Shown: positions 1 through 56,653 of the stretch, one piece after another | Position numbering within the stretch: the first letter of the stretch is position 1 | Layout: each line of letters opens with the position of its first letter | Origin: an uncultured virus (IMG/VR IMGVR_UViG_3300008448_000010) | Lineage: Duplodnaviria > Heunggongvirae > Uroviricota > Caudoviricetes | Strand: one strand, 5' to 3' | IMG/VR virus record: IMGVR_UViG_3300008448_000010 | DNA: 56,653 nucleotides | Translations under genes and position numbers: made by a program | Notes under the pieces: model-generated | The model's database searches: none | What the model was told of the DNA's origin: nothing | Seen by the model: the letters and a program-made list of their open reading frames with translations, nothing else

Positions 1-3000
1 TATTAGCTGATAAGATTTTATCATCTGTAGTGCTGACACTCATCTCAATTGGTAAGACAGCAATCTTAGCTTCTGTGCCAAGCATACTCATTAACAAATT
101 AGCATTAGCTGTTTGTAGCATTGCTGCTTGTTTTATCTTAGACTTAGGATTATCTTTTTTATTAAAGATATCCCAGTTACTTTTTGAATCCGGGGTCACT
201 GCTACAATAGTTAAATTACTATTTGCATCTGCTACTAGTAAGTCTATTGTACTAGCCATTTTAGATTTAGTATCATATACCGTCAATCCTTGAGATACAA
301 TAAATAATTCACCATTATCTACTCTTTGTTTTAACTTAGTAAGATATCCTTTATCACCAAATAGATTATCATATGCTTCTTGAGTAATTTTAGTTTCATC
401 AAACATAGGAGTTCCTTCTGGATCAAATAAGTTTTTAACTTGTTCATCTACATAATCTTTAAATGGAGATTTAACTTCTTCAATACCTAATGCATTATTA
501 GCAGTTTGGTATTCTTCACCATTTACTGTTATACCTTCTTCAGTTATTACTATATCACCTTGCTTTTCTTTAATAGTATTAATTTTATCTATAGCTGCTC
601 TAAGTTCAGGAGTTAATCCTTTTCTGGATCTGGTTGCAATAAGTTTTTCAAAGTCAGTAACAAGAACTTTGTACTTACTCTTATTAGTCATATCTTCTGT
701 AGTAGCATTTTCTTTATTATCAATTTCATTAATAAGTGCTCTGAATCTTCTTTGGATTTTTCTAAGATCAACAACTGTTTTATAGTCCTCTGTACTTTTT
801 TCTTTACCTTGGTACATAAATTTAAACTCACCTTTCTCACCAGTTTCTTTAGTAGTTACATCTAACTTTTTCTTTTTATTAAATTCATCTATCTCAGCTT
901 TTGCATCTTTATCAGTTTTCAAAAATCTATTAAATAAATTTAATTCTTCTTCTTCTGTAAGATTAACTTGATCTTGATCACTTAATTTAGATAGTATTTT
1001 TTCATTAAAAGATTTATATAAACTATTATATAAAGCTGGATAATCAAGAAGATTCTCAGAGTCATTTGTAACAGGTACAAAATCTACTACAGGTTTTTCT
1101 TCTTCAGTTGTAATTTCTTCAAGTCTATCTGCATATTCTTCTCTTGTCTTATTTTTAAGTTCTTCATATCTTTTTTCTATAGGAGCAACTAATTGAGGAT
1201 CAGATTGCTCACTGACAGTATATATTTGAACACTTGTAAAATCAACAGTTGCCTTTAAATTTTTAAAAATTTCACCTTCTTTTCCATCTAATCTAAGATT
1301 TCCTTCAAGATCTTTATATAACACTAAAGGTTCTGCATCTTCACTAAAAACACCTTCTGCAAATTCTTCTTGACCAAGTGTATTAAAAATTTCAGCAAGA
1401 GTTATATTAACTCCATTCTTAGATTTAAGAGTATTGCTAACAATCTTAACTTCTTTTTTTGGAACTCTATTAATAGCTTCTGCCATTTGCTCATCTATCT
1501 CATCAAGTTTAACACTTAATGATTGATCTAATGATTCTTTTAATGTTCCTGTTGATTGATCTTTAAGACTAGAAGCTTGTTCAAAAAATGCATAATAGTC
1601 ATCATAAGCTTTTGTTCCTTCAGGAATGATCATCTTTCTTGCATTATCAAAAAATTCTGAAGGTGGAGTAGCATCTTTTTTCCATTGAGCAAAATCATCA
1701 AGGCTGATATAAATACCTTCATTTGCTAATTTATTTAGTAAAGCATTATCTATAACTAAATCTAATTGCTCTCTGATCATTTTTTCATAGATCTCTCCTC
1801 TTTTATTATAGAGTTCTTTCATCCATTTTCTGTTTCTATCAGCAGTTTCCATGAGTGCATTTGGATCATGTAATAAATTTACATATTTCATTAAGTTATT
1901 AGCTTCATATCCTAATTTATAATGATCAGCTAATAATTCATAAGACTCATCAACATTTTGATCAAAAAGATAATCTCCATTTACTTCAGCAAGTGCTCTT
2001 AAATAATCTTTATAAGCTGCTTCATGTTCTGAAAATATTTTTATTTTATTTTCATCATTATATTCTCCAAAATTACTATCCATTACTTTTTCAACTTCTT
2101 CATCAGTTACAGGTACATCACTTTGTTTTTGAAGTTCAGCTTTGATAGCAGCAGCTTTTTCATATCTATTAAAAAAGTTACTGAACTTAACAGTTTTTTC
2201 TCCTAGCTTAGTTAAAGCTTCTAATTTTCTTTGTTTAATAGTATACTGTCTTTGAGATTCAGGATCTTTAAGTTCTTTTAATGTTGCTACTTCATCTTTA
2301 AGCATAGCAACTTCATTTCTTAACTTATCATGATCAAAAATAACTTCAGAGTCTCTTTGTGTCATTCCCTGTAAAGGAGCTTGTGAAAGATACTTAGCCA
2401 TAATTTGTGATTTTCTAGCCATAGTATCCTTAAAGGATTGTTTAAAATAAACAGCATTTTGTACTGCTTTTTTCCAACCTTCTTTTAATGCTACAGCATC
2501 TTCATATTCAGGACTACCTTTTGGTGGAAGATTATCATCAGTAATTGGATTAGGATATCTTTCATTAATATTTTTATAGTCTTGTTCTACTTCATCTAGT
2601 TTTTTAAGAGTATCTGGAATCTTTGCTTGATACTTAGCACCCTCACCTTTTGGTACAGTAGGCACAGCTTCTTCAAATTCTTCTGGAGTCATTTCACTAA
2701 AATGTCTCATTTTTTCTTTAAAGATATCAGTAGTTCCATTATTAAACAAGTATTCCATTTGACTTACAATTCCTTCTAAGTCAGCATCATTTGCTTGTTT
2801 TTTAGAACCTTGTTCTTTTATATTTGCTACACCTTCTTGTACAGCATAATTAAAAGTTTTAGAATCTAAAAATTCTTGTATATCTATACCATTTAACTGA
2901 GCAATAAGCTTTTTAGTAATATTTAATTTTTGTTTTTTAAATGTATTATAAGTTTCTTTATCAAACATTTTATTATAACCAATAGATAATTGTTGAAATG

Positions 3001-4756
3001 CAGAATTTAATGGAGTAGCTAATGTTCCCATAGCAAAACCTGAAGCAAATGTTTCAAATCCTGTAGCTGTAAATTGATTACCTAGTTCCTTACCATAATA
3101 ATCTAATTGAGATGCAGTATTATATTTAGATACTGCTTTTGAATATTCATGTGAACCTAAAGCTTTACTATTAAAGGTATCTGAGTAGTATTTTTCATTT
3201 GCTCCAGAAATAACTTCTTGTAAATTTTCTTGAATACCTTCTGTAAAATTCTTTTTAAAATAACCTAAGGTACCTAAAGCAGCTTTATGAATAGGTTTTC
3301 TCATGTAATCTAAAATCATGTTTTTAAAATTAGCTTTTTCAAACTGAATTTTTTTACCTGCTTTATTGTACATTATATTACCATAATCCCCAAACTTGCC
3401 ACCTTTAATTGTTTTAAATTCACTAATAGAGTTTTTTAAGTAACCTCTAATACCACCTTTTGGCCCCATGATATTTGGGAATACAATAGCATTACTACCA
3501 TATATAAGAGCAGAATTCCACAGTACTGTATTAAGAGCTCCTTTCTTAGATTGCTTAATCATATCATACTGTAAAGCATTACCTGGAGCCTTATCATTTT
3601 TAGCATAGTATTGATTATATAGATTATCATAAATTTGATTCTCTACCATACCACCTTCAAGTCTAGCCTCAGATAAAGCCATGTTCATTCTTACAACATC
3701 TCTGTAAAAACCTCCTGCTGTTTTATAAGCCTTTCCCAAGTTAGTTAAATTATCTGCAGTCTTTGCAGCTTCATATGCTCTAACTGTACCACCTATAGGG
3801 CTTAGAGGCATCTTACCTACATTTCTTGCTTGTTCCCAAAATTTTCTAGCACTCTGAACATTATTAATGCTATCTAAACTAGTATTAACAGCTTTATAAC
3901 CATCTTTTGCAAGATCTAAACCCTTAAATGCTTTTGCAGTATTCTTAAGTAAGTTAGCTGTAGATACAAAAAAACTTCCTCCTAATGTTTCAGGTGCAAG
4001 TAAAACACCACCAATTTCCTCTAAGATAGCTTCAGACATAATACCTGCTGAGTATCCAAAGTTCATTATGGTATTGTTAGCAAATGAAAGAACTCCTTTT
4101 TTGCTAGATTGACCAATAGCTGCTGCTTCTTTATAAGCTGCTGCATCTTCAAGGTCTGTTCCAAAAAAATCTCCAGTAAGCATTTTACCTAAACTTTTAG
4201 GACCAGCTACAAAACCTCTTCCAAACAAAGGCCAGAATGAATTAGTCATCATTCTTTTATGATCATCCCACCAAGTAGTATGTGCATTAAATAAAGATTC
4301 ATTATCTCTTATTGGAGAGAATCCTATTTCATCAAACTTTTCTTGACCATATGCTTGATACCTTTTATAAAATGCATTACTATCTGGTCCTGCATCATAA
4401 GAATATATCTTTGCATAAGTATTTTTATCTTGTTTAGCTTGTATAGCAGCTTTTAAATTTTGTTTAACAGCAGCTTTTATATCATTATAACTAGCTGATT
4501 TATTTAAACCAGGTTTATTTTGTGGAACTCCAACAATACTTTGTCTTACATTTTTTTGTGGAGACTCAAGATTATTTATATTAGGTCTTATTGGGAAAAA
4601 CTGTTCTCCTTGATCAGGAAAATTAGTTTTAGGCATTTCAATTCTATCTCCCTCAAAAGGAGATAAACCTTTACTATCTATTATAGGTGCATTTATTTTT
4701 CCATACTCAGGCCCTAATGGATCCAAAGAATTAAAAACTTCATCATTAATTGCCAT
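1..4756 (-). CDS. Giant virion cargo/ejection protein, partial (at least 1585 aa, runs off left edge); crAss-like virion RNA polymerase-locus candidate
   Basis: Not in the ORF track. Manual translation from ATG at 4756 gives MAINDEVFNSLDPLGPEYGKINAP..., and the same frame reads ...TDDKILSAN at the window edge. No stop-terminated ORF is listed in this frame, consistent with an open frame. It overlaps the end of the 978-aa gene. Position after the cargo genes matches crAss-like giant genes; no RNAP catalytic motif noticed in the part read. Confidence 0.8.
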   Translation of the reverse strand, partial: MAINDEVFNSLDPLGPEYGKINAPIIDSKGLSPFEGDRIEMPKTNFPDQGEQFFPIRPNINNLESPQKNVRQSIVGVPQNKPGLNKSASYNDIKAAVKQNLKAAIQAKQDKNTYAKIYSYDAGPDSNAFYKRYQAYGQEKFDEIGFSPIRDNESLFNAHTTWWDDHKRMMTNSFWPLFGRGFVAGPKSLGKMLTGDFFGTDLEDAAAYKEAAAIGQSSKKGVLSFANNTIMNFGYSAGIMSEAILEEIGGVLLAPETLGGSFFVSTANLLKNTAKAFKGLDLAKDGYKAVNTSLDSINNVQSARKFWEQARNVGKMPLSPIGGTVRAYEAAKTADNLTNLGKAYKTAGGFYRDVVRMNMALSEARLEGGMVENQIYDNLYNQYYAKNDKAPGNALQYDMIKQSKKGALNTVLWNSALIYGSNAIVFPNIMGPKGGIRGYLKNSISEFKTIKGGKFGDYGNIMYNKAGKKIQFEKANFKNMILDYMRKPIHKAALGTLGYFKKNFTEGIQENLQEVISGANEKYYSDTFNSKALGSHEYSKAVSKYNTASQLDYYGKELGNQFTATGFETFASGFAMGTLATPLNSAFQQLSIGYNKMFDKETYNTFKKQKLNITKKLIAQLNGIDIQEFLDSKTFNYAVQEGVANIKEQGSKKQANDADLEGIVSQMEYLFNNGTTDIFKEKMRHFSEMTPEEFEEAVPTVPKGEGAKYQAKIPDTLKKLDEVEQDYKNINERYPNPITDDNLPPKGSPEYEDAVALKEGWKKAVQNAVYFKQSFKDTMARKSQIMAKYLSQAPLQGMTQRDSEVIFDHDKLRNEVAMLKDEVATLKELKDPESQRQYTIKQRKLEALTKLGEKTVKFSNFFNRYEKAAAIKAELQKQSDVPVTDEEVEKVMDSNFGEYNDENKIKIFSEHEAAYKDYLRALAEVNGDYLFDQNVDESYELLADHYKLGYEANNLMKYVNLLHDPNALMETADRNRKWMKELYNKRGEIYEKMIREQLDLVIDNALLNKLANEGIYISLDDFAQWKKDATPPSEFFDNARKMIIPEGTKAYDDYYAFFEQASSLKDQSTGTLKESLDQSLSVKLDEIDEQMAEAINRVPKKEVKIVSNTLKSKNGVNITLAEIFNTLGQEEFAEGVFSEDAEPLVLYKDLEGNLRLDGKEGEIFKNLKATVDFTSVQIYTVSEQSDPQLVAPIEKRYEELKNKTREEYADRLEEITTEEEKPVVDFVPVTNDSENLLDYPALYNSLYKSFNEKILSKLSDQDQVNLTEEEELNLFNRFLKTDKDAKAEIDEFNKKKKLDVTTKETGEKGEFKFMYQGKEKSTEDYKTVVDLRKIQRRFRALINEIDNKENATTEDMTNKSKYKVLVTDFEKLIATRSRKGLTPELRAAIDKINTIKEKQGDIVITEEGITVNGEEYQTANNALGIEEVKSPFKDYVDEQVKNLFDPEGTPMFDETKITQEAYDNLFGDKGYLTKLKQRVDNGELFIVSQGLTVYDTKSKMASTIDLLVADANSNLTIVAVTPDSKSNWDIFNKKDNPKSKIKQAAMLQTANANLLMSMLGTEAKIAVLPIEMSVSTTDDKILSAN

Positions 4757-7682
4757 TAGATAACTGTTTATTTAAATCCATTATTGCATCAAATTGATCG
4801 GGCATCATATCTCTTGTAGACTCTAAGTTAGTTCCAAGATTTGAAGTATTTTCTACTTCAGTTTCATATTCATATTTACCTTTCTCTGGGTTCCATAATG
4901 GAAATGAAGTTGAAGTAGTATAATCACCTGTACCTAATTTATTTTTTTCAATTGTAAATTTATAATTTTCATTTCTTGGATCAGTATATGTATATGATCC
5001 AACTTGATCTACATAAGATTGTAAAGGAGACTGGAATGCACTTTTGTACATTGTATTAGTCATATCTTTAGAATCAGTGATATAAGAAATACCATTCTGT
5101 AAAATATAATTATATTCATCTGCACTTATTAAACCTGTTCCTGTACCATCTTTACCAGATTTTACATAATCTTTTAACCATTCAGCATCTGGATGGATAA
5201 TAATAGCAGCTTTATTCATTGATCCAATAGCTATTGGAGAAACACCAATACGGAAATTACCCATTTTAGTTTTTGGATTAGTTAACTCACCTCTTATAGC
5301 TTCAAATAATGCTTTACCAACATTATTCTTAGATTCCATTTCTCCTCTTTTATTCCAAGTATCTTTACTTATGCCTCCAAAAGTTACTCTGTTTTTATCA
5401 TTAGCACCCCAATCCATTTTAGCTAAGTCTTTAAAAGCTTCAGCTGTCCAAATTGTACTTGCTGTACCATGTGCTTTAGGATTAACCCATGTAGTTGTGG
5501 TACCCATAGTAAACTTACCTGTACCCGACATAGTACCTAATTTATCTAAACCTGGTACATTTTTTTTAACTCTGCCTGAAGTATATACTCTACTAGCTGC
5601 TTTTACTAAGCTATTATAATCTACAGATTCTGGTTGAGATTCTACAGGCATAGCAGGTAAACCTGGTCCCATAGATACATAAACTGGATCTTTTTTATAT
5701 GTTTTACCTTTTTCAGCATCTGATTTATTAATTTTACCAGCTTTTTCAAGAGCTCCATAAAAGTCTTTTTGACTTCTTAGATTACCCTTATTATCATATA
5801 GATAATCTACATATTTATAACCTTGCTTTCTTAAATCTCTTTCTACTTCATAAGAAGTTTGTTTTCTCCAATCAGCATCTGCTTTAAGATAATTAGTATA
5901 ATCTTGAAACTTCATAGAACTAACTGCAAAGTTTTTATATTCAGTGGTAGATAATCCTGATAATTGACCATTTTGAGATACCCAAGTATTCATTCTACTA
6001 TTTATCTTAGCTAAATCATCAGCTCCTACTTCAGCACGTAACCATTCAGAACCATATTTATTAAGTTTCTTAGAAAATAAATCAACACTAATGTTAGGAT
6101 TTTTGCCATAAGATAATATCTTACCAGCTTCTTGTTTACTCATTGTACCTTCTTTAACCATTTTTTCAATTAAAGTTAGTGCATTTGTTAAGTAAGGTTT
6201 TGCAATACTTTCAGTTTGTAATCTATTAATATGTCTACTAGCTTCTTTTAAATTAAGTTTATCAGTAGATGTACCTTTATCATTTGGATCTACAAACATT
6301 TGATTTAAAGCTTCTACTGGTAGAATTTCTCCAGTTTCCTCATCTTGATAATAAGTACCAGATTCTAATTTCCATTTCATTAGTGCTGTATCTTTTTCAC
6401 CTGCATTTCTAATTCTAGCGGCTCTCTCTAAACCAGCATTTCTAGCTGCAGTTTCTTGCATACTATAACGGTGTTTTACATCTAATACAGCATATGGGTT
6501 AGCATCAATATCTACTTTAGAATCTTTAAAGGCAAATATATTAGCAGCTTCATCTAAATCTTTTTGCATTAAAGTAGAAGCCATTCCATTGTCAACTTTA
6601 TACCTTAAAGACTTAATATCTCCAAAAGGATTTACAAAACCAGTAGATGTAGTTGCAGTACTTTGACCACTGCTTAATTCTTTTTGTTCATCTTCTGCTC
6701 TTACTAATACTTGATCATTAATATCTTTATTCATTTTATATTGAGACAGCATCAATTTTACTTCTGGAGATGCTGTTCCCTTTTCAACTTGATTTTCAAG
6801 ATCTTTTATTTTTGCATCATAAGATAGTGATCTTTCTTTAAGTCCAAGATATCTTACAGCACTTTGAGCTTTTAAAACATTAAAACTATTCTCAAGATAT
6901 TTCATCTCAGCTGCATTCTTGTCTCCTTTAAATTGAGCAGCATTAGAATATGCATAATTTTTTCTATTTACATATGCCTGTGTTTTATATACTTCTTGAA
7001 TTCCTGGATCATTTCCTAATCTAGCTTCAAATAACTTTTGTAAGGGTTCAATTAATTGTTCACCATTCTTTGTTTTAACAATCCATTTTCCATCTTTACT
7101 AAAGTCAACTGATGAAATAGATAATCCAGCATCTTTAGCTATCTCTTGTGCTTTTTCAACAGCATTTACATAAGGTGTATAAGTTGCATTTTCAAAAGAT
7201 AATGCATCAGCATCTGAAGCTTCTTTAAATTCATCTCTTTTAAAATTCATTGCAGCAATACCATCAGACCAATATTGTGATCTTTGTTTCTGATCATAGG
7301 CATTTTTTAAGCTTTCTCCAAAACCAACATTACTCATGTAGTTTTTTGTCCAAGCCATATCTTTCATTAGATTTTTATCTTCATAAAAAGGTTTAAAAAT
7401 CTGAGTAGCTTGATCTACATTTTGTTCTAATGATAAATCTAATTGTGAAACTCTTTGTAAATTAAATTCAATTTGCTTAAGATAATTATCTTTTTTTGCA
7501 ATATTGGGATCTCTTGTTAAATCAGCATTATAATACTGACCATACATTTTATTTAAAGCTTTCCAATTTGTATCATATTGTGTTTGCTTTGTTTGCAAAA
7601 CATTAGAATAAAAATTATAGTCAGGCTGAAAAGGCTGAAATTGAGGAATGTAATCTGTGACACCTTGAATATATGTTGCCAT
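4746..7682 (-). CDS. Putative virion cargo/ejection protein (978 aa)
   Basis: Long helical, charged ORF (MATYIQGVTDYIPQFQPFQPD) between a cargo-protein-1-like gene and the giant ORF, as in crAss-like gene order. Confidence 0.6.
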   Translation of the reverse strand: MATYIQGVTDYIPQFQPFQPDYNFYSNVLQTKQTQYDTNWKALNKMYGQYYNADLTRDPNIAKKDNYLKQIEFNLQRVSQLDLSLEQNVDQATQIFKPFYEDKNLMKDMAWTKNYMSNVGFGESLKNAYDQKQRSQYWSDGIAAMNFKRDEFKEASDADALSFENATYTPYVNAVEKAQEIAKDAGLSISSVDFSKDGKWIVKTKNGEQLIEPLQKLFEARLGNDPGIQEVYKTQAYVNRKNYAYSNAAQFKGDKNAAEMKYLENSFNVLKAQSAVRYLGLKERSLSYDAKIKDLENQVEKGTASPEVKLMLSQYKMNKDINDQVLVRAEDEQKELSSGQSTATTSTGFVNPFGDIKSLRYKVDNGMASTLMQKDLDEAANIFAFKDSKVDIDANPYAVLDVKHRYSMQETAARNAGLERAARIRNAGEKDTALMKWKLESGTYYQDEETGEILPVEALNQMFVDPNDKGTSTDKLNLKEASRHINRLQTESIAKPYLTNALTLIEKMVKEGTMSKQEAGKILSYGKNPNISVDLFSKKLNKYGSEWLRAEVGADDLAKINSRMNTWVSQNGQLSGLSTTEYKNFAVSSMKFQDYTNYLKADADWRKQTSYEVERDLRKQGYKYVDYLYDNKGNLRSQKDFYGALEKAGKINKSDAEKGKTYKKDPVYVSMGPGLPAMPVESQPESVDYNSLVKAASRVYTSGRVKKNVPGLDKLGTMSGTGKFTMGTTTTWVNPKAHGTASTIWTAEAFKDLAKMDWGANDKNRVTFGGISKDTWNKRGEMESKNNVGKALFEAIRGELTNPKTKMGNFRIGVSPIAIGSMNKAAIIIHPDAEWLKDYVKSGKDGTGTGLISADEYNYILQNGISYITDSKDMTNTMYKSAFQSPLQSYVDQVGSYTYTDPRNENYKFTIEKNKLGTGDYTTSTSFPLWNPEKGKYEYETEVENTSNLGTNLESTRDMMPDQFDAIMDLNKQLSNGN

Positions 7683-7703
7683 AATTTATCTTTATCTATA
7701 CTG

Positions 7704-7748
7704 TAAATATATTAAAATTTTATAAGTTTACTAAACTTTAAAAGTTTA
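7704..7748 (-). promoter_or_regulatory. Putative promoter TTTA-N20-TATATTTA with overlapping palindrome TAAACTTT-A-AAAGTTTA
   Basis: Intergenic. -7-like box 7704-7711, -33-like box 7732-7735, inverted repeat 7732-7748. Resembles the Bacteroidota TTTG / TAnnTTTG promoter. Confidence 0.6.
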
Positions 7749-7751
7749 TAG

Positions 7752-9884
7752 CTAAATGATTGGGAATGTAGAATACACATAACCACCATGTTCAAAAAAC
7801 TGTCCACCATATTTTCCAAACTTAAGTTCCATTAATTTTGCTTGAACTTTTGGATCATATTTAGAAATAGATTGAGCATATTCTTCTGGTGTTATTTCTT
7901 TTGTACCTGGACTAACTTTTTTCTGAGTAGGTGTATAATTAACCAAACCTCCAGAACGTGGACCCACTTGATAATTAGGATACATTTGATTCATAGCATC
8001 TGTCTTAGCTCTATTAGTAAGTGCAGTATTATATGATTCTCTTACATTAGCTCTACCTTGTCTTTTAGCATTTTCAAACTGTTGATTAGCAATAACATTT
8101 TTATCATACAATCTGTTTGCCATCTGTTGGTTCAACATGTTTTCTTGGTTTCTTACACCAACTTGGGCTGCTTCAAACTGATTACCAATATTTACATTTT
8201 GGTTATTAGTTTGTGATGCTAAATCTGCTGCAGCAGCTGCATTTGCTCCTTGTATTGCAGATAAGTTTGCACCTTGGCCTTGAGCTCTAGCAAATTGTCC
8301 GGCAGCTTGAGAAGCAACATTAGCAGCAGCATTTATTTTTCCTTGACCACGTGTGTCATCTAAAAATGTAGGTCTAGGTTCTTCAAGATCAGCTCTTACT
8401 TCAAATGGTATATCTTTTCTAATACGTGCTAATTCTCCAACTGCACCAAAAGTATTTACTGTATCTTGTAACCACCATTCTGGATTACGTTCTGTGTTAT
8501 TTTTATATACTCCTGATCCTGGATAATCTTTAGTACAGTCATTACAGTTACCATTTGCATCTTCACCAGGATCATATGTTTTACCGGTATCCGGATCAGT
8601 ACACTCACATGGAGATTTTGAAGTTGTAGTAGTTGTAGTTATTTCAGGTGTTTCTTCTTCATTATAAAAGGCATCTTGTTTTTCTGTAAATTTCTCTTCA
8701 GCTTTAGGAATACAATCTTTAAGTAAAGCTGTTAAACCTGCCGTGGTTCCATGACCTTCTGATACAAGTTGTGCAATTGTAGCACCTTGCATTAATCTAT
8801 CACACATACTTCCTGCCCATCCTGATGATGGTCTTGATCCTCCTGGAATAGCTCTACCACCTATATAAGTTCTTTCAGCACCAGGAATACTTCTATAGTA
8901 ACCTTGAGCATTAGGACCAGCACCTGCAACAGTTCCTTTTTTATATCCAGAACCTTCTGCAGGACTCATATTTCTTTTTTGAGCAGCAATACCATTTACA
9001 GTAACACCATCTTGTGCACTATACAAACTACCACCATAAGCCATTTCATATGGATCACTAGAGTAAGGCATATCATAGCCTCCCATTTCCATTCCATAAG
9101 CTGCCATAGGAGCTTGTTGCATTTGTTGCATACCTTGTTGAGGCATTGCTACCGGTTCACCATTAGGCATTTGCATTGGCATTTCTTTCATACCTTGCAT
9201 TTCAGAATACTCACCCATTTCTTGTTCAGGCATTTCTTCTTGCTCTTCTGGTTTTTTAGGTATCAAATCTTCTTCTGAAATTCCATTTGCTTCCATATAA
9301 GGTTCAGCAATTTTAGGGATACCTTGTGGAAATGATTTTTTAGATTCTTGAGCTAAAGCTAAAGCACCTAATTTTAAAACACAAGTTTTAATCATTAACT
9401 CAGCAGTTTTTATATCTATCTTATCTGAGTTAGGATCTTGTAAAATTTGTCTGTACTTATTGATATCAAATTTCTTTGATAACTCTGCAGGAGTATAACC
9501 ACCTTTCTTAGCAGTCTTATTAAACATTTTAAGAATATGAGGATCTGAAATCTTCATAGACTTAGTATCACTGAAAATAAAACTATCATCAGGAAGATTA
9601 AGAGGTACTCCTCCATTGTAATGTCTTGGTCCTACTATTTTTTTAAATGAAGCTATGTTACTTCCATCTAAGTTACCAACTACAGTCTCTCCACCTTCAG
9701 CTTCAAGATTTGCTTCTTTTCTAGGAACAGCAGAAATAGTTTTACTAACTTTAGTATCTGGTTGTCCAATATAGGCATTGTAGTCTGCACCTCCAAAAGC
9801 AGGTACATCATTTGCTAAAGCTCCACGTACTTGGTACCCAGTTCTTGCTTTAGGAACAACTTTAATTTTAACTCTTCTTAACAT
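7752..9884 (-). CDS. Cargo protein 1-like virion protein (710 aa)
   Basis: N-terminal EAEGGETV...GPRHYNGGVP...FIFSD motif recalled from crAss-like cargo proteins; Q/N/A-rich helical C-terminal half; several xxxGG motifs. Confidence 0.65.
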   Translation of the reverse strand: MLRRVKIKVVPKARTGYQVRGALANDVPAFGGADYNAYIGQPDTKVSKTISAVPRKEANLEAEGGETVVGNLDGSNIASFKKIVGPRHYNGGVPLNLPDDSFIFSDTKSMKISDPHILKMFNKTAKKGGYTPAELSKKFDINKYRQILQDPNSDKIDIKTAELMIKTCVLKLGALALAQESKKSFPQGIPKIAEPYMEANGISEEDLIPKKPEEQEEMPEQEMGEYSEMQGMKEMPMQMPNGEPVAMPQQGMQQMQQAPMAAYGMEMGGYDMPYSSDPYEMAYGGSLYSAQDGVTVNGIAAQKRNMSPAEGSGYKKGTVAGAGPNAQGYYRSIPGAERTYIGGRAIPGGSRPSSGWAGSMCDRLMQGATIAQLVSEGHGTTAGLTALLKDCIPKAEEKFTEKQDAFYNEEETPEITTTTTTSKSPCECTDPDTGKTYDPGEDANGNCNDCTKDYPGSGVYKNNTERNPEWWLQDTVNTFGAVGELARIRKDIPFEVRADLEEPRPTFLDDTRGQGKINAAANVASQAAGQFARAQGQGANLSAIQGANAAAAADLASQTNNQNVNIGNQFEAAQVGVRNQENMLNQQMANRLYDKNVIANQQFENAKRQGRANVRESYNTALTNRAKTDAMNQMYPNYQVGPRSGGLVNYTPTQKKVSPGTKEITPEEYAQSISKYDPKVQAKLMELKFGKYGGQFFEHGGYVYSTFPII

Positions 9885-9893
9885 ATTATATAT

Positions 9894-12800
9894 TTATATA
9901 AATTCTAAATCACCACCATTAGCAAGAAATTCTTGTATTTCATCATCTGTCATGTATACTTCATCACCTTCAACATAGCCACCATCTTGATATACATCAC
10001 CACCATATTGTTTAGAACGGGAAGTATTCTTTGCTCCTTGATTAGGTGGTCTATACAATCCTGTATTAGTATCATAATCTCCTTTATCTTGAACTGTTTT
10101 AGCAGCATAAAGATTATCAGCATTATAATTTTCATACATCTTTGCTTCACTCTTTCTATCTTGAGCTCTATTTATCATTCCTGTAATACCTCTAATACCA
10201 GCATTAGCAACATTTAAATAAGCTTCTGGATCATATGAATTTTTAGTTTTAAAATCCATAGATACATCACCTTCTGTACCTGAATAAACATTTTCAGCTT
10301 GATGACTTTGACCTTGATTTGGATCTACTTTATATTCAATAGGATCTTTAGATTTATCTCTTTCAGGAGCAGGAGGATTAAAACTTGCTTGATCATTCCA
10401 AAATGAAGATTTATTTATACCTGATATACCTGGATTTAATGATATCATATCAACATCTGTCATTCCGGCCAATGCAGGATTACTTGTATAAGTTACAGGA
10501 GTTTCTGCACCAGTTTGAACATAAGGCATAAATCTTCTTAAGTCACCTCCATATTGCATTTCTGTATTTCTTGGTCCTGATGTATTAATTAATTGATCAG
10601 ATGAAAAAGGTTGAGGATTATTGGGTAAAGTTAATGAATCTTTCATATACTGCATAGGTGCAGAAAGTGGTTCTGGTTTTGCAATCCAACGGTTACTTTT
10701 CTCATCCCAAATCTTGCCTTGTTTTGTAAGCATTTCTACATTAGACATTGGAACTTTATCACTTTGTTCACTACCTATTTTATTACCATACTCATCTAAA
10801 CCTAGCATTTTAAGTTTCCAATCATTTATTTTATTTCCTAACTCTCCTTTTCTAACAGCAGCTTTAGAACCTAACTTTAATCCTTTTATATCACTCCTTT
10901 GATTATTATTAGCAGTTCTATTATCACCTTGAGTTTGAGAAGTTTGTGCACCAGAACCTGGAAGAGTAATAATATTTTGTTTTCTAGGATCCATTTCTTG
11001 ATTACCATAAGTAATAGTATACTTTTTAGGACGACCTGTAATCCAACTTGATTTTTTAACATCAATATTTTTTAAATATGTACCAGCTCCTGGTATAAAA
11101 TTTTGAACTTGCCCGGTTTGAGTATTATAAGGACCTCTTTGCATTCTTGTATATTGTCCAATAGGCATAACATTTGCAGGAAAATAATTTCTTATTGCTC
11201 TACCAATTGATCTACCAAATCTAGCCATAGGAAAATCTCCATTAGCTGTATTTTTAGAATATACATCATCTATATCTCCTTGAGAAATATCATCATATTC
11301 ATCTCCACCATATACATATTTTAAAAGCTCACCATTATATCCCATCATATCTTGTGATGTATTACCACCTTCTTGATATCCTGGAAACATGATCTTATTA
11401 ATTTGGTTTTGATCTTTACTTAATAGTGCATTTGTAAAAGCCATTGGATCTCCCAAACTATATGCAACTGGATTAACTTTTTGTGTAGTATTAGCTCCAG
11501 ATTTTTTATATAGTGTAGCTTTAGATTCTAAAGCATTAATTCTACCTGTTACATCTCCTGACTTTAACTGTTGGTATTTTTTACCAGTACCTGTTGTATC
11601 TATATACCATACACCTTCTTTCTTTTTATATAAGTTATTCTTTCCAGGATAAGTATATACACCATCAGTTAAAGTTTTCTTTTCTTTAGCTTCTGATTTA
11701 TCAGTAGGTTGTACTGTTTTTGAATTTACAGGATTAGTTTCTGTTTTACCATTAACTGTTTTAGTTTGAGTTTGTGTAGTTCCTCCTGGTTTTGTATTAC
11801 TAGCTACAGTTCCTTGAGTAGTTGTACTCACTGTAGTTACAGTTTCTGGATTAGCAGCATTTGTAGTTGCTGTAGATCCGGGAGTTTCTTTTGCTACTTC
11901 TTTTAATGCTTCTTTATTAACTGAAGTTGCATCAGTTACTACACTTCTTCTTGTAGCTGGCCATCTAACTGTTCTAGCTCCATATCCATAAGTTCCTGCA
12001 CCTTGTCCTGGCATACCCATTCCTGGCATAGGACTTCCTTGTCCAAACTCAATAGAGTATTGTCTTGGTCTACCTGTTAACCATCCTGATTTTCTTACAT
12101 CTATTTTAGTAATAGGAGGTAAACCATATCCAAAGTTAAAATCTCTTGGCATTCTTTGTCTACCAAATATACCTCCACCATCTCTAGCATGAATCATTTG
12201 ATTTTGATCTTGACTAAAGACATCACCTGCTGCCTGTGAATAAGCTGCTAAATGATGCATAGGATTCTCAAAGTCTTGCCCTTGATAGATATTTTGTTCA
12301 CCACCATTTTGTGCTACAGGGTATTGTTGAGACATTTGCTGTTGTTGCATCATCTGATCATACTGTTGTTCAGCTTGTTCTTTAGCTTGAGCAATAGCAG
12401 ATTCATTTTTAATAGACCCAATAAATTTATTTAAATTCTTTTTTCTTACACCTGAACCTGTTGGATCTGCATGGTCATCTGTAAAATCTGCAGACTTTGG
12501 ATCTTGATTATCTCCACCCATTTGTTTCTTAACAAGTTTTAAAACAGAACTTACAAATTGTTTTTTGCTTTGCTTAGAACCTCCATATTTTGCATAGTCA
12601 TCAATTACTTCTTCTGGTATTTCAGGAGTTTCAAATCCTGAGAAAGCATTGATATCTTCTTGTTCATCAGTATCATCCATTTGAGGTGGTGTCCAAGCTA
12701 TGTCAGCTGCAGCATTTGTATCACCATAATAATTTGGATTACCATAAGCATCAAACATATTTTGTGGTAAATAAGCACTTACATCAGGCATTTCAATTGG

Positions 12801-13346
12801 TACTTCCATACCTTCTTCAGCTCTATAGTATCCACCATATTGCATGATTAAATTTGATGCTGCTGCATTGTCATCATAATTTGATCCATCATCTTCTAGA
12901 ATCATTTCATTTGCCATATCTGTACCTGATTGAGATTCTGGTTCTTTTTCAGGTTGTGCAACTTCCATTACATCATTTCCAGATACTATATCTTCTGATT
13001 CTTCATCTTCATTATCTTCACTATCTATTTCTGATTGTTGTTGTTGTTCAACATAGTTATACATTTTATCTACAAATTGCATAGCTTCCATTGGTTCTTT
13101 ACCAAATACATTAACTAACTTTACAACAATTGCTTCTCTAGGTGCAGAATTTGATATATCTTGTAATACAACAGATGCTAACTGATCATCAGTAAGTTCT
13201 TGAGATTGTTGTTGAGCACCTGGATATCCCATCATACTAGAATCAGGAACTCCTCCTTCTTGTGCTCTTTGTAAAAATTGTGCAGTTTTATTTATAAATT
13301 TACCTTCACCATCTGATGATTTATAAATTCTTACTCTTTTTTTCAT
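9894..13346 (-). CDS. Low-complexity putative cargo protein with many xxxGG motifs (1150 aa)
   Basis: About 12 motifs (AQEGG, MQYGG, AQNGG, YQEGG, YQDGG etc.); internal duplication IDVRKSGWLTGRPRQYSI / IDVKKSSWITGRPKKYTI; lies in the cargo cluster. Confidence 0.6.
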   Translation of the reverse strand: MKKRVRIYKSSDGEGKFINKTAQFLQRAQEGGVPDSSMMGYPGAQQQSQELTDDQLASVVLQDISNSAPREAIVVKLVNVFGKEPMEAMQFVDKMYNYVEQQQQSEIDSEDNEDEESEDIVSGNDVMEVAQPEKEPESQSGTDMANEMILEDDGSNYDDNAAASNLIMQYGGYYRAEEGMEVPIEMPDVSAYLPQNMFDAYGNPNYYGDTNAAADIAWTPPQMDDTDEQEDINAFSGFETPEIPEEVIDDYAKYGGSKQSKKQFVSSVLKLVKKQMGGDNQDPKSADFTDDHADPTGSGVRKKNLNKFIGSIKNESAIAQAKEQAEQQYDQMMQQQQMSQQYPVAQNGGEQNIYQGQDFENPMHHLAAYSQAAGDVFSQDQNQMIHARDGGGIFGRQRMPRDFNFGYGLPPITKIDVRKSGWLTGRPRQYSIEFGQGSPMPGMGMPGQGAGTYGYGARTVRWPATRRSVVTDATSVNKEALKEVAKETPGSTATTNAANPETVTTVSTTTQGTVASNTKPGGTTQTQTKTVNGKTETNPVNSKTVQPTDKSEAKEKKTLTDGVYTYPGKNNLYKKKEGVWYIDTTGTGKKYQQLKSGDVTGRINALESKATLYKKSGANTTQKVNPVAYSLGDPMAFTNALLSKDQNQINKIMFPGYQEGGNTSQDMMGYNGELLKYVYGGDEYDDISQGDIDDVYSKNTANGDFPMARFGRSIGRAIRNYFPANVMPIGQYTRMQRGPYNTQTGQVQNFIPGAGTYLKNIDVKKSSWITGRPKKYTITYGNQEMDPRKQNIITLPGSGAQTSQTQGDNRTANNNQRSDIKGLKLGSKAAVRKGELGNKINDWKLKMLGLDEYGNKIGSEQSDKVPMSNVEMLTKQGKIWDEKSNRWIAKPEPLSAPMQYMKDSLTLPNNPQPFSSDQLINTSGPRNTEMQYGGDLRRFMPYVQTGAETPVTYTSNPALAGMTDVDMISLNPGISGINKSSFWNDQASFNPPAPERDKSKDPIEYKVDPNQGQSHQAENVYSGTEGDVSMDFKTKNSYDPEAYLNVANAGIRGITGMINRAQDRKSEAKMYENYNADNLYAAKTVQDKGDYDTNTGLYRPPNQGAKNTSRSKQYGGDVYQDGGYVEGDEVYMTDDEIQEFLANGGDLEFI

Positions 13347-13361
13347 ATAACTAGTTATAAT

Positions 13362-13406
13362 TAAATATAATAAATTTTAATTTATTCAGTAAACTTATAA
13401 AGTTTA
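13362..13406 (-). promoter_or_regulatory. Putative promoter TTTA-N20-TATATTTA with palindrome TAAACTT-ATA-AAGTTTA
   Basis: Boxes at 13362-13369 and 13390-13393, inverted repeat 13390-13406; same layout as the 7704-7748 site. Confidence 0.6.
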
Positions 13407-16400
13407 ATTGAGTTCTTCTATCACATAACCTTGTGCTATTAAATCTTTTATTTCTTTTGGAGTTAATTCTGCATCTACATAATCATTACTTGCTCCACCT
13501 TGTTTTTTTTCTTTAAGAGCTTTTTGAATATATGGATTTTTTAATACTACATTATCTCTTAAATCTACAATCTGTTTTCCATATAATGGATTCTTACGCA
13601 TGTTTATACCACCAGCAGGAATAGGAACACCATATATTTTTTGCATTTTAAAGCCATGATAATCTTCTTCTGTTTCAGGTGTTACAGTTCCTAGACCATT
13701 ATAGTATTGTATTTGTAATAATTCATTATCTATTTTAGCTCTTTTAGCTTCATTTAATTTCTGTTTATAAAAGTCAATATAACCATAAGGATATGCTGTA
13801 TCACCATATAAAGCATGGCCTAAGTTAGCATCTTTTTTTCCAAAATTTGTTTCTTGAAGAGCAATAGCTAACATAGTACTTGGATCAACTCCTACAGCTT
13901 TTGATTTTTTAATTATATTATCTATTACAACTTTATTATACTTGTCAGCTTTTAAATCAACATTTGGATTTATTTTTTCACCTGTAGTTGCTCTTATTGT
14001 TCTTGTATCTTTAAGGTCAACAAATTCTTTTGGAAAATTAATTTCTTTGTGTAATTTAATTAAGTGGTCTCTTCTTTTTTTATTAAGACTAGAAACTGTT
14101 ACTGCATTTTTATTTAATTCTTTAGTTCTAGAACCATTAGGATCTTCAATAGAAACAAATCTATTACCTGTTGATTTATTACTAATTGACCATCTTCCAT
14201 TAAGACTTTTTTTATAAAGAGAATCTGGTCTTCCAAGATATTTATATGTTTCACCATTACTTTGATTATCACCACCATCTTGGTAATTATCTATTTCTTC
14301 TACTACATAACCACCTTCTTTATATCTTTGTACTTCTTCTGATGTTAGATCTAATTCTACATAATCATTAGATGTGCCACCTTGTTTTTTTTGTTGTAAT
14401 GTTTCTGCTCCTATTATTACTGGTACAGTTCCAAGAGCATATTTATTCATTGTTTTTAATAAACCTTTTTTATCATTTAAAGCTCCTAACATTTTAGACA
14501 TTGTATTATCTAATCCTGTATCTTTTACATAATTTTTAATAGCATCATCTAATTGTACTTGTGTAATTTTAAAATCTTGATTTAAAGGAATTCCATTTTT
14601 TTGTGCAATATAATCTTTTAACTGAGCAGCTCTTTCTCTAATTTCATTAGCATAATTAGCTGATCTATTTTTACCTCTTAAATAAGTTTTAGTTTTATAA
14701 CTTTCTAATTTATTTAAATTAAATGGTTTTAACCACTCTGCACCTTCAGCAGGACTATTAGAATAATAATGTCCAGTTTCATGTGCAGCAATTCTTGCTT
14801 TATTAGCTTCATTTAAAGGAATACCACTTAAATTAGCATCTTTACTTACTTCTGTAGCTGTTCTACCCATTGTATTTGATCCTAATTTTTCTCCTGGATA
14901 ATCAGAAGCAGGATTATGTCTTTCTACAGCAGTAGATAATCTTTGTTCTAATTCTGGAGTTAATTGTTCATTCCAACCTGGTTTATTTTTTTGAGAAATT
15001 AATCTTTCAGCTCTTGCAGCTATAGCTTCTTCTTGTGTTAAATATTTAGAAAAATCTACATTAGGAGAACCTGGTAATTGTTTATAAAGTTTTTGTTCTT
15101 CAAAAGGTATTACAAATTCTCTATCAGGAGCCCTACTTAAAGATTTATCATATTGACTATATTGTTCTAACTTAGATTTTGGGATTTTTAAATGTATTAT
15201 TTCAGGATTTGTAAATTCTCTATCAGCTTTATAAAAATCAAAATCATTTTTATCTTTTGTAAACCATTGACCAAAATATTTTTCTTCTTCTGCTTTTTTA
15301 GCTAAGGTTGCTGGATTGTTAAATAAAGGATTTATTTTTCTTTCTTCAGCAAGTTGTGCAAATGTTTTTCCATTCTTTTCTTGTATTCTCCATAAATCAA
15401 CTAATTCATCTACATTACTAGTTATACCTGCATTAGGAGAACCTGGTAATTGTTTTGGAACTTCTTTATATCCTTTTAACCAATGTTTTTTATAAAATTT
15501 TGTATTTTCACCTAAAGATATATTTGGTAATTTTTCAACAATATCTTTCCCTGCCCACTTCTGTCCTGTATATCTAATTGGTTGAAAAACACTTTCATCT
15601 CCCCGTCCTGCAAGTTTTGAAAAAGTTCTTGCTCTCATAGGTTGATTTGTAACTTCTGTAATTACATTAGGTTCATATTGTTTTATACCTTCAAAGTTTT
15701 TTCCACTAAAAAAATAAGGAGAATCACCAGGAGAATCAGTCCAATTTGGATTTCTATTTGTTCTTAATACTCCAGACTCTATAGCATCTTTATATCCAGC
15801 TTCTCCAATCCCTCTATAATAAGCTTCTGGATTAGGTTTAAATGCCCAAGGATTAATTTTATATGTATTATTAATTAAATTTTTAGAACCTTTTATAGCT
15901 TTACCAAAAGGTAAGCCAACAAAGTTTAATGAGTTCATACCCACATCCCAAGCAGCATCACCTATATTACTACCTGTAGGATCATCATAAGCTCTACTCA
16001 TACTTTTTCTAGTAAGACTATTTGGATCACTAAATTCTTTTATTCCATGATATCCAAAATATGCATTTAATCCACCAGCAATTTCAGGAACAGCTAATGT
16101 TGCTCCTATAGCAGGAGCCATTATTGTATAAGCAGGAGCTAAAGGAGCTCCTGTTGCTACAGCTTGTGCTACTTTGGATACATTATTTGGATTATCCATC
16201 CATCTAGTTCTACCCATCTCATCAGGTTTTCCATACCAAGAATCTTCTAATTTTACTTGATCTTCTTCAGTTGTTTTAGTAGCTTCTCTATCATATGATT
16301 TACCAAAGTTATCATAGAAATCCATAAAAGTAGCATCTGAAATTTTTCCTTCTTTATATAAATTTCTTAAATCATCAACTCCTGTAGAATTTAATACATC

Positions 16401-18107
16401 TGATACTTTAGCTTTTTTATAACTTTCAGGATTATATTTTTTTAATACATTCAAAGCCTTAGATGCTTTATCATAAGATTTTTTTTCTTCATTTAATTCT
16501 TTCTTATAAGATTGAATTTGATCTTTTAAAGAAATAATTGAAGAAGTTCCTTCTGCACTTTGTTTTTGTTTTTCTAATCCTAAATTAACTCTATGATCAT
16601 TATAAGCTTTTTTTACTTGCTTTAACCTATCTATTAATGAACCTTGAAGTTTTCTTTTTTCTTGGTTTCCATAAACAGTTACTTCATTTAGATCTTGTAC
16701 TTTGTTAGGTAGATTTTCATTTTCACCACCATCTTGCATCTGATTTAATGAAGGTATAGAAATATCTTCTACTACATAGCCACCTTTTCTATATTCTTCT
16801 ATCTCATCTTCATCAAGATCAACTTCGATGTAATTAGCAGGACCTTCTGTATTTCTTAAGAAAGATTGTTCTTCTGGTTCTATAAGAGATTCATTATAAG
16901 TAGCAATGTTTCTACCGTATACATTAGTAATAGGTCTGTATCCAATTTTTCTATCTTCATCTACAGCATGCTGAAATGTATCATGAACAGGAGACTTTAA
17001 ATACTCTCCTGTGTTAGCATTAATACTGTATGCATGATAATAACCATCCTTTTCTTTAGGTTGATCATAGTTAAACTCTGATGGTCTTCCTTCTGAATCC
17101 CAATATCCTCTTATATCATATTCTGGATCATCTTGCATTAAGTTATCAGGAAGAGTAGGATAAAACTTTTGAAATTTTTGTTCATCTTCTGTAGATAATT
17201 TAGTTATACCATTTTGAGCATGTACTAATCCTTGACCACCACACTCATGACATGTAGTAATATCCTTACCACCATCTGCAGCATCCCATTTCCAACCACA
17301 CTTTTTACATGTTACTTTCTTAGTAAGCAAAGAACCACCTTCTGCATACTGATTCATTCCTGTTGCATTTTTATAACCTTCAGAAGAAATATAATCAGCA
17401 TATTGATTAGGAACTTGGATAGCTTCATCATTAGGATTCATTATAGTAGGGTACATCCAAGCTTGACCATTATCATCTTCACCCCATGCCATTTTGTGTG
17501 ACATGTTTTGACCAAACTGTTCATCATCGGGTAGATTAAACATTGGTGTTCCTGGATTATCTCCTAATGCAAAAGCTCTATCTACAAAATCAACTCCTCT
17601 ATTTCTTTCCATTAGTACTTTAGAAATAAGATCTCCCTCTAATTTACTTATACCACCATCTTGATAGTACTTAGCATTAGGATCAAATACTTTATTCTTT
17701 CTAGACTTAGGTTTTGCAAATAAATAATTTTGTGTAAAAAATTTGTTAGTTGCATCTAAACTTCTAGAATAACTTTTAGACAGTAAACCTTTTTTACTTG
17801 GTTTTGGCATTGATACAAGACCTTTTGTTCTACCTCCTTTTCTCATCTGAGGAAATTCATCTACATAGTCTGCTCCTGGAAACTGATAGTTTTGATCAGG
17901 ATACATCATTTGTGGTTGACCTACATTAGGTTGAGCATATACAGGATATGGTACTCCTTGCATAGTAATATCTCCACCAGGTATTCTAGTGTTTTGTCCA
18001 GGATGCTCCCATTGACCTTTTGGATCATAGATTATATCTTTATGAAAAGGATTAGGTTTTGTATAACTACCTAAATCTATTTTGGATAAAACTTTTTTAT
18101 TTAACAT
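13404..18107 (-). CDS. Polyvalent multi-domain cargo protein (1567 aa): Zn ribbon, two ART-like modules, zincin HExxH, lytic transglycosylase-like domain
   Basis: CKKC...CHEC; YYRGIG...SGVLR...PYF; LWRIQ...GQWFT...FY...EFVIP; IAAHETGH...NEIRERAAQ; GVDPSTMLAIALQETNFG...YYNG. Confidence 0.65.
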   Translation of the reverse strand: MLNKKVLSKIDLGSYTKPNPFHKDIIYDPKGQWEHPGQNTRIPGGDITMQGVPYPVYAQPNVGQPQMMYPDQNYQFPGADYVDEFPQMRKGGRTKGLVSMPKPSKKGLLSKSYSRSLDATNKFFTQNYLFAKPKSRKNKVFDPNAKYYQDGGISKLEGDLISKVLMERNRGVDFVDRAFALGDNPGTPMFNLPDDEQFGQNMSHKMAWGEDDNGQAWMYPTIMNPNDEAIQVPNQYADYISSEGYKNATGMNQYAEGGSLLTKKVTCKKCGWKWDAADGGKDITTCHECGGQGLVHAQNGITKLSTEDEQKFQKFYPTLPDNLMQDDPEYDIRGYWDSEGRPSEFNYDQPKEKDGYYHAYSINANTGEYLKSPVHDTFQHAVDEDRKIGYRPITNVYGRNIATYNESLIEPEEQSFLRNTEGPANYIEVDLDEDEIEEYRKGGYVVEDISIPSLNQMQDGGENENLPNKVQDLNEVTVYGNQEKRKLQGSLIDRLKQVKKAYNDHRVNLGLEKQKQSAEGTSSIISLKDQIQSYKKELNEEKKSYDKASKALNVLKKYNPESYKKAKVSDVLNSTGVDDLRNLYKEGKISDATFMDFYDNFGKSYDREATKTTEEDQVKLEDSWYGKPDEMGRTRWMDNPNNVSKVAQAVATGAPLAPAYTIMAPAIGATLAVPEIAGGLNAYFGYHGIKEFSDPNSLTRKSMSRAYDDPTGSNIGDAAWDVGMNSLNFVGLPFGKAIKGSKNLINNTYKINPWAFKPNPEAYYRGIGEAGYKDAIESGVLRTNRNPNWTDSPGDSPYFFSGKNFEGIKQYEPNVITEVTNQPMRARTFSKLAGRGDESVFQPIRYTGQKWAGKDIVEKLPNISLGENTKFYKKHWLKGYKEVPKQLPGSPNAGITSNVDELVDLWRIQEKNGKTFAQLAEERKINPLFNNPATLAKKAEEEKYFGQWFTKDKNDFDFYKADREFTNPEIIHLKIPKSKLEQYSQYDKSLSRAPDREFVIPFEEQKLYKQLPGSPNVDFSKYLTQEEAIAARAERLISQKNKPGWNEQLTPELEQRLSTAVERHNPASDYPGEKLGSNTMGRTATEVSKDANLSGIPLNEANKARIAAHETGHYYSNSPAEGAEWLKPFNLNKLESYKTKTYLRGKNRSANYANEIRERAAQLKDYIAQKNGIPLNQDFKITQVQLDDAIKNYVKDTGLDNTMSKMLGALNDKKGLLKTMNKYALGTVPVIIGAETLQQKKQGGTSNDYVELDLTSEEVQRYKEGGYVVEEIDNYQDGGDNQSNGETYKYLGRPDSLYKKSLNGRWSISNKSTGNRFVSIEDPNGSRTKELNKNAVTVSSLNKKRRDHLIKLHKEINFPKEFVDLKDTRTIRATTGEKINPNVDLKADKYNKVVIDNIIKKSKAVGVDPSTMLAIALQETNFGKKDANLGHALYGDTAYPYGYIDFYKQKLNEAKRAKIDNELLQIQYYNGLGTVTPETEEDYHGFKMQKIYGVPIPAGGINMRKNPLYGKQIVDLRDNVVLKNPYIQKALKEKKQGGASNDYVDAELTPKEIKDLIAQGYVIEELN
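13474..14392. repeat. Imperfect 37-bp direct repeat pair (13474-13510, 14356-14392) encoding KKQGG(A/T)SNDYV
   Basis: tctacataatcatta-N6-ccaccttgtttttttt at both sites, flanking the lysozyme-like cassette. Confidence 0.8.
15059..15455. repeat. Perfect 25-bp direct repeat pair (15059-15083, 15431-15455) encoding KQLPGSPN
   Basis: cattaggagaacctggtaattgttt occurs twice, 372 bp apart (in frame), flanking the second ART-like module. Confidence 0.9.
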
Positions 18108-21100
18108 TACCTTGGGGATAATTGATTTTTAGTACTTGTTAATTTAAGAATCATATTAATATTAGATGACACATCTCTTCTTAAATGTAAGAAATTAAGA
18201 TAATGTCTAAACTTTTTTCTTTGTAAAAATGGTTTATTGATATCCATATTATTTGGATTTAAAGTTTTAATATATCCATTTGGTTGTGTATCCCATAAAA
18301 ATTGTTGTGGATAATTTCCAAATAATTCAGTAGTACCAGGAATCAAAGTTCCTTGTGGTGGATATCCTGAACCAATAGGAAACTCTCCTCTGTCTTTTGT
18401 AATATCCCAAAACTGATTAAATCTATATTTGTTTTCTTCTTTAGAAAATAAAATTTCAAATCCTGGTAATGGTTGTACATTAGGTTCAACAAGTATAAAA
18501 GGATTAGGTTTTGGATATTGTAAACTTAATGTAATATTATTCTTAGGGAATATATTTAAGTTTAAGTATCCAGAAACTTGTTCTGCATTAAATACAACGG
18601 CTTTATCAAAGTTAAAATCTAATACCTGAAATTGATCAACACAGTTTACATTTGATCTTTTATAACATTCTAATGCATATTGTACAGACTTAACTGTAGT
18701 AACTGTTTCTCCTGTTATTATAGGTACTTCAACTTCAAAAGGATGATCTTGACCATAGTAGTTACAATATGAATCACATGCATAATTATGTTTCCAAATT
18801 GTATTTTTCTTTGTAGTTAAGAAAGTAGTTTTAGTTGGTAGATTAAGATCTGGATGCCAGTCATGAAAACTAATCCAGAAATTATTCTTAGGGTCATAAC
18901 TTAATGTCCATGAAGCATCATCAAATAATCTTGGATCTCCTATTAAATATCTACCAGTACCATTCAAAGTAAAATAATCTCCTTTACCTTTATCTTTACC
19001 TGTAGTTATTAAAGATACATAACCAACTTGATTTTTAAGTTCTTCTTTAAGTTGATAGTCTTTTTTAGAAAAATAAATAATAGAGTTTGTATTATCATAT
19101 AATGATTGACATCCTATTCCAGCTACTGGATTATCTTGCCAAGGATAATTAGGAAAATCAACTGTTAGCTTATATGGTAAAAATATTGAAAACCACCATT
19201 TTAAACCTATCTGAGAAATTTCTTTAAGACCTCCTGCATAGTTAAATATTTTAGCTTGATTCTCTGACATATAAAATAAACCTGCAGGTGTAGAAATAAC
19301 TCCTAGTCTATTTTGTGATGATCCATATTCATATGGTTTATCTGCATTTGATACAGATTGACCAGGTTGAGAAAATAAACCACCATCTCCAATTGTAACT
19401 TTAGTTCCTAAATCTGTTTGTAAGGTATCTACACCTTGAAACATTAATGGACTATCATTAAGAAAAGTAATAAAGATACCACTTTTATTTATAGATTTTA
19501 CTCCACTAATTTGAGACTTAAATTCATTATAGTTATTTGGTAAATACACAAACCAACTATCTTTAAAGGATTCATTTTGTTGTGGTAATGAATAATAAAG
19601 TCTATCTGGTAAATATGTATAACATAACTTAGCTACATTAGGATCATAATATCTGCTTTGTAAATTTCCTTGTGAAAAATATTGAGTATATGCTTTTGAA
19701 ATACTAAGTGAATAATCATATCTATATACATTACCTCTAGTAATAATATCTGGATTCATGTTAAACATTGAAGGCAGATTAGTATACCTATAAGGATCAT
19801 AATGTTTTTCACCTTCTGTATCACCTTGAGTTCTAAAATCTATTAATACATCTGACTCAACAAAATAATCTTTTACAGAAGAATTAGCTAAATAAAATTT
19901 AGCTTCTTTTACACTAAGTTTTATAGCTGCTCCATAAAATCCTGGGTCATCATCAGCATAATCATAACCATCCCAATCTAATTTATAAAAGTTGCTTGGA
20001 CCAGCACCAGTACCAGGTGTTGGATTAATCCAGTTAGTTGGTACAAGATTAGAAACATCATATCTAATACTATTAACCCTAAATCTTGGATTTGGAATCA
20101 TTGAATGCAAATAATAATTATATTCAAATCCATCAGGTTGACCATATAACCAATCAAAAAAGTAAAACATTGTATTTTTTTCAGTGTATCTATTTATAAA
20201 AGTATCACCACCAAAAAATACAGGAGTTCTTTGTAATGTATTTAATATTAAAGTACTATTAGGATTTGTAATAATACCAGGACAAGTAATGCTTGTTGTT
20301 ATTGGTGTAAAATTATTACCAACAGTTCCTATTTTTTGCTCACAAGGAGAGATAGGAATTTGTTTAATAGACTGTAATTGTCCATATTGATTTCTAAGTC
20401 TTACTTTAATACCACCATAATGACTTGCAATAGGTAATGAAAAAGGAATATTTATATCATCAAAATCAGGTAGTGCTCCAGGTAACCATGGATATGTTCC
20501 TAAATTTTGTTGTATGTTACCCATAGTAACTAATGACTTATCTATATTTAATAATTTAGGACCATTTAATGCACCAGTTCCATCTACTGTTCTTAAAGTA
20601 ACTGTATCAGATCTTTTAAGATTATTAATGTTATAAGAAAAAAATGTACCAGCACTACTCTGATATCTTGGAACTTCCTGTATAGTATCTCTAATATAGA
20701 AACTTTCATCAATTTTAAATCTTACAGTATCTGTTGCTAAATTTTCAGTAGTCATGTTACTATAAAAACCATATGCTAGTGATTGCATAGCATATTGTCT
20801 ATATGGTATTATACCATATAAAAACTCAAGAGTAACATTTGCTCCTTCAGAAAAATAAAATATAGAGGCTTCTAAAAATCCAATTGTTCTTAAACCTATA
20901 GGTAAGTATGCATATCCTGGTAATTCTTGTGAACCAGTTAATGTAGGTAATGGTACTACCCCTGTTGTAGGAACTAGTGCTGCAGCATTATTTGCAAGTC
21001 TAACCGCATCATTAAACACAGCTTGACCAGTAGTTTCATAACCACCTAGTGCTATACCTACTGCATCAATTAAATAACCTCCTGTTGAATAATAACTAGT

Positions 21101-23536
21101 TACTATAGTATTTGCTGCTATTACGTCTGCTGCAAGTGCTGTTTGAGCAGTTGTTTGTGCAGGTTGATTAGTACCAGATGACATAGGAACTGGTAGCATC
21201 TGTGGATAAAAATCAGGTAATTTTGGAGTATCATATGTTCTTTTACCAATTAAACTTACAATAGTTTCTATTACACCACCAATAAACATTATAAATACAG
21301 TAAAATCAGAAAGAAGTTTATACTGTGGATGTTGATCTGGATCCTGAAAATTTTGATTTGAATAACCTGACATGTATCCATACAATTTTAATTCTGTTGT
21401 AGAAAGAAAAGGTGAACTGAACATTGTATCAGGTGAATGAAATGTAGTAAGATCTAATGGTATATTTTGAGCATAATTACCATTTCCTATATAGGGATCA
21501 TTATATCTATAATTATTATCTGCAGGATTAGAAGAAGTTGATATAGGTGTAATAGTGTTAAAAGGATAATTTGCATAAAGACCTGTTCTTCCTCTTGCAG
21601 CATTTCCTTTTATAGGATATGATCTAAAATTATTAATCATACCTTTAGCAATAATAGACTTACTGCCTTCTCTAGATCCTCTTAAAATTTCATATCCAAC
21701 TATTCCTGGAATATCATTTCCATCATTATCTTTTGGTGCAATAATATTTTCAAAAAAAACAGACATTAATCTGATTTGTGGATTATTAGCTTGAGTAGTA
21801 GTAGATGTACTTGGATTAAAATGTATAGTATTATTACTAAGACAATTGTCTGGGAATTTATGATGTCTTATTGGTAAGCCACATAAATCATAAACAGGAC
21901 TTGGAAAATTTTCTTTTCCTGTCCAACAATGAGCACTAGCATTCCAAATATAATCTTGGTTATCAGGATATATTTCAGTTGATTCCCAATAACCCATATC
22001 TCCAGTAGCTAATATAAGACCACCATCATCTAAAGTTGTACCAACTAATGCATTAGGAACTGATGTAGCTGTATTATATACTTCAAATACTTGATCATCT
22101 GCTGCTAATGAATTTCTATCAGTTAAAAGAGCTGTTTCAAGTAAACTAGAACCATTAGAAGGTACTGTATAAAATACAGGTGCTCTTCCAGGAATATGAT
22201 ATGAAGAAGATTTATCTCCTGTATCATAAACCCATCTAATAAAAAAAGTATATACTTCATCTCTTAGGTAAGATCCTTTACCTCCACCTTTAACATAATA
22301 GTTTCCTGGATATTCAACTGAAGCCCACTTAGCTAAAATTAAATTTGCTAATGGCTGATAATTAAAATCAAATTTAGATGTAGGTCCTACACGGAGTAAA
22401 TAACTATTTACTTCAGCTATTTGATTTGACTTTTCAAATATAGGTGTTTGAATGGGTAGTTGTTCAACTGGAACAGAAATTAAATCTTCTCTAAGTTGAT
22501 CTAATTCAATTCTAGTTGTTTTAGTTGAATAGGTACCAACTTGTTTTGCAACAGTACCTTGATTTATATTTTGTACTATAACAAGAATAAATTCATCAAA
22601 GTTTACATCATCAGCTTCTACAGTAATTGTTAGTGAACATGATAAATCATTAACAGACCATAAAGGTTGTGTGTTACTAGCAGAAAAATAATCTGTAACT
22701 TTTTGACCCTTAATAGTATAAGCTATTGTTGCATAGTAAGTACCATTTCTTAATGTACCGCCAGCTTCACCTTTCTGAACTTTAAGACATGGAGTTTCCA
22801 TTAATCTTGCTAGTCTAATTTTATCACAATCTAAAACATTGAAGTCATCACAAGTAATACAACCTGCTACTGGATGACCTGCTGGCCAAACACCTGGTGA
22901 TGTTTGTGTAGTATTACTTGAGTCTGTACATAACTTTTGCCACCTTACTCCGGGCCATAAAAATGTTGTGTTAGTACCATTACTATAATAGTTCATATTT
23001 GGAGCAAGTCCAACCCATACATAATTACTTGTAGGCCAAGTTTGAGGATCTCCAACATTTAAATATCTATCTGGATTTAATCCATCTGCCCAATATGCTT
23101 GCCATGTACAATCTTCTTTTTCTCTTGATACACCAGAAATAAGATATCTTTTATCAAAACCTAAACATGCATCTTGTACAATAGGTCTATAAGTACAAGA
23201 GTTTTCTTCTAATAATCCAATTTCAGACATTTTAGATTGACCTTGGGAATTATGACCTGCAGTATATACTAGCCATTTATCTGAAAACAATTGTATAGCA
23301 CCTATAATATATTTATCTACAATACTTGCGGGCATAGTTGCTCCAGTAATTGCACATAAAAAGTTAGATGTTTCATTTGATATTGCACCTAAGTCACCTT
23401 CTACAGTATTATTAACAGCATTACGGGCATGAGTCCACATACCATCTTGTACAAATGAAGGATCAGAATCTTTGTTCAGTCCTTTTGTAAAACTGTGATT
23501 AATATTTTGAGAAGTATCTTGTAAATTCTTTGCCAT
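18107..23536 (-). CDS. Tail stabilization / muzzle protein (P22 gp10-like, crAss-type; 1809 aa)
   Basis: N-terminal FTKGLNKDSDP...HARNA, FFGGDTFINRY and C-terminal WTLSYDP...WISFHDWHP motifs; follows two ring-protein genes. Confidence 0.8.
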   Translation of the reverse strand: MAKNLQDTSQNINHSFTKGLNKDSDPSFVQDGMWTHARNAVNNTVEGDLGAISNETSNFLCAITGATMPASIVDKYIIGAIQLFSDKWLVYTAGHNSQGQSKMSEIGLLEENSCTYRPIVQDACLGFDKRYLISGVSREKEDCTWQAYWADGLNPDRYLNVGDPQTWPTSNYVWVGLAPNMNYYSNGTNTTFLWPGVRWQKLCTDSSNTTQTSPGVWPAGHPVAGCITCDDFNVLDCDKIRLARLMETPCLKVQKGEAGGTLRNGTYYATIAYTIKGQKVTDYFSASNTQPLWSVNDLSCSLTITVEADDVNFDEFILVIVQNINQGTVAKQVGTYSTKTTRIELDQLREDLISVPVEQLPIQTPIFEKSNQIAEVNSYLLRVGPTSKFDFNYQPLANLILAKWASVEYPGNYYVKGGGKGSYLRDEVYTFFIRWVYDTGDKSSSYHIPGRAPVFYTVPSNGSSLLETALLTDRNSLAADDQVFEVYNTATSVPNALVGTTLDDGGLILATGDMGYWESTEIYPDNQDYIWNASAHCWTGKENFPSPVYDLCGLPIRHHKFPDNCLSNNTIHFNPSTSTTTQANNPQIRLMSVFFENIIAPKDNDGNDIPGIVGYEILRGSREGSKSIIAKGMINNFRSYPIKGNAARGRTGLYANYPFNTITPISTSSNPADNNYRYNDPYIGNGNYAQNIPLDLTTFHSPDTMFSSPFLSTTELKLYGYMSGYSNQNFQDPDQHPQYKLLSDFTVFIMFIGGVIETIVSLIGKRTYDTPKLPDFYPQMLPVPMSSGTNQPAQTTAQTALAADVIAANTIVTSYYSTGGYLIDAVGIALGGYETTGQAVFNDAVRLANNAAALVPTTGVVPLPTLTGSQELPGYAYLPIGLRTIGFLEASIFYFSEGANVTLEFLYGIIPYRQYAMQSLAYGFYSNMTTENLATDTVRFKIDESFYIRDTIQEVPRYQSSAGTFFSYNINNLKRSDTVTLRTVDGTGALNGPKLLNIDKSLVTMGNIQQNLGTYPWLPGALPDFDDINIPFSLPIASHYGGIKVRLRNQYGQLQSIKQIPISPCEQKIGTVGNNFTPITTSITCPGIITNPNSTLILNTLQRTPVFFGGDTFINRYTEKNTMFYFFDWLYGQPDGFEYNYYLHSMIPNPRFRVNSIRYDVSNLVPTNWINPTPGTGAGPSNFYKLDWDGYDYADDDPGFYGAAIKLSVKEAKFYLANSSVKDYFVESDVLIDFRTQGDTEGEKHYDPYRYTNLPSMFNMNPDIITRGNVYRYDYSLSISKAYTQYFSQGNLQSRYYDPNVAKLCYTYLPDRLYYSLPQQNESFKDSWFVYLPNNYNEFKSQISGVKSINKSGIFITFLNDSPLMFQGVDTLQTDLGTKVTIGDGGLFSQPGQSVSNADKPYEYGSSQNRLGVISTPAGLFYMSENQAKIFNYAGGLKEISQIGLKWWFSIFLPYKLTVDFPNYPWQDNPVAGIGCQSLYDNTNSIIYFSKKDYQLKEELKNQVGYVSLITTGKDKGKGDYFTLNGTGRYLIGDPRLFDDASWTLSYDPKNNFWISFHDWHPDLNLPTKTTFLTTKKNTIWKHNYACDSYCNYYGQDHPFEVEVPIITGETVTTVKSVQYALECYKRSNVNCVDQFQVLDFNFDKAVVFNAEQVSGYLNLNIFPKNNITLSLQYPKPNPFILVEPNVQPLPGFEILFSKEENKYRFNQFWDITKDRGEFPIGSGYPPQGTLIPGTTELFGNYPQQFLWDTQPNGYIKTLNPNNMDINKPFLQRKKFRHYLNFLHLRRDVSSNINMILKLTSTKNQLSPR

Positions 23537-23538
23537 AA

Positions 23539-24594
23539 TTATCTTACTACTCTTGTTGCATTAGGATTTTGTCTATATGTATTTGCTGGTGCATGTGAAT
23601 TAAACATATCATAATATTTAGAATACTGTGCTCTTCTGTTTTTCCACCAAAGATCATATAGTTCTTTAAAGTTTGGAGTATTAACTAAACTAAGTGCTTG
23701 ATTTCTAGCAGCTTTTAATCTACCTTCAATAAGACTTAATCTTTGAGCAACATCTTCACCATTAAGATATAAGTTTTCCATGATTCTTGCTTTCAGTGCA
23801 TACTCATAATACTCATTTAGTAAATCATGATCAGGTACTAATAACTGTCCTTGGTCATCTTCCATTTGACCTTGATAGTTTAAGTAAACTTTACCTTCAC
23901 TAAATGTAGTAAATAAAAATCCTCCTGTTATCCATCCTTCATTTATTGAATTTACATATAAACTAGGACAGTCACATTCAATACCTTGACTTGCTTTCAT
24001 TCTTAAAGGAAACATGTTTCTATAGATTCTTGTAGTCCCCTGATTTATAACTTGTATCAGTTCCCATTTTTCTCCCTTACAGTTCATAAAAACTCTTGGC
24101 CTTATGCAAGTATCTCCAGAAGGATTAAGTGGATCAAAAGACGTAGGAATAGTTGGTGTGGGGCATTCTGCAGGACATGTATTAGTTGGACATGCAGCAG
24201 TATGATTACATGGATTAGAATTACATGTAGAACAGTTAATTGTAGGTGCTGCACATTGATTAACAGTAGCAGGAAATTCTCTATAGGGTACCTCTTGAAT
24301 ATTTGTACCACTAGCAAAACCATCATAACCTACAGCAAGTTCAAATTCATTACAAATTAAAGCTGAATTAAAGGTATAGAAGTCATCTGGTAGCTTTACT
24401 TTACCATGGCATACATCTAGTATAACTTCTTTTGTTTGGTTAAGTCTAAGGCCAAGATCATAGTTTACTTTTTTAGCTAACTTAATGAGCTGTTGTGGCT
24501 CAATCATGTTCTCTAAAGCAAAGCTGCTTAGATCAATAGTGACATCTTCCAGTAACTGGTCAAATGTTCTGTAACGTAGTGTATAATTAAACAT
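23539..24594 (-). CDS. Tail ring / tubular protein with Cys-rich insertion
   Basis: GKVKLPDDF and TFSEGKVYLNY...DDQGQLLVPD motifs of crAss ring (P22 gp4-like) proteins; directly upstream of the muzzle gene. Confidence 0.7.
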   Translation of the reverse strand: MFNYTLRYRTFDQLLEDVTIDLSSFALENMIEPQQLIKLAKKVNYDLGLRLNQTKEVILDVCHGKVKLPDDFYTFNSALICNEFELAVGYDGFASGTNIQEVPYREFPATVNQCAAPTINCSTCNSNPCNHTAACPTNTCPAECPTPTIPTSFDPLNPSGDTCIRPRVFMNCKGEKWELIQVINQGTTRIYRNMFPLRMKASQGIECDCPSLYVNSINEGWITGGFLFTTFSEGKVYLNYQGQMEDDQGQLLVPDHDLLNEYYEYALKARIMENLYLNGEDVAQRLSLIEGRLKAARNQALSLVNTPNFKELYDLWWKNRRAQYSKYYDMFNSHAPANTYRQNPNATRVVR

Positions 24595-25257
24595 TTATCT
24601 AAGTGTATTTTGACTATCATCAGGTCCATCAGATGGAACAGACAACATCATAGTTAATTCTTTTATTACAAATTGCTCTACTTCTGAGAATAAATATTCT
24701 GGCAAAGCAAAAGTTTGATCTTGAAATACTTGGCATTCTGTTGTATCACAGGTATCTAATGCACCTTCAAAGATTGCTTCTACTCTTATAGCTTCCCAAT
24801 CAATATTAGGACAATATAGATAACCATTAAGATACCAAAAGTATGGTCTCTTATTATATTTAAATGTTGTAGATTTAGTTATTGATACCCAAGTTCCTGG
24901 ATCTGTTCTAAACATTTCTATAGTTCCATCTATAGAAGATACAGTACGGAAAATAGGACCAAACATACCATCTAAAATAGTTGGTAGTTTTTCTTTAGAC
25001 CTTTTAAAATAACATTGTGAATAAACACCAAGACAGCCTGCTTCAACTTTATCTACATCTATTAATTCAATATAAGGAAGCACTTTAAAAATAGAACTCA
25101 TTTTCATAAGTCTATTTTGATTATCTTCTCTTTTAATTAAAGTCTTAGCATATTTAAGTAATGAAAAATATATTGTTCTGTCTGTTAAAAAAGGATCTTC
25201 TTTAACAGCCTTTAATACATTTCTTACTCTTGATATGGCTTCTCCTACTGTTGTCAT
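24595..25257 (-). CDS. Tail ring protein
   Basis: MTTVGEAISRVR...RSKEKLP...YFWYLNGYLY...IRVEAIFE; synteny IHF-like, ring, ring, muzzle. Confidence 0.65.
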   Translation of the reverse strand: MTTVGEAISRVRNVLKAVKEDPFLTDRTIYFSLLKYAKTLIKREDNQNRLMKMSSIFKVLPYIELIDVDKVEAGCLGVYSQCYFKRSKEKLPTILDGMFGPIFRTVSSIDGTIEMFRTDPGTWVSITKSTTFKYNKRPYFWYLNGYLYCPNIDWEAIRVEAIFEGALDTCDTTECQVFQDQTFALPEYLFSEVEQFVIKELTMMLSVPSDGPDDSQNTLR

Positions 25258-25844
25258 AAGTCAAATTCATTATAATTTTGCAATGTATTTGCAGTTTTTT
25301 TATTTTGTAAATCTTTATACACAGTTCTACTATATGCCCATTGTAATTTAATTTCAGGACTGACCTCTACATACATTTGCCAATTCTCAGGATAAGATTT
25401 TGCAACTGATCTTTTAAATTCTCTACAGGCTATAAAACTCCAAAATTCTCTATTCTTAATTTTATGTTTTAATGCATGATTTGAAAAAAATATTTTTGCT
25501 AACTTACCATCTGAATCCCAATTTTTATTTGTAACTCTAACTCCATACTTTAAAGATTTTGCATAATCAACATTTTCTTTTTTACTTTGCTGACATGTTC
25601 CAATAAATAACCATCCAATCTGTTCTGGTAATTGTACCCCATCTCTATTTTCAATTACTGTTTGAAATACAACTTGATTAAATTTCTTTATTATCTTTCT
25701 TAAGTCTTTATTATCAATTTCCTTATACTTTGGATACTTTTTTTTAAACAAATTAAAAAACTCTTTGCTTAGAACATTTTTTGTTTCTGGTCTAAATCTA
25801 GGAGCTGTAACATCTGGTTTTTTAAATTCTCTCATACTATACAT
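25254..25844 (-). CDS. IHF/HU-like DNA-binding protein (crAss-type); start may be the ATG at 25835
   Basis: Basic protein with helix pair followed by GVQLPEQIGWLFI; conserved position ahead of ring genes. Confidence 0.6.
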   Translation of the reverse strand: MYSMREFKKPDVTAPRFRPETKNVLSKEFFNLFKKKYPKYKEIDNKDLRKIIKKFNQVVFQTVIENRDGVQLPEQIGWLFIGTCQQSKKENVDYAKSLKYGVRVTNKNWDSDGKLAKIFFSNHALKHKIKNREFWSFIACREFKRSVAKSYPENWQMYVEVSPEIKLQWAYSRTVYKDLQNKKTANTLQNYNEFDL

Positions 25845-25876
25845 TTAATATACTAAAAATTACTGACATGAACAAA
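25845..25876 (-). promoter_or_regulatory. Putative promoter TTTG-N20-TATATTAA
   Basis: Boxes at 25873-25876 and 25845-25852, immediately downstream of a terminator. Confidence 0.6.
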
Positions 25877-25890
25877 TGTAAAGATAGTAT

Positions 25891-25920
25891 AAAAAACAAA
25901 ACCCCCACAAGTGCGGGGGT
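25891..25920 (-). terminator. Rho-independent terminator
   Basis: Minus strand ACCCCCGCACTTGTGGGGGT followed by TTTGTTTTTT. Confidence 0.85.
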
Positions 25921-25960
25921 ATTGTCTTGTTGCCACAGTAACCAACAAACTGTAACTTCT
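25891..25960 (-). ncRNA. Candidate 3'-UTR-derived small RNA: hairpin with loop UUGUUGGUU followed by terminator
   Basis: Stem GUUACAGU/ACUGUGGC (two G-U pairs, so it folds fully only on the minus strand); loop at 25940-25948. Confidence 0.35.
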
Positions 25961-25973
25961 TATAAAATTTTTA

Positions 25974-27635
25974 TTAACCTACTCTTCTAATAGCCCAATC
26001 TATATTATCACCACGACTAGGTGATTGAGTATAAGCCACACCTGTTAAATTTTGTATTCTTAATACTATTTGAGTTCCAGCAGATATAATTTTACCTTGT
26101 ATACCACCTGTCATATAAAGTTTATCATAGTAAAAATTTTGTACAGCAGTAAAAGTATCAGCACAATAAATAATTGCAGAACCTGTTATATCTGTTACAC
26201 CAATAGCAAAAGTTCCTCCTACTTGACCCCACCCATATGTATTTGCAGGTGAAGTTAAATATACATTATAATTAATATCATATTTGCCAGTTTGAGGACA
26301 TGTCCAAACCCCAGTAGTTTGATTATATTGTGAAGTAACATTTATTCCATCTTGTATTTGATATTCTATGATACCATTAGTAGTATTAAATATTACAATA
26401 TCACCTGTATCAATCTTTGAATTAGTTTTATTAAAAGTTTTAGAAGAAAAACTATTAGGACTTATATAACCTCTAAAAGCTGTACCAAATAAACCTGCAG
26501 TAGTTTGAATAACATTTCCAACTGCATCTGTAGATAAACTCCATGCAGGAGCACCTGTAAAATTATTAGGAGTACCATATTGATTTAATTGTAATTGTCC
26601 AGTACTTTTTAAAGTTAGTTGATCTACTGGATTTACAGTCATAGTTGGTTTACCTTGAATTACAAATTCAGAAGCCATTGAACTTTCACTTGTATTAAGA
26701 GTTTTTTTAGATATTATTCTATTTGTAATATATGCTTGACTATTTCCAGCTGTAATAGTATTTCCAAACTCTATTGATACTCCTGATCTAGAAGAACCAT
26801 TATCTGTACTTCCTAATCTTAAAGCAATTGAATTTGTTGTTCCAGCTGCAGAACTTGTTGAACTTTCAATATATACAGCAGGAACAGCATTTATTGGAGA
26901 TACTGAATTTTCTAAATTATTACGTCCTTTAGCTCCTATAGCTTGAGATCCTATTAATCCTGCTGACTGACATACAACGTCTACTACAGGTGCTAAAAAA
27001 CCAGTTGTAATAGATTTTGCAGAAATAGCTTGACAATTAGTTGCTGAAGGATTTATATCTAATGTAAAACCAGAAGCAGCAGTTCTTTGTAATGCTAATG
27101 CAGGTACTGTAGTACTATTTATATTTAAAGCAAATGTAGAATTGGTAATAGTTGTATTTTGAACTAAAGGACCTCCAAGTTGAATGTTATTTACAGTTTT
27201 TGTTAATCCATTATTTGCTGTTACTGTTGCTAAACTTGAAATTGCTGTACAAAAATATGCTACAATTTGTTGTAAAGCTGAATTAACACTAGAACCAGCT
27301 GTTACCACAGGAGTTACTCCACATGATATTAAGGGCACAGTTCCGTATGTAGTACAAAAATAAGCAACTAAGTCTTGTAATAATTCTGCCCATGTAGAAT
27401 CTGATGTTATAATTACAGTATTATTACAAGAAATATCTGGACCATTATATATAATACAATCTGAACTTAAAACTTCTTGACAAGGAATTGGATCCGGACA
27501 ACCTGCAGGAGTAGGACATGGAGGAGGACTAGTTAAAAAACTATCCTTGCATCCACATTTTGCACATTTGTTATTACAACTACTGTAGTTGTGATTACAA
27601 CTACTACAAGTGTTATTAGTATTATTACAGCTCAT
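25974..27635 (-). CDS. Tail fibre / receptor-binding protein with Cys-rich N-terminus and C1q-like C-terminal domain
   Basis: YNQTTGVWTCPQTGKYDINYNV fits the C1q signature; ANNGLT...IQLGGPL fibre motif; SSDCIIYNGPDISC head shared with the neighbouring gene. Confidence 0.65.
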   Translation of the reverse strand: MSCNNTNNTCSSCNHNYSSCNNKCAKCGCKDSFLTSPPPCPTPAGCPDPIPCQEVLSSDCIIYNGPDISCNNTVIITSDSTWAELLQDLVAYFCTTYGTVPLISCGVTPVVTAGSSVNSALQQIVAYFCTAISSLATVTANNGLTKTVNNIQLGGPLVQNTTITNSTFALNINSTTVPALALQRTAASGFTLDINPSATNCQAISAKSITTGFLAPVVDVVCQSAGLIGSQAIGAKGRNNLENSVSPINAVPAVYIESSTSSAAGTTNSIALRLGSTDNGSSRSGVSIEFGNTITAGNSQAYITNRIISKKTLNTSESSMASEFVIQGKPTMTVNPVDQLTLKSTGQLQLNQYGTPNNFTGAPAWSLSTDAVGNVIQTTAGLFGTAFRGYISPNSFSSKTFNKTNSKIDTGDIVIFNTTNGIIEYQIQDGINVTSQYNQTTGVWTCPQTGKYDINYNVYLTSPANTYGWGQVGGTFAIGVTDITGSAIIYCADTFTAVQNFYYDKLYMTGGIQGKIISAGTQIVLRIQNLTGVAYTQSPSRGDNIDWAIRRVG

Positions 27636-27646
27636 TATATTTTATT

Positions 27647-29365
27647 TTAAGGACATGGATTTGGTGTTGGAATTATAGTATCACATGGTGATATAAAAAC
27701 CATTAAGCCATCTAAAGAAGTACTAAAACCTCCTACTTCATCTTCATCATTAGCATTACATGCAAATGGATAAGTTCCCGCACTAGCTGTTAAAAAAGGT
27801 AATGTTAAAGGTACTAAAGCTCCATTAGGTGCTGAATGTAAAACATTTGTTCCTGCACTAAACTTAGGTACACTTTGACCATTATTAACATGAGAAATAA
27901 TCATATTTAAATGTGATGTATCATATGCATTATTACTAGTATTTATAGAACTTTGTTCAATACCTTTTACTAAACCAACAATTAACTTACCACCTGAATC
28001 AATTTCAACAGTCATTAAAGAACTTAACATTGTACTTGTATCTGTAGCAATTTGTATTACTCTATTAAAAATTTTCCATCCTGCCGTACAACCATCAATA
28101 GCATATCCGGTTGGAAGCACAGAAGTTGGAATTACAGAATCAGCACCAGCACCTGCATTTCTATTAAAAGTAATTGAACCATATGGCTGTAATATTACCC
28201 CTCCTGTACCAATAAATGGTTTTGTTTGAACACTGGTTTCATAACTAGCAATAGAATTTGTTTGTACCCACGGTAATACATTTGCTCCACTTCCTGATGT
28301 AGCTAATGGAATTACTAAAGTTCCTTTAAAGTGTAATACATTACCTATTCTTCTTACTTGTGGATATGTATAATTTGTTCCTGGTGATGAATTCATATAT
28401 GAACTAAAACCAAGTAAATTTACCCATCCTGTATCTTGTACTTTTGCTGATATTACACCACCTGCTGACTGTTCTAAATTAATAGTTGTTGTATCTGTAA
28501 CTGTTACATTAAAATTTGTAAGATAATCAAATATATCACATATAGAAATCCACATGTCTGTAAGTGTATCAGCTATTGTAGTAGGTGTACCTATCCAACT
28601 TCCAACATAAGCTGTTGCCATTGGAGTACCATATACTAATGAAGTTGAACTAGATGTAATACACTGACTTGCTACAGCAGTTTGTAATGCAGCAGGTAAA
28701 CCTAGTGCAGTTCTTAAAGCACAATAGCCATAAGTATTATCATTGATCAATGCACTAAGAACAAGATCTATTGCTATTGCAGCACCTCCAGCACCAATAA
28801 AAGGTCCTGGACTTGAGCTTTGTAAAGTACAGTCTACCGCTATTGTTGGCATAGTAAATGTTGGAGCAGTTGCATTTTCTAATACAGTTACTCTAACATC
28901 CAGTTCACTAATTTGATCTTGCAATTCTGTAATAGTTGTAAGTATGTTACATACTCTTTGACCAATCATATTTACATAGTCAATTAACTGCATGCTAGTA
29001 ATATTATTTACTATAAAACATGAAGCAACAGAAACTAAACAATCTGGACATCCTGTTGAAGATTTATTTCCAGAATTAGGATTACTTGCTATACCCTCTA
29101 ATGAACATATTTTTTCAATTAAAAATTGTATTAAAGCTTCAAATGTATTTGGTGGACATGATACTAAGTTAAAACAAGAAAGATCATAGTTTGTAATATC
29201 TAGTTGTTCCATTATAGTACAAAGTTCAGTTGCAAGATTTGCAACTACATCTGATACAGTATCTCCTGCACATAGTTTAATACAATGCAAATCAGGTCCT
29301 TGCCAAATAACACAGTTAGATGATATTGGACTACATGGAGAGTTATCGTAATTTAATGGTTTCAT
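27647..29365 (-). CDS. Tail fibre protein (Cys-rich head, coiled coil, beta-rich tip)
   Basis: SSNCVIWQGPDLHC; heptads ITELQDQISELDVRVTVLEN; DTGWVNL...VRRIGNVLHFKG fibre-tip motif. Confidence 0.65.
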   Translation of the reverse strand: MKPLNYDNSPCSPISSNCVIWQGPDLHCIKLCAGDTVSDVVANLATELCTIMEQLDITNYDLSCFNLVSCPPNTFEALIQFLIEKICSLEGIASNPNSGNKSSTGCPDCLVSVASCFIVNNITSMQLIDYVNMIGQRVCNILTTITELQDQISELDVRVTVLENATAPTFTMPTIAVDCTLQSSSPGPFIGAGGAAIAIDLVLSALINDNTYGYCALRTALGLPAALQTAVASQCITSSSTSLVYGTPMATAYVGSWIGTPTTIADTLTDMWISICDIFDYLTNFNVTVTDTTTINLEQSAGGVISAKVQDTGWVNLLGFSSYMNSSPGTNYTYPQVRRIGNVLHFKGTLVIPLATSGSGANVLPWVQTNSIASYETSVQTKPFIGTGGVILQPYGSITFNRNAGAGADSVIPTSVLPTGYAIDGCTAGWKIFNRVIQIATDTSTMLSSLMTVEIDSGGKLIVGLVKGIEQSSINTSNNAYDTSHLNMIISHVNNGQSVPKFSAGTNVLHSAPNGALVPLTLPFLTASAGTYPFACNANDEDEVGGFSTSLDGLMVFISPCDTIIPTPNPCP

Positions 29366-29380
29366 AAGTTTACTATTAAT

Positions 29381-29411
29381 ATAATATACAAAATTTTATT
29401 AAGACTTGCAA
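29381..29411 (-). promoter_or_regulatory. Putative promoter TTG-N20-TATATTAT
   Basis: Boxes at 29409-29411 and 29381-29388 in the intergenic gap. Confidence 0.5.
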
Positions 29412-29424
29412 CTATTGTTTATTA

Positions 29425-30669
29425 TTAACAAGGATTAGATGATATAGTTAAACCTACTTGTGAAAATTGTCTTTCATCACATATAAAACTTTTATTAGAA
29501 CTTCCACCTACTGTTGTTACATATTCAATAGAAGAAAGATCTACAAAATTTTTATTTGTTCCATCCCATGCCTCTATACCCATTTCTGATGCAACATTAT
29601 CAATTCTATTTGCATAACCAGTATTTGTAGACGTGCGCGCAGCAAAAACTAATCCTATAATTTTTCTAACTCCTCCAAAATCAGCAATTAATGCTGAACC
29701 TGAATCACCACCTATAATAGGATTAGGACATAAAACACTTAAACTAGGATCATTTTCAGGTTTAACAAATTCAAGTTGATCTTGAAAATTTACAGTAGTG
29801 TACGTACCTTGTTTTTTATATTGTATTGGAAAAGCAGAAAATATAGATTGTATTCTCATTGGACATGATGCACCACCTTTAGGACCTGTACTTCTTCCTG
29901 AACTATAAATCATAGGATTAGTTGTAAGTAAATTATTTATTTCTGCAGTAGTTGCAAAAGGTAAAGGATTAGTATATGCAACACCAGCTTGCATTACTGA
30001 AGATGATATTGTTCCTGTAGCTATATCACTTTGATTTATAGAAAAAATACCACAATCTACTTTATTATAGCCAGCTTGTTGTATAGGAACATATCTTAAT
30101 GATCTTCCAATTTCATAATTTAGTGGTGGAGGATAAAATTCTCCATTTTGATATACCTTATTTATTGGAAAATATTCATTTTGATATACTCCATTTATTA
30201 AACTTCTATCTGATGTATAAAAAGCATCTTGTATTAAAACGTGATTATTTGTTACACCAACTAAAGCTTGAGTATTAGTATCAACAGCAATAAAACCAAG
30301 TGTACCTACAAAACCAGGCAAATTAGATATTTGCATTGACAAACCTCCAACTAAGGGTCTTGTAAATGCTCTGTTTACTGCTGAGTTTGGACCCATAAAT
30401 TCACCACAATATGCATTACAAGCTAATAACTCTACTTTACCTGCTTCAAATACATCAGTTTTTAAAACTTGATCTTCTACTGTAATTGAATTAGGAATAA
30501 TTTCAGAATCTAAAAGTTCAGAAATTGGTTTTTTTTGGTCTACACCAAATCTAATACATAACTCATCTGTTTGAACATTTCCAACAAATTTATATCCATA
30601 TGAAATACTGTTTGCATTAAAAGCATTTTGTTCTGCTAATTCCTGAATTTTTAATTTAATATCTTCCAT
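29425..30669 (-). CDS. Trypsin-like (S1, Nal1-like) serine protease
   Basis: Triad motifs VTNNHV (His), KVDCGI (Asp), GGDSGS (Ser); also GTLG, GRSTG, IIGLVFA; N-terminal GYKF...TDELCIRFGV..KKP segment. Confidence 0.85.
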   Translation of the reverse strand: MEDIKLKIQELAEQNAFNANSISYGYKFVGNVQTDELCIRFGVDQKKPISELLDSEIIPNSITVEDQVLKTDVFEAGKVELLACNAYCGEFMGPNSAVNRAFTRPLVGGLSMQISNLPGFVGTLGFIAVDTNTQALVGVTNNHVLIQDAFYTSDRSLINGVYQNEYFPINKVYQNGEFYPPPLNYEIGRSLRYVPIQQAGYNKVDCGIFSINQSDIATGTISSSVMQAGVAYTNPLPFATTAEINNLLTTNPMIYSSGRSTGPKGGASCPMRIQSIFSAFPIQYKKQGTYTTVNFQDQLEFVKPENDPSLSVLCPNPIIGGDSGSALIADFGGVRKIIGLVFAARTSTNTGYANRIDNVASEMGIEAWDGTNKNFVDLSSIEYVTTVGGSSNKSFICDERQFSQVGLTISSNPC

Positions 30670-30683
30670 TTTTATTATTTAAA

Positions 30684-33158
30684 TTAAAGTGTACTAAAAG
30701 TTGTATATATAGTATTTATAGTTACTGGAGCACTTCCACAATTATTTTCACATTCAACTAATGTTTCATAAATTCCAGTGCCATCACCTGGATCAACACA
30801 ATTATTGTTTACACAATTATAAGAAACAATAGGTGGTAATGCACACTCAGCTTGACAAAGAGCTAGTGTAGAGTATTGTCCTAAACCATCACCTGGATCA
30901 ACACAATTATTGTTTACACAATTATAAGAAACAGTTGTTACTGGACATACAGGTTCAGTTGTTGAACAATCACAATCACAACTACAGCCACATGAATTTG
31001 TAGCACATGGATAAGTTGGATCATTTAATGCAGCTAAATCTATTAGTTCTTTTTGTACAATATATTGTTCATCCTCATCAGGACAACAATTTGATATTCC
31101 ATATCTTAATTCTAAAACTTGTTTGTACATTGCTTCTGCAGCTCTACAAGAAACTTCTTCATACTTCCATGCTTCACATCCTGGAGTATTATAACCAGGA
31201 GTAATAGATTTTTGTTTATTTTTTATTGGAGGACATACACCATTTGTACAGTTACCAAAATATTCTATTGTGTATTTAAATTCTACTGTTGTATAGCTTG
31301 GTTGATTTGAAAGACTTGAAATTATATTCCATTCACCAGTAGGACAATCACAATCAGCTCCACAGTTTAAAGTAGCAACTTGTGAATATTCATAAGAATC
31401 TGTAATTTTAACTAATAATATCCATTTGTTTCCATCATAGTATATACTATGTGTATAATTATTAAAATAATTATATTGAGAACTAAATGTAGGTTTACCA
31501 TCTACAGATATTGGTCCAGTATAACCTAAAGAATATGGATATTGAAATAATATATCTTGATATGGTATAATAGCACCTGCAATATATAAAATAAAACTTT
31601 CACATGCTTTTGGTTCATACCATCTTATTAAACATAATCTATCACTTTTTTGACCAGGTAGTAAAGTAACAGTTTGTAATATACCTTGACAATCTAAATA
31701 CTTATATGTTACAGCTATATCATTATAATTTTTTATAGTACTACAAATACATGGTGCACTTGTTAAACAAGTTTCACATTCAGTATAAGAATTTAAAACA
31801 TCTGATATAATACCAGCAGTATCATCTTCAATAGTTTCAGTTACTGTCCAACATGTTTCAGGACACCAATCTAATGTAATTACTTTATCAACATAATCTG
31901 AAAGATCAGTATAGGTTATTACATCTAATTCAAGTCCTAAACAATCTTGTAATCTATAATATTTTCTATTACACTTTTCACAATCTAAGTAATCTTCTAT
32001 GACTATAATATCTAGATCTGTTGGTATATTTCCGTCAATTTGTGTTACTTGCCAACATCCTGGACAATCTTCTCTTCTAACAACTTTATCTACATATAAA
32101 CTTAAATCATTTGATGTATAAACAAATGTTAAAGGATCTTCACATAATGTAAGTTTATAATTTATATTAGGTAAACAAGTTAAACAACAGGCACTAGTAG
32201 TTAATACTGTTACATTTATTGGACACTCACATATTTGTGAAATTAATACTTTCCAACATTCTGTATGACCAGCAATAGTAACTACTTGTCCAAGACTTGC
32301 CGGACTAAATAATGATGGTGAGTTAGAATAAATAACATTTGTGTTATCTAAACAATCTTCTAATAAATAACAAGGTGGTGGATAACATTGAAACTCAGTT
32401 ATTTCTTCACATGTTTCATCATTTAAAACTGTAATTTCTGAACACAATCCATTACTTATTATTTGTAAAGGATTATTTGGAAATAAAGGAAGTGCTAAAG
32501 GATATGCTCCTGCACAAATTTCAAAAGGAGCTAATGGTGTTGCTACTGAATTATAGACACCATAACAATCAATCCATTCTAATGATTTAATTTCTCCTAT
32601 AATAGTATAACATGTACAAGGACACTCACATGAATTTGCATCTACTACAATATCAATTGCATTTGCACAATTATTATTAGATATATTTTCAACAAATACA
32701 CAAATATTATCTATATTATAACTTGGATCTACACTACTTACTATTATATTATTTCCTATAAAACCTGATAAATCTGTAGAAGTTGTAAAAGGTGCAACAG
32801 AACCATCACATGGCCATAACTTAAAACATTCTGGTATACATGATCTTTGACAATAAAGTGACTCTTCACATGTCTTACCAGTAGGAAAATAAATAGAACT
32901 ATTACTAAAACTTGAAACATCTAATGTAAATACAGGAGTTGTTATAGGTACAGTAATATTATTATAAAATACTGTATAACATTGACCAGGAATTAATTGA
33001 GTCCATGGACCTGAACCTTCTCCTTGTATAATTGATGTTCCTGTATATACCCAAGTACTATTATTAGGCATACCAACAATTGAACTACCAATAAATCTAG
33101 CATAATTATCTCCAGGAGCACAACATGGTACAAAAGTTATAGTAGGTATATCTGCCAT
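30684..33158 (-). CDS. Very Cys-rich repetitive structural protein, probably tail hub/appendage (824 aa)
   Basis: Repeats of (F/Y)xLxxC...Y(S/T)xxDLSxYVxKV...CW; C-terminal SYNCVNNNCVDPGDG twice; lies between tail hub-like and fibre genes. Confidence 0.55.
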   Translation of the reverse strand: MADIPTITFVPCCAPGDNYARFIGSSIVGMPNNSTWVYTGTSIIQGEGSGPWTQLIPGQCYTVFYNNITVPITTPVFTLDVSSFSNSSIYFPTGKTCEESLYCQRSCIPECFKLWPCDGSVAPFTTSTDLSGFIGNNIIVSSVDPSYNIDNICVFVENISNNNCANAIDIVVDANSCECPCTCYTIIGEIKSLEWIDCYGVYNSVATPLAPFEICAGAYPLALPLFPNNPLQIISNGLCSEITVLNDETCEEITEFQCYPPPCYLLEDCLDNTNVIYSNSPSLFSPASLGQVVTIAGHTECWKVLISQICECPINVTVLTTSACCLTCLPNINYKLTLCEDPLTFVYTSNDLSLYVDKVVRREDCPGCWQVTQIDGNIPTDLDIIVIEDYLDCEKCNRKYYRLQDCLGLELDVITYTDLSDYVDKVITLDWCPETCWTVTETIEDDTAGIISDVLNSYTECETCLTSAPCICSTIKNYNDIAVTYKYLDCQGILQTVTLLPGQKSDRLCLIRWYEPKACESFILYIAGAIIPYQDILFQYPYSLGYTGPISVDGKPTFSSQYNYFNNYTHSIYYDGNKWILLVKITDSYEYSQVATLNCGADCDCPTGEWNIISSLSNQPSYTTVEFKYTIEYFGNCTNGVCPPIKNKQKSITPGYNTPGCEAWKYEEVSCRAAEAMYKQVLELRYGISNCCPDEDEQYIVQKELIDLAALNDPTYPCATNSCGCSCDCDCSTTEPVCPVTTVSYNCVNNNCVDPGDGLGQYSTLALCQAECALPPIVSYNCVNNNCVDPGDGTGIYETLVECENNCGSAPVTINTIYTTFSTL
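30781..30933. repeat. Perfect 48-bp direct repeat (30781-30828, 30886-30933)
   Basis: ccatcacctggatcaacacaattattgtttacacaattataagaaaca twice, 105 bp apart; encodes VSYNCVNNNCVDPGDG. Confidence 0.9.
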
Positions 33159-33167
33159 TATATAATT

Positions 33168-33356
33168 TTATTTAATTTTATTTGCCCCTAGTTTAGATTG
33201 AACATAAGCTCTGGGATGTATTGTTTTTTGTGCTTTAATTTTTTCTTCTATTGAACTTACACAACTTGTGCAAGCAGCTGCTCCATTAGATGCTTGTCTT
33301 CTTTGACAACCACATGATAATATTGCATTACAATTTGGACATGATGAATTTGACAT
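33168..33356 (-). CDS. Small Cys-rich, probably Zn-binding protein
   Basis: CPNC...SCGCQ...CTSC; fills the gap between two structural genes. Confidence 0.6.
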   Translation of the reverse strand: MSNSSCPNCNAILSCGCQRRQASNGAAACTSCVSSIEEKIKAQKTIHPRAYVQSKLGANKIK

Positions 33357-33375
33357 ATTTGTTGGTTTTAATAAT

Positions 33376-33918
33376 TTAACAATTTACACAATCCATTTTA
33401 TTTAAAAGTTTTAATGCATAGTTGTATAATGACATTCCTTTTTGAGGTTCATGACAAATTTCAACTTTTGATTTAGCAGCATCTAAATACATACGGATTA
33501 TTCTTAAAGCTTCTAGTTTTTGTTTTATTTTAAAAGGTGGGTCACAATCAGCAACATCCACTCTACATAAAATTTTATTATATCTGTTTAATGCTTTTGT
33601 AATTCTCAAATGATTGTATTCTACAAATACTATATCATTTGGAGCTACACTATATTTTATTATATATATGCCATCTGGAATATCTGTATAAGTAGTACCA
33701 CAATTTTGAGTTTGTAAATTTAAATCACAAGCTGTTATTACTTGATTAAAATTAGGAGTTACCGTTATTTCAGTTGAATAACTAAATCCAGGTACAGTAA
33801 TTTGTAGTGTAGGACAGCTTATAGGAATTAAATCAGTATACACACTTGTATCAAATATACTTAAAATACATGTGTTCATCACAGTAGGTACCTCTAAACT
33901 TAATACATGATTTGCCAT
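33376..33918 (-). CDS. Tail hub-like structural protein
   Basis: DTSVY...LQITVPG...IPDGIYIIKYSV Ig-like part plus C-terminal helices; follows the auxiliary capsid gene as in crAss-like phages. Confidence 0.55.
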   Translation of the reverse strand: MANHVLSLEVPTVMNTCILSIFDTSVYTDLIPISCPTLQITVPGFSYSTEITVTPNFNQVITACDLNLQTQNCGTTYTDIPDGIYIIKYSVAPNDIVFVEYNHLRITKALNRYNKILCRVDVADCDPPFKIKQKLEALRIIRMYLDAAKSKVEICHEPQKGMSLYNYALKLLNKMDCVNC

Positions 33919-33929
33919 AATGTTTATAT

Positions 33930-33967
33930 AAAAAAAGGGGAGGAGTTTGAAACTCAGCTCCCCTTTC
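33930..33967 (-). terminator. Rho-independent terminator after auxiliary capsid gene
   Basis: GGGGAGCTGAGTTTCAAACTCCTCCCC followed by a T run on the minus strand. Confidence 0.85.
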
Positions 33968-33993
33968 TAGTTAATAATTTATTCCTTTATAGA

Positions 33994-35823
33994 TTAAGAT
34001 ATTGGAGGAACTGGAGTAACAGGAGTACAAGAAGTAACACAACCAAAAGTTTCAATTGTACCACATCTAGATCCACAGTTTGTTAACCATGTGTTTACCC
34101 AGTTAGCAAACAATTGTCCATTACCACCATCTGTAGGTGTTACAGTGTTAGCAACAACTATCTCTAATAAGTATTGATCATTATCAAATGTAGAAGATGG
34201 GTTATTGAAACGTGGAACATTGTGCTGGATAAAGAATGCATTATAAGTAGAATTTCTACTGATAGCATTTAGTATCTGGTTTCCTTGTGTTATCTCACGG
34301 ATACGGAAGTCACTAGCAAAGAAGTTTTGACGGTATCTCTCAGATAAGATAGTATCTCTTAAATAAGTGTCACCAAAACCATTAGCTTGACGGCCTTCAC
34401 ATTCAGTAACTACACACACTCCTGAGAATGTACATGGGTCACCATTTAAATCTACTTCAGAAGCATATAATCTTACAGGCTCTTTTTCATAGAAATCTGT
34501 AGGTTGGAATGTACAATCTAAGAATTTAGTATCTACATAAGCACCATTTAAAACTATACCTGCATACTGACCAACAACATGTCCTGGAGATACATATTTA
34601 TCCCAAGTACCACCAATTGTGTATCCAGCTGGAGGTGTTAAAGCTGCAAGTTGAGCTGCAGTTGTATTAGGAGCATACCATAAAGAGTTGTTTTCAGCAA
34701 CTACTACTGGTAAAATAAATGGAGAAATTAATGGAGAATTGTAAATTTGATTAGCCCACTCAATATATACTAAAGTTGCATCTACTGCTACTGGAGCAAT
34801 TGAACCTGGAGCACAACATCCTGTATAAGCAGAAACTGTTAAGTATGCATTGTGATTTAAGAATCTCAAAGCTGGAGAACCTTTAACATCTAAACGTAAG
34901 TAGTATGTTTCACCACATAAGAAATCTTGATTACAAGATGTAGGAACACCTGCAGTTACTGTAAATGTAGGAGCAGTTATTGTTCCTGAACCATCATATG
35001 GTAAAAAGAATCCTGTGATTGCAATTGGACCAGCAACAGTTTGTGAAATACTAACTGTATAAGTTCCAGCACCACCAGGAGTTCCTGTTAATTGAGAAAC
35101 AATAGTTGTACCAGCTGTAACACCAGTACCTTGAATAACCATTCCAGGGAAGAAAGAACCACCACTTGCTGCCATAGCTGCAATTGTCATAGTAGTACCA
35201 GCAATGCTACTACCTACTGTAGAAATACCTGTAGCAGGAGTAACAACATCACCTGTTACCCATCCTGTACCTGCTTGTGTAATAGCTACGTTAGTAACTA
35301 AACCACCAACTACTGTTAAAGTAGCTTCTAATGCAGAACCTGTTGGAGTAGATAAGTCAACTAATGCAATATTAGTATAAGTACCATCAGCTGCATTTGC
35401 ACCAGCATTTGTAATTGCTAATGATATAGCCTGATCATCTGTGTATGGAGTAAATCCTACGTGGATAACATTGTTTTGTGCTGTACATGCTGGAGTAAAG
35501 TAGAAACGGCTAACATACTTAGGATTGATTTCCTTAGATTTGTTAGACTCTTTATAACCTCCTGCAAATGGACCAATTTTATCATTTTGATAAAGTGATC
35601 CTGATGCTAAGATAACTGGACAACATCCTGTTGGAGCTGAACCAGAAGCTGTAGGGTATACAGTCCAAGTCTTTGGGTTAACAAATGCATATTGGCCAGT
35701 AGCCAAAATGTTTCCGGTAGTACCTAGTACACCTCCTGTTAGACCTGTGAACCCTTGAGTTCCAGGATTTGTTGCATTCACACCTACAAAGGTTTTCTGA
35801 AATGCATGATTAAAATAACTCAT
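33994..35823 (-). CDS. Auxiliary capsid (cement/decoration) protein with beta-rich insertion
   Basis: Own promoter and terminator; SKEINPKYV, CGETYYLRLDVKG, HNVPRFNNPSSTFDNDQYLLEI; position matches the crAss auxiliary capsid gene. Confidence 0.65.
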   Translation of the reverse strand: MSYFNHAFQKTFVGVNATNPGTQGFTGLTGGVLGTTGNILATGQYAFVNPKTWTVYPTASGSAPTGCCPVILASGSLYQNDKIGPFAGGYKESNKSKEINPKYVSRFYFTPACTAQNNVIHVGFTPYTDDQAISLAITNAGANAADGTYTNIALVDLSTPTGSALEATLTVVGGLVTNVAITQAGTGWVTGDVVTPATGISTVGSSIAGTTMTIAAMAASGGSFFPGMVIQGTGVTAGTTIVSQLTGTPGGAGTYTVSISQTVAGPIAITGFFLPYDGSGTITAPTFTVTAGVPTSCNQDFLCGETYYLRLDVKGSPALRFLNHNAYLTVSAYTGCCAPGSIAPVAVDATLVYIEWANQIYNSPLISPFILPVVVAENNSLWYAPNTTAAQLAALTPPAGYTIGGTWDKYVSPGHVVGQYAGIVLNGAYVDTKFLDCTFQPTDFYEKEPVRLYASEVDLNGDPCTFSGVCVVTECEGRQANGFGDTYLRDTILSERYRQNFFASDFRIREITQGNQILNAISRNSTYNAFFIQHNVPRFNNPSSTFDNDQYLLEIVVANTVTPTDGGNGQLFANWVNTWLTNCGSRCGTIETFGCVTSCTPVTPVPPIS

Positions 35824-35857
35824 TTTGTTTTAGTTTTAGTTAATAAATAAATATACT

Positions 35858-35888
35858 ATAATATAGTAAAAGTTTTTAATATATCAAA
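35858..35888 (-). promoter_or_regulatory. Putative promoter TTTG-N19-TATATTAT
   Basis: Boxes at 35885-35888 and 35858-35865. Confidence 0.6.
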
Positions 35889-35889
35889 A

Positions 35890-36405
35890 TTATTTTAAAA
35901 AAAGTAGCTTGTATTTAGTTGAGTTAATAGAATCTTTAACTAAATCTAAATTATTAACAATCTCAGAGTATGGCATCATACCTTGTAGTTTATTAATTGA
36001 GTTGTATAAATCTCTAAGATATCCAACACCATCTGCTACTGTATCTAAAGTTCTAATTGGCATATCAGTATAACTTATAATTTTTTCTGCTACACCTTGG
36101 TATCCTTCTACTAGTGTATCAGCATGATCATGAAGTCCTGCATAAAATTCTCCAAGAGCTTTATGTGCTGCAAAAGAACCATCTCCTGTAACTTTTAAAT
36201 GAAGCTTATGAAAACTAATAGCTGCATTCATCATTTCTGTTGCACATGCTGATGTCATTGTATCTAATGAACTACCACCAACTCCAGTATTAGGAGTAGG
36301 TTGTGGTATAGCTGGTTCTTCTTTTGATTGAGTAACAGTAAGTTGAGGTCTACTAATAGTTTTTACAGGTTCAGGATTTCTTTTTAATAATCTAGTTTTT
36401 TCCAT
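35890..36405 (-). CDS. Ferritin-like / Dps-like protein (DUF5856-like)
   Basis: FHKLHLKVTG..SFAAHKALGEFY..L.DHADTLVE matches the Dps HW...G..F...H...E.Y......D.LAE pattern. Confidence 0.8.
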   Translation of the reverse strand: MEKTRLLKRNPEPVKTISRPQLTVTQSKEEPAIPQPTPNTGVGGSSLDTMTSACATEMMNAAISFHKLHLKVTGDGSFAAHKALGEFYAGLHDHADTLVEGYQGVAEKIISYTDMPIRTLDTVADGVGYLRDLYNSINKLQGMMPYSEIVNNLDLVKDSINSTKYKLLFLK

Positions 36406-36419
36406 TTTTATTTAAAATT

Positions 36420-37118
36420 TTAATTATTTCTTTCAGCACTTTCTGTACCTCTTGCATACTGGTTTCCTGATTCAATGTCTCCAGCTAATACAGCAACTGC
36501 TTCATCTATTATAACTTCAATTATATCATCTTTAAATTCACATTGAATATTAGTAGGTGATGCTACTCCTGTATATGGGTCAACACATCCTTGAACTTGA
36601 ATTTTTACAGGTTGTCTGTAATAAATTATATCAGCATCCTGTACTTCAAAATCTTTATTTGTGTAAATATGTACATTATTATTAATTAATGTAGCAAAGG
36701 TTTCTCCCCACTCAAAACTTGGTTGTTTAGATTTATCTCTTAAAAGTTGATTAAGATTTCCTTCTTCAGCAAAATAAACTGTCATTCTTCTTTTTTCACA
36801 ACAATCTTTTTTTGCTAGTACATCAACTCTTTTCCATTGCATATAATCTTCAGGAAGCAATGCTTTATAATAATAATCTTTAGGATTAATAGTTAAAGAT
36901 TGAGAATTTAATAATACTTGTAAGTCATCTTTTCTTCTGGTAGATTGTTCATCTCCTTCTTTAAGAATATTAATTCCATGCAGTTGTCTTCTTGACCATT
37001 CTACTTGAGCCTTATTAAATGCTTCTACAACAGCCCAACACTCAATATTATCATAATCTTGAGAATCTAATTTATTTAAACGTTGTTTAACTTTTATAAT
37101 TAAAGTTGAATTAAGCAT
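36420..37118 (-). CDS. Head-tail adaptor / ring protein
   Basis: RLNKLDSQDY...FNKAQ...EQSTRRKDDLQVL...YYRQP...CEF; conserved crAss-like structural gene downstream of the capsid gene. Confidence 0.7.
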   Translation of the reverse strand: MLNSTLIIKVKQRLNKLDSQDYDNIECWAVVEAFNKAQVEWSRRQLHGINILKEGDEQSTRRKDDLQVLLNSQSLTINPKDYYYKALLPEDYMQWKRVDVLAKKDCCEKRRMTVYFAEEGNLNQLLRDKSKQPSFEWGETFATLINNNVHIYTNKDFEVQDADIIYYRQPVKIQVQGCVDPYTGVASPTNIQCEFKDDIIEVIIDEAVAVLAGDIESGNQYARGTESAERNN

Positions 37119-37581
37119 ATTCTAAATATTTAATTGCATTTTTAAGAGTTTCTATTTCATCATTTACAAAACCTAATAAAGAATTACATTTATAACATAA
37201 TAACCCTCTTACTTTACCTGAAATATGACAATGATCTACAGCAAAATATGTATTTCTACCATGTTTAATTTCTGTTTCTGAAATTTTACATATTCCACAT
37301 TGACTATTTTGTAAAATTAACATCCTGTTATACTCCTCTAATGTAATATTGTATCTTTTTTTATAATAAATTTCTCTGTTTGCTTCTTTTCTTTTTTTAT
37401 TAAGCTCTCTTCTTTTTTGTTTAAAATCTTCTGTTTTGCTACTTTCTTTTATTCTTGCTTTTATTTTTTCTTTATTTAATTCATAATACTTTTTAGTATA
37501 AACTTTTAATTTTTCCTCTTTAGTTAAACTATTAGAGATTGAATTATCTTTTATCTTTATGGTAAGTACACTATTTTGCAT
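37111..37581 (-). CDS. Endonuclease VII-family free-standing homing endonuclease
   Basis: YNITLEEY..ML..QNSQCGIC...AVDHCH.SGKVRGLLCYKCN..LG...D...LKNAIKYL. Confidence 0.9.
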   Translation of the reverse strand: MQNSVLTIKIKDNSISNSLTKEEKLKVYTKKYYELNKEKIKARIKESSKTEDFKQKRRELNKKRKEANREIYYKKRYNITLEEYNRMLILQNSQCGICKISETEIKHGRNTYFAVDHCHISGKVRGLLCYKCNSLLGFVNDEIETLKNAIKYLEYA

Positions 37582-37584
37582 GTC

Positions 37585-37731
37585 TTATTTATTTTTTGCC
37601 ATTGCTTTAAATGTTCTTGCTAATGCTTTTCTCTTAGGTGTACAAGTAGGTTTAGACATAGGAGTACAGTAACCTTTATGTTTAGGGTTGACTGCTTTTT
37701 GTATCCATTTCTTATCCTTCTTCTCAGCCAT
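37585..37731 (-). CDS. Small basic protein (48 aa)
   Basis: Below track cutoff; MAEKKDKKWIQKAVNPKHKGYCTPMSKPTCTPKRKALARTFKAMAKNK; exactly fills the gap. Confidence 0.75.
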   Translation of the reverse strand: MAEKKDKKWIQKAVNPKHKGYCTPMSKPTCTPKRKALARTFKAMAKNK

Positions 37732-37733
37732 GA

Positions 37734-38105
37734 CTATTTCTTTTTAGCATTCTTTTTAGCACCAACAATTCTATCAGCAAAAGTTGCTTTATTATATGGA
37801 GGAGCTAATGCTGCAAATTTAGTTGTTTTAGTAGAACCTCCAGAACCAAACTGAAGTGGTCTTGCTTTTACACATCTACCATCTTCACCTCTTACCATAC
37901 CATTCTTACAAGAAGCTTGTACTGCACGGCTTACTGAACCACCTGATTTCATAGAAGATGGACCTGTTTGTCCAGCACCTATAAAGTAAGGTATACCTGC
38001 AGCAAATGGTTTTTTAGGAGGACCTAAGATTGGAGTTTTACTTGGCATACCACCTTTAGCCATTTTCTTCATTGAGCCACCGCAGCTCATACATTTTGTT
38101 TTCAT
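37734..38105 (-). CDS. Small basic protein with xxxGG motifs
   Basis: MSCGG, MAKGG, MKSGG, FGSGG; C-terminal FAALAPPYNKATFADRI. Confidence 0.7.
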   Translation of the reverse strand: MKTKCMSCGGSMKKMAKGGMPSKTPILGPPKKPFAAGIPYFIGAGQTGPSSMKSGGSVSRAVQASCKNGMVRGEDGRCVKARPLQFGSGGSTKTTKFAALAPPYNKATFADRIVGAKKNAKKK

Positions 38106-38124
38106 AATATATATATATTTTAAA

Positions 38125-38397
38125 TTAACAATTCCATTTTCTTAAAGAAAGAGCTTTTCTTGTAGGTCTGCCTTTTTCATCTTTCATAGGTCCAGGCATC
38201 CCTGACATTCTAGCACAAAAACTTTTTCTTCTCTTTGCTGCTTTGCCATTTGGATCTAACTTAGATGGCTTAGTAGTGACTGCCATCTTAAGTTTAGATC
38301 CCGGATTAGCTGCTCTATAACTGGCTACTCCCTTTGCATTTAAACCTCCGGTTTTATTCTTACCTTCTTTTCTTGTCCAAGCTGCTGTCTTTGCCAT
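38125..38397 (-). CDS. Small basic phage protein (DUF6321-like)
   Basis: AWTRKEGKN..GGLNAKG...RRKSFCARM...SLRKWNC, a pattern recalled from aquatic phages. Confidence 0.75.
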   Translation of the reverse strand: MAKTAAWTRKEGKNKTGGLNAKGVASYRAANPGSKLKMAVTTKPSKLDPNGKAAKRRKSFCARMSGMPGPMKDEKGRPTRKALSLRKWNC

Positions 38398-38399
38398 AA

Positions 38400-38738
38400 C
38401 TATGCTTTTTTTACTCTTCTTCCCATACCTACTCTAGACTTTTCAGCTTTCTTAGCAGCTAGTTTAGAAGGAGTTAATTCATACTTTGTTTTAGGAGTAT
38501 CCTTTGATACTCTTTTTGTAGGCCGGCAGTATTCATTAGAACCACCGGCACCACAAGCTTTACCTGATTTAGTATCCTGCCATTTTTCTGCTTGCCATCT
38601 TTTAAGGTTTGCACCAGCTTTAGTTTTTCTAACTACACCTGAACCTTTCCTACATTTAGCAATTGCTTGAGAAGCCCTTGCTGAAGGAAACACAGCATAC
38701 TGTGCTTTTACTTTACTATAGCAGGCATCTTTAGGCAC
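38400..38738 (-). CDS. Small basic phage protein (DUF5872-like)
   Basis: KDACYSKVK..Y.VFPSA.AS.AI.KCRK...LKRW..EKW...CRP.KRVSK.TPKT. Confidence 0.7.
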   Translation of the reverse strand: MPKDACYSKVKAQYAVFPSARASQAIAKCRKGSGVVRKTKAGANLKRWQAEKWQDTKSGKACGAGGSNEYCRPTKRVSKDTPKTKYELTPSKLAAKKAEKSRVGMGRRVKKA

Positions 38739-38740
38739 TA

Positions 38741-38953
38741 TTAACAGCTTTTACCTTTCATGCTTCCACCCATTTTAGCTTTAGGTATTGCAGTTTTTGG
38801 AGCAGAAGATGTTCCACCTACTTTACCTTTAGCAACTTTTGATGCTGCAGCTTTTGGGTTAACACCTGATTTAACACCTTTAGAACCTGGAGTTTTTTGA
38901 ACTGGTGTATTACCATTCAATTTTACAATTACTCCTTTACTTGCTTTTTTCAT
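38741..38953 (-). CDS. Small Lys-rich protein (start reassigned to ATG 38953)
   Basis: MKKASKG...AKMGGSMKGKSC; the ATG sits just after the upstream stop codon. Confidence 0.65.
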   Translation of the reverse strand: MKKASKGVIVKLNGNTPVQKTPGSKGVKSGVNPKAAASKVAKGKVGGTSSAPKTAIPKAKMGGSMKGKSC

Positions 38954-38954
38954 T

Positions 38955-39677
38955 TTATTTTTTTTTAGTTTTAATAATACCACCTTTTTTCTTTTTCTCT
39001 GGAGACTTAACTCCTGCTAATTCAGTAGGACCTGTACTTGATACTTTCATATCAGTTGCTTTTACTGTTTCCATTTTTGCTGGTGGTTGATTTTCTTTAT
39101 CAAATGAACCAGATTTTAATTTTGCAAGTAATGCTAAATTAGCTTTCATTGAACCATCTGTTAAACCTTGCTTCTTAGCTTCAGACCAAGAGGTTCCAGT
39201 TTTTTCTTTCCATATTTCAGATACTGTTTTACCAGCAGGTGTTTTTACAACTGAAGTCTTAACTGGAGTTTTTACAGAAGAACTATTTTTACCTAAATTA
39301 GGTTCAATTTTTATTTTTGAATTTGTTATAGAAACTTTTGCACTTCCTACAGGTTTATATTGTGTAGTTGCTTTTGGTTTAACAGTAGTCTTTTTAGGAT
39401 TATCTCTAGTTATACCTTCAATTACAGCTTTAACTTTTTTACCAGATGCTACTTTTGCAGCAGCTCTTTTAGCAGCATCAGCTTTAGCAACTTTAGCAGC
39501 AGCATCAGCTTTTTGTTTTTTAGCTAATTCAGTATTATAATTAAAACCTGATTCAATAATTTTTTTTGGATTGAGTTTTGTATTTATTGCACTGGTTCCT
39601 TTTACTGTACTAATCAGTTTAGATCCACCTTTTTGCATTTTTTTAACACCACCATATTGCATTTTCTTTGCTTTCAT
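38955..39677 (-). CDS. Lys/Ala-rich histone-like basic protein
   Basis: MQYGG, MQKGG and KKKGG motifs; AAAKVAKADAAKR and KTPVKT tracts. Confidence 0.65.
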   Translation of the reverse strand: MKAKKMQYGGVKKMQKGGSKLISTVKGTSAINTKLNPKKIIESGFNYNTELAKKQKADAAAKVAKADAAKRAAAKVASGKKVKAVIEGITRDNPKKTTVKPKATTQYKPVGSAKVSITNSKIKIEPNLGKNSSSVKTPVKTSVVKTPAGKTVSEIWKEKTGTSWSEAKKQGLTDGSMKANLALLAKLKSGSFDKENQPPAKMETVKATDMKVSSTGPTELAGVKSPEKKKKGGIIKTKKK

Positions 39678-39689
39678 TTTATATTAATT

Positions 39690-40706
39690 TTAAGAGTTCC
39701 AATACTTCTCAACAGATTGTGTTAAGTCTTTTAAAATATCCTCATTTAAAGGATTTTTTAAGTACTCTACTACATCTGCCACATTTCTTCCTAACAAAGA
39801 GTTAGTTTTAGTATGATAGATATAACCATCTGCCTTATTAACAATATACTTAAAAAAAACGGAATCTCTTACAATAGATTTAATTTTTAATGCTTCCATG
39901 TCTAAATTAGCAGTTTCAACAAAAGATTTAGCTGCACGTTCCATATTACTTTCTCCACCTAAACCATTAATATAATTATCCATGTTTTCATAGATAACAT
40001 CATTAGGTGTTGACTTTTTATATTGTGTACTATTTATATCCACAACTTTTGCAATGTAGAATAACTTAGTACTGTTTTTATCAAATAATTTCTGAAGTTC
40101 AGAAAGTGCTTTGTTACGCAACTTCTTATATTCAGTTCTTACCATTACAGTTTCTTCTGTTTTATCTAAGTAAAACTTAGGAGCAACTGGTCTTGATCTT
40201 GCATCATCATAACTTTTTGCTACCAATGAAAACCCTCCTGCTTCAATTCCATGTAATTTAATTCTATCATATGGATCTTTTGGATCTAAGAATACAGGTT
40301 CATTTCCACAAGCTAAAGTTATTTTATTCCAAAAATCAGAATTATCTGGTTTAAGTAATTTTACTTTATTCCAAAATTGTGGATCATCAAGTTCAATTAC
40401 ATTTGCAGCTAATTCTTTTTCTAATTCACATACTGCAGATCTAATTTCTCTTATCCTTGCAGATTTGTCATCCTCATTTAATAATTTAATATCTGGAGCA
40501 AATTCATTTAGACCTGTTAAGTATCTAACTACTCCATTATTTTCTAAGCATGCTAATTGTTCATGATGAGTTACCCCATCAAATAAAGACATACCATAAT
40601 CTTCTAAGCCCATATTAGAAGCACTTGAATCAAAGAAAGGTCTTACAGCTATTGGTGTTATTTTAACTGTACCCCTTCCGGTTTCTACCATTGTGAAATT
40701 TTCCAT
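39690..40706 (-). CDS. Conserved crAss-like protein downstream of the major capsid gene
   Basis: YLTGL.E...FW....L....VFLDPKDPYD...APKFYL; conserved position. Confidence 0.65.
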   Translation of the reverse strand: MENFTMVETGRGTVKITPIAVRPFFDSSASNMGLEDYGMSLFDGVTHHEQLACLENNGVVRYLTGLNEFAPDIKLLNEDDKSARIREIRSAVCELEKELAANVIELDDPQFWNKVKLLKPDNSDFWNKITLACGNEPVFLDPKDPYDRIKLHGIEAGGFSLVAKSYDDARSRPVAPKFYLDKTEETVMVRTEYKKLRNKALSELQKLFDKNSTKLFYIAKVVDINSTQYKKSTPNDVIYENMDNYINGLGGESNMERAAKSFVETANLDMEALKIKSIVRDSVFFKYIVNKADGYIYHTKTNSLLGRNVADVVEYLKNPLNEDILKDLTQSVEKYWNS

Positions 40707-40761
40707 TTTGTTGTTGGTTTTTAGTTATTATTATTATTATTGGTTAAATTAAATTGAAATC

Positions 40762-40790
40762 AAAAAAAAGGAGGAGTTTCCCCCTCCTTG
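40762..40790 (-). terminator. Rho-independent terminator after major capsid gene
   Basis: AAGGAGGGG-GAAA-CTCCTCCTT followed by a T run on the minus strand. Confidence 0.9.
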
Positions 40791-40807
40791 TTTATTATAG
40801 TGACTGG

Positions 40808-42424
40808 TTAGAAAGATCCACCAGTGATTGGGTTTCTCATCACAATCTTTAAAACTTTAGTTGGGTCTTTTACCCAAATAGCTGGCATTGTTTGAGACAT
40901 CATTACACGGTATCCATTAAACTGTCCTGAAGACTGGAATCCTTGTGTACGGCCCATGTAGTCCATAGTTCCATTTTGGTACCACCACTTTAATTGATTA
41001 TCCCAAGACAACTTCAATAAGAAGATATTGTCATTAGTATTATCAGTGATATCAAAGATGATAAAGCTATAAGAAGATAATGGGAAACCATCAATGATTG
41101 GGTTTTCAATATCATTAGTATGAACATTATCAAATGCTGGATTAAGTACAAACTTAACATTAGCTAAGAATGGAATTACATATGATGTATAAGCAAAACC
41201 AAAGTTTAAGTCCATTCCTTTTCCTGTAATAGCTCCTATGTCAGCAGCTTGAATTAAAAGACCAGAAGAAACTGCTTCTTTTTTAATAGCCTCATTAACC
41301 ATACGCATACCACCCATACCAGTTTGTACAACTAGTGAACGTTTTGGATCTGGACCTTGGAACTCAACTTTACCATTAAAGAAGTTATATATCTCAGAAC
41401 GGAATAGGTCAAGTGTAAAGTTATTCTTGTTATAGATTCTTTTGAAAGAGTTATCCAACTGCTTCCAAAGACCTACTGATAACCTTAGATCATCTGGACC
41501 ATCCTGACGAACTCTACCACCTTGTCCCCACATTAAGTAAGTCTCAATGTCAGAAGCAATTTTAGATAAGTGAGCTGCTTCCATTCCAGTAAGGAATGTT
41601 CTAGACAAATCACCATTATCAAATGCTTTCTTAACTTTATCTTTACCCATAACTTTTACCATGTCTTCTAAAGAAGTCACAGATGGATCCATAGTTTTGT
41701 CAAATGTTCTCCAGATTTCAGTTACAGGAACTGTACCATCTGCATTCATTCCACCTTTGATCATTAAGTCAGCACGTGAAGATATAGAATAGTGAACATG
41801 AGCTTCAGCACCACCAACAAAGTTATAGAATTCACGGAATCCTGTTCTTGTTGTAATGTCTGAGAACCTTTCACCATATTCCCCACGGGCAGAACCCTTA
41901 CGGAATACTTTAGTACCATTGTTTAAGTACTTGTTATCTAGGTATTTGAAGTTATCATTGTTTACTAACTGTACAGTATAGATAAATCCATCACCAATGT
42001 TAAGGATATCATCTGCTGTAATGTACATCTCAACACCATTGTATTTGTCATATGTGATGATATCACCATGTCCAAATTCTCTTCTGTTAAGTTTGATACG
42101 GAAAGTAGATCCTTCTATACCTTTAAATTCATTGTTTGGTTCAATGTCCTCAATGATATAAGGTAGGTCTGTAGACACTGGTGTCTGCCATTTATACTCT
42201 CCACGAGCATTATCTACCATTATAACATTTTTTCCACCAAATGAAGACATTTGATAAAGTGGCATTTCTACCTTTTGGGCCATTGCCCATAAATCCACTG
42301 GACCTAAATCCATTGGCTCTGCATCTTTTAGCATGTTCACCAAGTGGTAAGAATCCACATGGGAACTAGCATTGTAAGCGGTATCTCTAAGGAATATACC
42401 ATTGTTTAAAACTGGAGTTGCCAT
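40808..42424 (-). CDS. Major capsid protein (crAss-like)
   Basis: 538 aa; order terminase, portal, acidic protein, this gene; followed by a strong terminator; motifs EYKW, LMWGQGG, GLWKQL, TGMGGM, WVKDPTK. Confidence 0.85.
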   Translation of the reverse strand: MATPVLNNGIFLRDTAYNASSHVDSYHLVNMLKDAEPMDLGPVDLWAMAQKVEMPLYQMSSFGGKNVIMVDNARGEYKWQTPVSTDLPYIIEDIEPNNEFKGIEGSTFRIKLNRREFGHGDIITYDKYNGVEMYITADDILNIGDGFIYTVQLVNNDNFKYLDNKYLNNGTKVFRKGSARGEYGERFSDITTRTGFREFYNFVGGAEAHVHYSISSRADLMIKGGMNADGTVPVTEIWRTFDKTMDPSVTSLEDMVKVMGKDKVKKAFDNGDLSRTFLTGMEAAHLSKIASDIETYLMWGQGGRVRQDGPDDLRLSVGLWKQLDNSFKRIYNKNNFTLDLFRSEIYNFFNGKVEFQGPDPKRSLVVQTGMGGMRMVNEAIKKEAVSSGLLIQAADIGAITGKGMDLNFGFAYTSYVIPFLANVKFVLNPAFDNVHTNDIENPIIDGFPLSSYSFIIFDITDNTNDNIFLLKLSWDNQLKWWYQNGTMDYMGRTQGFQSSGQFNGYRVMMSQTMPAIWVKDPTKVLKIVMRNPITGGSF

Positions 42425-42452
42425 TTTTTATTTTGTTTTTAATTGTTACTAT

Positions 42453-43715
42453 TTAAAATTTCCTGAATATGTTGCCACCATTTCTAGGAATTGTTCTTTG
42501 AGGTTTGTTACTAGAATTTCTTTGCTCTGGCTCTTCATCAAGTGCTGTTGCTGTATTTTTTCTAGCCTCCTCTGTTTTCAACATTCTTACTGCTTTTTCA
42601 GTAGCTTGTTTACCACCTTGCTCTCTTACTCTTCCTTTGTATCCTTCTGGATCTGAAAGTAACCAAAGAGCTTCTGCAATTAAGTCATGTCTTGGCTCTA
42701 CAAACTGATACTTTTCTAATAAGTGTCCTAGCATGTTTGTAGGTTTACCAGAAATTGATGGATAATTTGGTTGAACTAATCCTGAGTAAAGTTGACTCTG
42801 TGTCTTTTTATCAAGTTTAATACCTCCCAATTCACCTGTCAAAAGTGTATTATATACATTATCTGTATACGCTTTTGCTGCCTGAGCTTGTTGTTCTTTT
42901 TTATGTTCTTGTTCTGCTAACTGTCTTGCAACAATTTCTTCTTGCATTCTATCTAACTTTGGTTTAAACTGGTTAGCTTTCTGCTCTAGTTTTCCTAAGT
43001 CATTCCAATCTTGAACTTCAGATTCTATTTCTTCTGGAGTTCCAAAATTTGTAGCATATAAATATTGTCTTGCAATTTCTGCTTGATCATATTCATTTGA
43101 AGGATCTAATTGAATCATTTCTTCTACTTGTGCAAGTGTTCTAAATAATCCTTTTAAGTCTTGTCCTCCATCAGCTACATACTTAGCTGCAATTTGAAGT
43201 TCCTCTGGTAAAGAATTAAAAAATTCTTTTGGAACATTCTTTTTAATCTTGTCTTCTCTTTCTTGGAAGTTAGCTTCAAACAATTCTCTAAAGTCTTTAG
43301 TACTATATTCTTCTAATGGTTTATCATCATCAAAAGCTACTAAAGCTCCTTCTTCAATCATCTTCTGTGCTAGTTCATAAAGACCTGATTTATCAATCTT
43401 TGGTCTGCCTTTATTACCAGCATCTTCTTCTTGACTGATTAAGTTATCAAGCTCTGCAATAGTTTCATCAACTTCTGCTTTCTTTTCTGCCTCTTCTACT
43501 TTATCAGTAGGTCTTGCAGGGTTGTCAAGGAACGAAGTGTCTACATTCCCTTTAGAGAACATGGACTTTGGTTTATCATCTGAATCTCCATCTGAAGGTA
43601 GCATAATACTTTCTGCTCCAGGGGTACCAAATAACTCATCAATATTTACATCTACTAGATCTACCGTTGTAGAATCTTTTACCTCTTTGTTGAGGTCATC
43701 AATTTCTTTACTCAT
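42453..43715 (-). CDS. Acidic helical protein between portal and capsid genes (scaffold-like)
   Basis: D/E-rich disordered N-terminus, coiled coil, conserved position. Confidence 0.6.
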   Translation of the reverse strand: MSKEIDDLNKEVKDSTTVDLVDVNIDELFGTPGAESIMLPSDGDSDDKPKSMFSKGNVDTSFLDNPARPTDKVEEAEKKAEVDETIAELDNLISQEEDAGNKGRPKIDKSGLYELAQKMIEEGALVAFDDDKPLEEYSTKDFRELFEANFQEREDKIKKNVPKEFFNSLPEELQIAAKYVADGGQDLKGLFRTLAQVEEMIQLDPSNEYDQAEIARQYLYATNFGTPEEIESEVQDWNDLGKLEQKANQFKPKLDRMQEEIVARQLAEQEHKKEQQAQAAKAYTDNVYNTLLTGELGGIKLDKKTQSQLYSGLVQPNYPSISGKPTNMLGHLLEKYQFVEPRHDLIAEALWLLSDPEGYKGRVREQGGKQATEKAVRMLKTEEARKNTATALDEEPEQRNSSNKPQRTIPRNGGNIFRKF

Positions 43716-43737
43716 GTTGTTGGTTTTTGTTTATACT

Positions 43738-43769
43738 TTAATATACAAATTAAACTTGATAAATTTAAA
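43738..43769 (-). promoter_or_regulatory. Putative promoter TTTA-N20-TATATTAA with imperfect palindrome TAAACTT-GAT-AAATTTA
   Basis: Boxes at 43766-43769 and 43738-43745; near-palindrome at 43751-43767. Confidence 0.55.
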
Positions 43770-43804
43770 AGCTTAAAACTATTTTTTTGTAATACATAGC
43801 TAAC

Positions 43805-46555
43805 CTACTCTTTCTTTTTATCATTGCCTCCTTTATCAAACTTATTTTTATTAATTCTAGCTATTTCAAGTTGCTTATTAGCAATATCTTTTTGTACTTG
43901 TAACTTTTCTTGTTCAATAGCCATCTTCTGAGAATGTCTTAAATTCTCATTAGATTGTTTATCTCTAGCAATATTAGTTTGCTGTTGGTATTGCTCAGTT
44001 TGACGGATGTCTTTCATAGCATCTTGATAATCAGACATTTCATTTTTATTAACATCTACAGCAGAACCATATCCAGCAGCTTTAATTTCAGCAACAGTAA
44101 TATTATTCTGTAGTTGCTTATCCTGGTTATCAGCTTCAGCCTGAATCATCATTTGTTTTTGTTTTTCCTGAGAAGCTAGTTGTTCACTTTGCATTTGTTG
44201 TTGCTGCTGCATCTCCTCTTGTTTTTGTTTCTGTTGTTTTTCTTCAGAAGTTTTAAGAACAGTATTAAGTTGAGCAATAGAATCAGCTTGTACAATTTTA
44301 CCAAGATCATAAATACTAGCACCTGCTGTATTATTAGTCATGGCCATTTGTTTTAATTGTTCAAGAACTGATCTATGATTTGCAGTAGTACTACAAAAAA
44401 TATTAAGATCTCTCATTAATAAGTCAGTACCATTTATTTGAAAATTAACTTTTTCATCAGCACCTGTAATATATGTTAATCTTGCTGATGGTTTAGTTGA
44501 GTGATAATACTGTGCTAAGTCAGTACGCATTTGGTGCACCCTAGGCATTAGATAGTCACAGTGTTGGATAAAGAATACCTCTGTCTGTGCATAAGATGCT
44601 GCAGCAGCTTGTTCTACACCTGTAGCAGTCATTTGAGATAACTGTTGTCCCATCCTTTGAGGATTAACACCTATTACTTCATATGCTTGAGACTTAAAGT
44701 AGTTTGCTATTTGTATTCTTGACATTAATCTTTCTGTCTGAGACAGATCTAATTTCTGGAAATGTTGGAAGTTAAGAGCATTCTCTGTATTGGTAATACT
44801 AGTATCCAATGGTAGCATCTGGAAATTCTTCATTGCTACATAAGCTTTAGCTAAATTACCTTTTCCCCAATCTTCTCCTAGTGAATGTCTAGGAAGAGTG
44901 TTCTGGTCTAACATGATAATAGTTCCTAACTCATCTACTAATATATCAGCAATCTGGTTATTTACTATGTTATATCCAATTTGGTATGGCTTCATTAAAT
45001 CTAATAAAGCTGTTGACTTAGTATTTCTATCTGAGAATACAGATCCTTCTACAGGAAGTTTACAACCATATAAAGTATTGTCTCCTTTAAATTGAAACTT
45101 AAGAGGATTAATTTTGTTTTTATCTACTCCAATGTATATAGGAGAAAATCCACCTGGATTATTCATACCCCAAAATGAAGGAATATTTGGACCAATTTTT
45201 ACACCACCCCAAACTTCATTAATCCAGATCCAATCAATATGATCTCCAAATATAATATTGTCTTTACTTTTATTCTTAAATAGTCTAGTATCATAAATTG
45301 GTTTATTTTCCACTTCATAATTTTCACTAACTATTTCATTTGTTACTTCACCATTTTCAGCAACACTTGTTAAATGTCCAAGTTTTCTTTGAGATTTCCA
45401 ATAGATTGTAGATACTCTTAATAAAAATGCAGTACCTTGATCATAGTAATCTTCTCCTTCACTTAGTATTTGATTAATAATATCACCAGATTCTAATACA
45501 GATCCTCCCATTGCACTAGTGTACTGTCTATACCCTAGAGAAGGCATATTAACATTTTGCTCATGAGATTTAGTACCATCATAGAATGATCCATCATTTT
45601 GTACTCCACCTATTGTATAACCAGCAGATCTGATAGGATAAACAGCTTCTAATGCTTCTAACTGTTCTTCTGTCATTATGTATCCATATCTATCAATAAC
45701 ATCAGCAGCTGTCATCATATCTGTTTTACCAACCCAATTAGATTGAGATATATATCTTGAATCTGGAGACTTGTGATAGAATGTAATAGCAGGATTCCAT
45801 AACTCTACTTCATAATCATCTTCCATCATGCGGAAATGCCAGAACTCTCTGTCTGTAATAAGCATATCTCTGAAAGCTCTTTCTTCTAACTCATCCATTC
45901 TAAATCTTTCAACATCTACTTTATGTTGATGTGATGCCCATTCCTCTACCATAGATCTATAATCTTTTTTAAAGAATTGTTCTATTTCTGGTAATGTTTT
46001 AAGATTCTCTGGACTCATTTGTTGTCTTGCTTCTTCAGAATTAGGATCTAGTCCTTGTTCTAATAAAGCTGCAGTAAGTTTAATTTGAGCATCAGCTAGT
46101 AAAGTTTCCTCTACCATTTTTCTTTTTTGCTCTATCATCTCATTGTATGAGAATTCATCTACTGCTCTATATGTAAGTTTAGTGGATCTTTTTGCAAACT
46201 CTGCTACAAGTACATTAATTACATTTGGGATAATTGGATAAAACTTTAACTCTAATGCTGACTGATCTTCTTTTGTTAATATTTCTACAATATCTCTGTA
46301 ATCATTGTTATCCTCTACTATGTAATCTGACTTGTCTATGATACCTTTTGCAAGCTTATAGTTCTTCATTAACCTACGGGCATTTCTACGGATCTGTACT
46401 AGACCTTTCCATTCTACCCAGTCTAGGTTCCAAGCAGCCCATTGCTCATCTTTTTCTTTTCTAGAAAGAAACTGTAATGGTTGTGTTATAGATGCTAATC
46501 TATTATGATCAGTTTTAGCTCCTTTTTTAGCTTGTATTGCATTTATTATTTGCAT
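43805..46555 (-). CDS. Portal protein
   Basis: NYKLAKG, YPIIPNVINVLVAE, WINEVWGG.KIG, KLP..G, MKPYQ..YNIV, G..PQR.GQ; Q-rich C-terminal coil; follows terminase. Confidence 0.9.
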   Translation of the reverse strand: MQIINAIQAKKGAKTDHNRLASITQPLQFLSRKEKDEQWAAWNLDWVEWKGLVQIRRNARRLMKNYKLAKGIIDKSDYIVEDNNDYRDIVEILTKEDQSALELKFYPIIPNVINVLVAEFAKRSTKLTYRAVDEFSYNEMIEQKRKMVEETLLADAQIKLTAALLEQGLDPNSEEARQQMSPENLKTLPEIEQFFKKDYRSMVEEWASHQHKVDVERFRMDELEERAFRDMLITDREFWHFRMMEDDYEVELWNPAITFYHKSPDSRYISQSNWVGKTDMMTAADVIDRYGYIMTEEQLEALEAVYPIRSAGYTIGGVQNDGSFYDGTKSHEQNVNMPSLGYRQYTSAMGGSVLESGDIINQILSEGEDYYDQGTAFLLRVSTIYWKSQRKLGHLTSVAENGEVTNEIVSENYEVENKPIYDTRLFKNKSKDNIIFGDHIDWIWINEVWGGVKIGPNIPSFWGMNNPGGFSPIYIGVDKNKINPLKFQFKGDNTLYGCKLPVEGSVFSDRNTKSTALLDLMKPYQIGYNIVNNQIADILVDELGTIIMLDQNTLPRHSLGEDWGKGNLAKAYVAMKNFQMLPLDTSITNTENALNFQHFQKLDLSQTERLMSRIQIANYFKSQAYEVIGVNPQRMGQQLSQMTATGVEQAAAASYAQTEVFFIQHCDYLMPRVHQMRTDLAQYYHSTKPSARLTYITGADEKVNFQINGTDLLMRDLNIFCSTTANHRSVLEQLKQMAMTNNTAGASIYDLGKIVQADSIAQLNTVLKTSEEKQQKQKQEEMQQQQQMQSEQLASQEKQKQMMIQAEADNQDKQLQNNITVAEIKAAGYGSAVDVNKNEMSDYQDAMKDIRQTEQYQQQTNIARDKQSNENLRHSQKMAIEQEKLQVQKDIANKQLEIARINKNKFDKGGNDKKKE

Positions 46556-46560
46556 AGTTT

Positions 46561-48762
46561 TTACTTTAAGTTTTTAAATGGAGATTTTTTAAATCCTTGA
46601 CCATTTGCAAGTTGACCTTTCCCCATGTGACGAAAGGGACTTCTATTTAATTTAAACAAATTTTCTGACTTTTGCAAGTTTTTAGCACTGTCATCCATAA
46701 TAACTCTTTTGGCATAACCTCTATTAGATTGTTGTATTCTCATAAAGGCAACTAAAGCTGCAAAAGAAACTAGTCTATCCACATTGACACCTGCTGCATA
46801 TTCTCTCATTTCAGTTAATAACATAGGATCTGGTATTCTTTCTATGCCATATTTAGTTCTTACTATAGTACCATCTGTTTTAGTTTCAACATCTAATTCT
46901 TCTTTAGTATATTCTATAGCATAATTAAGAAGATGTTGTTTAAATAAGGTTCCGGTATTCTTCCAACCATATTCCTGAAATACATTAGCATTAGCACCTA
47001 GATCTTTTAAGAACATGATCTGACTCTTAGGTACTAAAAACTTTTGTTTTTTTCTAGATATCATATATTGGATAAATAAAGAAATATTATTTTCTATAAC
47101 TGTCCATGCATTATACCATTCTATAATTAATTCTAATCTCTGGTGAGTTTTATTTAAATCATCAAATCTACCACACCAAGCTGCTACAATTTTATCTGGT
47201 TCTATGTAAGTTTCAGTCTCTGTTCCAGTTACTTTTGTAACTTCTACTGGAGCTTTCATTACATATATAGAACATAATGATTCTGATGTTGTTGTTTTTC
47301 CTTCAGATACAGGGTCAATTGAAGCATAGTACTGTCCAAATGTTGGATCTTTAATTGGTCTTTCCCATACAACTAATACTCCTGTTTTATCTTCAGTTTT
47401 TTTAGTTATTGGAAACTCTTTAATAGGTTGTTTATTAGAATGTTTAACAGTAGGTTTACCATTTTCATCTGTAGAAATATCTAAAAATTCATATGAATAT
47501 TCTTTTTCTTCAATTCTTCTTTGTTGTGCAGCTACAAGATGTGGAGGAAAAACAGATACAGATCTATGTGCAAAAGCTTCTTCAATATTTCTAGGATGCT
47601 GAGATATCCTTAACTGGTAGTCTTCTGGAGATAATTCATCTTTCCATTTAGCAAACTGTTCATCTAAAGCTTTTAATGATTCTTCTACAAGTGAATTACC
47701 ATACTCATCAATGTAAGGAGGCATTGACCATTGTTCAGGAATAAATAAACCTGACAAACCTACAGTACCTTTAGAATCTATAAGATTAGTTTCAATACAG
47801 TAAATATCTTTTGATGTAGGATTAAGCATCATATCCTTTAATGGATTACATTGGGATAAATCTCCTACAGAACCTGCAGCAATAAACATTCCTGTAGTTG
47901 TTAAACCTGATCTCATTGCAGGTCTCATGTACTCATAAGTCTGATCCATCTTTGGTGCTATACCAGCTTCTTCATGAAAGAAATATTTTACTGGTCCACC
48001 TACACCATTTGTTGGATCCTTTTCAAAAGACATCCCCTGCATTGTACCTTTGAGACCAACTTCTGCTTTTCTATCTCCTTTTCTTACCTCAATCTTTTGT
48101 TGCCACATTAAAACTTTATCAGGAGACATAGGTCTATACCATGCAGTATGTTCATTTAAAAATGCAGCATATTCTGATAAAAATTTCCATGAACCTTTTT
48201 CATTTATATAATCTTTAAGACTAGCACCTATTTTAAGTGTTACACCTGACTCAAACCAAAGCTGATTAAGTAACTTAGATATATGAAAGTAAGAAGATGC
48301 TATCTGCCGTTTCTTTAGAATAGCAACATGTTTATAATTAAGTTCTGCAAGTAGTTCATACAGTGCCATATGATACTGAGCATCTCTAATTTTTGCAAAG
48401 TCAAACTTCTGTTGTTCTTTATCAAAGATTGGTAAAAAGTTTAACCACATATAGTAGTCTCTTGTAATATACCATTTCTTGGTACCTTTTTTATAAAAGA
48501 CTCCTTTTCTACATCTTTCTTTTTGATTGTCCCAATAAGTTACAAAGTCTTTAGATCTAAATGGAAATGTACAATATACATTTTGTTCTCTAAACTTTAT
48601 TGCTTCTTGATTAAAAAGAAAACTTGTATCATCAAATTTATACTTTCCAGGTTCAGAAAATATTTCAAAAATAGAGTTAGAAAACTCTTCTCTAGAATCA
48701 AATGATACTGTTGTCCATGTACCATTATCCCAACAGGGTATGTCTTGATATATTTCACTCAT
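46561..48762 (-). CDS. terL: Terminase large subunit
   Basis: Walker A-like LKKRQIASSY, Walker B FFHEEAG, nuclease motifs YASIDPV, IENN, NVDRLVS. Confidence 0.92.
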   Translation of the reverse strand: MSEIYQDIPCWDNGTWTTVSFDSREEFSNSIFEIFSEPGKYKFDDTSFLFNQEAIKFREQNVYCTFPFRSKDFVTYWDNQKERCRKGVFYKKGTKKWYITRDYYMWLNFLPIFDKEQQKFDFAKIRDAQYHMALYELLAELNYKHVAILKKRQIASSYFHISKLLNQLWFESGVTLKIGASLKDYINEKGSWKFLSEYAAFLNEHTAWYRPMSPDKVLMWQQKIEVRKGDRKAEVGLKGTMQGMSFEKDPTNGVGGPVKYFFHEEAGIAPKMDQTYEYMRPAMRSGLTTTGMFIAAGSVGDLSQCNPLKDMMLNPTSKDIYCIETNLIDSKGTVGLSGLFIPEQWSMPPYIDEYGNSLVEESLKALDEQFAKWKDELSPEDYQLRISQHPRNIEEAFAHRSVSVFPPHLVAAQQRRIEEKEYSYEFLDISTDENGKPTVKHSNKQPIKEFPITKKTEDKTGVLVVWERPIKDPTFGQYYASIDPVSEGKTTTSESLCSIYVMKAPVEVTKVTGTETETYIEPDKIVAAWCGRFDDLNKTHQRLELIIEWYNAWTVIENNISLFIQYMISRKKQKFLVPKSQIMFLKDLGANANVFQEYGWKNTGTLFKQHLLNYAIEYTKEELDVETKTDGTIVRTKYGIERIPDPMLLTEMREYAAGVNVDRLVSFAALVAFMRIQQSNRGYAKRVIMDDSAKNLQKSENLFKLNRSPFRHMGKGQLANGQGFKKSPFKNLK

Positions 48763-48764
48763 AA

Positions 48765-49280
48765 TTAAGAATCATATGCAAGACCCTGACCTCCTCTAAC
48801 TTTACTTGATTGTTCATCTTGAAGATCTTTATATACTCCTTTAAATGATGCTCTAATCTGGTCAAAGTTTTTGGCTGCAGCTACTAGTGAATTAATATTA
48901 CCATCTCTTCCTGCTGTAATCTGTGTAGTCTCCATGTATTTAGCTAATCTATCTAACATAGAGGCCATTCCTTTATATGCTCTTGATGTAGGAGTTTCAT
49001 ACATTTTTTGACAGAACTGTAAGGCAATAAAGATATCATCATCTTCTGTAGAAAATTCAGCATTTATTTCTTTTAGTATAATACTTTCTTTATCAATCTC
49101 AGGAGTATGAAAAAAAGGATTCAAATCTGGATTAGGACAAGTCATATAAAAAAGATATAAATATATGTTAAGATGATCTTCTGGATAGTTATCCATTATA
49201 TCTTTAAGGGCTTTTAGTGTATAACAATGTTCTGTAGGAATAACCACACCATTCTGAACATCAAATAATCTTACAATCAT
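48765..49280 (-). CDS. Conserved protein upstream of terL (possible small terminase subunit)
   Basis: Helical 171 aa ending VRGG, 2 bp from the terL start; function inferred from position only. Confidence 0.45.
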   Translation of the reverse strand: MIVRLFDVQNGVVIPTEHCYTLKALKDIMDNYPEDHLNIYLYLFYMTCPNPDLNPFFHTPEIDKESIILKEINAEFSTEDDDIFIALQFCQKMYETPTSRAYKGMASMLDRLAKYMETTQITAGRDGNINSLVAAAKNFDQIRASFKGVYKDLQDEQSSKVRGGQGLAYDS

Positions 49281-50110
49281 TTCTTTTTTACTTTATGTTT
49301 ATTATCATGCAAATAATGCATAATGCTTATTACTTCATCAACTAGATAAGGAACTGCAATTGGAAGTACTTCTTTTACAATTGGTTCATTATTATAATTA
49401 AGTTTAGCTATTGGATATCCCCATTTATCAACATCTTCTTGTTCAAATGAAATATGATGGATAAATATTCTTCCAGGTTTTAATTTAGGATTATGCTTAA
49501 GTATAATATACATATAAATACTTAATTGTAAGGCATAGTGATTAAAATTACAATCATCTAAATTATCTAGAGGTGGTAATAGTTTATCTGATTTACCTTC
49601 CCAATCTGTATATGATTCTGTTTTTATTTCTTTATTAGTTTTATAATCTATGATATTTACTTTACCATTTACTATTTCTACTAAATCTGATTGTCCACAA
49701 ATACCAACTGATTTAAGATACATCATATGTTCAGGATATACTCCTGGTTCTAACTTTTGTATAGAAGCATATTTTATGCCATCTTTTTCTGGTAGTGGTG
49801 AAAATATTGGAATTGTAAAACCTTCTCTTTCAATAGATGCTAATGCACATAAGTCAGTTTCTCTTTGGTTATGATAGTAAGTTCCTAGTGTAGTTGCTCT
49901 TGTAGATTCAGCATTCCATATATTTTGAATTTCCTCTGGTGATATACCATACCATTTAGATTTTTTATTTTTAGAAACTTTTTCAGCAACTTTTTTAGCA
50001 TCAAAGGGTTTCTTAAAATGAGAAACAAGAGTTGTCACACTAATCCAGTCTATACCTTCAGTGTTTATACTATTATAACTATGATCTATGGCATTAAATG
50101 TAATACTCAT
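49277..50110 (-). CDS. PD-(D/E)XK exonuclease
   Basis: SVTT, GTYYH, PEH...ICGQSDLV...IIDYKTNK...YALQLSIY. Confidence 0.88.
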   Translation of the reverse strand: MSITFNAIDHSYNSINTEGIDWISVTTLVSHFKKPFDAKKVAEKVSKNKKSKWYGISPEEIQNIWNAESTRATTLGTYYHNQRETDLCALASIEREGFTIPIFSPLPEKDGIKYASIQKLEPGVYPEHMMYLKSVGICGQSDLVEIVNGKVNIIDYKTNKEIKTESYTDWEGKSDKLLPPLDNLDDCNFNHYALQLSIYMYIILKHNPKLKPGRIFIHHISFEQEDVDKWGYPIAKLNYNNEPIVKEVLPIAVPYLVDEVISIMHYLHDNKHKVKKK

Positions 50111-50409
50111 AATGCATCAAGTTTATCTTCTTCTTCTTGACTCATAATTGCTTCCCACTTTGCACCTTCTGGATGAGGACAAGATGAAGATAAAGATCTA
50201 GTTTTAAATGTTAAAGAACATCCACATTCATTGCAGCATGGAGCAGTACCTTTTACTGCACATTTTTTTCCTTTAAGTTCACAATTATTGCAGACCTCAT
50301 ATCTCATTTTTGCTACCTCTTCTACAAACTCATCTCTAATGACAGAATTTTTAATTCCTTCAAATATTCCCTTTCTATTTTCCCAAAGTGTTTTCAGTAC
50401 TGCTTTCAT
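50107..50409 (-). CDS. Small Cys-rich Zn-binding protein
   Basis: R..VCNNC...C...CCNECGC.L..K.RS....CP....KW. Confidence 0.7.
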   Translation of the reverse strand: MKAVLKTLWENRKGIFEGIKNSVIRDEFVEEVAKMRYEVCNNCELKGKKCAVKGTAPCCNECGCSLTFKTRSLSSSCPHPEGAKWEAIMSQEEEDKLDAL

Positions 50410-50764
50410 ATTTGGTTTTTTTAAAATTTGTTTTTTTAAGTTCTTGTTCTGTAATTTTTTGTTCTAATAAAATTAAAAGGTCTAGTTTAGTTTCTAAACT
50501 TTTTTTATTATAATAAGCTGCAAAAGTTGAAGTATCATGGCTTTGTAAAATCTTAGTGTATCTTGGTATAGCATTTCTTACAAGTTTTGGTCTTGCAACA
50601 AATTGTCCTAAGCCTTCTACATTAATTCTTGGAAAAACTAAATTACTCAATAACTGTCTAACCTCATTATAATAAAACTCTACCAATTCCTCTACTAAAA
50701 TGTTTGATATATCTAATTCTTCAGATACATCCTTATAAAGTTTATTGGATTTCTTTGGAATCAT
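50375..50764 (-). CDS. HU/IHF-like DNA-binding protein
   Basis: LYKDVSEELDIS...VEELV...RINVEGLGQF matches the HU helix-helix plus I.GFG.F pattern. Confidence 0.65.
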   Translation of the reverse strand: MIPKKSNKLYKDVSEELDISNILVEELVEFYYNEVRQLLSNLVFPRINVEGLGQFVARPKLVRNAIPRYTKILQSHDTSTFAAYYNKKSLETKLDLLILLEQKITEQELKKTNFKKTKYESSTENTLGK

Positions 50765-51122
50765 TTCCTAAAAATTTGTAATCTAATAATATAGTACCCT
50801 CAGTTTGAATTTTTAAATCTGGATTAAGAAATATTATTTTTTTATTTTCTTTATCTTTTACAATAAGATTGTTTTTTTCTGCTTTGTTAATGCAGTTTCT
50901 TACTGTTTGTGGAGACTTAAAAATTGTTTCTTCATCTGAAGATGCATCATAACAAAAATGTGTTAGTTCTATTGGTTGATTAAAACTTAATAGGGTTAGA
51001 CAATTTAAATCAGAGTTACTCATTTCAATACCATTTATATAACAATGAGTAAGTATTTGGAACTTAACTATATTCCATTTAGGCATCATAACTTTTTTTT
51101 GTACTTGGTTTACTAAAGCCAT
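50742..51122 (-). CDS. Winged-helix DNA-binding protein (RepL-like)
   Basis: SPQTVRNCINKAEKNNLIVK...IFLNP. Confidence 0.55.
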   Translation of the reverse strand: MALVNQVQKKVMMPKWNIVKFQILTHCYINGIEMSNSDLNCLTLLSFNQPIELTHFCYDASSDEETIFKSPQTVRNCINKAEKNNLIVKDKENKKIIFLNPDLKIQTEGTILLDYKFLGNDSKEIQ

Positions 51123-51124
51123 GA

Positions 51125-51430
51125 TTATTCTCTTTTTAGTTTTCTTTCTCTTACTGGGTTTTCATTAGCACCTTCTTTTTTAGTATATCTTTCTTCTGTT
51201 TCAAATTCTTCAGGATGTTGCATTTGATACATTTGCATAGAATACTGAGTATCATACTGAAATCTTTTATATTTAAATTCTGATATTTCAGCTAATAATT
51301 TTTCATACTTATGTTGTGCTTCTAAAAAAGGAACAGCTTCTTCAAAAAATTCTTTCATTTCTTCTTTTCTAGCAACTAATTGTTCAGGAGATAAAGCTTC
51401 CATTTCTTCCTGTTGATTTACATTTTCCAT
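51125..51430 (-). CDS. Hypothetical coiled-coil protein
   Basis: E/K/Q-rich 101 aa; first gene after a terminator and promoter. Confidence 0.65.
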   Translation of the reverse strand: MENVNQQEEMEALSPEQLVARKEEMKEFFEEAVPFLEAQHKYEKLLAEISEFKYKRFQYDTQYSMQMYQMQHPEEFETEERYTKKEGANENPVRERKLKRE

Positions 51431-51453
51431 TGTTTATATTTTTAAAGTTTAAA

Positions 51454-51461
51454 CAAATATA
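51454..51461 (-). promoter_or_regulatory. Bacteroidota-type -7 box TATATTTG flanked by AAGTTTA half-sites
   Basis: Exact TAnnTTTG match on the minus strand; aagttta near 51445 and 51468; no clear -33 box. Confidence 0.5.
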
Positions 51462-51492
51462 CTATAAAAGTTTAAATAAAAAATATTTAAAC

Positions 51493-51526
51493 AAAAAAAA
51501 TCCAGATAAATTAAATTACCTGGATT
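51493..51526 (-). terminator. Rho-independent terminator
   Basis: AATCCAGGTAA-TTTAAT-TTATCTGGATT followed by a T run on the minus strand. Confidence 0.75.
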
Positions 51527-51547
51527 ATTATAGCTTAAATAAGAGTT

Positions 51548-51853
51548 TTATTTTTTAGTTTTAATAATCCCTCCTTTTTTTTGTTTTTTCTTAAACATGT
51601 TACTTACAGTTTTATTTGTAAGTTCTGCAATACCTAAACCTACTGCACCTGCTCCTGCTGCTATTTTAGCACCAAGACCTAATTTTTCTCCAGCACTTCT
51701 AACTCTAAATGTTTTAGTTTTTCCACATTTAGGTCTTCTTCTACGTTTTGGCCAACCATCTACAATAACAGTCTCCATACAAGGATCATCAGATGAACCT
51801 CCTGTTTCATAACTTTTCATAGATCTAATCATTTGATTTTTACTATCTTTCAT
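51548..51853 (-). CDS. Small basic protein with xxxGG motifs and a hydrophobic segment
   Basis: YETGG, QKKGG; LGLGAKIAAGAGAVGLGIA; ends KKGGIIKTKK like the 240-aa protein. Confidence 0.65.
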   Translation of the reverse strand: MKDSKNQMIRSMKSYETGGSSDDPCMETVIVDGWPKRRRRPKCGKTKTFRVRSAGEKLGLGAKIAAGAGAVGLGIAELTNKTVSNMFKKKQKKGGIIKTKK

Positions 51854-51855
51854 GA

Positions 51856-52014
51856 TTATCTATTTTTAATTGTCCAATTTAGTATTGTTAGCATGTAAAA
51901 TTCTCTAGAGATATCTATCTCTAAAGTAAATACATCTACTGAAGATAATCTAAATCTTATAGATATTTTGTCCCATTGTTTTCTTGCTGATTTCCAGCTA
52001 TTTCTAAATTTCAT
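51856..52014 (-). CDS. Small hypothetical protein (52 aa)
   Basis: Below track cutoff; MKFRNSWKSARKQWDKISIRFRLSSVDVFTLEIDISREFYMLTILNWTIKNR; fills the gap. Confidence 0.65.
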   Translation of the reverse strand: MKFRNSWKSARKQWDKISIRFRLSSVDVFTLEIDISREFYMLTILNWTIKNR

Positions 52015-52028
52015 AATTGTTTGTTTAA

Positions 52029-52622
52029 TTAATTAATATCTTTACTCTCTAGTAAAGTATATGTAAAATGATTGCCATGAAAGTCTTTTGCTTTATTTAT
52101 TATTTTCATGAACTCATCAAAATCTTTTGATCTTTTAAATACTTGACATCCTTCTGACCAATTCTCTACAAAGTTTGATACTGAACCTGCTTTATGGATA
52201 TTTATACCAAACATTCCTGTATCTGTTTCAACCTCATCAAAGGTCATGTTTTTATTTTTATCTCTCCATACAGTCACATTACCTAATCTTTGGCACAGAG
52301 CTTCATATTTTCCTTGGTGTTTAGATATAGCATAAACTCCTCTATATTGTCCTGGAACTAATCTAGCTACTCCATTAGCATTGTGATATTGTGTAACTCC
52401 TTTTTTACCGGGCTCAGTTGTGTTGTCCCATTCATGATACTGCCATACTCCATCTAACTTATAAGATAGAGTTATCTTATCATCAAATAGATTAGTTACT
52501 GTTTTACCAGTATCAGAGTTTCTTACTCCTACTATATTAACATCATAGTTTCCAGGACCTTTAAAATAAGTGTATCCTTTTTCTTTTACTGCTGCCTCTA
52601 TTTGTTCTCTAGTATATAACAT
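52029..52622 (-). CDS. Putative endolysin, L,D-transpeptidase-like His/Cys peptidase
   Basis: FGINIHKAG...WSEGCQV resembles the YkuD H...SxGC site; lies downstream of holin and spanin. Confidence 0.7.
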   Translation of the reverse strand: MLYTREQIEAAVKEKGYTYFKGPGNYDVNIVGVRNSDTGKTVTNLFDDKITLSYKLDGVWQYHEWDNTTEPGKKGVTQYHNANGVARLVPGQYRGVYAISKHQGKYEALCQRLGNVTVWRDKNKNMTFDEVETDTGMFGINIHKAGSVSNFVENWSEGCQVFKRSKDFDEFMKIINKAKDFHGNHFTYTLLESKDIN

Positions 52623-52628
52623 TTAACT

Positions 52629-53228
52629 TTATTTATTTAAAGGTTGTGTACTTGGTGCTGTTACTGTTAAGCATTTACCTATTGAATTAGATGTTGTTGG
52701 TCCATAATGCATAAACCCAACTGGTAGTAATGAAGTTGAAGACTGTGTTTCAAAATTTACATAACCTACTACTCCCCCTGTTGTCATTTCCCATACAAAT
52801 TTAAAGTCAGTATTTGGATTCCATGTTGTTGTTGTAGAAACCCTAAAGGTTCCAACTACTACTCCTTTGTCAGTAGGTATAATAGGAGCTGTTTCATTGG
52901 TAAAGATATTTGTTGCTGAAGAAAAATTTAATTTTCTTTGCCCTGAGATATACGGTAAGTTAGTTGTTACTTTAGGCCAACCTAACCATGCCGGATCAGT
53001 ATTGTCATTTAATGCTTTCCATGTTATAGTTCCTGTTGTTATTTTTGGAGCATGGACACCACGTATAATTAAAGCATTTAATTTAACTACTGTTGTTCCA
53101 GTGCTTGTTAAACGGATCTGGAAATCAGCAGTATTAGATGTTGAACTCAACCACTCCATATCCATTCTGACTGATACTGTTGGAGCAATATTAGTTAATT
53201 CTTGTAATCTTTGTTCTTTAGTAGTCAT
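52629..53228 (-). CDS. Hypothetical beta-rich protein within the lysis cassette
   Basis: 199 aa, Thr-rich alternating strand pattern; overlaps the holin stop by 4 bp. Confidence 0.55.
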   Translation of the reverse strand: MTTKEQRLQELTNIAPTVSVRMDMEWLSSTSNTADFQIRLTSTGTTVVKLNALIIRGVHAPKITTGTITWKALNDNTDPAWLGWPKVTTNLPYISGQRKLNFSSATNIFTNETAPIIPTDKGVVVGTFRVSTTTTWNPNTDFKFVWEMTTGGVVGYVNFETQSSTSLLPVGFMHYGPTTSNSIGKCLTVTAPSTQPLNK

Positions 53229-53692
53229 TTTTTGTTTATTTTATTTATATCATTTTTAATATCTTTAGCTCTAGCAAAAAGTAACTTCATTGACTGCCAT
53301 AGGTCTATGCCTTTTACTACTTTGTAGTTCTCATTAATACTCATTACTTCTATACTAGCTAGGACCAATGCTACTACTTTAGTTAACATAAATGGTACAC
53401 TAAAAAAAGTTAGTATGATATCATTAAGTATGAATTGGTCTATCAAAAAAAACATTATAACAGTAACTTCATAAAGGGCCAGTTTGCTGATTATACTTGA
53501 GAGTTTTCTACTAGTAATTTTTTCATTTAACTTATTAGCTTTCCATATTCCTGTAAAAGTATCAATAGCTATTAATACTCCAATCATCAGTAGTATTCCT
53601 GAGATTGGTAAAAAGAATGCAAGGCAAATAGATATTAAAGTCAAAAGTTCTTGTTGTATAGATATTAATAATAATGTCAACTGTGTTTTCAT
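53225..53692 (-). CDS. Holin (Phage_holin_4_1-like)
   Basis: Multiple TM segments; IDTFTGIWKA...ITSRKL...KL..Y...IEVMSINEN. Confidence 0.85.
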   Translation of the reverse strand: MKTQLTLLLISIQQELLTLISICLAFFLPISGILLMIGVLIAIDTFTGIWKANKLNEKITSRKLSSIISKLALYEVTVIMFFLIDQFILNDIILTFFSVPFMLTKVVALVLASIEVMSINENYKVVKGIDLWQSMKLLFARAKDIKNDINKINKK

Positions 53693-54171
53693 AATAAATA
53701 AAGTTTAATCAGCTTGTAACCAAAGTATACAAGTAGTATAATAAATAGTATTACCCCTAGTACAGCAAAGAAATTTACCCACCATGGAATGTATTTAATT
53801 TTTTCTGGTTTTAAAGTTTTGGTGACAACTCTGGTATGATAGACATCATTACCTTTAATTGTTTTATAGATTGTATGAACTTTAGCTTTTGTGTAATACA
53901 CATTATCTTTAATCTTAGTTTGTACACTAACTAAAGTACCATCTTTGTCTCTTAAGTCTTCTTTTAGTTTAGATATAATATTACCTAATGAATCACAATA
54001 TAAAGTGTCAATTAAGGTTATAGTTTCTCCAGGAATTACAATTGTAGTATCTTTAATTTGTATTACAGTTACTGTACTATCTTTTTGTACACATAGTGGA
54101 CAATATTTTGCTAGTCTTTTTTCAAGAGAGCAAGATGATAATAATAAAAATAATATAATTAAGTATTTCAT
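53689..54171 (-). CDS. Unimolecular spanin-like lipoprotein
   Basis: Signal peptide with lipobox LSSC, beta-rich middle (DSTVTV, DTTIV, DTLY), C-terminal TM helix; adjacent to holin. Confidence 0.72.
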   Translation of the reverse strand: MKYLIILFLLLSSCSLEKRLAKYCPLCVQKDSTVTVIQIKDTTIVIPGETITLIDTLYCDSLGNIISKLKEDLRDKDGTLVSVQTKIKDNVYYTKAKVHTIYKTIKGNDVYHTRVVTKTLKPEKIKYIPWWVNFFAVLGVILFIILLVYFGYKLIKLYLL

Positions 54172-54327
54172 TTATTCTCCTTTAAGAGATTTCAACTCTT
54201 TATACATAGCCAGTAGTTGTGCTTCTTTTTGAGCAATTAGTTCCTCTTGAGTAGGACCGTCTACTTCAGTGAAAATAACTTCAACAAAGCCATTCTCATC
54301 ATAAATTTCATTTCTTAGTTGTGCCAT
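54172..54327 (-). CDS. Small protein (51 aa), possible fibre chaperone
   Basis: Below track cutoff; MAQLRNEIYDENGFVEVIFTEVDGPTQEELIAQKEAQLLAMYKELKSLKGE; follows a fibre-like gene. Confidence 0.6.
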   Translation of the reverse strand: MAQLRNEIYDENGFVEVIFTEVDGPTQEELIAQKEAQLLAMYKELKSLKGE

Positions 54328-54329
54328 AA

Positions 54330-55013
54330 TTATACTGCTGTTAAATTTATTGAGGGTGCATATGATTGTGATAGATTAGTTGTACCGAGTGTTGCTGGTG
54401 CATTGGGAAAAGTTGTAGCTACATTAACATTAGAAAAAGCACTACCCATACCACTATTAGATATTGGTATCATTTCGTTATAGTCTAGTATAATAAGTGA
54501 AACAGATAAATTTGAATAAGTACCTAACCAATAAGTTGTTCCTGCTGTAAATGTAAAAGCTGCAGTATATGTTTTATCACCTGTTGTACTACAATCTAAA
54601 CTTGTACTTTCTAATAATTTAGAAGAAGGGACACCATTTAAATCAGAATATACAAGTAATCTTAATAATCCTCCAACTGTAGCTAATTGTACATTAACAA
54701 TAAGATTTTTAATTGTTAATGAATTTGCAGGTATAAAAGGGTATAATAAAATATTATTACCTGCTATACTTGCATATGTGAGAAATGATACTGCATTTAA
54801 ACGCACACTATATGTTCTATTTGAAATAGGTGTTGTTAACACATGTACTCCACCTCCACCTGCAGAACCTGGTACATTAACAGTAACAGCATTTCCAACA
54901 TTTGTTGCAGTTATACCTGCTCCTGTAAAATCAATACTATTTACATCAGAAGTTTTTAATACTCCTTCATCTTGAATAGCAATTTGTTTTGATATAGTAA
55001 TACTTGTAGACAT
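54330..55013 (-). CDS. Fibre/spike-like structural protein
   Basis: IQDEG...IDFTGAGITAT..G.AVTVNVPG shaft motif followed by a beta-sandwich (RLLVYSD..GVP...AGTTYWLG). Confidence 0.6.
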   Translation of the reverse strand: MSTSITISKQIAIQDEGVLKTSDVNSIDFTGAGITATNVGNAVTVNVPGSAGGGGVHVLTTPISNRTYSVRLNAVSFLTYASIAGNNILLYPFIPANSLTIKNLIVNVQLATVGGLLRLLVYSDLNGVPSSKLLESTSLDCSTTGDKTYTAAFTFTAGTTYWLGTYSNLSVSLIILDYNEMIPISNSGMGSAFSNVNVATTFPNAPATLGTTNLSQSYAPSINLTAV

Positions 55014-55080
55014 TATAGTGTATATGAAATTAAATTTAAAAAACTTAGAATTTTATTAAAGTTTATATTAGTAATAATAA

Positions 55081-55425
55081 TTATTGAACAGTGATAATTA
55101 AAAACTCAGTTCCTGCAGCACTATAAACTATTGCATTTAAAGTATTACTAATACCTCCTGCATCAAAGTTTATTGTTTCATTAGGTTTTAAAGTAATTGA
55201 ACTTACAGATCCATTAGCTGTTCCAACATTAGAAATTGAAATAGATGTTTTACCAGCTGTAATAGTACCTGATGCTGTAGGTCTTAAAATTGTTGTTACT
55301 TTTGTAGCACCAACTGTATTACCAAGTAATACATTAATCATACTTGTAAAACCTTGAAGCATTTTTAATTGCCAAGGAAAGTTATTTCCTTTATTCCCGT
55401 AATCTTGTAAATTTCCTATTGACAT
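55081..55425 (-). CDS. Small beta-rich structural protein
   Basis: SISISNVG...TLKPNETINFDAG; lies in the fibre cluster. Confidence 0.5.
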   Translation of the reverse strand: MSIGNLQDYGNKGNNFPWQLKMLQGFTSMINVLLGNTVGATKVTTILRPTASGTITAGKTSISISNVGTANGSVSSITLKPNETINFDAGGISNTLNAIVYSAAGTEFLIITVQ

Positions 55426-55449
55426 GTTTTCTTATTTTAATGTTTATTT

Positions 55450-56127
55450 TTAATATACTTTAGTTAATACAAAGTTTTGAGATTGAATTTTGTCAGCAGT
55501 ACTTGCTGCTCCCCATTGAGCTGTAAAAAATAAAGTATTAAGAATAGTAGTGTTAAATGTAGTATTATTAACTAAAGCAAAATTATTTCCTGCTATTTCA
55601 CCTGCTGCATTATGATTATAACTAAATTGACCATTTGTAAATAATTCAGCAACTCCTGCTACTCCTATTTTAGTAATTGTAAAATCTATATTAAGTTCAA
55701 AAAATTTATCTGTTGTTATTTTCATGCTAAATACACCTGCATCTCCTATAATATTACCATTGGACTTTACTCTAAAATGAATTGTTGCAGCATTTGCACA
55801 AGATAAATATCCACATATTCTAGCAGTAAAACTATCTCCTACCTTAAATGTATTAGGTGGTACCGATAAAGTACCTACTCCTGCTCCTATTAATGAAGAT
55901 TCTACAGTAGTATTAGTAATAAGTGTTCCTAGTGCAGTTTGAGCGTATAAACCTGATTTTGTTTGATTAAGAAAATCTGAAATAGTCATTCCATAACTTT
56001 GATATGAATCTCCTTTTGTATTAAAACCAACATCAGCACCTAATACAAGTAAATCTGTATTGGAATTATTAAATGTAGTTTTAATAAGGTTTTTACTTTT
56101 TAAGTAAATCCAGTTTAGGATATCCAT
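55450..56127 (-). CDS. Head/tail fibre-like protein
   Basis: MDILN N-terminus shared with the upstream gene; beta-rich C-terminal domain. Confidence 0.5.
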   Translation of the reverse strand: MDILNWIYLKSKNLIKTTFNNSNTDLLVLGADVGFNTKGDSYQSYGMTISDFLNQTKSGLYAQTALGTLITNTTVESSLIGAGVGTLSVPPNTFKVGDSFTARICGYLSCANAATIHFRVKSNGNIIGDAGVFSMKITTDKFFELNIDFTITKIGVAGVAELFTNGQFSYNHNAAGEIAGNNFALVNNTTFNTTILNTLFFTAQWGAASTADKIQSQNFVLTKVY

Positions 56128-56136
56128 GATATATTG

Positions 56137-56604
56137 TTAAGCAACAATAAAGAAGTGAACTTTAACAACTGCATTTAATGCTACTGAACCTTGATTAGCT
56201 ATTGTAACATTAAATGAACCATTTGCTACAGTTGATACTGTTACGTCAGCATTACCATTACCTACATATTCTGTAGATACAAGAACTACTGATGATGTTT
56301 TAACAACACTATTAGTTATTGTAAATGTAACTTCATCTAAAGAAGCAAGTGTTTGTGTAAAAGAAGTAACAACTCCAGAAGGTGTATTCAAAGTTACCGG
56401 TGTAGTAGTACTAGTTAACTGTGTTACAGTTCCTTTATTATATAATGGTTTTAATCCATCAGCATTTAAAGCTAAAGTTAACCACTCATCATCTCTTGTA
56501 GCATCTTTAGCAGCAAGTGGTAATAAAACTCCTGTGTCAGTAGGTACTGTTGTTACATAACGTACTCCTTTTTTAACCCAACTAATAAAATTTAAAATAT
56601 CCAT
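56137..56604 (-). CDS. Head/tail fibre-like protein
   Basis: GTVTQLTS.TT.VTLN..SGV...FTITNS.V...SVVLVS...GSF.VTI.N. Confidence 0.55.
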   Translation of the reverse strand: MDILNFISWVKKGVRYVTTVPTDTGVLLPLAAKDATRDDEWLTLALNADGLKPLYNKGTVTQLTSTTTPVTLNTPSGVVTSFTQTLASLDEVTFTITNSVVKTSSVVLVSTEYVGNGNADVTVSTVANGSFNVTIANQGSVALNAVVKVHFFIVA

Positions 56605-56639
56605 TTTGTTTGTTTTTTAAGTATTAATAATATATATAT

Positions 56640-56653
56640 ATAATATACACAAA
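56640..56653 (-). promoter_or_regulatory. Putative promoter box TATATTAT (upstream part outside window)
   Basis: TTTGTGTATATTAT, same core as the other intergenic sites. Confidence 0.4.

Follow-up and report, generated by a model that had tools for sequence, protein, structure and literature searches.

A cargo-specific Gly-Gly peptide in crAss-like phages, a possible analogue of the T4 targeting-and-cleavage signal

The DNA analysed here, referred to as the window, is a stretch of 56,653 nucleotides from an uncultured virus (IMGVR_UViG_3300008448_000010). We classed it as Crassvirales-like. The capsid, ring, muzzle, portal, and terminase genes lie in the usual order, and the assignment is based on PF23898, PF24228, and PF25702 together with portal, terminase, and muzzle-type PHROGs. 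The following features, all on the minus strand, are relevant.

4746..7682 (-), 978-aa protein placed as C2 by gene order alone, without tag, used as negative control
7752..9884 (-), 710-aa C1-like cargo protein with tags at residues 28-32, 265-269, 281-285, and 690-701
9285..9752 (-), its folded domain (residues 45-200), resembling the portal-bound domain of crAss001 C1
9789..9803 (-), PAFGG tag (G31-G32) directly before the C1-like domain
9894..13346 (-), cargo-type protein of 1150 aa, rich in Gln, Gly, and acidic residues, with 11 pattern copies, 9 of them strict
9897..9977 (-), its C-terminal module of 27 residues, M-T-x-E-E...F-L-A-N-G-G, with tandem tags ahead of it
13404..18107 (-), 1567-aa modular cargo-type protein with 10 pattern copies, 8 of them strict
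29425..30669 (-), trypsin-like (S1) protease located among the tail genes, its distribution not following that of the tag
37734..38105 (-), 123-aa basic protein with 4 pattern copies, two within the first 19 residues
38125..38397 (-), untagged basic module DUF6321, encoded as a free gene
38400..38738 (-), untagged basic module DUF5872, likewise a free gene
38741..38983 (-), basic protein of ~70-80 aa with the tag AKMGG at its C-terminus
38955..39677 (-), basic protein of 240 aa, tagged twice at the N-terminus and once at the C-terminus
51548..51853 (-), basic protein of 101 aa encoded upstream of the terminase module, with YETGG and QKKGG near both ends

The original prediction spoke of about 35 x-x-x-Gly-Gly motifs, and the pattern [MYAFK]xxGG occurs exactly 35 times in the seven named open reading frames (ORFs). 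Its estimates of about 4, 12, 9, and 10 copies for the 710-aa, 1150-aa, 1567-aa, and small basic proteins were close to the counted 5, 11, 10, and 9, the last comprising 4, 1, 3, and 1 copies in the ORFs at 37734, 38741, 38955, and 51548. The null model consisted of 1000 composition shuffles per protein. Expected values were 1.95 for the 710-aa protein (41/1000 shuffles), 2.62 and 2.64 for the 1150-aa and 1567-aa proteins (0/1000 each), and 0.92 and 0.55 for the basic ORFs 37734 and 38955 (11/1000 each); the single copies in 38741 and 51548 were individually not significant. The predicted rarity in terminase, capsid, muzzle, and the 978-aa protein was confirmed, with no copy in the terminase and the 978-aa protein and near-chance numbers in capsid (1 versus 1.05 expected) and muzzle (3 versus 2.25). 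Bare GG showed no clear enrichment in the 710-, 1150-, and 1567-aa proteins (11 versus 6.9, 14 versus 10.5, and 14 versus 9.6). The excess over composition is carried by the three residues preceding GG, and the enriched form is [YFMAK]-[AQKE]-x-G-G.

Six related genomes, analysed in 20-kb pieces, served as genomic controls. The three cargo-type and the small basic ORFs held 106 of their 110 strict matches (68 versus 4.3 expected and 38 versus 3.0, respectively), compared with 1 versus 5.7 in C2-like/giant ORFs and 3 versus 9.5 in 659 other ORFs. The residues ahead of GG are under selection in these relatives ([MYF]xxGG, 121 versus 20.0 expected), and 150 representatives of the C1 domain contained 264 matches versus 37.6 expected. 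Tandem copies are spaced 7-9 residues apart. The tag is absent from the C2-like and RNA-polymerase-type giants. Since crAss001 packages C2 and polymerase-type cargo that lack it, the tag is not needed for all cargo. The window's free DUF6321 and DUF5872 genes, which lack the tag, also speak against a general requirement.

The 710-aa protein starts with a basic leader (R-V-K-I-K), followed by the PAFGG tag. Positional conservation in homologues, on which the original prediction depended, was clear here: G31-G32 is invariant in 16/16 proteins, despite lying in a disordered stretch of the AF2 model. The adjoining domain was modelled with a pLDDT of about 90-97 starting at residue 51, and its residues E61, E63, E66, H88, and S105 are invariant. 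Comparison with 7qog_M gave a middling VIA Z of 5.2 (rmsd 3.9, 95 aligned, rank 2); among the matches listed, this one extended furthest into the beta part. ESM Atlas returned PF25725 with a score of 0.93, and the BFVD hits included a structural protein of phi4:1 (E 7e-5) as well as four proteins annotated as C1. Sequence-level tests of the kinship were negative (direct hhalign to crAss001 gp45, probability 1.6%; Pfam, no match), and a tblastn search of annotated phages with the 710-aa protein matched nothing. On predicted structure, we assign the 710-aa protein to the crAss cargo C1 family. By analogy with their homologues, the window's proteins would reside in the virion, the tagged ones probably inside the head and the 710-aa protein bound to the portal. 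The invariant Glu, His, and Ser residues made the domain a candidate autoprotease; no protease fold was among the matches listed.

The tags had also been placed at domain boundaries of the 1567-aa protein, and this claim stands in part. Its conserved N-domain ends with YQDGG 152. With 15 related first-cargo proteins as comparison set, 19 of 52 distinct internal BLAST ends lay within 8 residues of a motif versus 6.6 by circular shift (106/10000), which lends the claim moderate support. Some counted copies, in contrast, lie inside small conserved modules and not in linkers, both at the C-terminus of the 1150-aa protein and in the 1567-aa protein. The CxxC module at residues 259-300 of the latter contains a counted copy, and the 27-residue module occurs there with its own GG. 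The same module is present in 7/7 free 1150-type proteins and in 0/150 C1-domain proteins, 8 fusions included; in some relatives the 1150-type protein is fused with the C1-like protein. Relatives of the 1567-aa protein range from 363 to more than 2300 aa. Most of its modules matched no assigned family. A lysozyme-like stretch at ~1397-1437 is weak (E 0.004, under the cut-off), and an HExxH motif at 1109 was ruled out as the cognate enzyme, being kept in just 1/15 related first-cargo proteins.

Clustering of module ends at the motif would also befit a partnerless hinge or recombination seam, that is, a flexible GG linker whose DNA was copied during module shuffling. The GGT preference of the tag Gly codons (42/56 versus 169/308 elsewhere, p=0.005) points the same way. 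However, the GG of 28 tag copies is written with six different dicodons, the residues ahead of GG are selected, G31-G32 is invariant although disordered, and tags stand at protein termini, where there is no junction. We consider such a seam improbable.

crAss001 C1 (gp45) contains 4 strict matches versus 0.41 expected, with zero in 18 other crAss001 proteins tested, and its basic modules have tags on both flanks. According to the accessible text of PMC10172136, C1 is resolved in two segments, one in the tail (residues 214-245) and the other some 420 A away on the portal (residues 425-552), and was interpreted as a single chain. Set against these ranges, our tag positions bound both segments. 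In the parts of that paper and its review file that were searchable, neither motif nor cleavage is mentioned, and 0/4 MS peptides named in the text span a tag. In 13/13 published gel-band spectra, gp45 was outside the top four assignments, with the portal accounting for 6/38 peptides; this test is weak, as C2 gp46 was likewise not convincingly detected and the bands are mixtures. NAFGG at 424-428 overlaps the stated resolved range, an argument for this copy being intact.

The junctions of DUF6321 modules connect the tag with a known signal. In T4, gp21 cleaves behind L/I-x-E, and the CTS, 10 residues long, serves for targeting and is itself cut (PMC9026906, accessible text). Among 72 distinct DUF6321 junctions of other phages, from 74/80 loci, 24 carried hydrophobic-x-Glu 3-4 residues ahead of Trp and 13 carried a GG tag, 11 of them as [MYFL]-K-x-G-G exactly 4 residues ahead of Trp and 2 as MAEGG; these 13 represent few independent events. 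Short N-terminal leaders are known in both grammars (L086 and L090 versus L115 and L129). The GG tag was at chance in E-type loci (4 versus 5.6), compared with 41 versus 4.5 in GG-type loci, junctions counted. In one T4-type polyprotein (L089), a DUF5872-like stretch, recognized by eye, accompanies DUF6321. The sole E-type record of larger size encodes a prohead protease of the T4 type, the other 23/24 records being too incomplete to reveal one; S-SSM7 is a named T4-like example among the E-type phages. Peptidase_S77 was found in 0/14 GG-type records (three at least 90% complete) and in none of 46 window ORFs. The window and its crAss-like relatives do not use the L/I-x-E site and have x-x-x-G-G at the homologous junction. 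The tag stands in the place where T4-type phages have their known signal for packing and cutting. It is therefore a probable loading label and may also be cut. A fused tag necessarily precedes the module N-terminus, and the register by itself is therefore no proof of cutting. Out-of-sample enrichment and exchange with T4-type Glu sites support, at the level of sequence, a selected, cargo-specific signal.

The original prediction invoked the proteases of adenovirus and ASFV. Adenovirus, ASFV, and mavirus have genuine GG/X cleavage sites (PMC6048507, accessible text), and the window holds an S1 gene, so that a clan CE cysteine protease or the S1 enzyme might cut after GG during maturation. The analogy did not hold. 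The clan CE register [MIL]xGG was at chance (23 versus 24.7 expected in relatives, 3 versus 4.0 in the window), and Peptidase_C48 (PF02902) occurred in 0/14 records, a search that a very diverged enzyme could escape. Pfam scans of the window and of the 126 ORFs of the complete genome G003 revealed no clan CE family. S1 was present in 1/14 records (1/9 near-complete ones) and missing from the nearest record, a distribution that rules it out as the cognate enzyme. Maturation of this type is highly improbable. A conserved 338-aa post-capsid gene was likewise rejected as a hidden protease: no protease fold was among the matches listed, the C-terminal 70 residues resembling the RecA C-terminal domain (Z 10.3, rmsd 1.7, 62 aligned), while the N-terminal part was modelled poorly and barely covered.

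Of the peptidase-like motifs, just one is conserved throughout the crAss-like relatives, the gp47-type HExxH zincin, found in a giant cargo ORF of 6/6 relatives and in crAss001 gp47. The window's counterpart would lie past its left end. Such a co-injected zincin, or a host peptidase, might cut the tags only after ejection, freeing effector modules in the cell. The intact tag in the mature-virion model is compatible with this, and the accessible text of a phi14:2 preprint suggests a role of the zincin domain in polymerase activation (10.1101/2020.03.07.982082). Against it, the same tag occurs in seemingly unrelated phage types in which no zincin motif was found (G053, G055), cutting terminal tags would free nothing useful, and the polymerase-type giants, which possibly need processing, lack the tag. 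We regard exclusive post-ejection cleavage as quite improbable.

In G053, a 56-kb phage, six of seven consecutive ORFs end 1-13 residues past a GG peptide. Two proteins terminate one residue past it, so a cut there would achieve little. A related short domain travels with the tag in G053, G055, HTVC115P, and tape-measure proteins, and the domain of the G053 cargo matches the latter (8zdo_S, E 1.3e-6). C-terminal regions of tape-measure proteins, for example lambda gpH, have FATGG, YATGG, and MRDGG close to the C-terminus; homology of the window's C1 domain to gpH was undetected by hhalign (0.3%). Caulobacter phage RW combines a tape-measure-like domain with one tag, and the genes after it lack terminal tags, indicating that the G053 arrangement is not general. 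Cleavage is not mentioned in the accessible parts of the Xanthomonas phage preprint or the Douge paper.

The extreme C-terminal tags of G053, the shared short domain, the tandem spacing, the AFGG within the stated C1 range, and the failure to find a cognate protease (C48 and S77 0/14, S1 1/14) would all suit an uncut docking handle. Such a handle could bind the portal, scaffold, capsid wall, or C1 domain and act as an avidity tether, the chains being ejected whole. The in-register exchange with sites of a class whose cleavage is established argues against it, as do the tags on both sides of the gp45 basic modules and, weakly, the absence of full-length gp45 from the gel spectra. An exclusively uncut handle is possible, though somewhat unlikely. 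Cut-site and docking functions are inseparable by these data, and both may hold, as in T4.

We favor, with a probability of roughly 0.45, a head-assembly tag that would be a functional analogue of the T4 targeting-and-cleavage signal, with some internal copies cut. The signal would read (basic residues)-[M/Y/F/A/K]-[Q/K/A/E]-x-G-G and stand at either terminus of exchangeable modules or where they are joined. A phage component would bind it in prohead assembly and so recruit to the head both the C1-family cargo and the small basic proteins, which probably bind DNA. At least some internal tags may then be cut, by which C1-family chains would become separate pieces. The broader proposal of an undescribed Gly-Gly pack-and-cut code in crAss-like and other short-tailed phages, with which a module of any kind could enter the head and which would be cut by an unrecognised virion protease for which the conserved zincin of gp47-type cargo is a candidate, is unlikely. 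If true, crAss001 C1 would be a polyprotein with separate tail- and portal-bound pieces, altering the ejection model, and the unexplained lambda gpH cleavage could share the same signal family.

The searched literature, which covered few subscription papers, contained no description of the motif and no mention of a crassvirus maturation protease or targeting signal. The tag bears on the loading of the crassvirus head with megadaltons of protein. In gp45 it offers exact residues testable in cultured crAss001, predicting new termini or a portable packaging label. If portable, it would open Bacteroidota hosts to protein delivery of the kind that the T4 CTS provides in E. coli. A large class of very small basic phage genes now called "hypothetical" would be annotated as internal head proteins.

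Several known systems resemble the one proposed. Polyvalent phage proteins are strings of exchangeable enzyme modules that zincins are proposed to process, but no GG junction is described in the accessible text (PMC5512222). The sites of adenain, pS273R, and the mavirus enzyme on virion precursors are similar in having a hydrophobic residue ahead of Gly-Gly (PMC6048507, accessible text); in the window this residue lies one position further from GG. Lambda gpH loses a ~14-kDa piece in a glycine-rich region to an unknown protease (PMC12617516, accessible text), a mass that fits GG at 710-721 better than FATGG (12.2 kDa). crAss001 C1 shares the fold of the portal-bound domain, the gene position after the muzzle, and tags flanking basic modules; it differs in being a single gene versus three in the window plus free basic genes, and the domain elements are reordered in the window protein. 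T4 uses Glu, whereas the tag is Gly-Gly and in the window also C-terminal. As with the CTS of IPI-IPIII and Alt and its protease gp21, however, a short peptide serves as leader or joint on basic internal proteins and the sites are redundant (PMC9026906 and PMC5694885, accessible text), and DUF6321 modules bear either signal in the same register.

The GG tag is a real, selected and cargo-specific linear motif. Every gene of the window, a crAss-like structural module, lies on the minus strand, in this order:

Terminase, portal, putative scaffold, capsid (PF23898), small basic gene array, tail genes (minus strand)
Rings (PF24228, PF25702), muzzle, followed by ORFs of 1567, 1150, 710, 978 and >1585 aa (minus strand)

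The original prediction had put about 35 tag motifs in cargo and small basic proteins, and [MYAFK]xxGG was indeed counted 35 times across the seven ORFs it named. In the 1567-, 1150- and 710-aa proteins, plain GG is close to the composition expectation. The pattern itself is enriched in two of them, the 1150-aa (11 vs. 2.62 expected) and 1567-aa proteins (10 vs. 2.64), and weakly so in the 710-aa protein (5 vs. 1.95). Capsid, muzzle, terminase and the 978-aa ORF, where motifs had been called rare, are all at chance level. The proposed location at domain boundaries of the 1567-aa protein received moderate support: of 52 distinct internal alignment ends, 19 lie close to a tag, against 6.6 under circular shifts. 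That the tag serves as a hinge appears doubtful to us. The 1567-aa protein also holds a second seam peptide, QLPGSP, in two copies (residues 886 and 1010; 15078-15460, minus strand), between enzyme-like modules. Gly codons of the tags (e.g., 9978-10013) are biased to GGT (42/56 vs. 169/308, p = 0.005), a preference that may hint at copying of tag DNA.

The strict pattern, [YFMAK][AQKE][EDKYQMN]GG, was defined on the window itself, so its 25 matches there (6 of 46 ORFs) are a circular count, and it was therefore scored in other genomes. Six related records, 82-100% complete, were read in 20-kb pieces. Their 20 cargo-type ORFs yielded 68 matches where 4.3 were expected, and the 51 small-basic-array ORFs 38 (3.0 expected); C2-like and giant ORFs (25) had 1 against 5.7, and the remaining 659 ORFs 3 against 9.5. 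Among 150 representatives of the 710-aa family, 264 matches vs. 37.6 were distributed over 120 proteins. Tags are kept though the inter-tag sequence varies severalfold in length among these relatives, which are not independent. A hydrophobic residue stands three positions upstream of GG, and the single-Gly form AQxG is likewise enriched in relatives (30 vs. 8.3), indicating that the first Gly is the most important. No description of the motif was found in the literature searched, where most subscription papers were out of reach, nor in the accessible parts of PMC5512222, PMC10136315, PMC5694885, PMC6048507, PMC13033339 and 10.64898/2026.02.16.706137.

Residues 45-200 of the 710-aa protein form a folded domain, modelled at high confidence. 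It matched 7qog_M, the portal-bound domain of cargo protein C1 (gp45) of phage crAss001, with a middling Z of 5.2 over 95 residues, as well as viral models including a phi4:1 structural protein, and Atlas cluster PF25725. The three structural routes agree on a predicted match to the C1 domain, a link missed by sequence methods. Directly upstream lies PAFGG, whose GG is invariant in 16 of 16 sequences and disordered in the model, as expected for a linear motif. Within the domain, E61, E63, E66, H88 and S105 (9600-9710, minus strand) are invariant in 88 sequences and possibly form a binding, metal or catalytic site. The 1150-aa protein ends in a 27-residue module (9897-9977, minus strand) that 7 of 7 free homologues share. 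Eight natural 1150+710 fusions are without it, and the basic leader that opens 710-type proteins (9850-9884, minus strand) is missing at their junctions too. Because both are missing from the fusions, module and leader suggest a head-to-tail docking pair that would chain cargo non-covalently. The 1567-aa protein contains related modules, both internally and at its end.

In crAss001, gp45 carries four strict tags vs. 0.41 expected, or eight distinct sites under a relaxed pattern widened after gp45 had been inspected; they lie on either flank of short basic modules. The pattern scan found no tags in gp46, gp49 and gp50, and one, at chance level, in gp47. Since these four proteins are listed as packaged in the available text of PMC10172136, the tag marks the C1 family and the small basic proteins rather than all cargo.

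We tentatively favor a targeting signal with partial cutting (probability roughly 0.45). The two resolved C1 segments, one to each side of the portal, are bounded by tags, and the text of the C1 paper names four MS peptides, none of which overlaps a tag. Published MALDI peak lists of 13 gel bands (supplement file 8 of PMC6235969, as far as available) were re-matched to crAss001 proteins. Eleven bands were clearly assigned (muzzle, gp47 with gp50, gp49, portal with 6 of 38 peptides, gp26, gp22, gp25, gp23, capsid, gp36); band 13 gave one gp29 peptide and band 10 no assignment. The 90.9-kDa gp45, with 12 copies in cryo-EM, stayed outside the top four in all 13 bands, with 0-5 scattered matches. 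This argues against a handle that is never cut, albeit weakly, because bands are mixed, band-to-mass pairing is inferred and gp46 likewise escaped convincing detection. Such a handle, though less probable than partial cutting, agrees with the stated resolved C1 range in PMC10172136 (425-552, 126 of 128 residues in the deposited chain), which takes in AFGG of one tag. Also speaking against a cut, the authors describe C1 as a single chain, and the strings 'cleav' and 'proteol' are absent from the available text and review file. Cutting only after ejection seems unlikely to us, slightly more so than a hinge. Phage record G053 has a run of seven ORFs of which six stop 1-13 residues past a GG peptide, and two of these just one residue past it; a handle would account for this better than a cut. 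In G053 (L147:789-10004) and G055 (L149), non-crAss phages of 48-56 kb, most putative ejection proteins finish with a GG tag plus 1-15 residues. At locus L160 (phage record G051), several unrelated small ORFs start with an 11-17-residue basic leader ending in YxxGG.

The adenovirus/ASFV analogy drawn in the original prediction was not supported: clan CE was found in 0 of 14 records and in none of 126 of the 127 ORFs of the complete record G003 (the left-out ORF being a capsid fragment). The S1 protease was rejected as cognate enzyme, being present in 1 of 14 records and missing from the nearest one; cutting of the adenain or S1 type is thus highly improbable. Also rejected was the zincin motif of the 1567-aa protein (1 of 15 relatives). 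In the conserved gp33-like 338-aa protein (39690-40706, minus strand), the C-terminal domain, after a small helical bundle, resembles that of RecA (Z 10.3, rmsd 1.7, 62 aligned), with no protease among the folds listed. All six relatives have a YHEA[WF]H zincin motif in a giant cargo ORF, as does crAss001 in gp47; it was not found in G053 or G055. A role in polymerase activation has been proposed for this domain (10.1101/2020.03.07.982082, accessible text); as the enzyme acting on the tag it is a candidate only. The S1 protease gene (29425-30669, minus strand) and an endonuclease VII gene (37111-37581, minus strand) are sporadic, each with a homologue in one of six relatives.

Lambda gpH contains FATGG, YATGG and MRDGG close to its C-terminal end and loses a piece of ~14 kDa by a cut in a glycine-rich region (PMC12617516, available part). 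Computed fragments are 13.8-14.5 kDa for GG 710-721 and 12.2 kDa for FATGG; gpH therefore fits the tag imperfectly. G053 cargo includes a short domain with matches to tape-measure proteins, and alignment revealed no link between it and the C1 domain. HTVC115P gp72 (L063:6293-7300), a 335-aa gene between portal and capsid, has several xAxGG tags and the tape-measure-like domain, and is preceded by a gene for a 45-aa basic GG protein. The top annotated-phage match to the window capsid (28.6% over 99%) is Leptolyngbya phage Lbo-JY46 (L057/L061, PP438436.1), which has crAss-like gene order and GG tags, yet a cyanobacterium as listed host. A ferritin/Dps-like DUF5856 gene (35890-36405, minus strand) in the structural module is kept in 6 of 6 relatives and also occurs in G049, G053 and G055.

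DUF6321, a free gene without tag in the window, was compared in 80 viral loci; 74 fit the anchor and gave 72 distinct upstream junctions, which stem from few events. Raw classes were start-Met 29, Glu 25, GG 11 and other 7; one row each of the Met and Glu classes proved to be a MAEGG junction, which brings the totals to 24 Glu and 13 GG. In every Glu junction the residue two positions ahead of Glu is L, I, M, V or F (L or I in 17), matching the T4 prohead protease gp21 motif L/I-X-E (PMC9026906, accessible part). Eleven GG junctions read [MYFL]KxGG and end four residues ahead of a conserved Trp, and many Glu sites share this register, which would be no proof of cutting, as a tag or a cut site alike would precede the module. 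A locus keeps to a single grammar. Across the 24 Glu loci, GG tags do not exceed chance (4 vs. 5.6 expected), and the 14 GG loci are rich in them (41 vs. 4.5, with junctions counted in). Peptidase_S77 was found in one Glu record, the other 23 being just 1-42% complete, and in 0 of 14 GG records; the 338-aa gene has homologues in six GG records and no Glu record, most of the latter incomplete. G049 is also crAss-like; G051-G053 and G055 belong to different, smaller types of phage. Both junction types also appear as short N-terminal leaders, alike in form to the 10-residue T4 capsid targeting sequence, which is both targeting signal and cut. By analogy, the GG tag may work like the T4 targeting sequence and gp21, but it does not belong to the T4 system.
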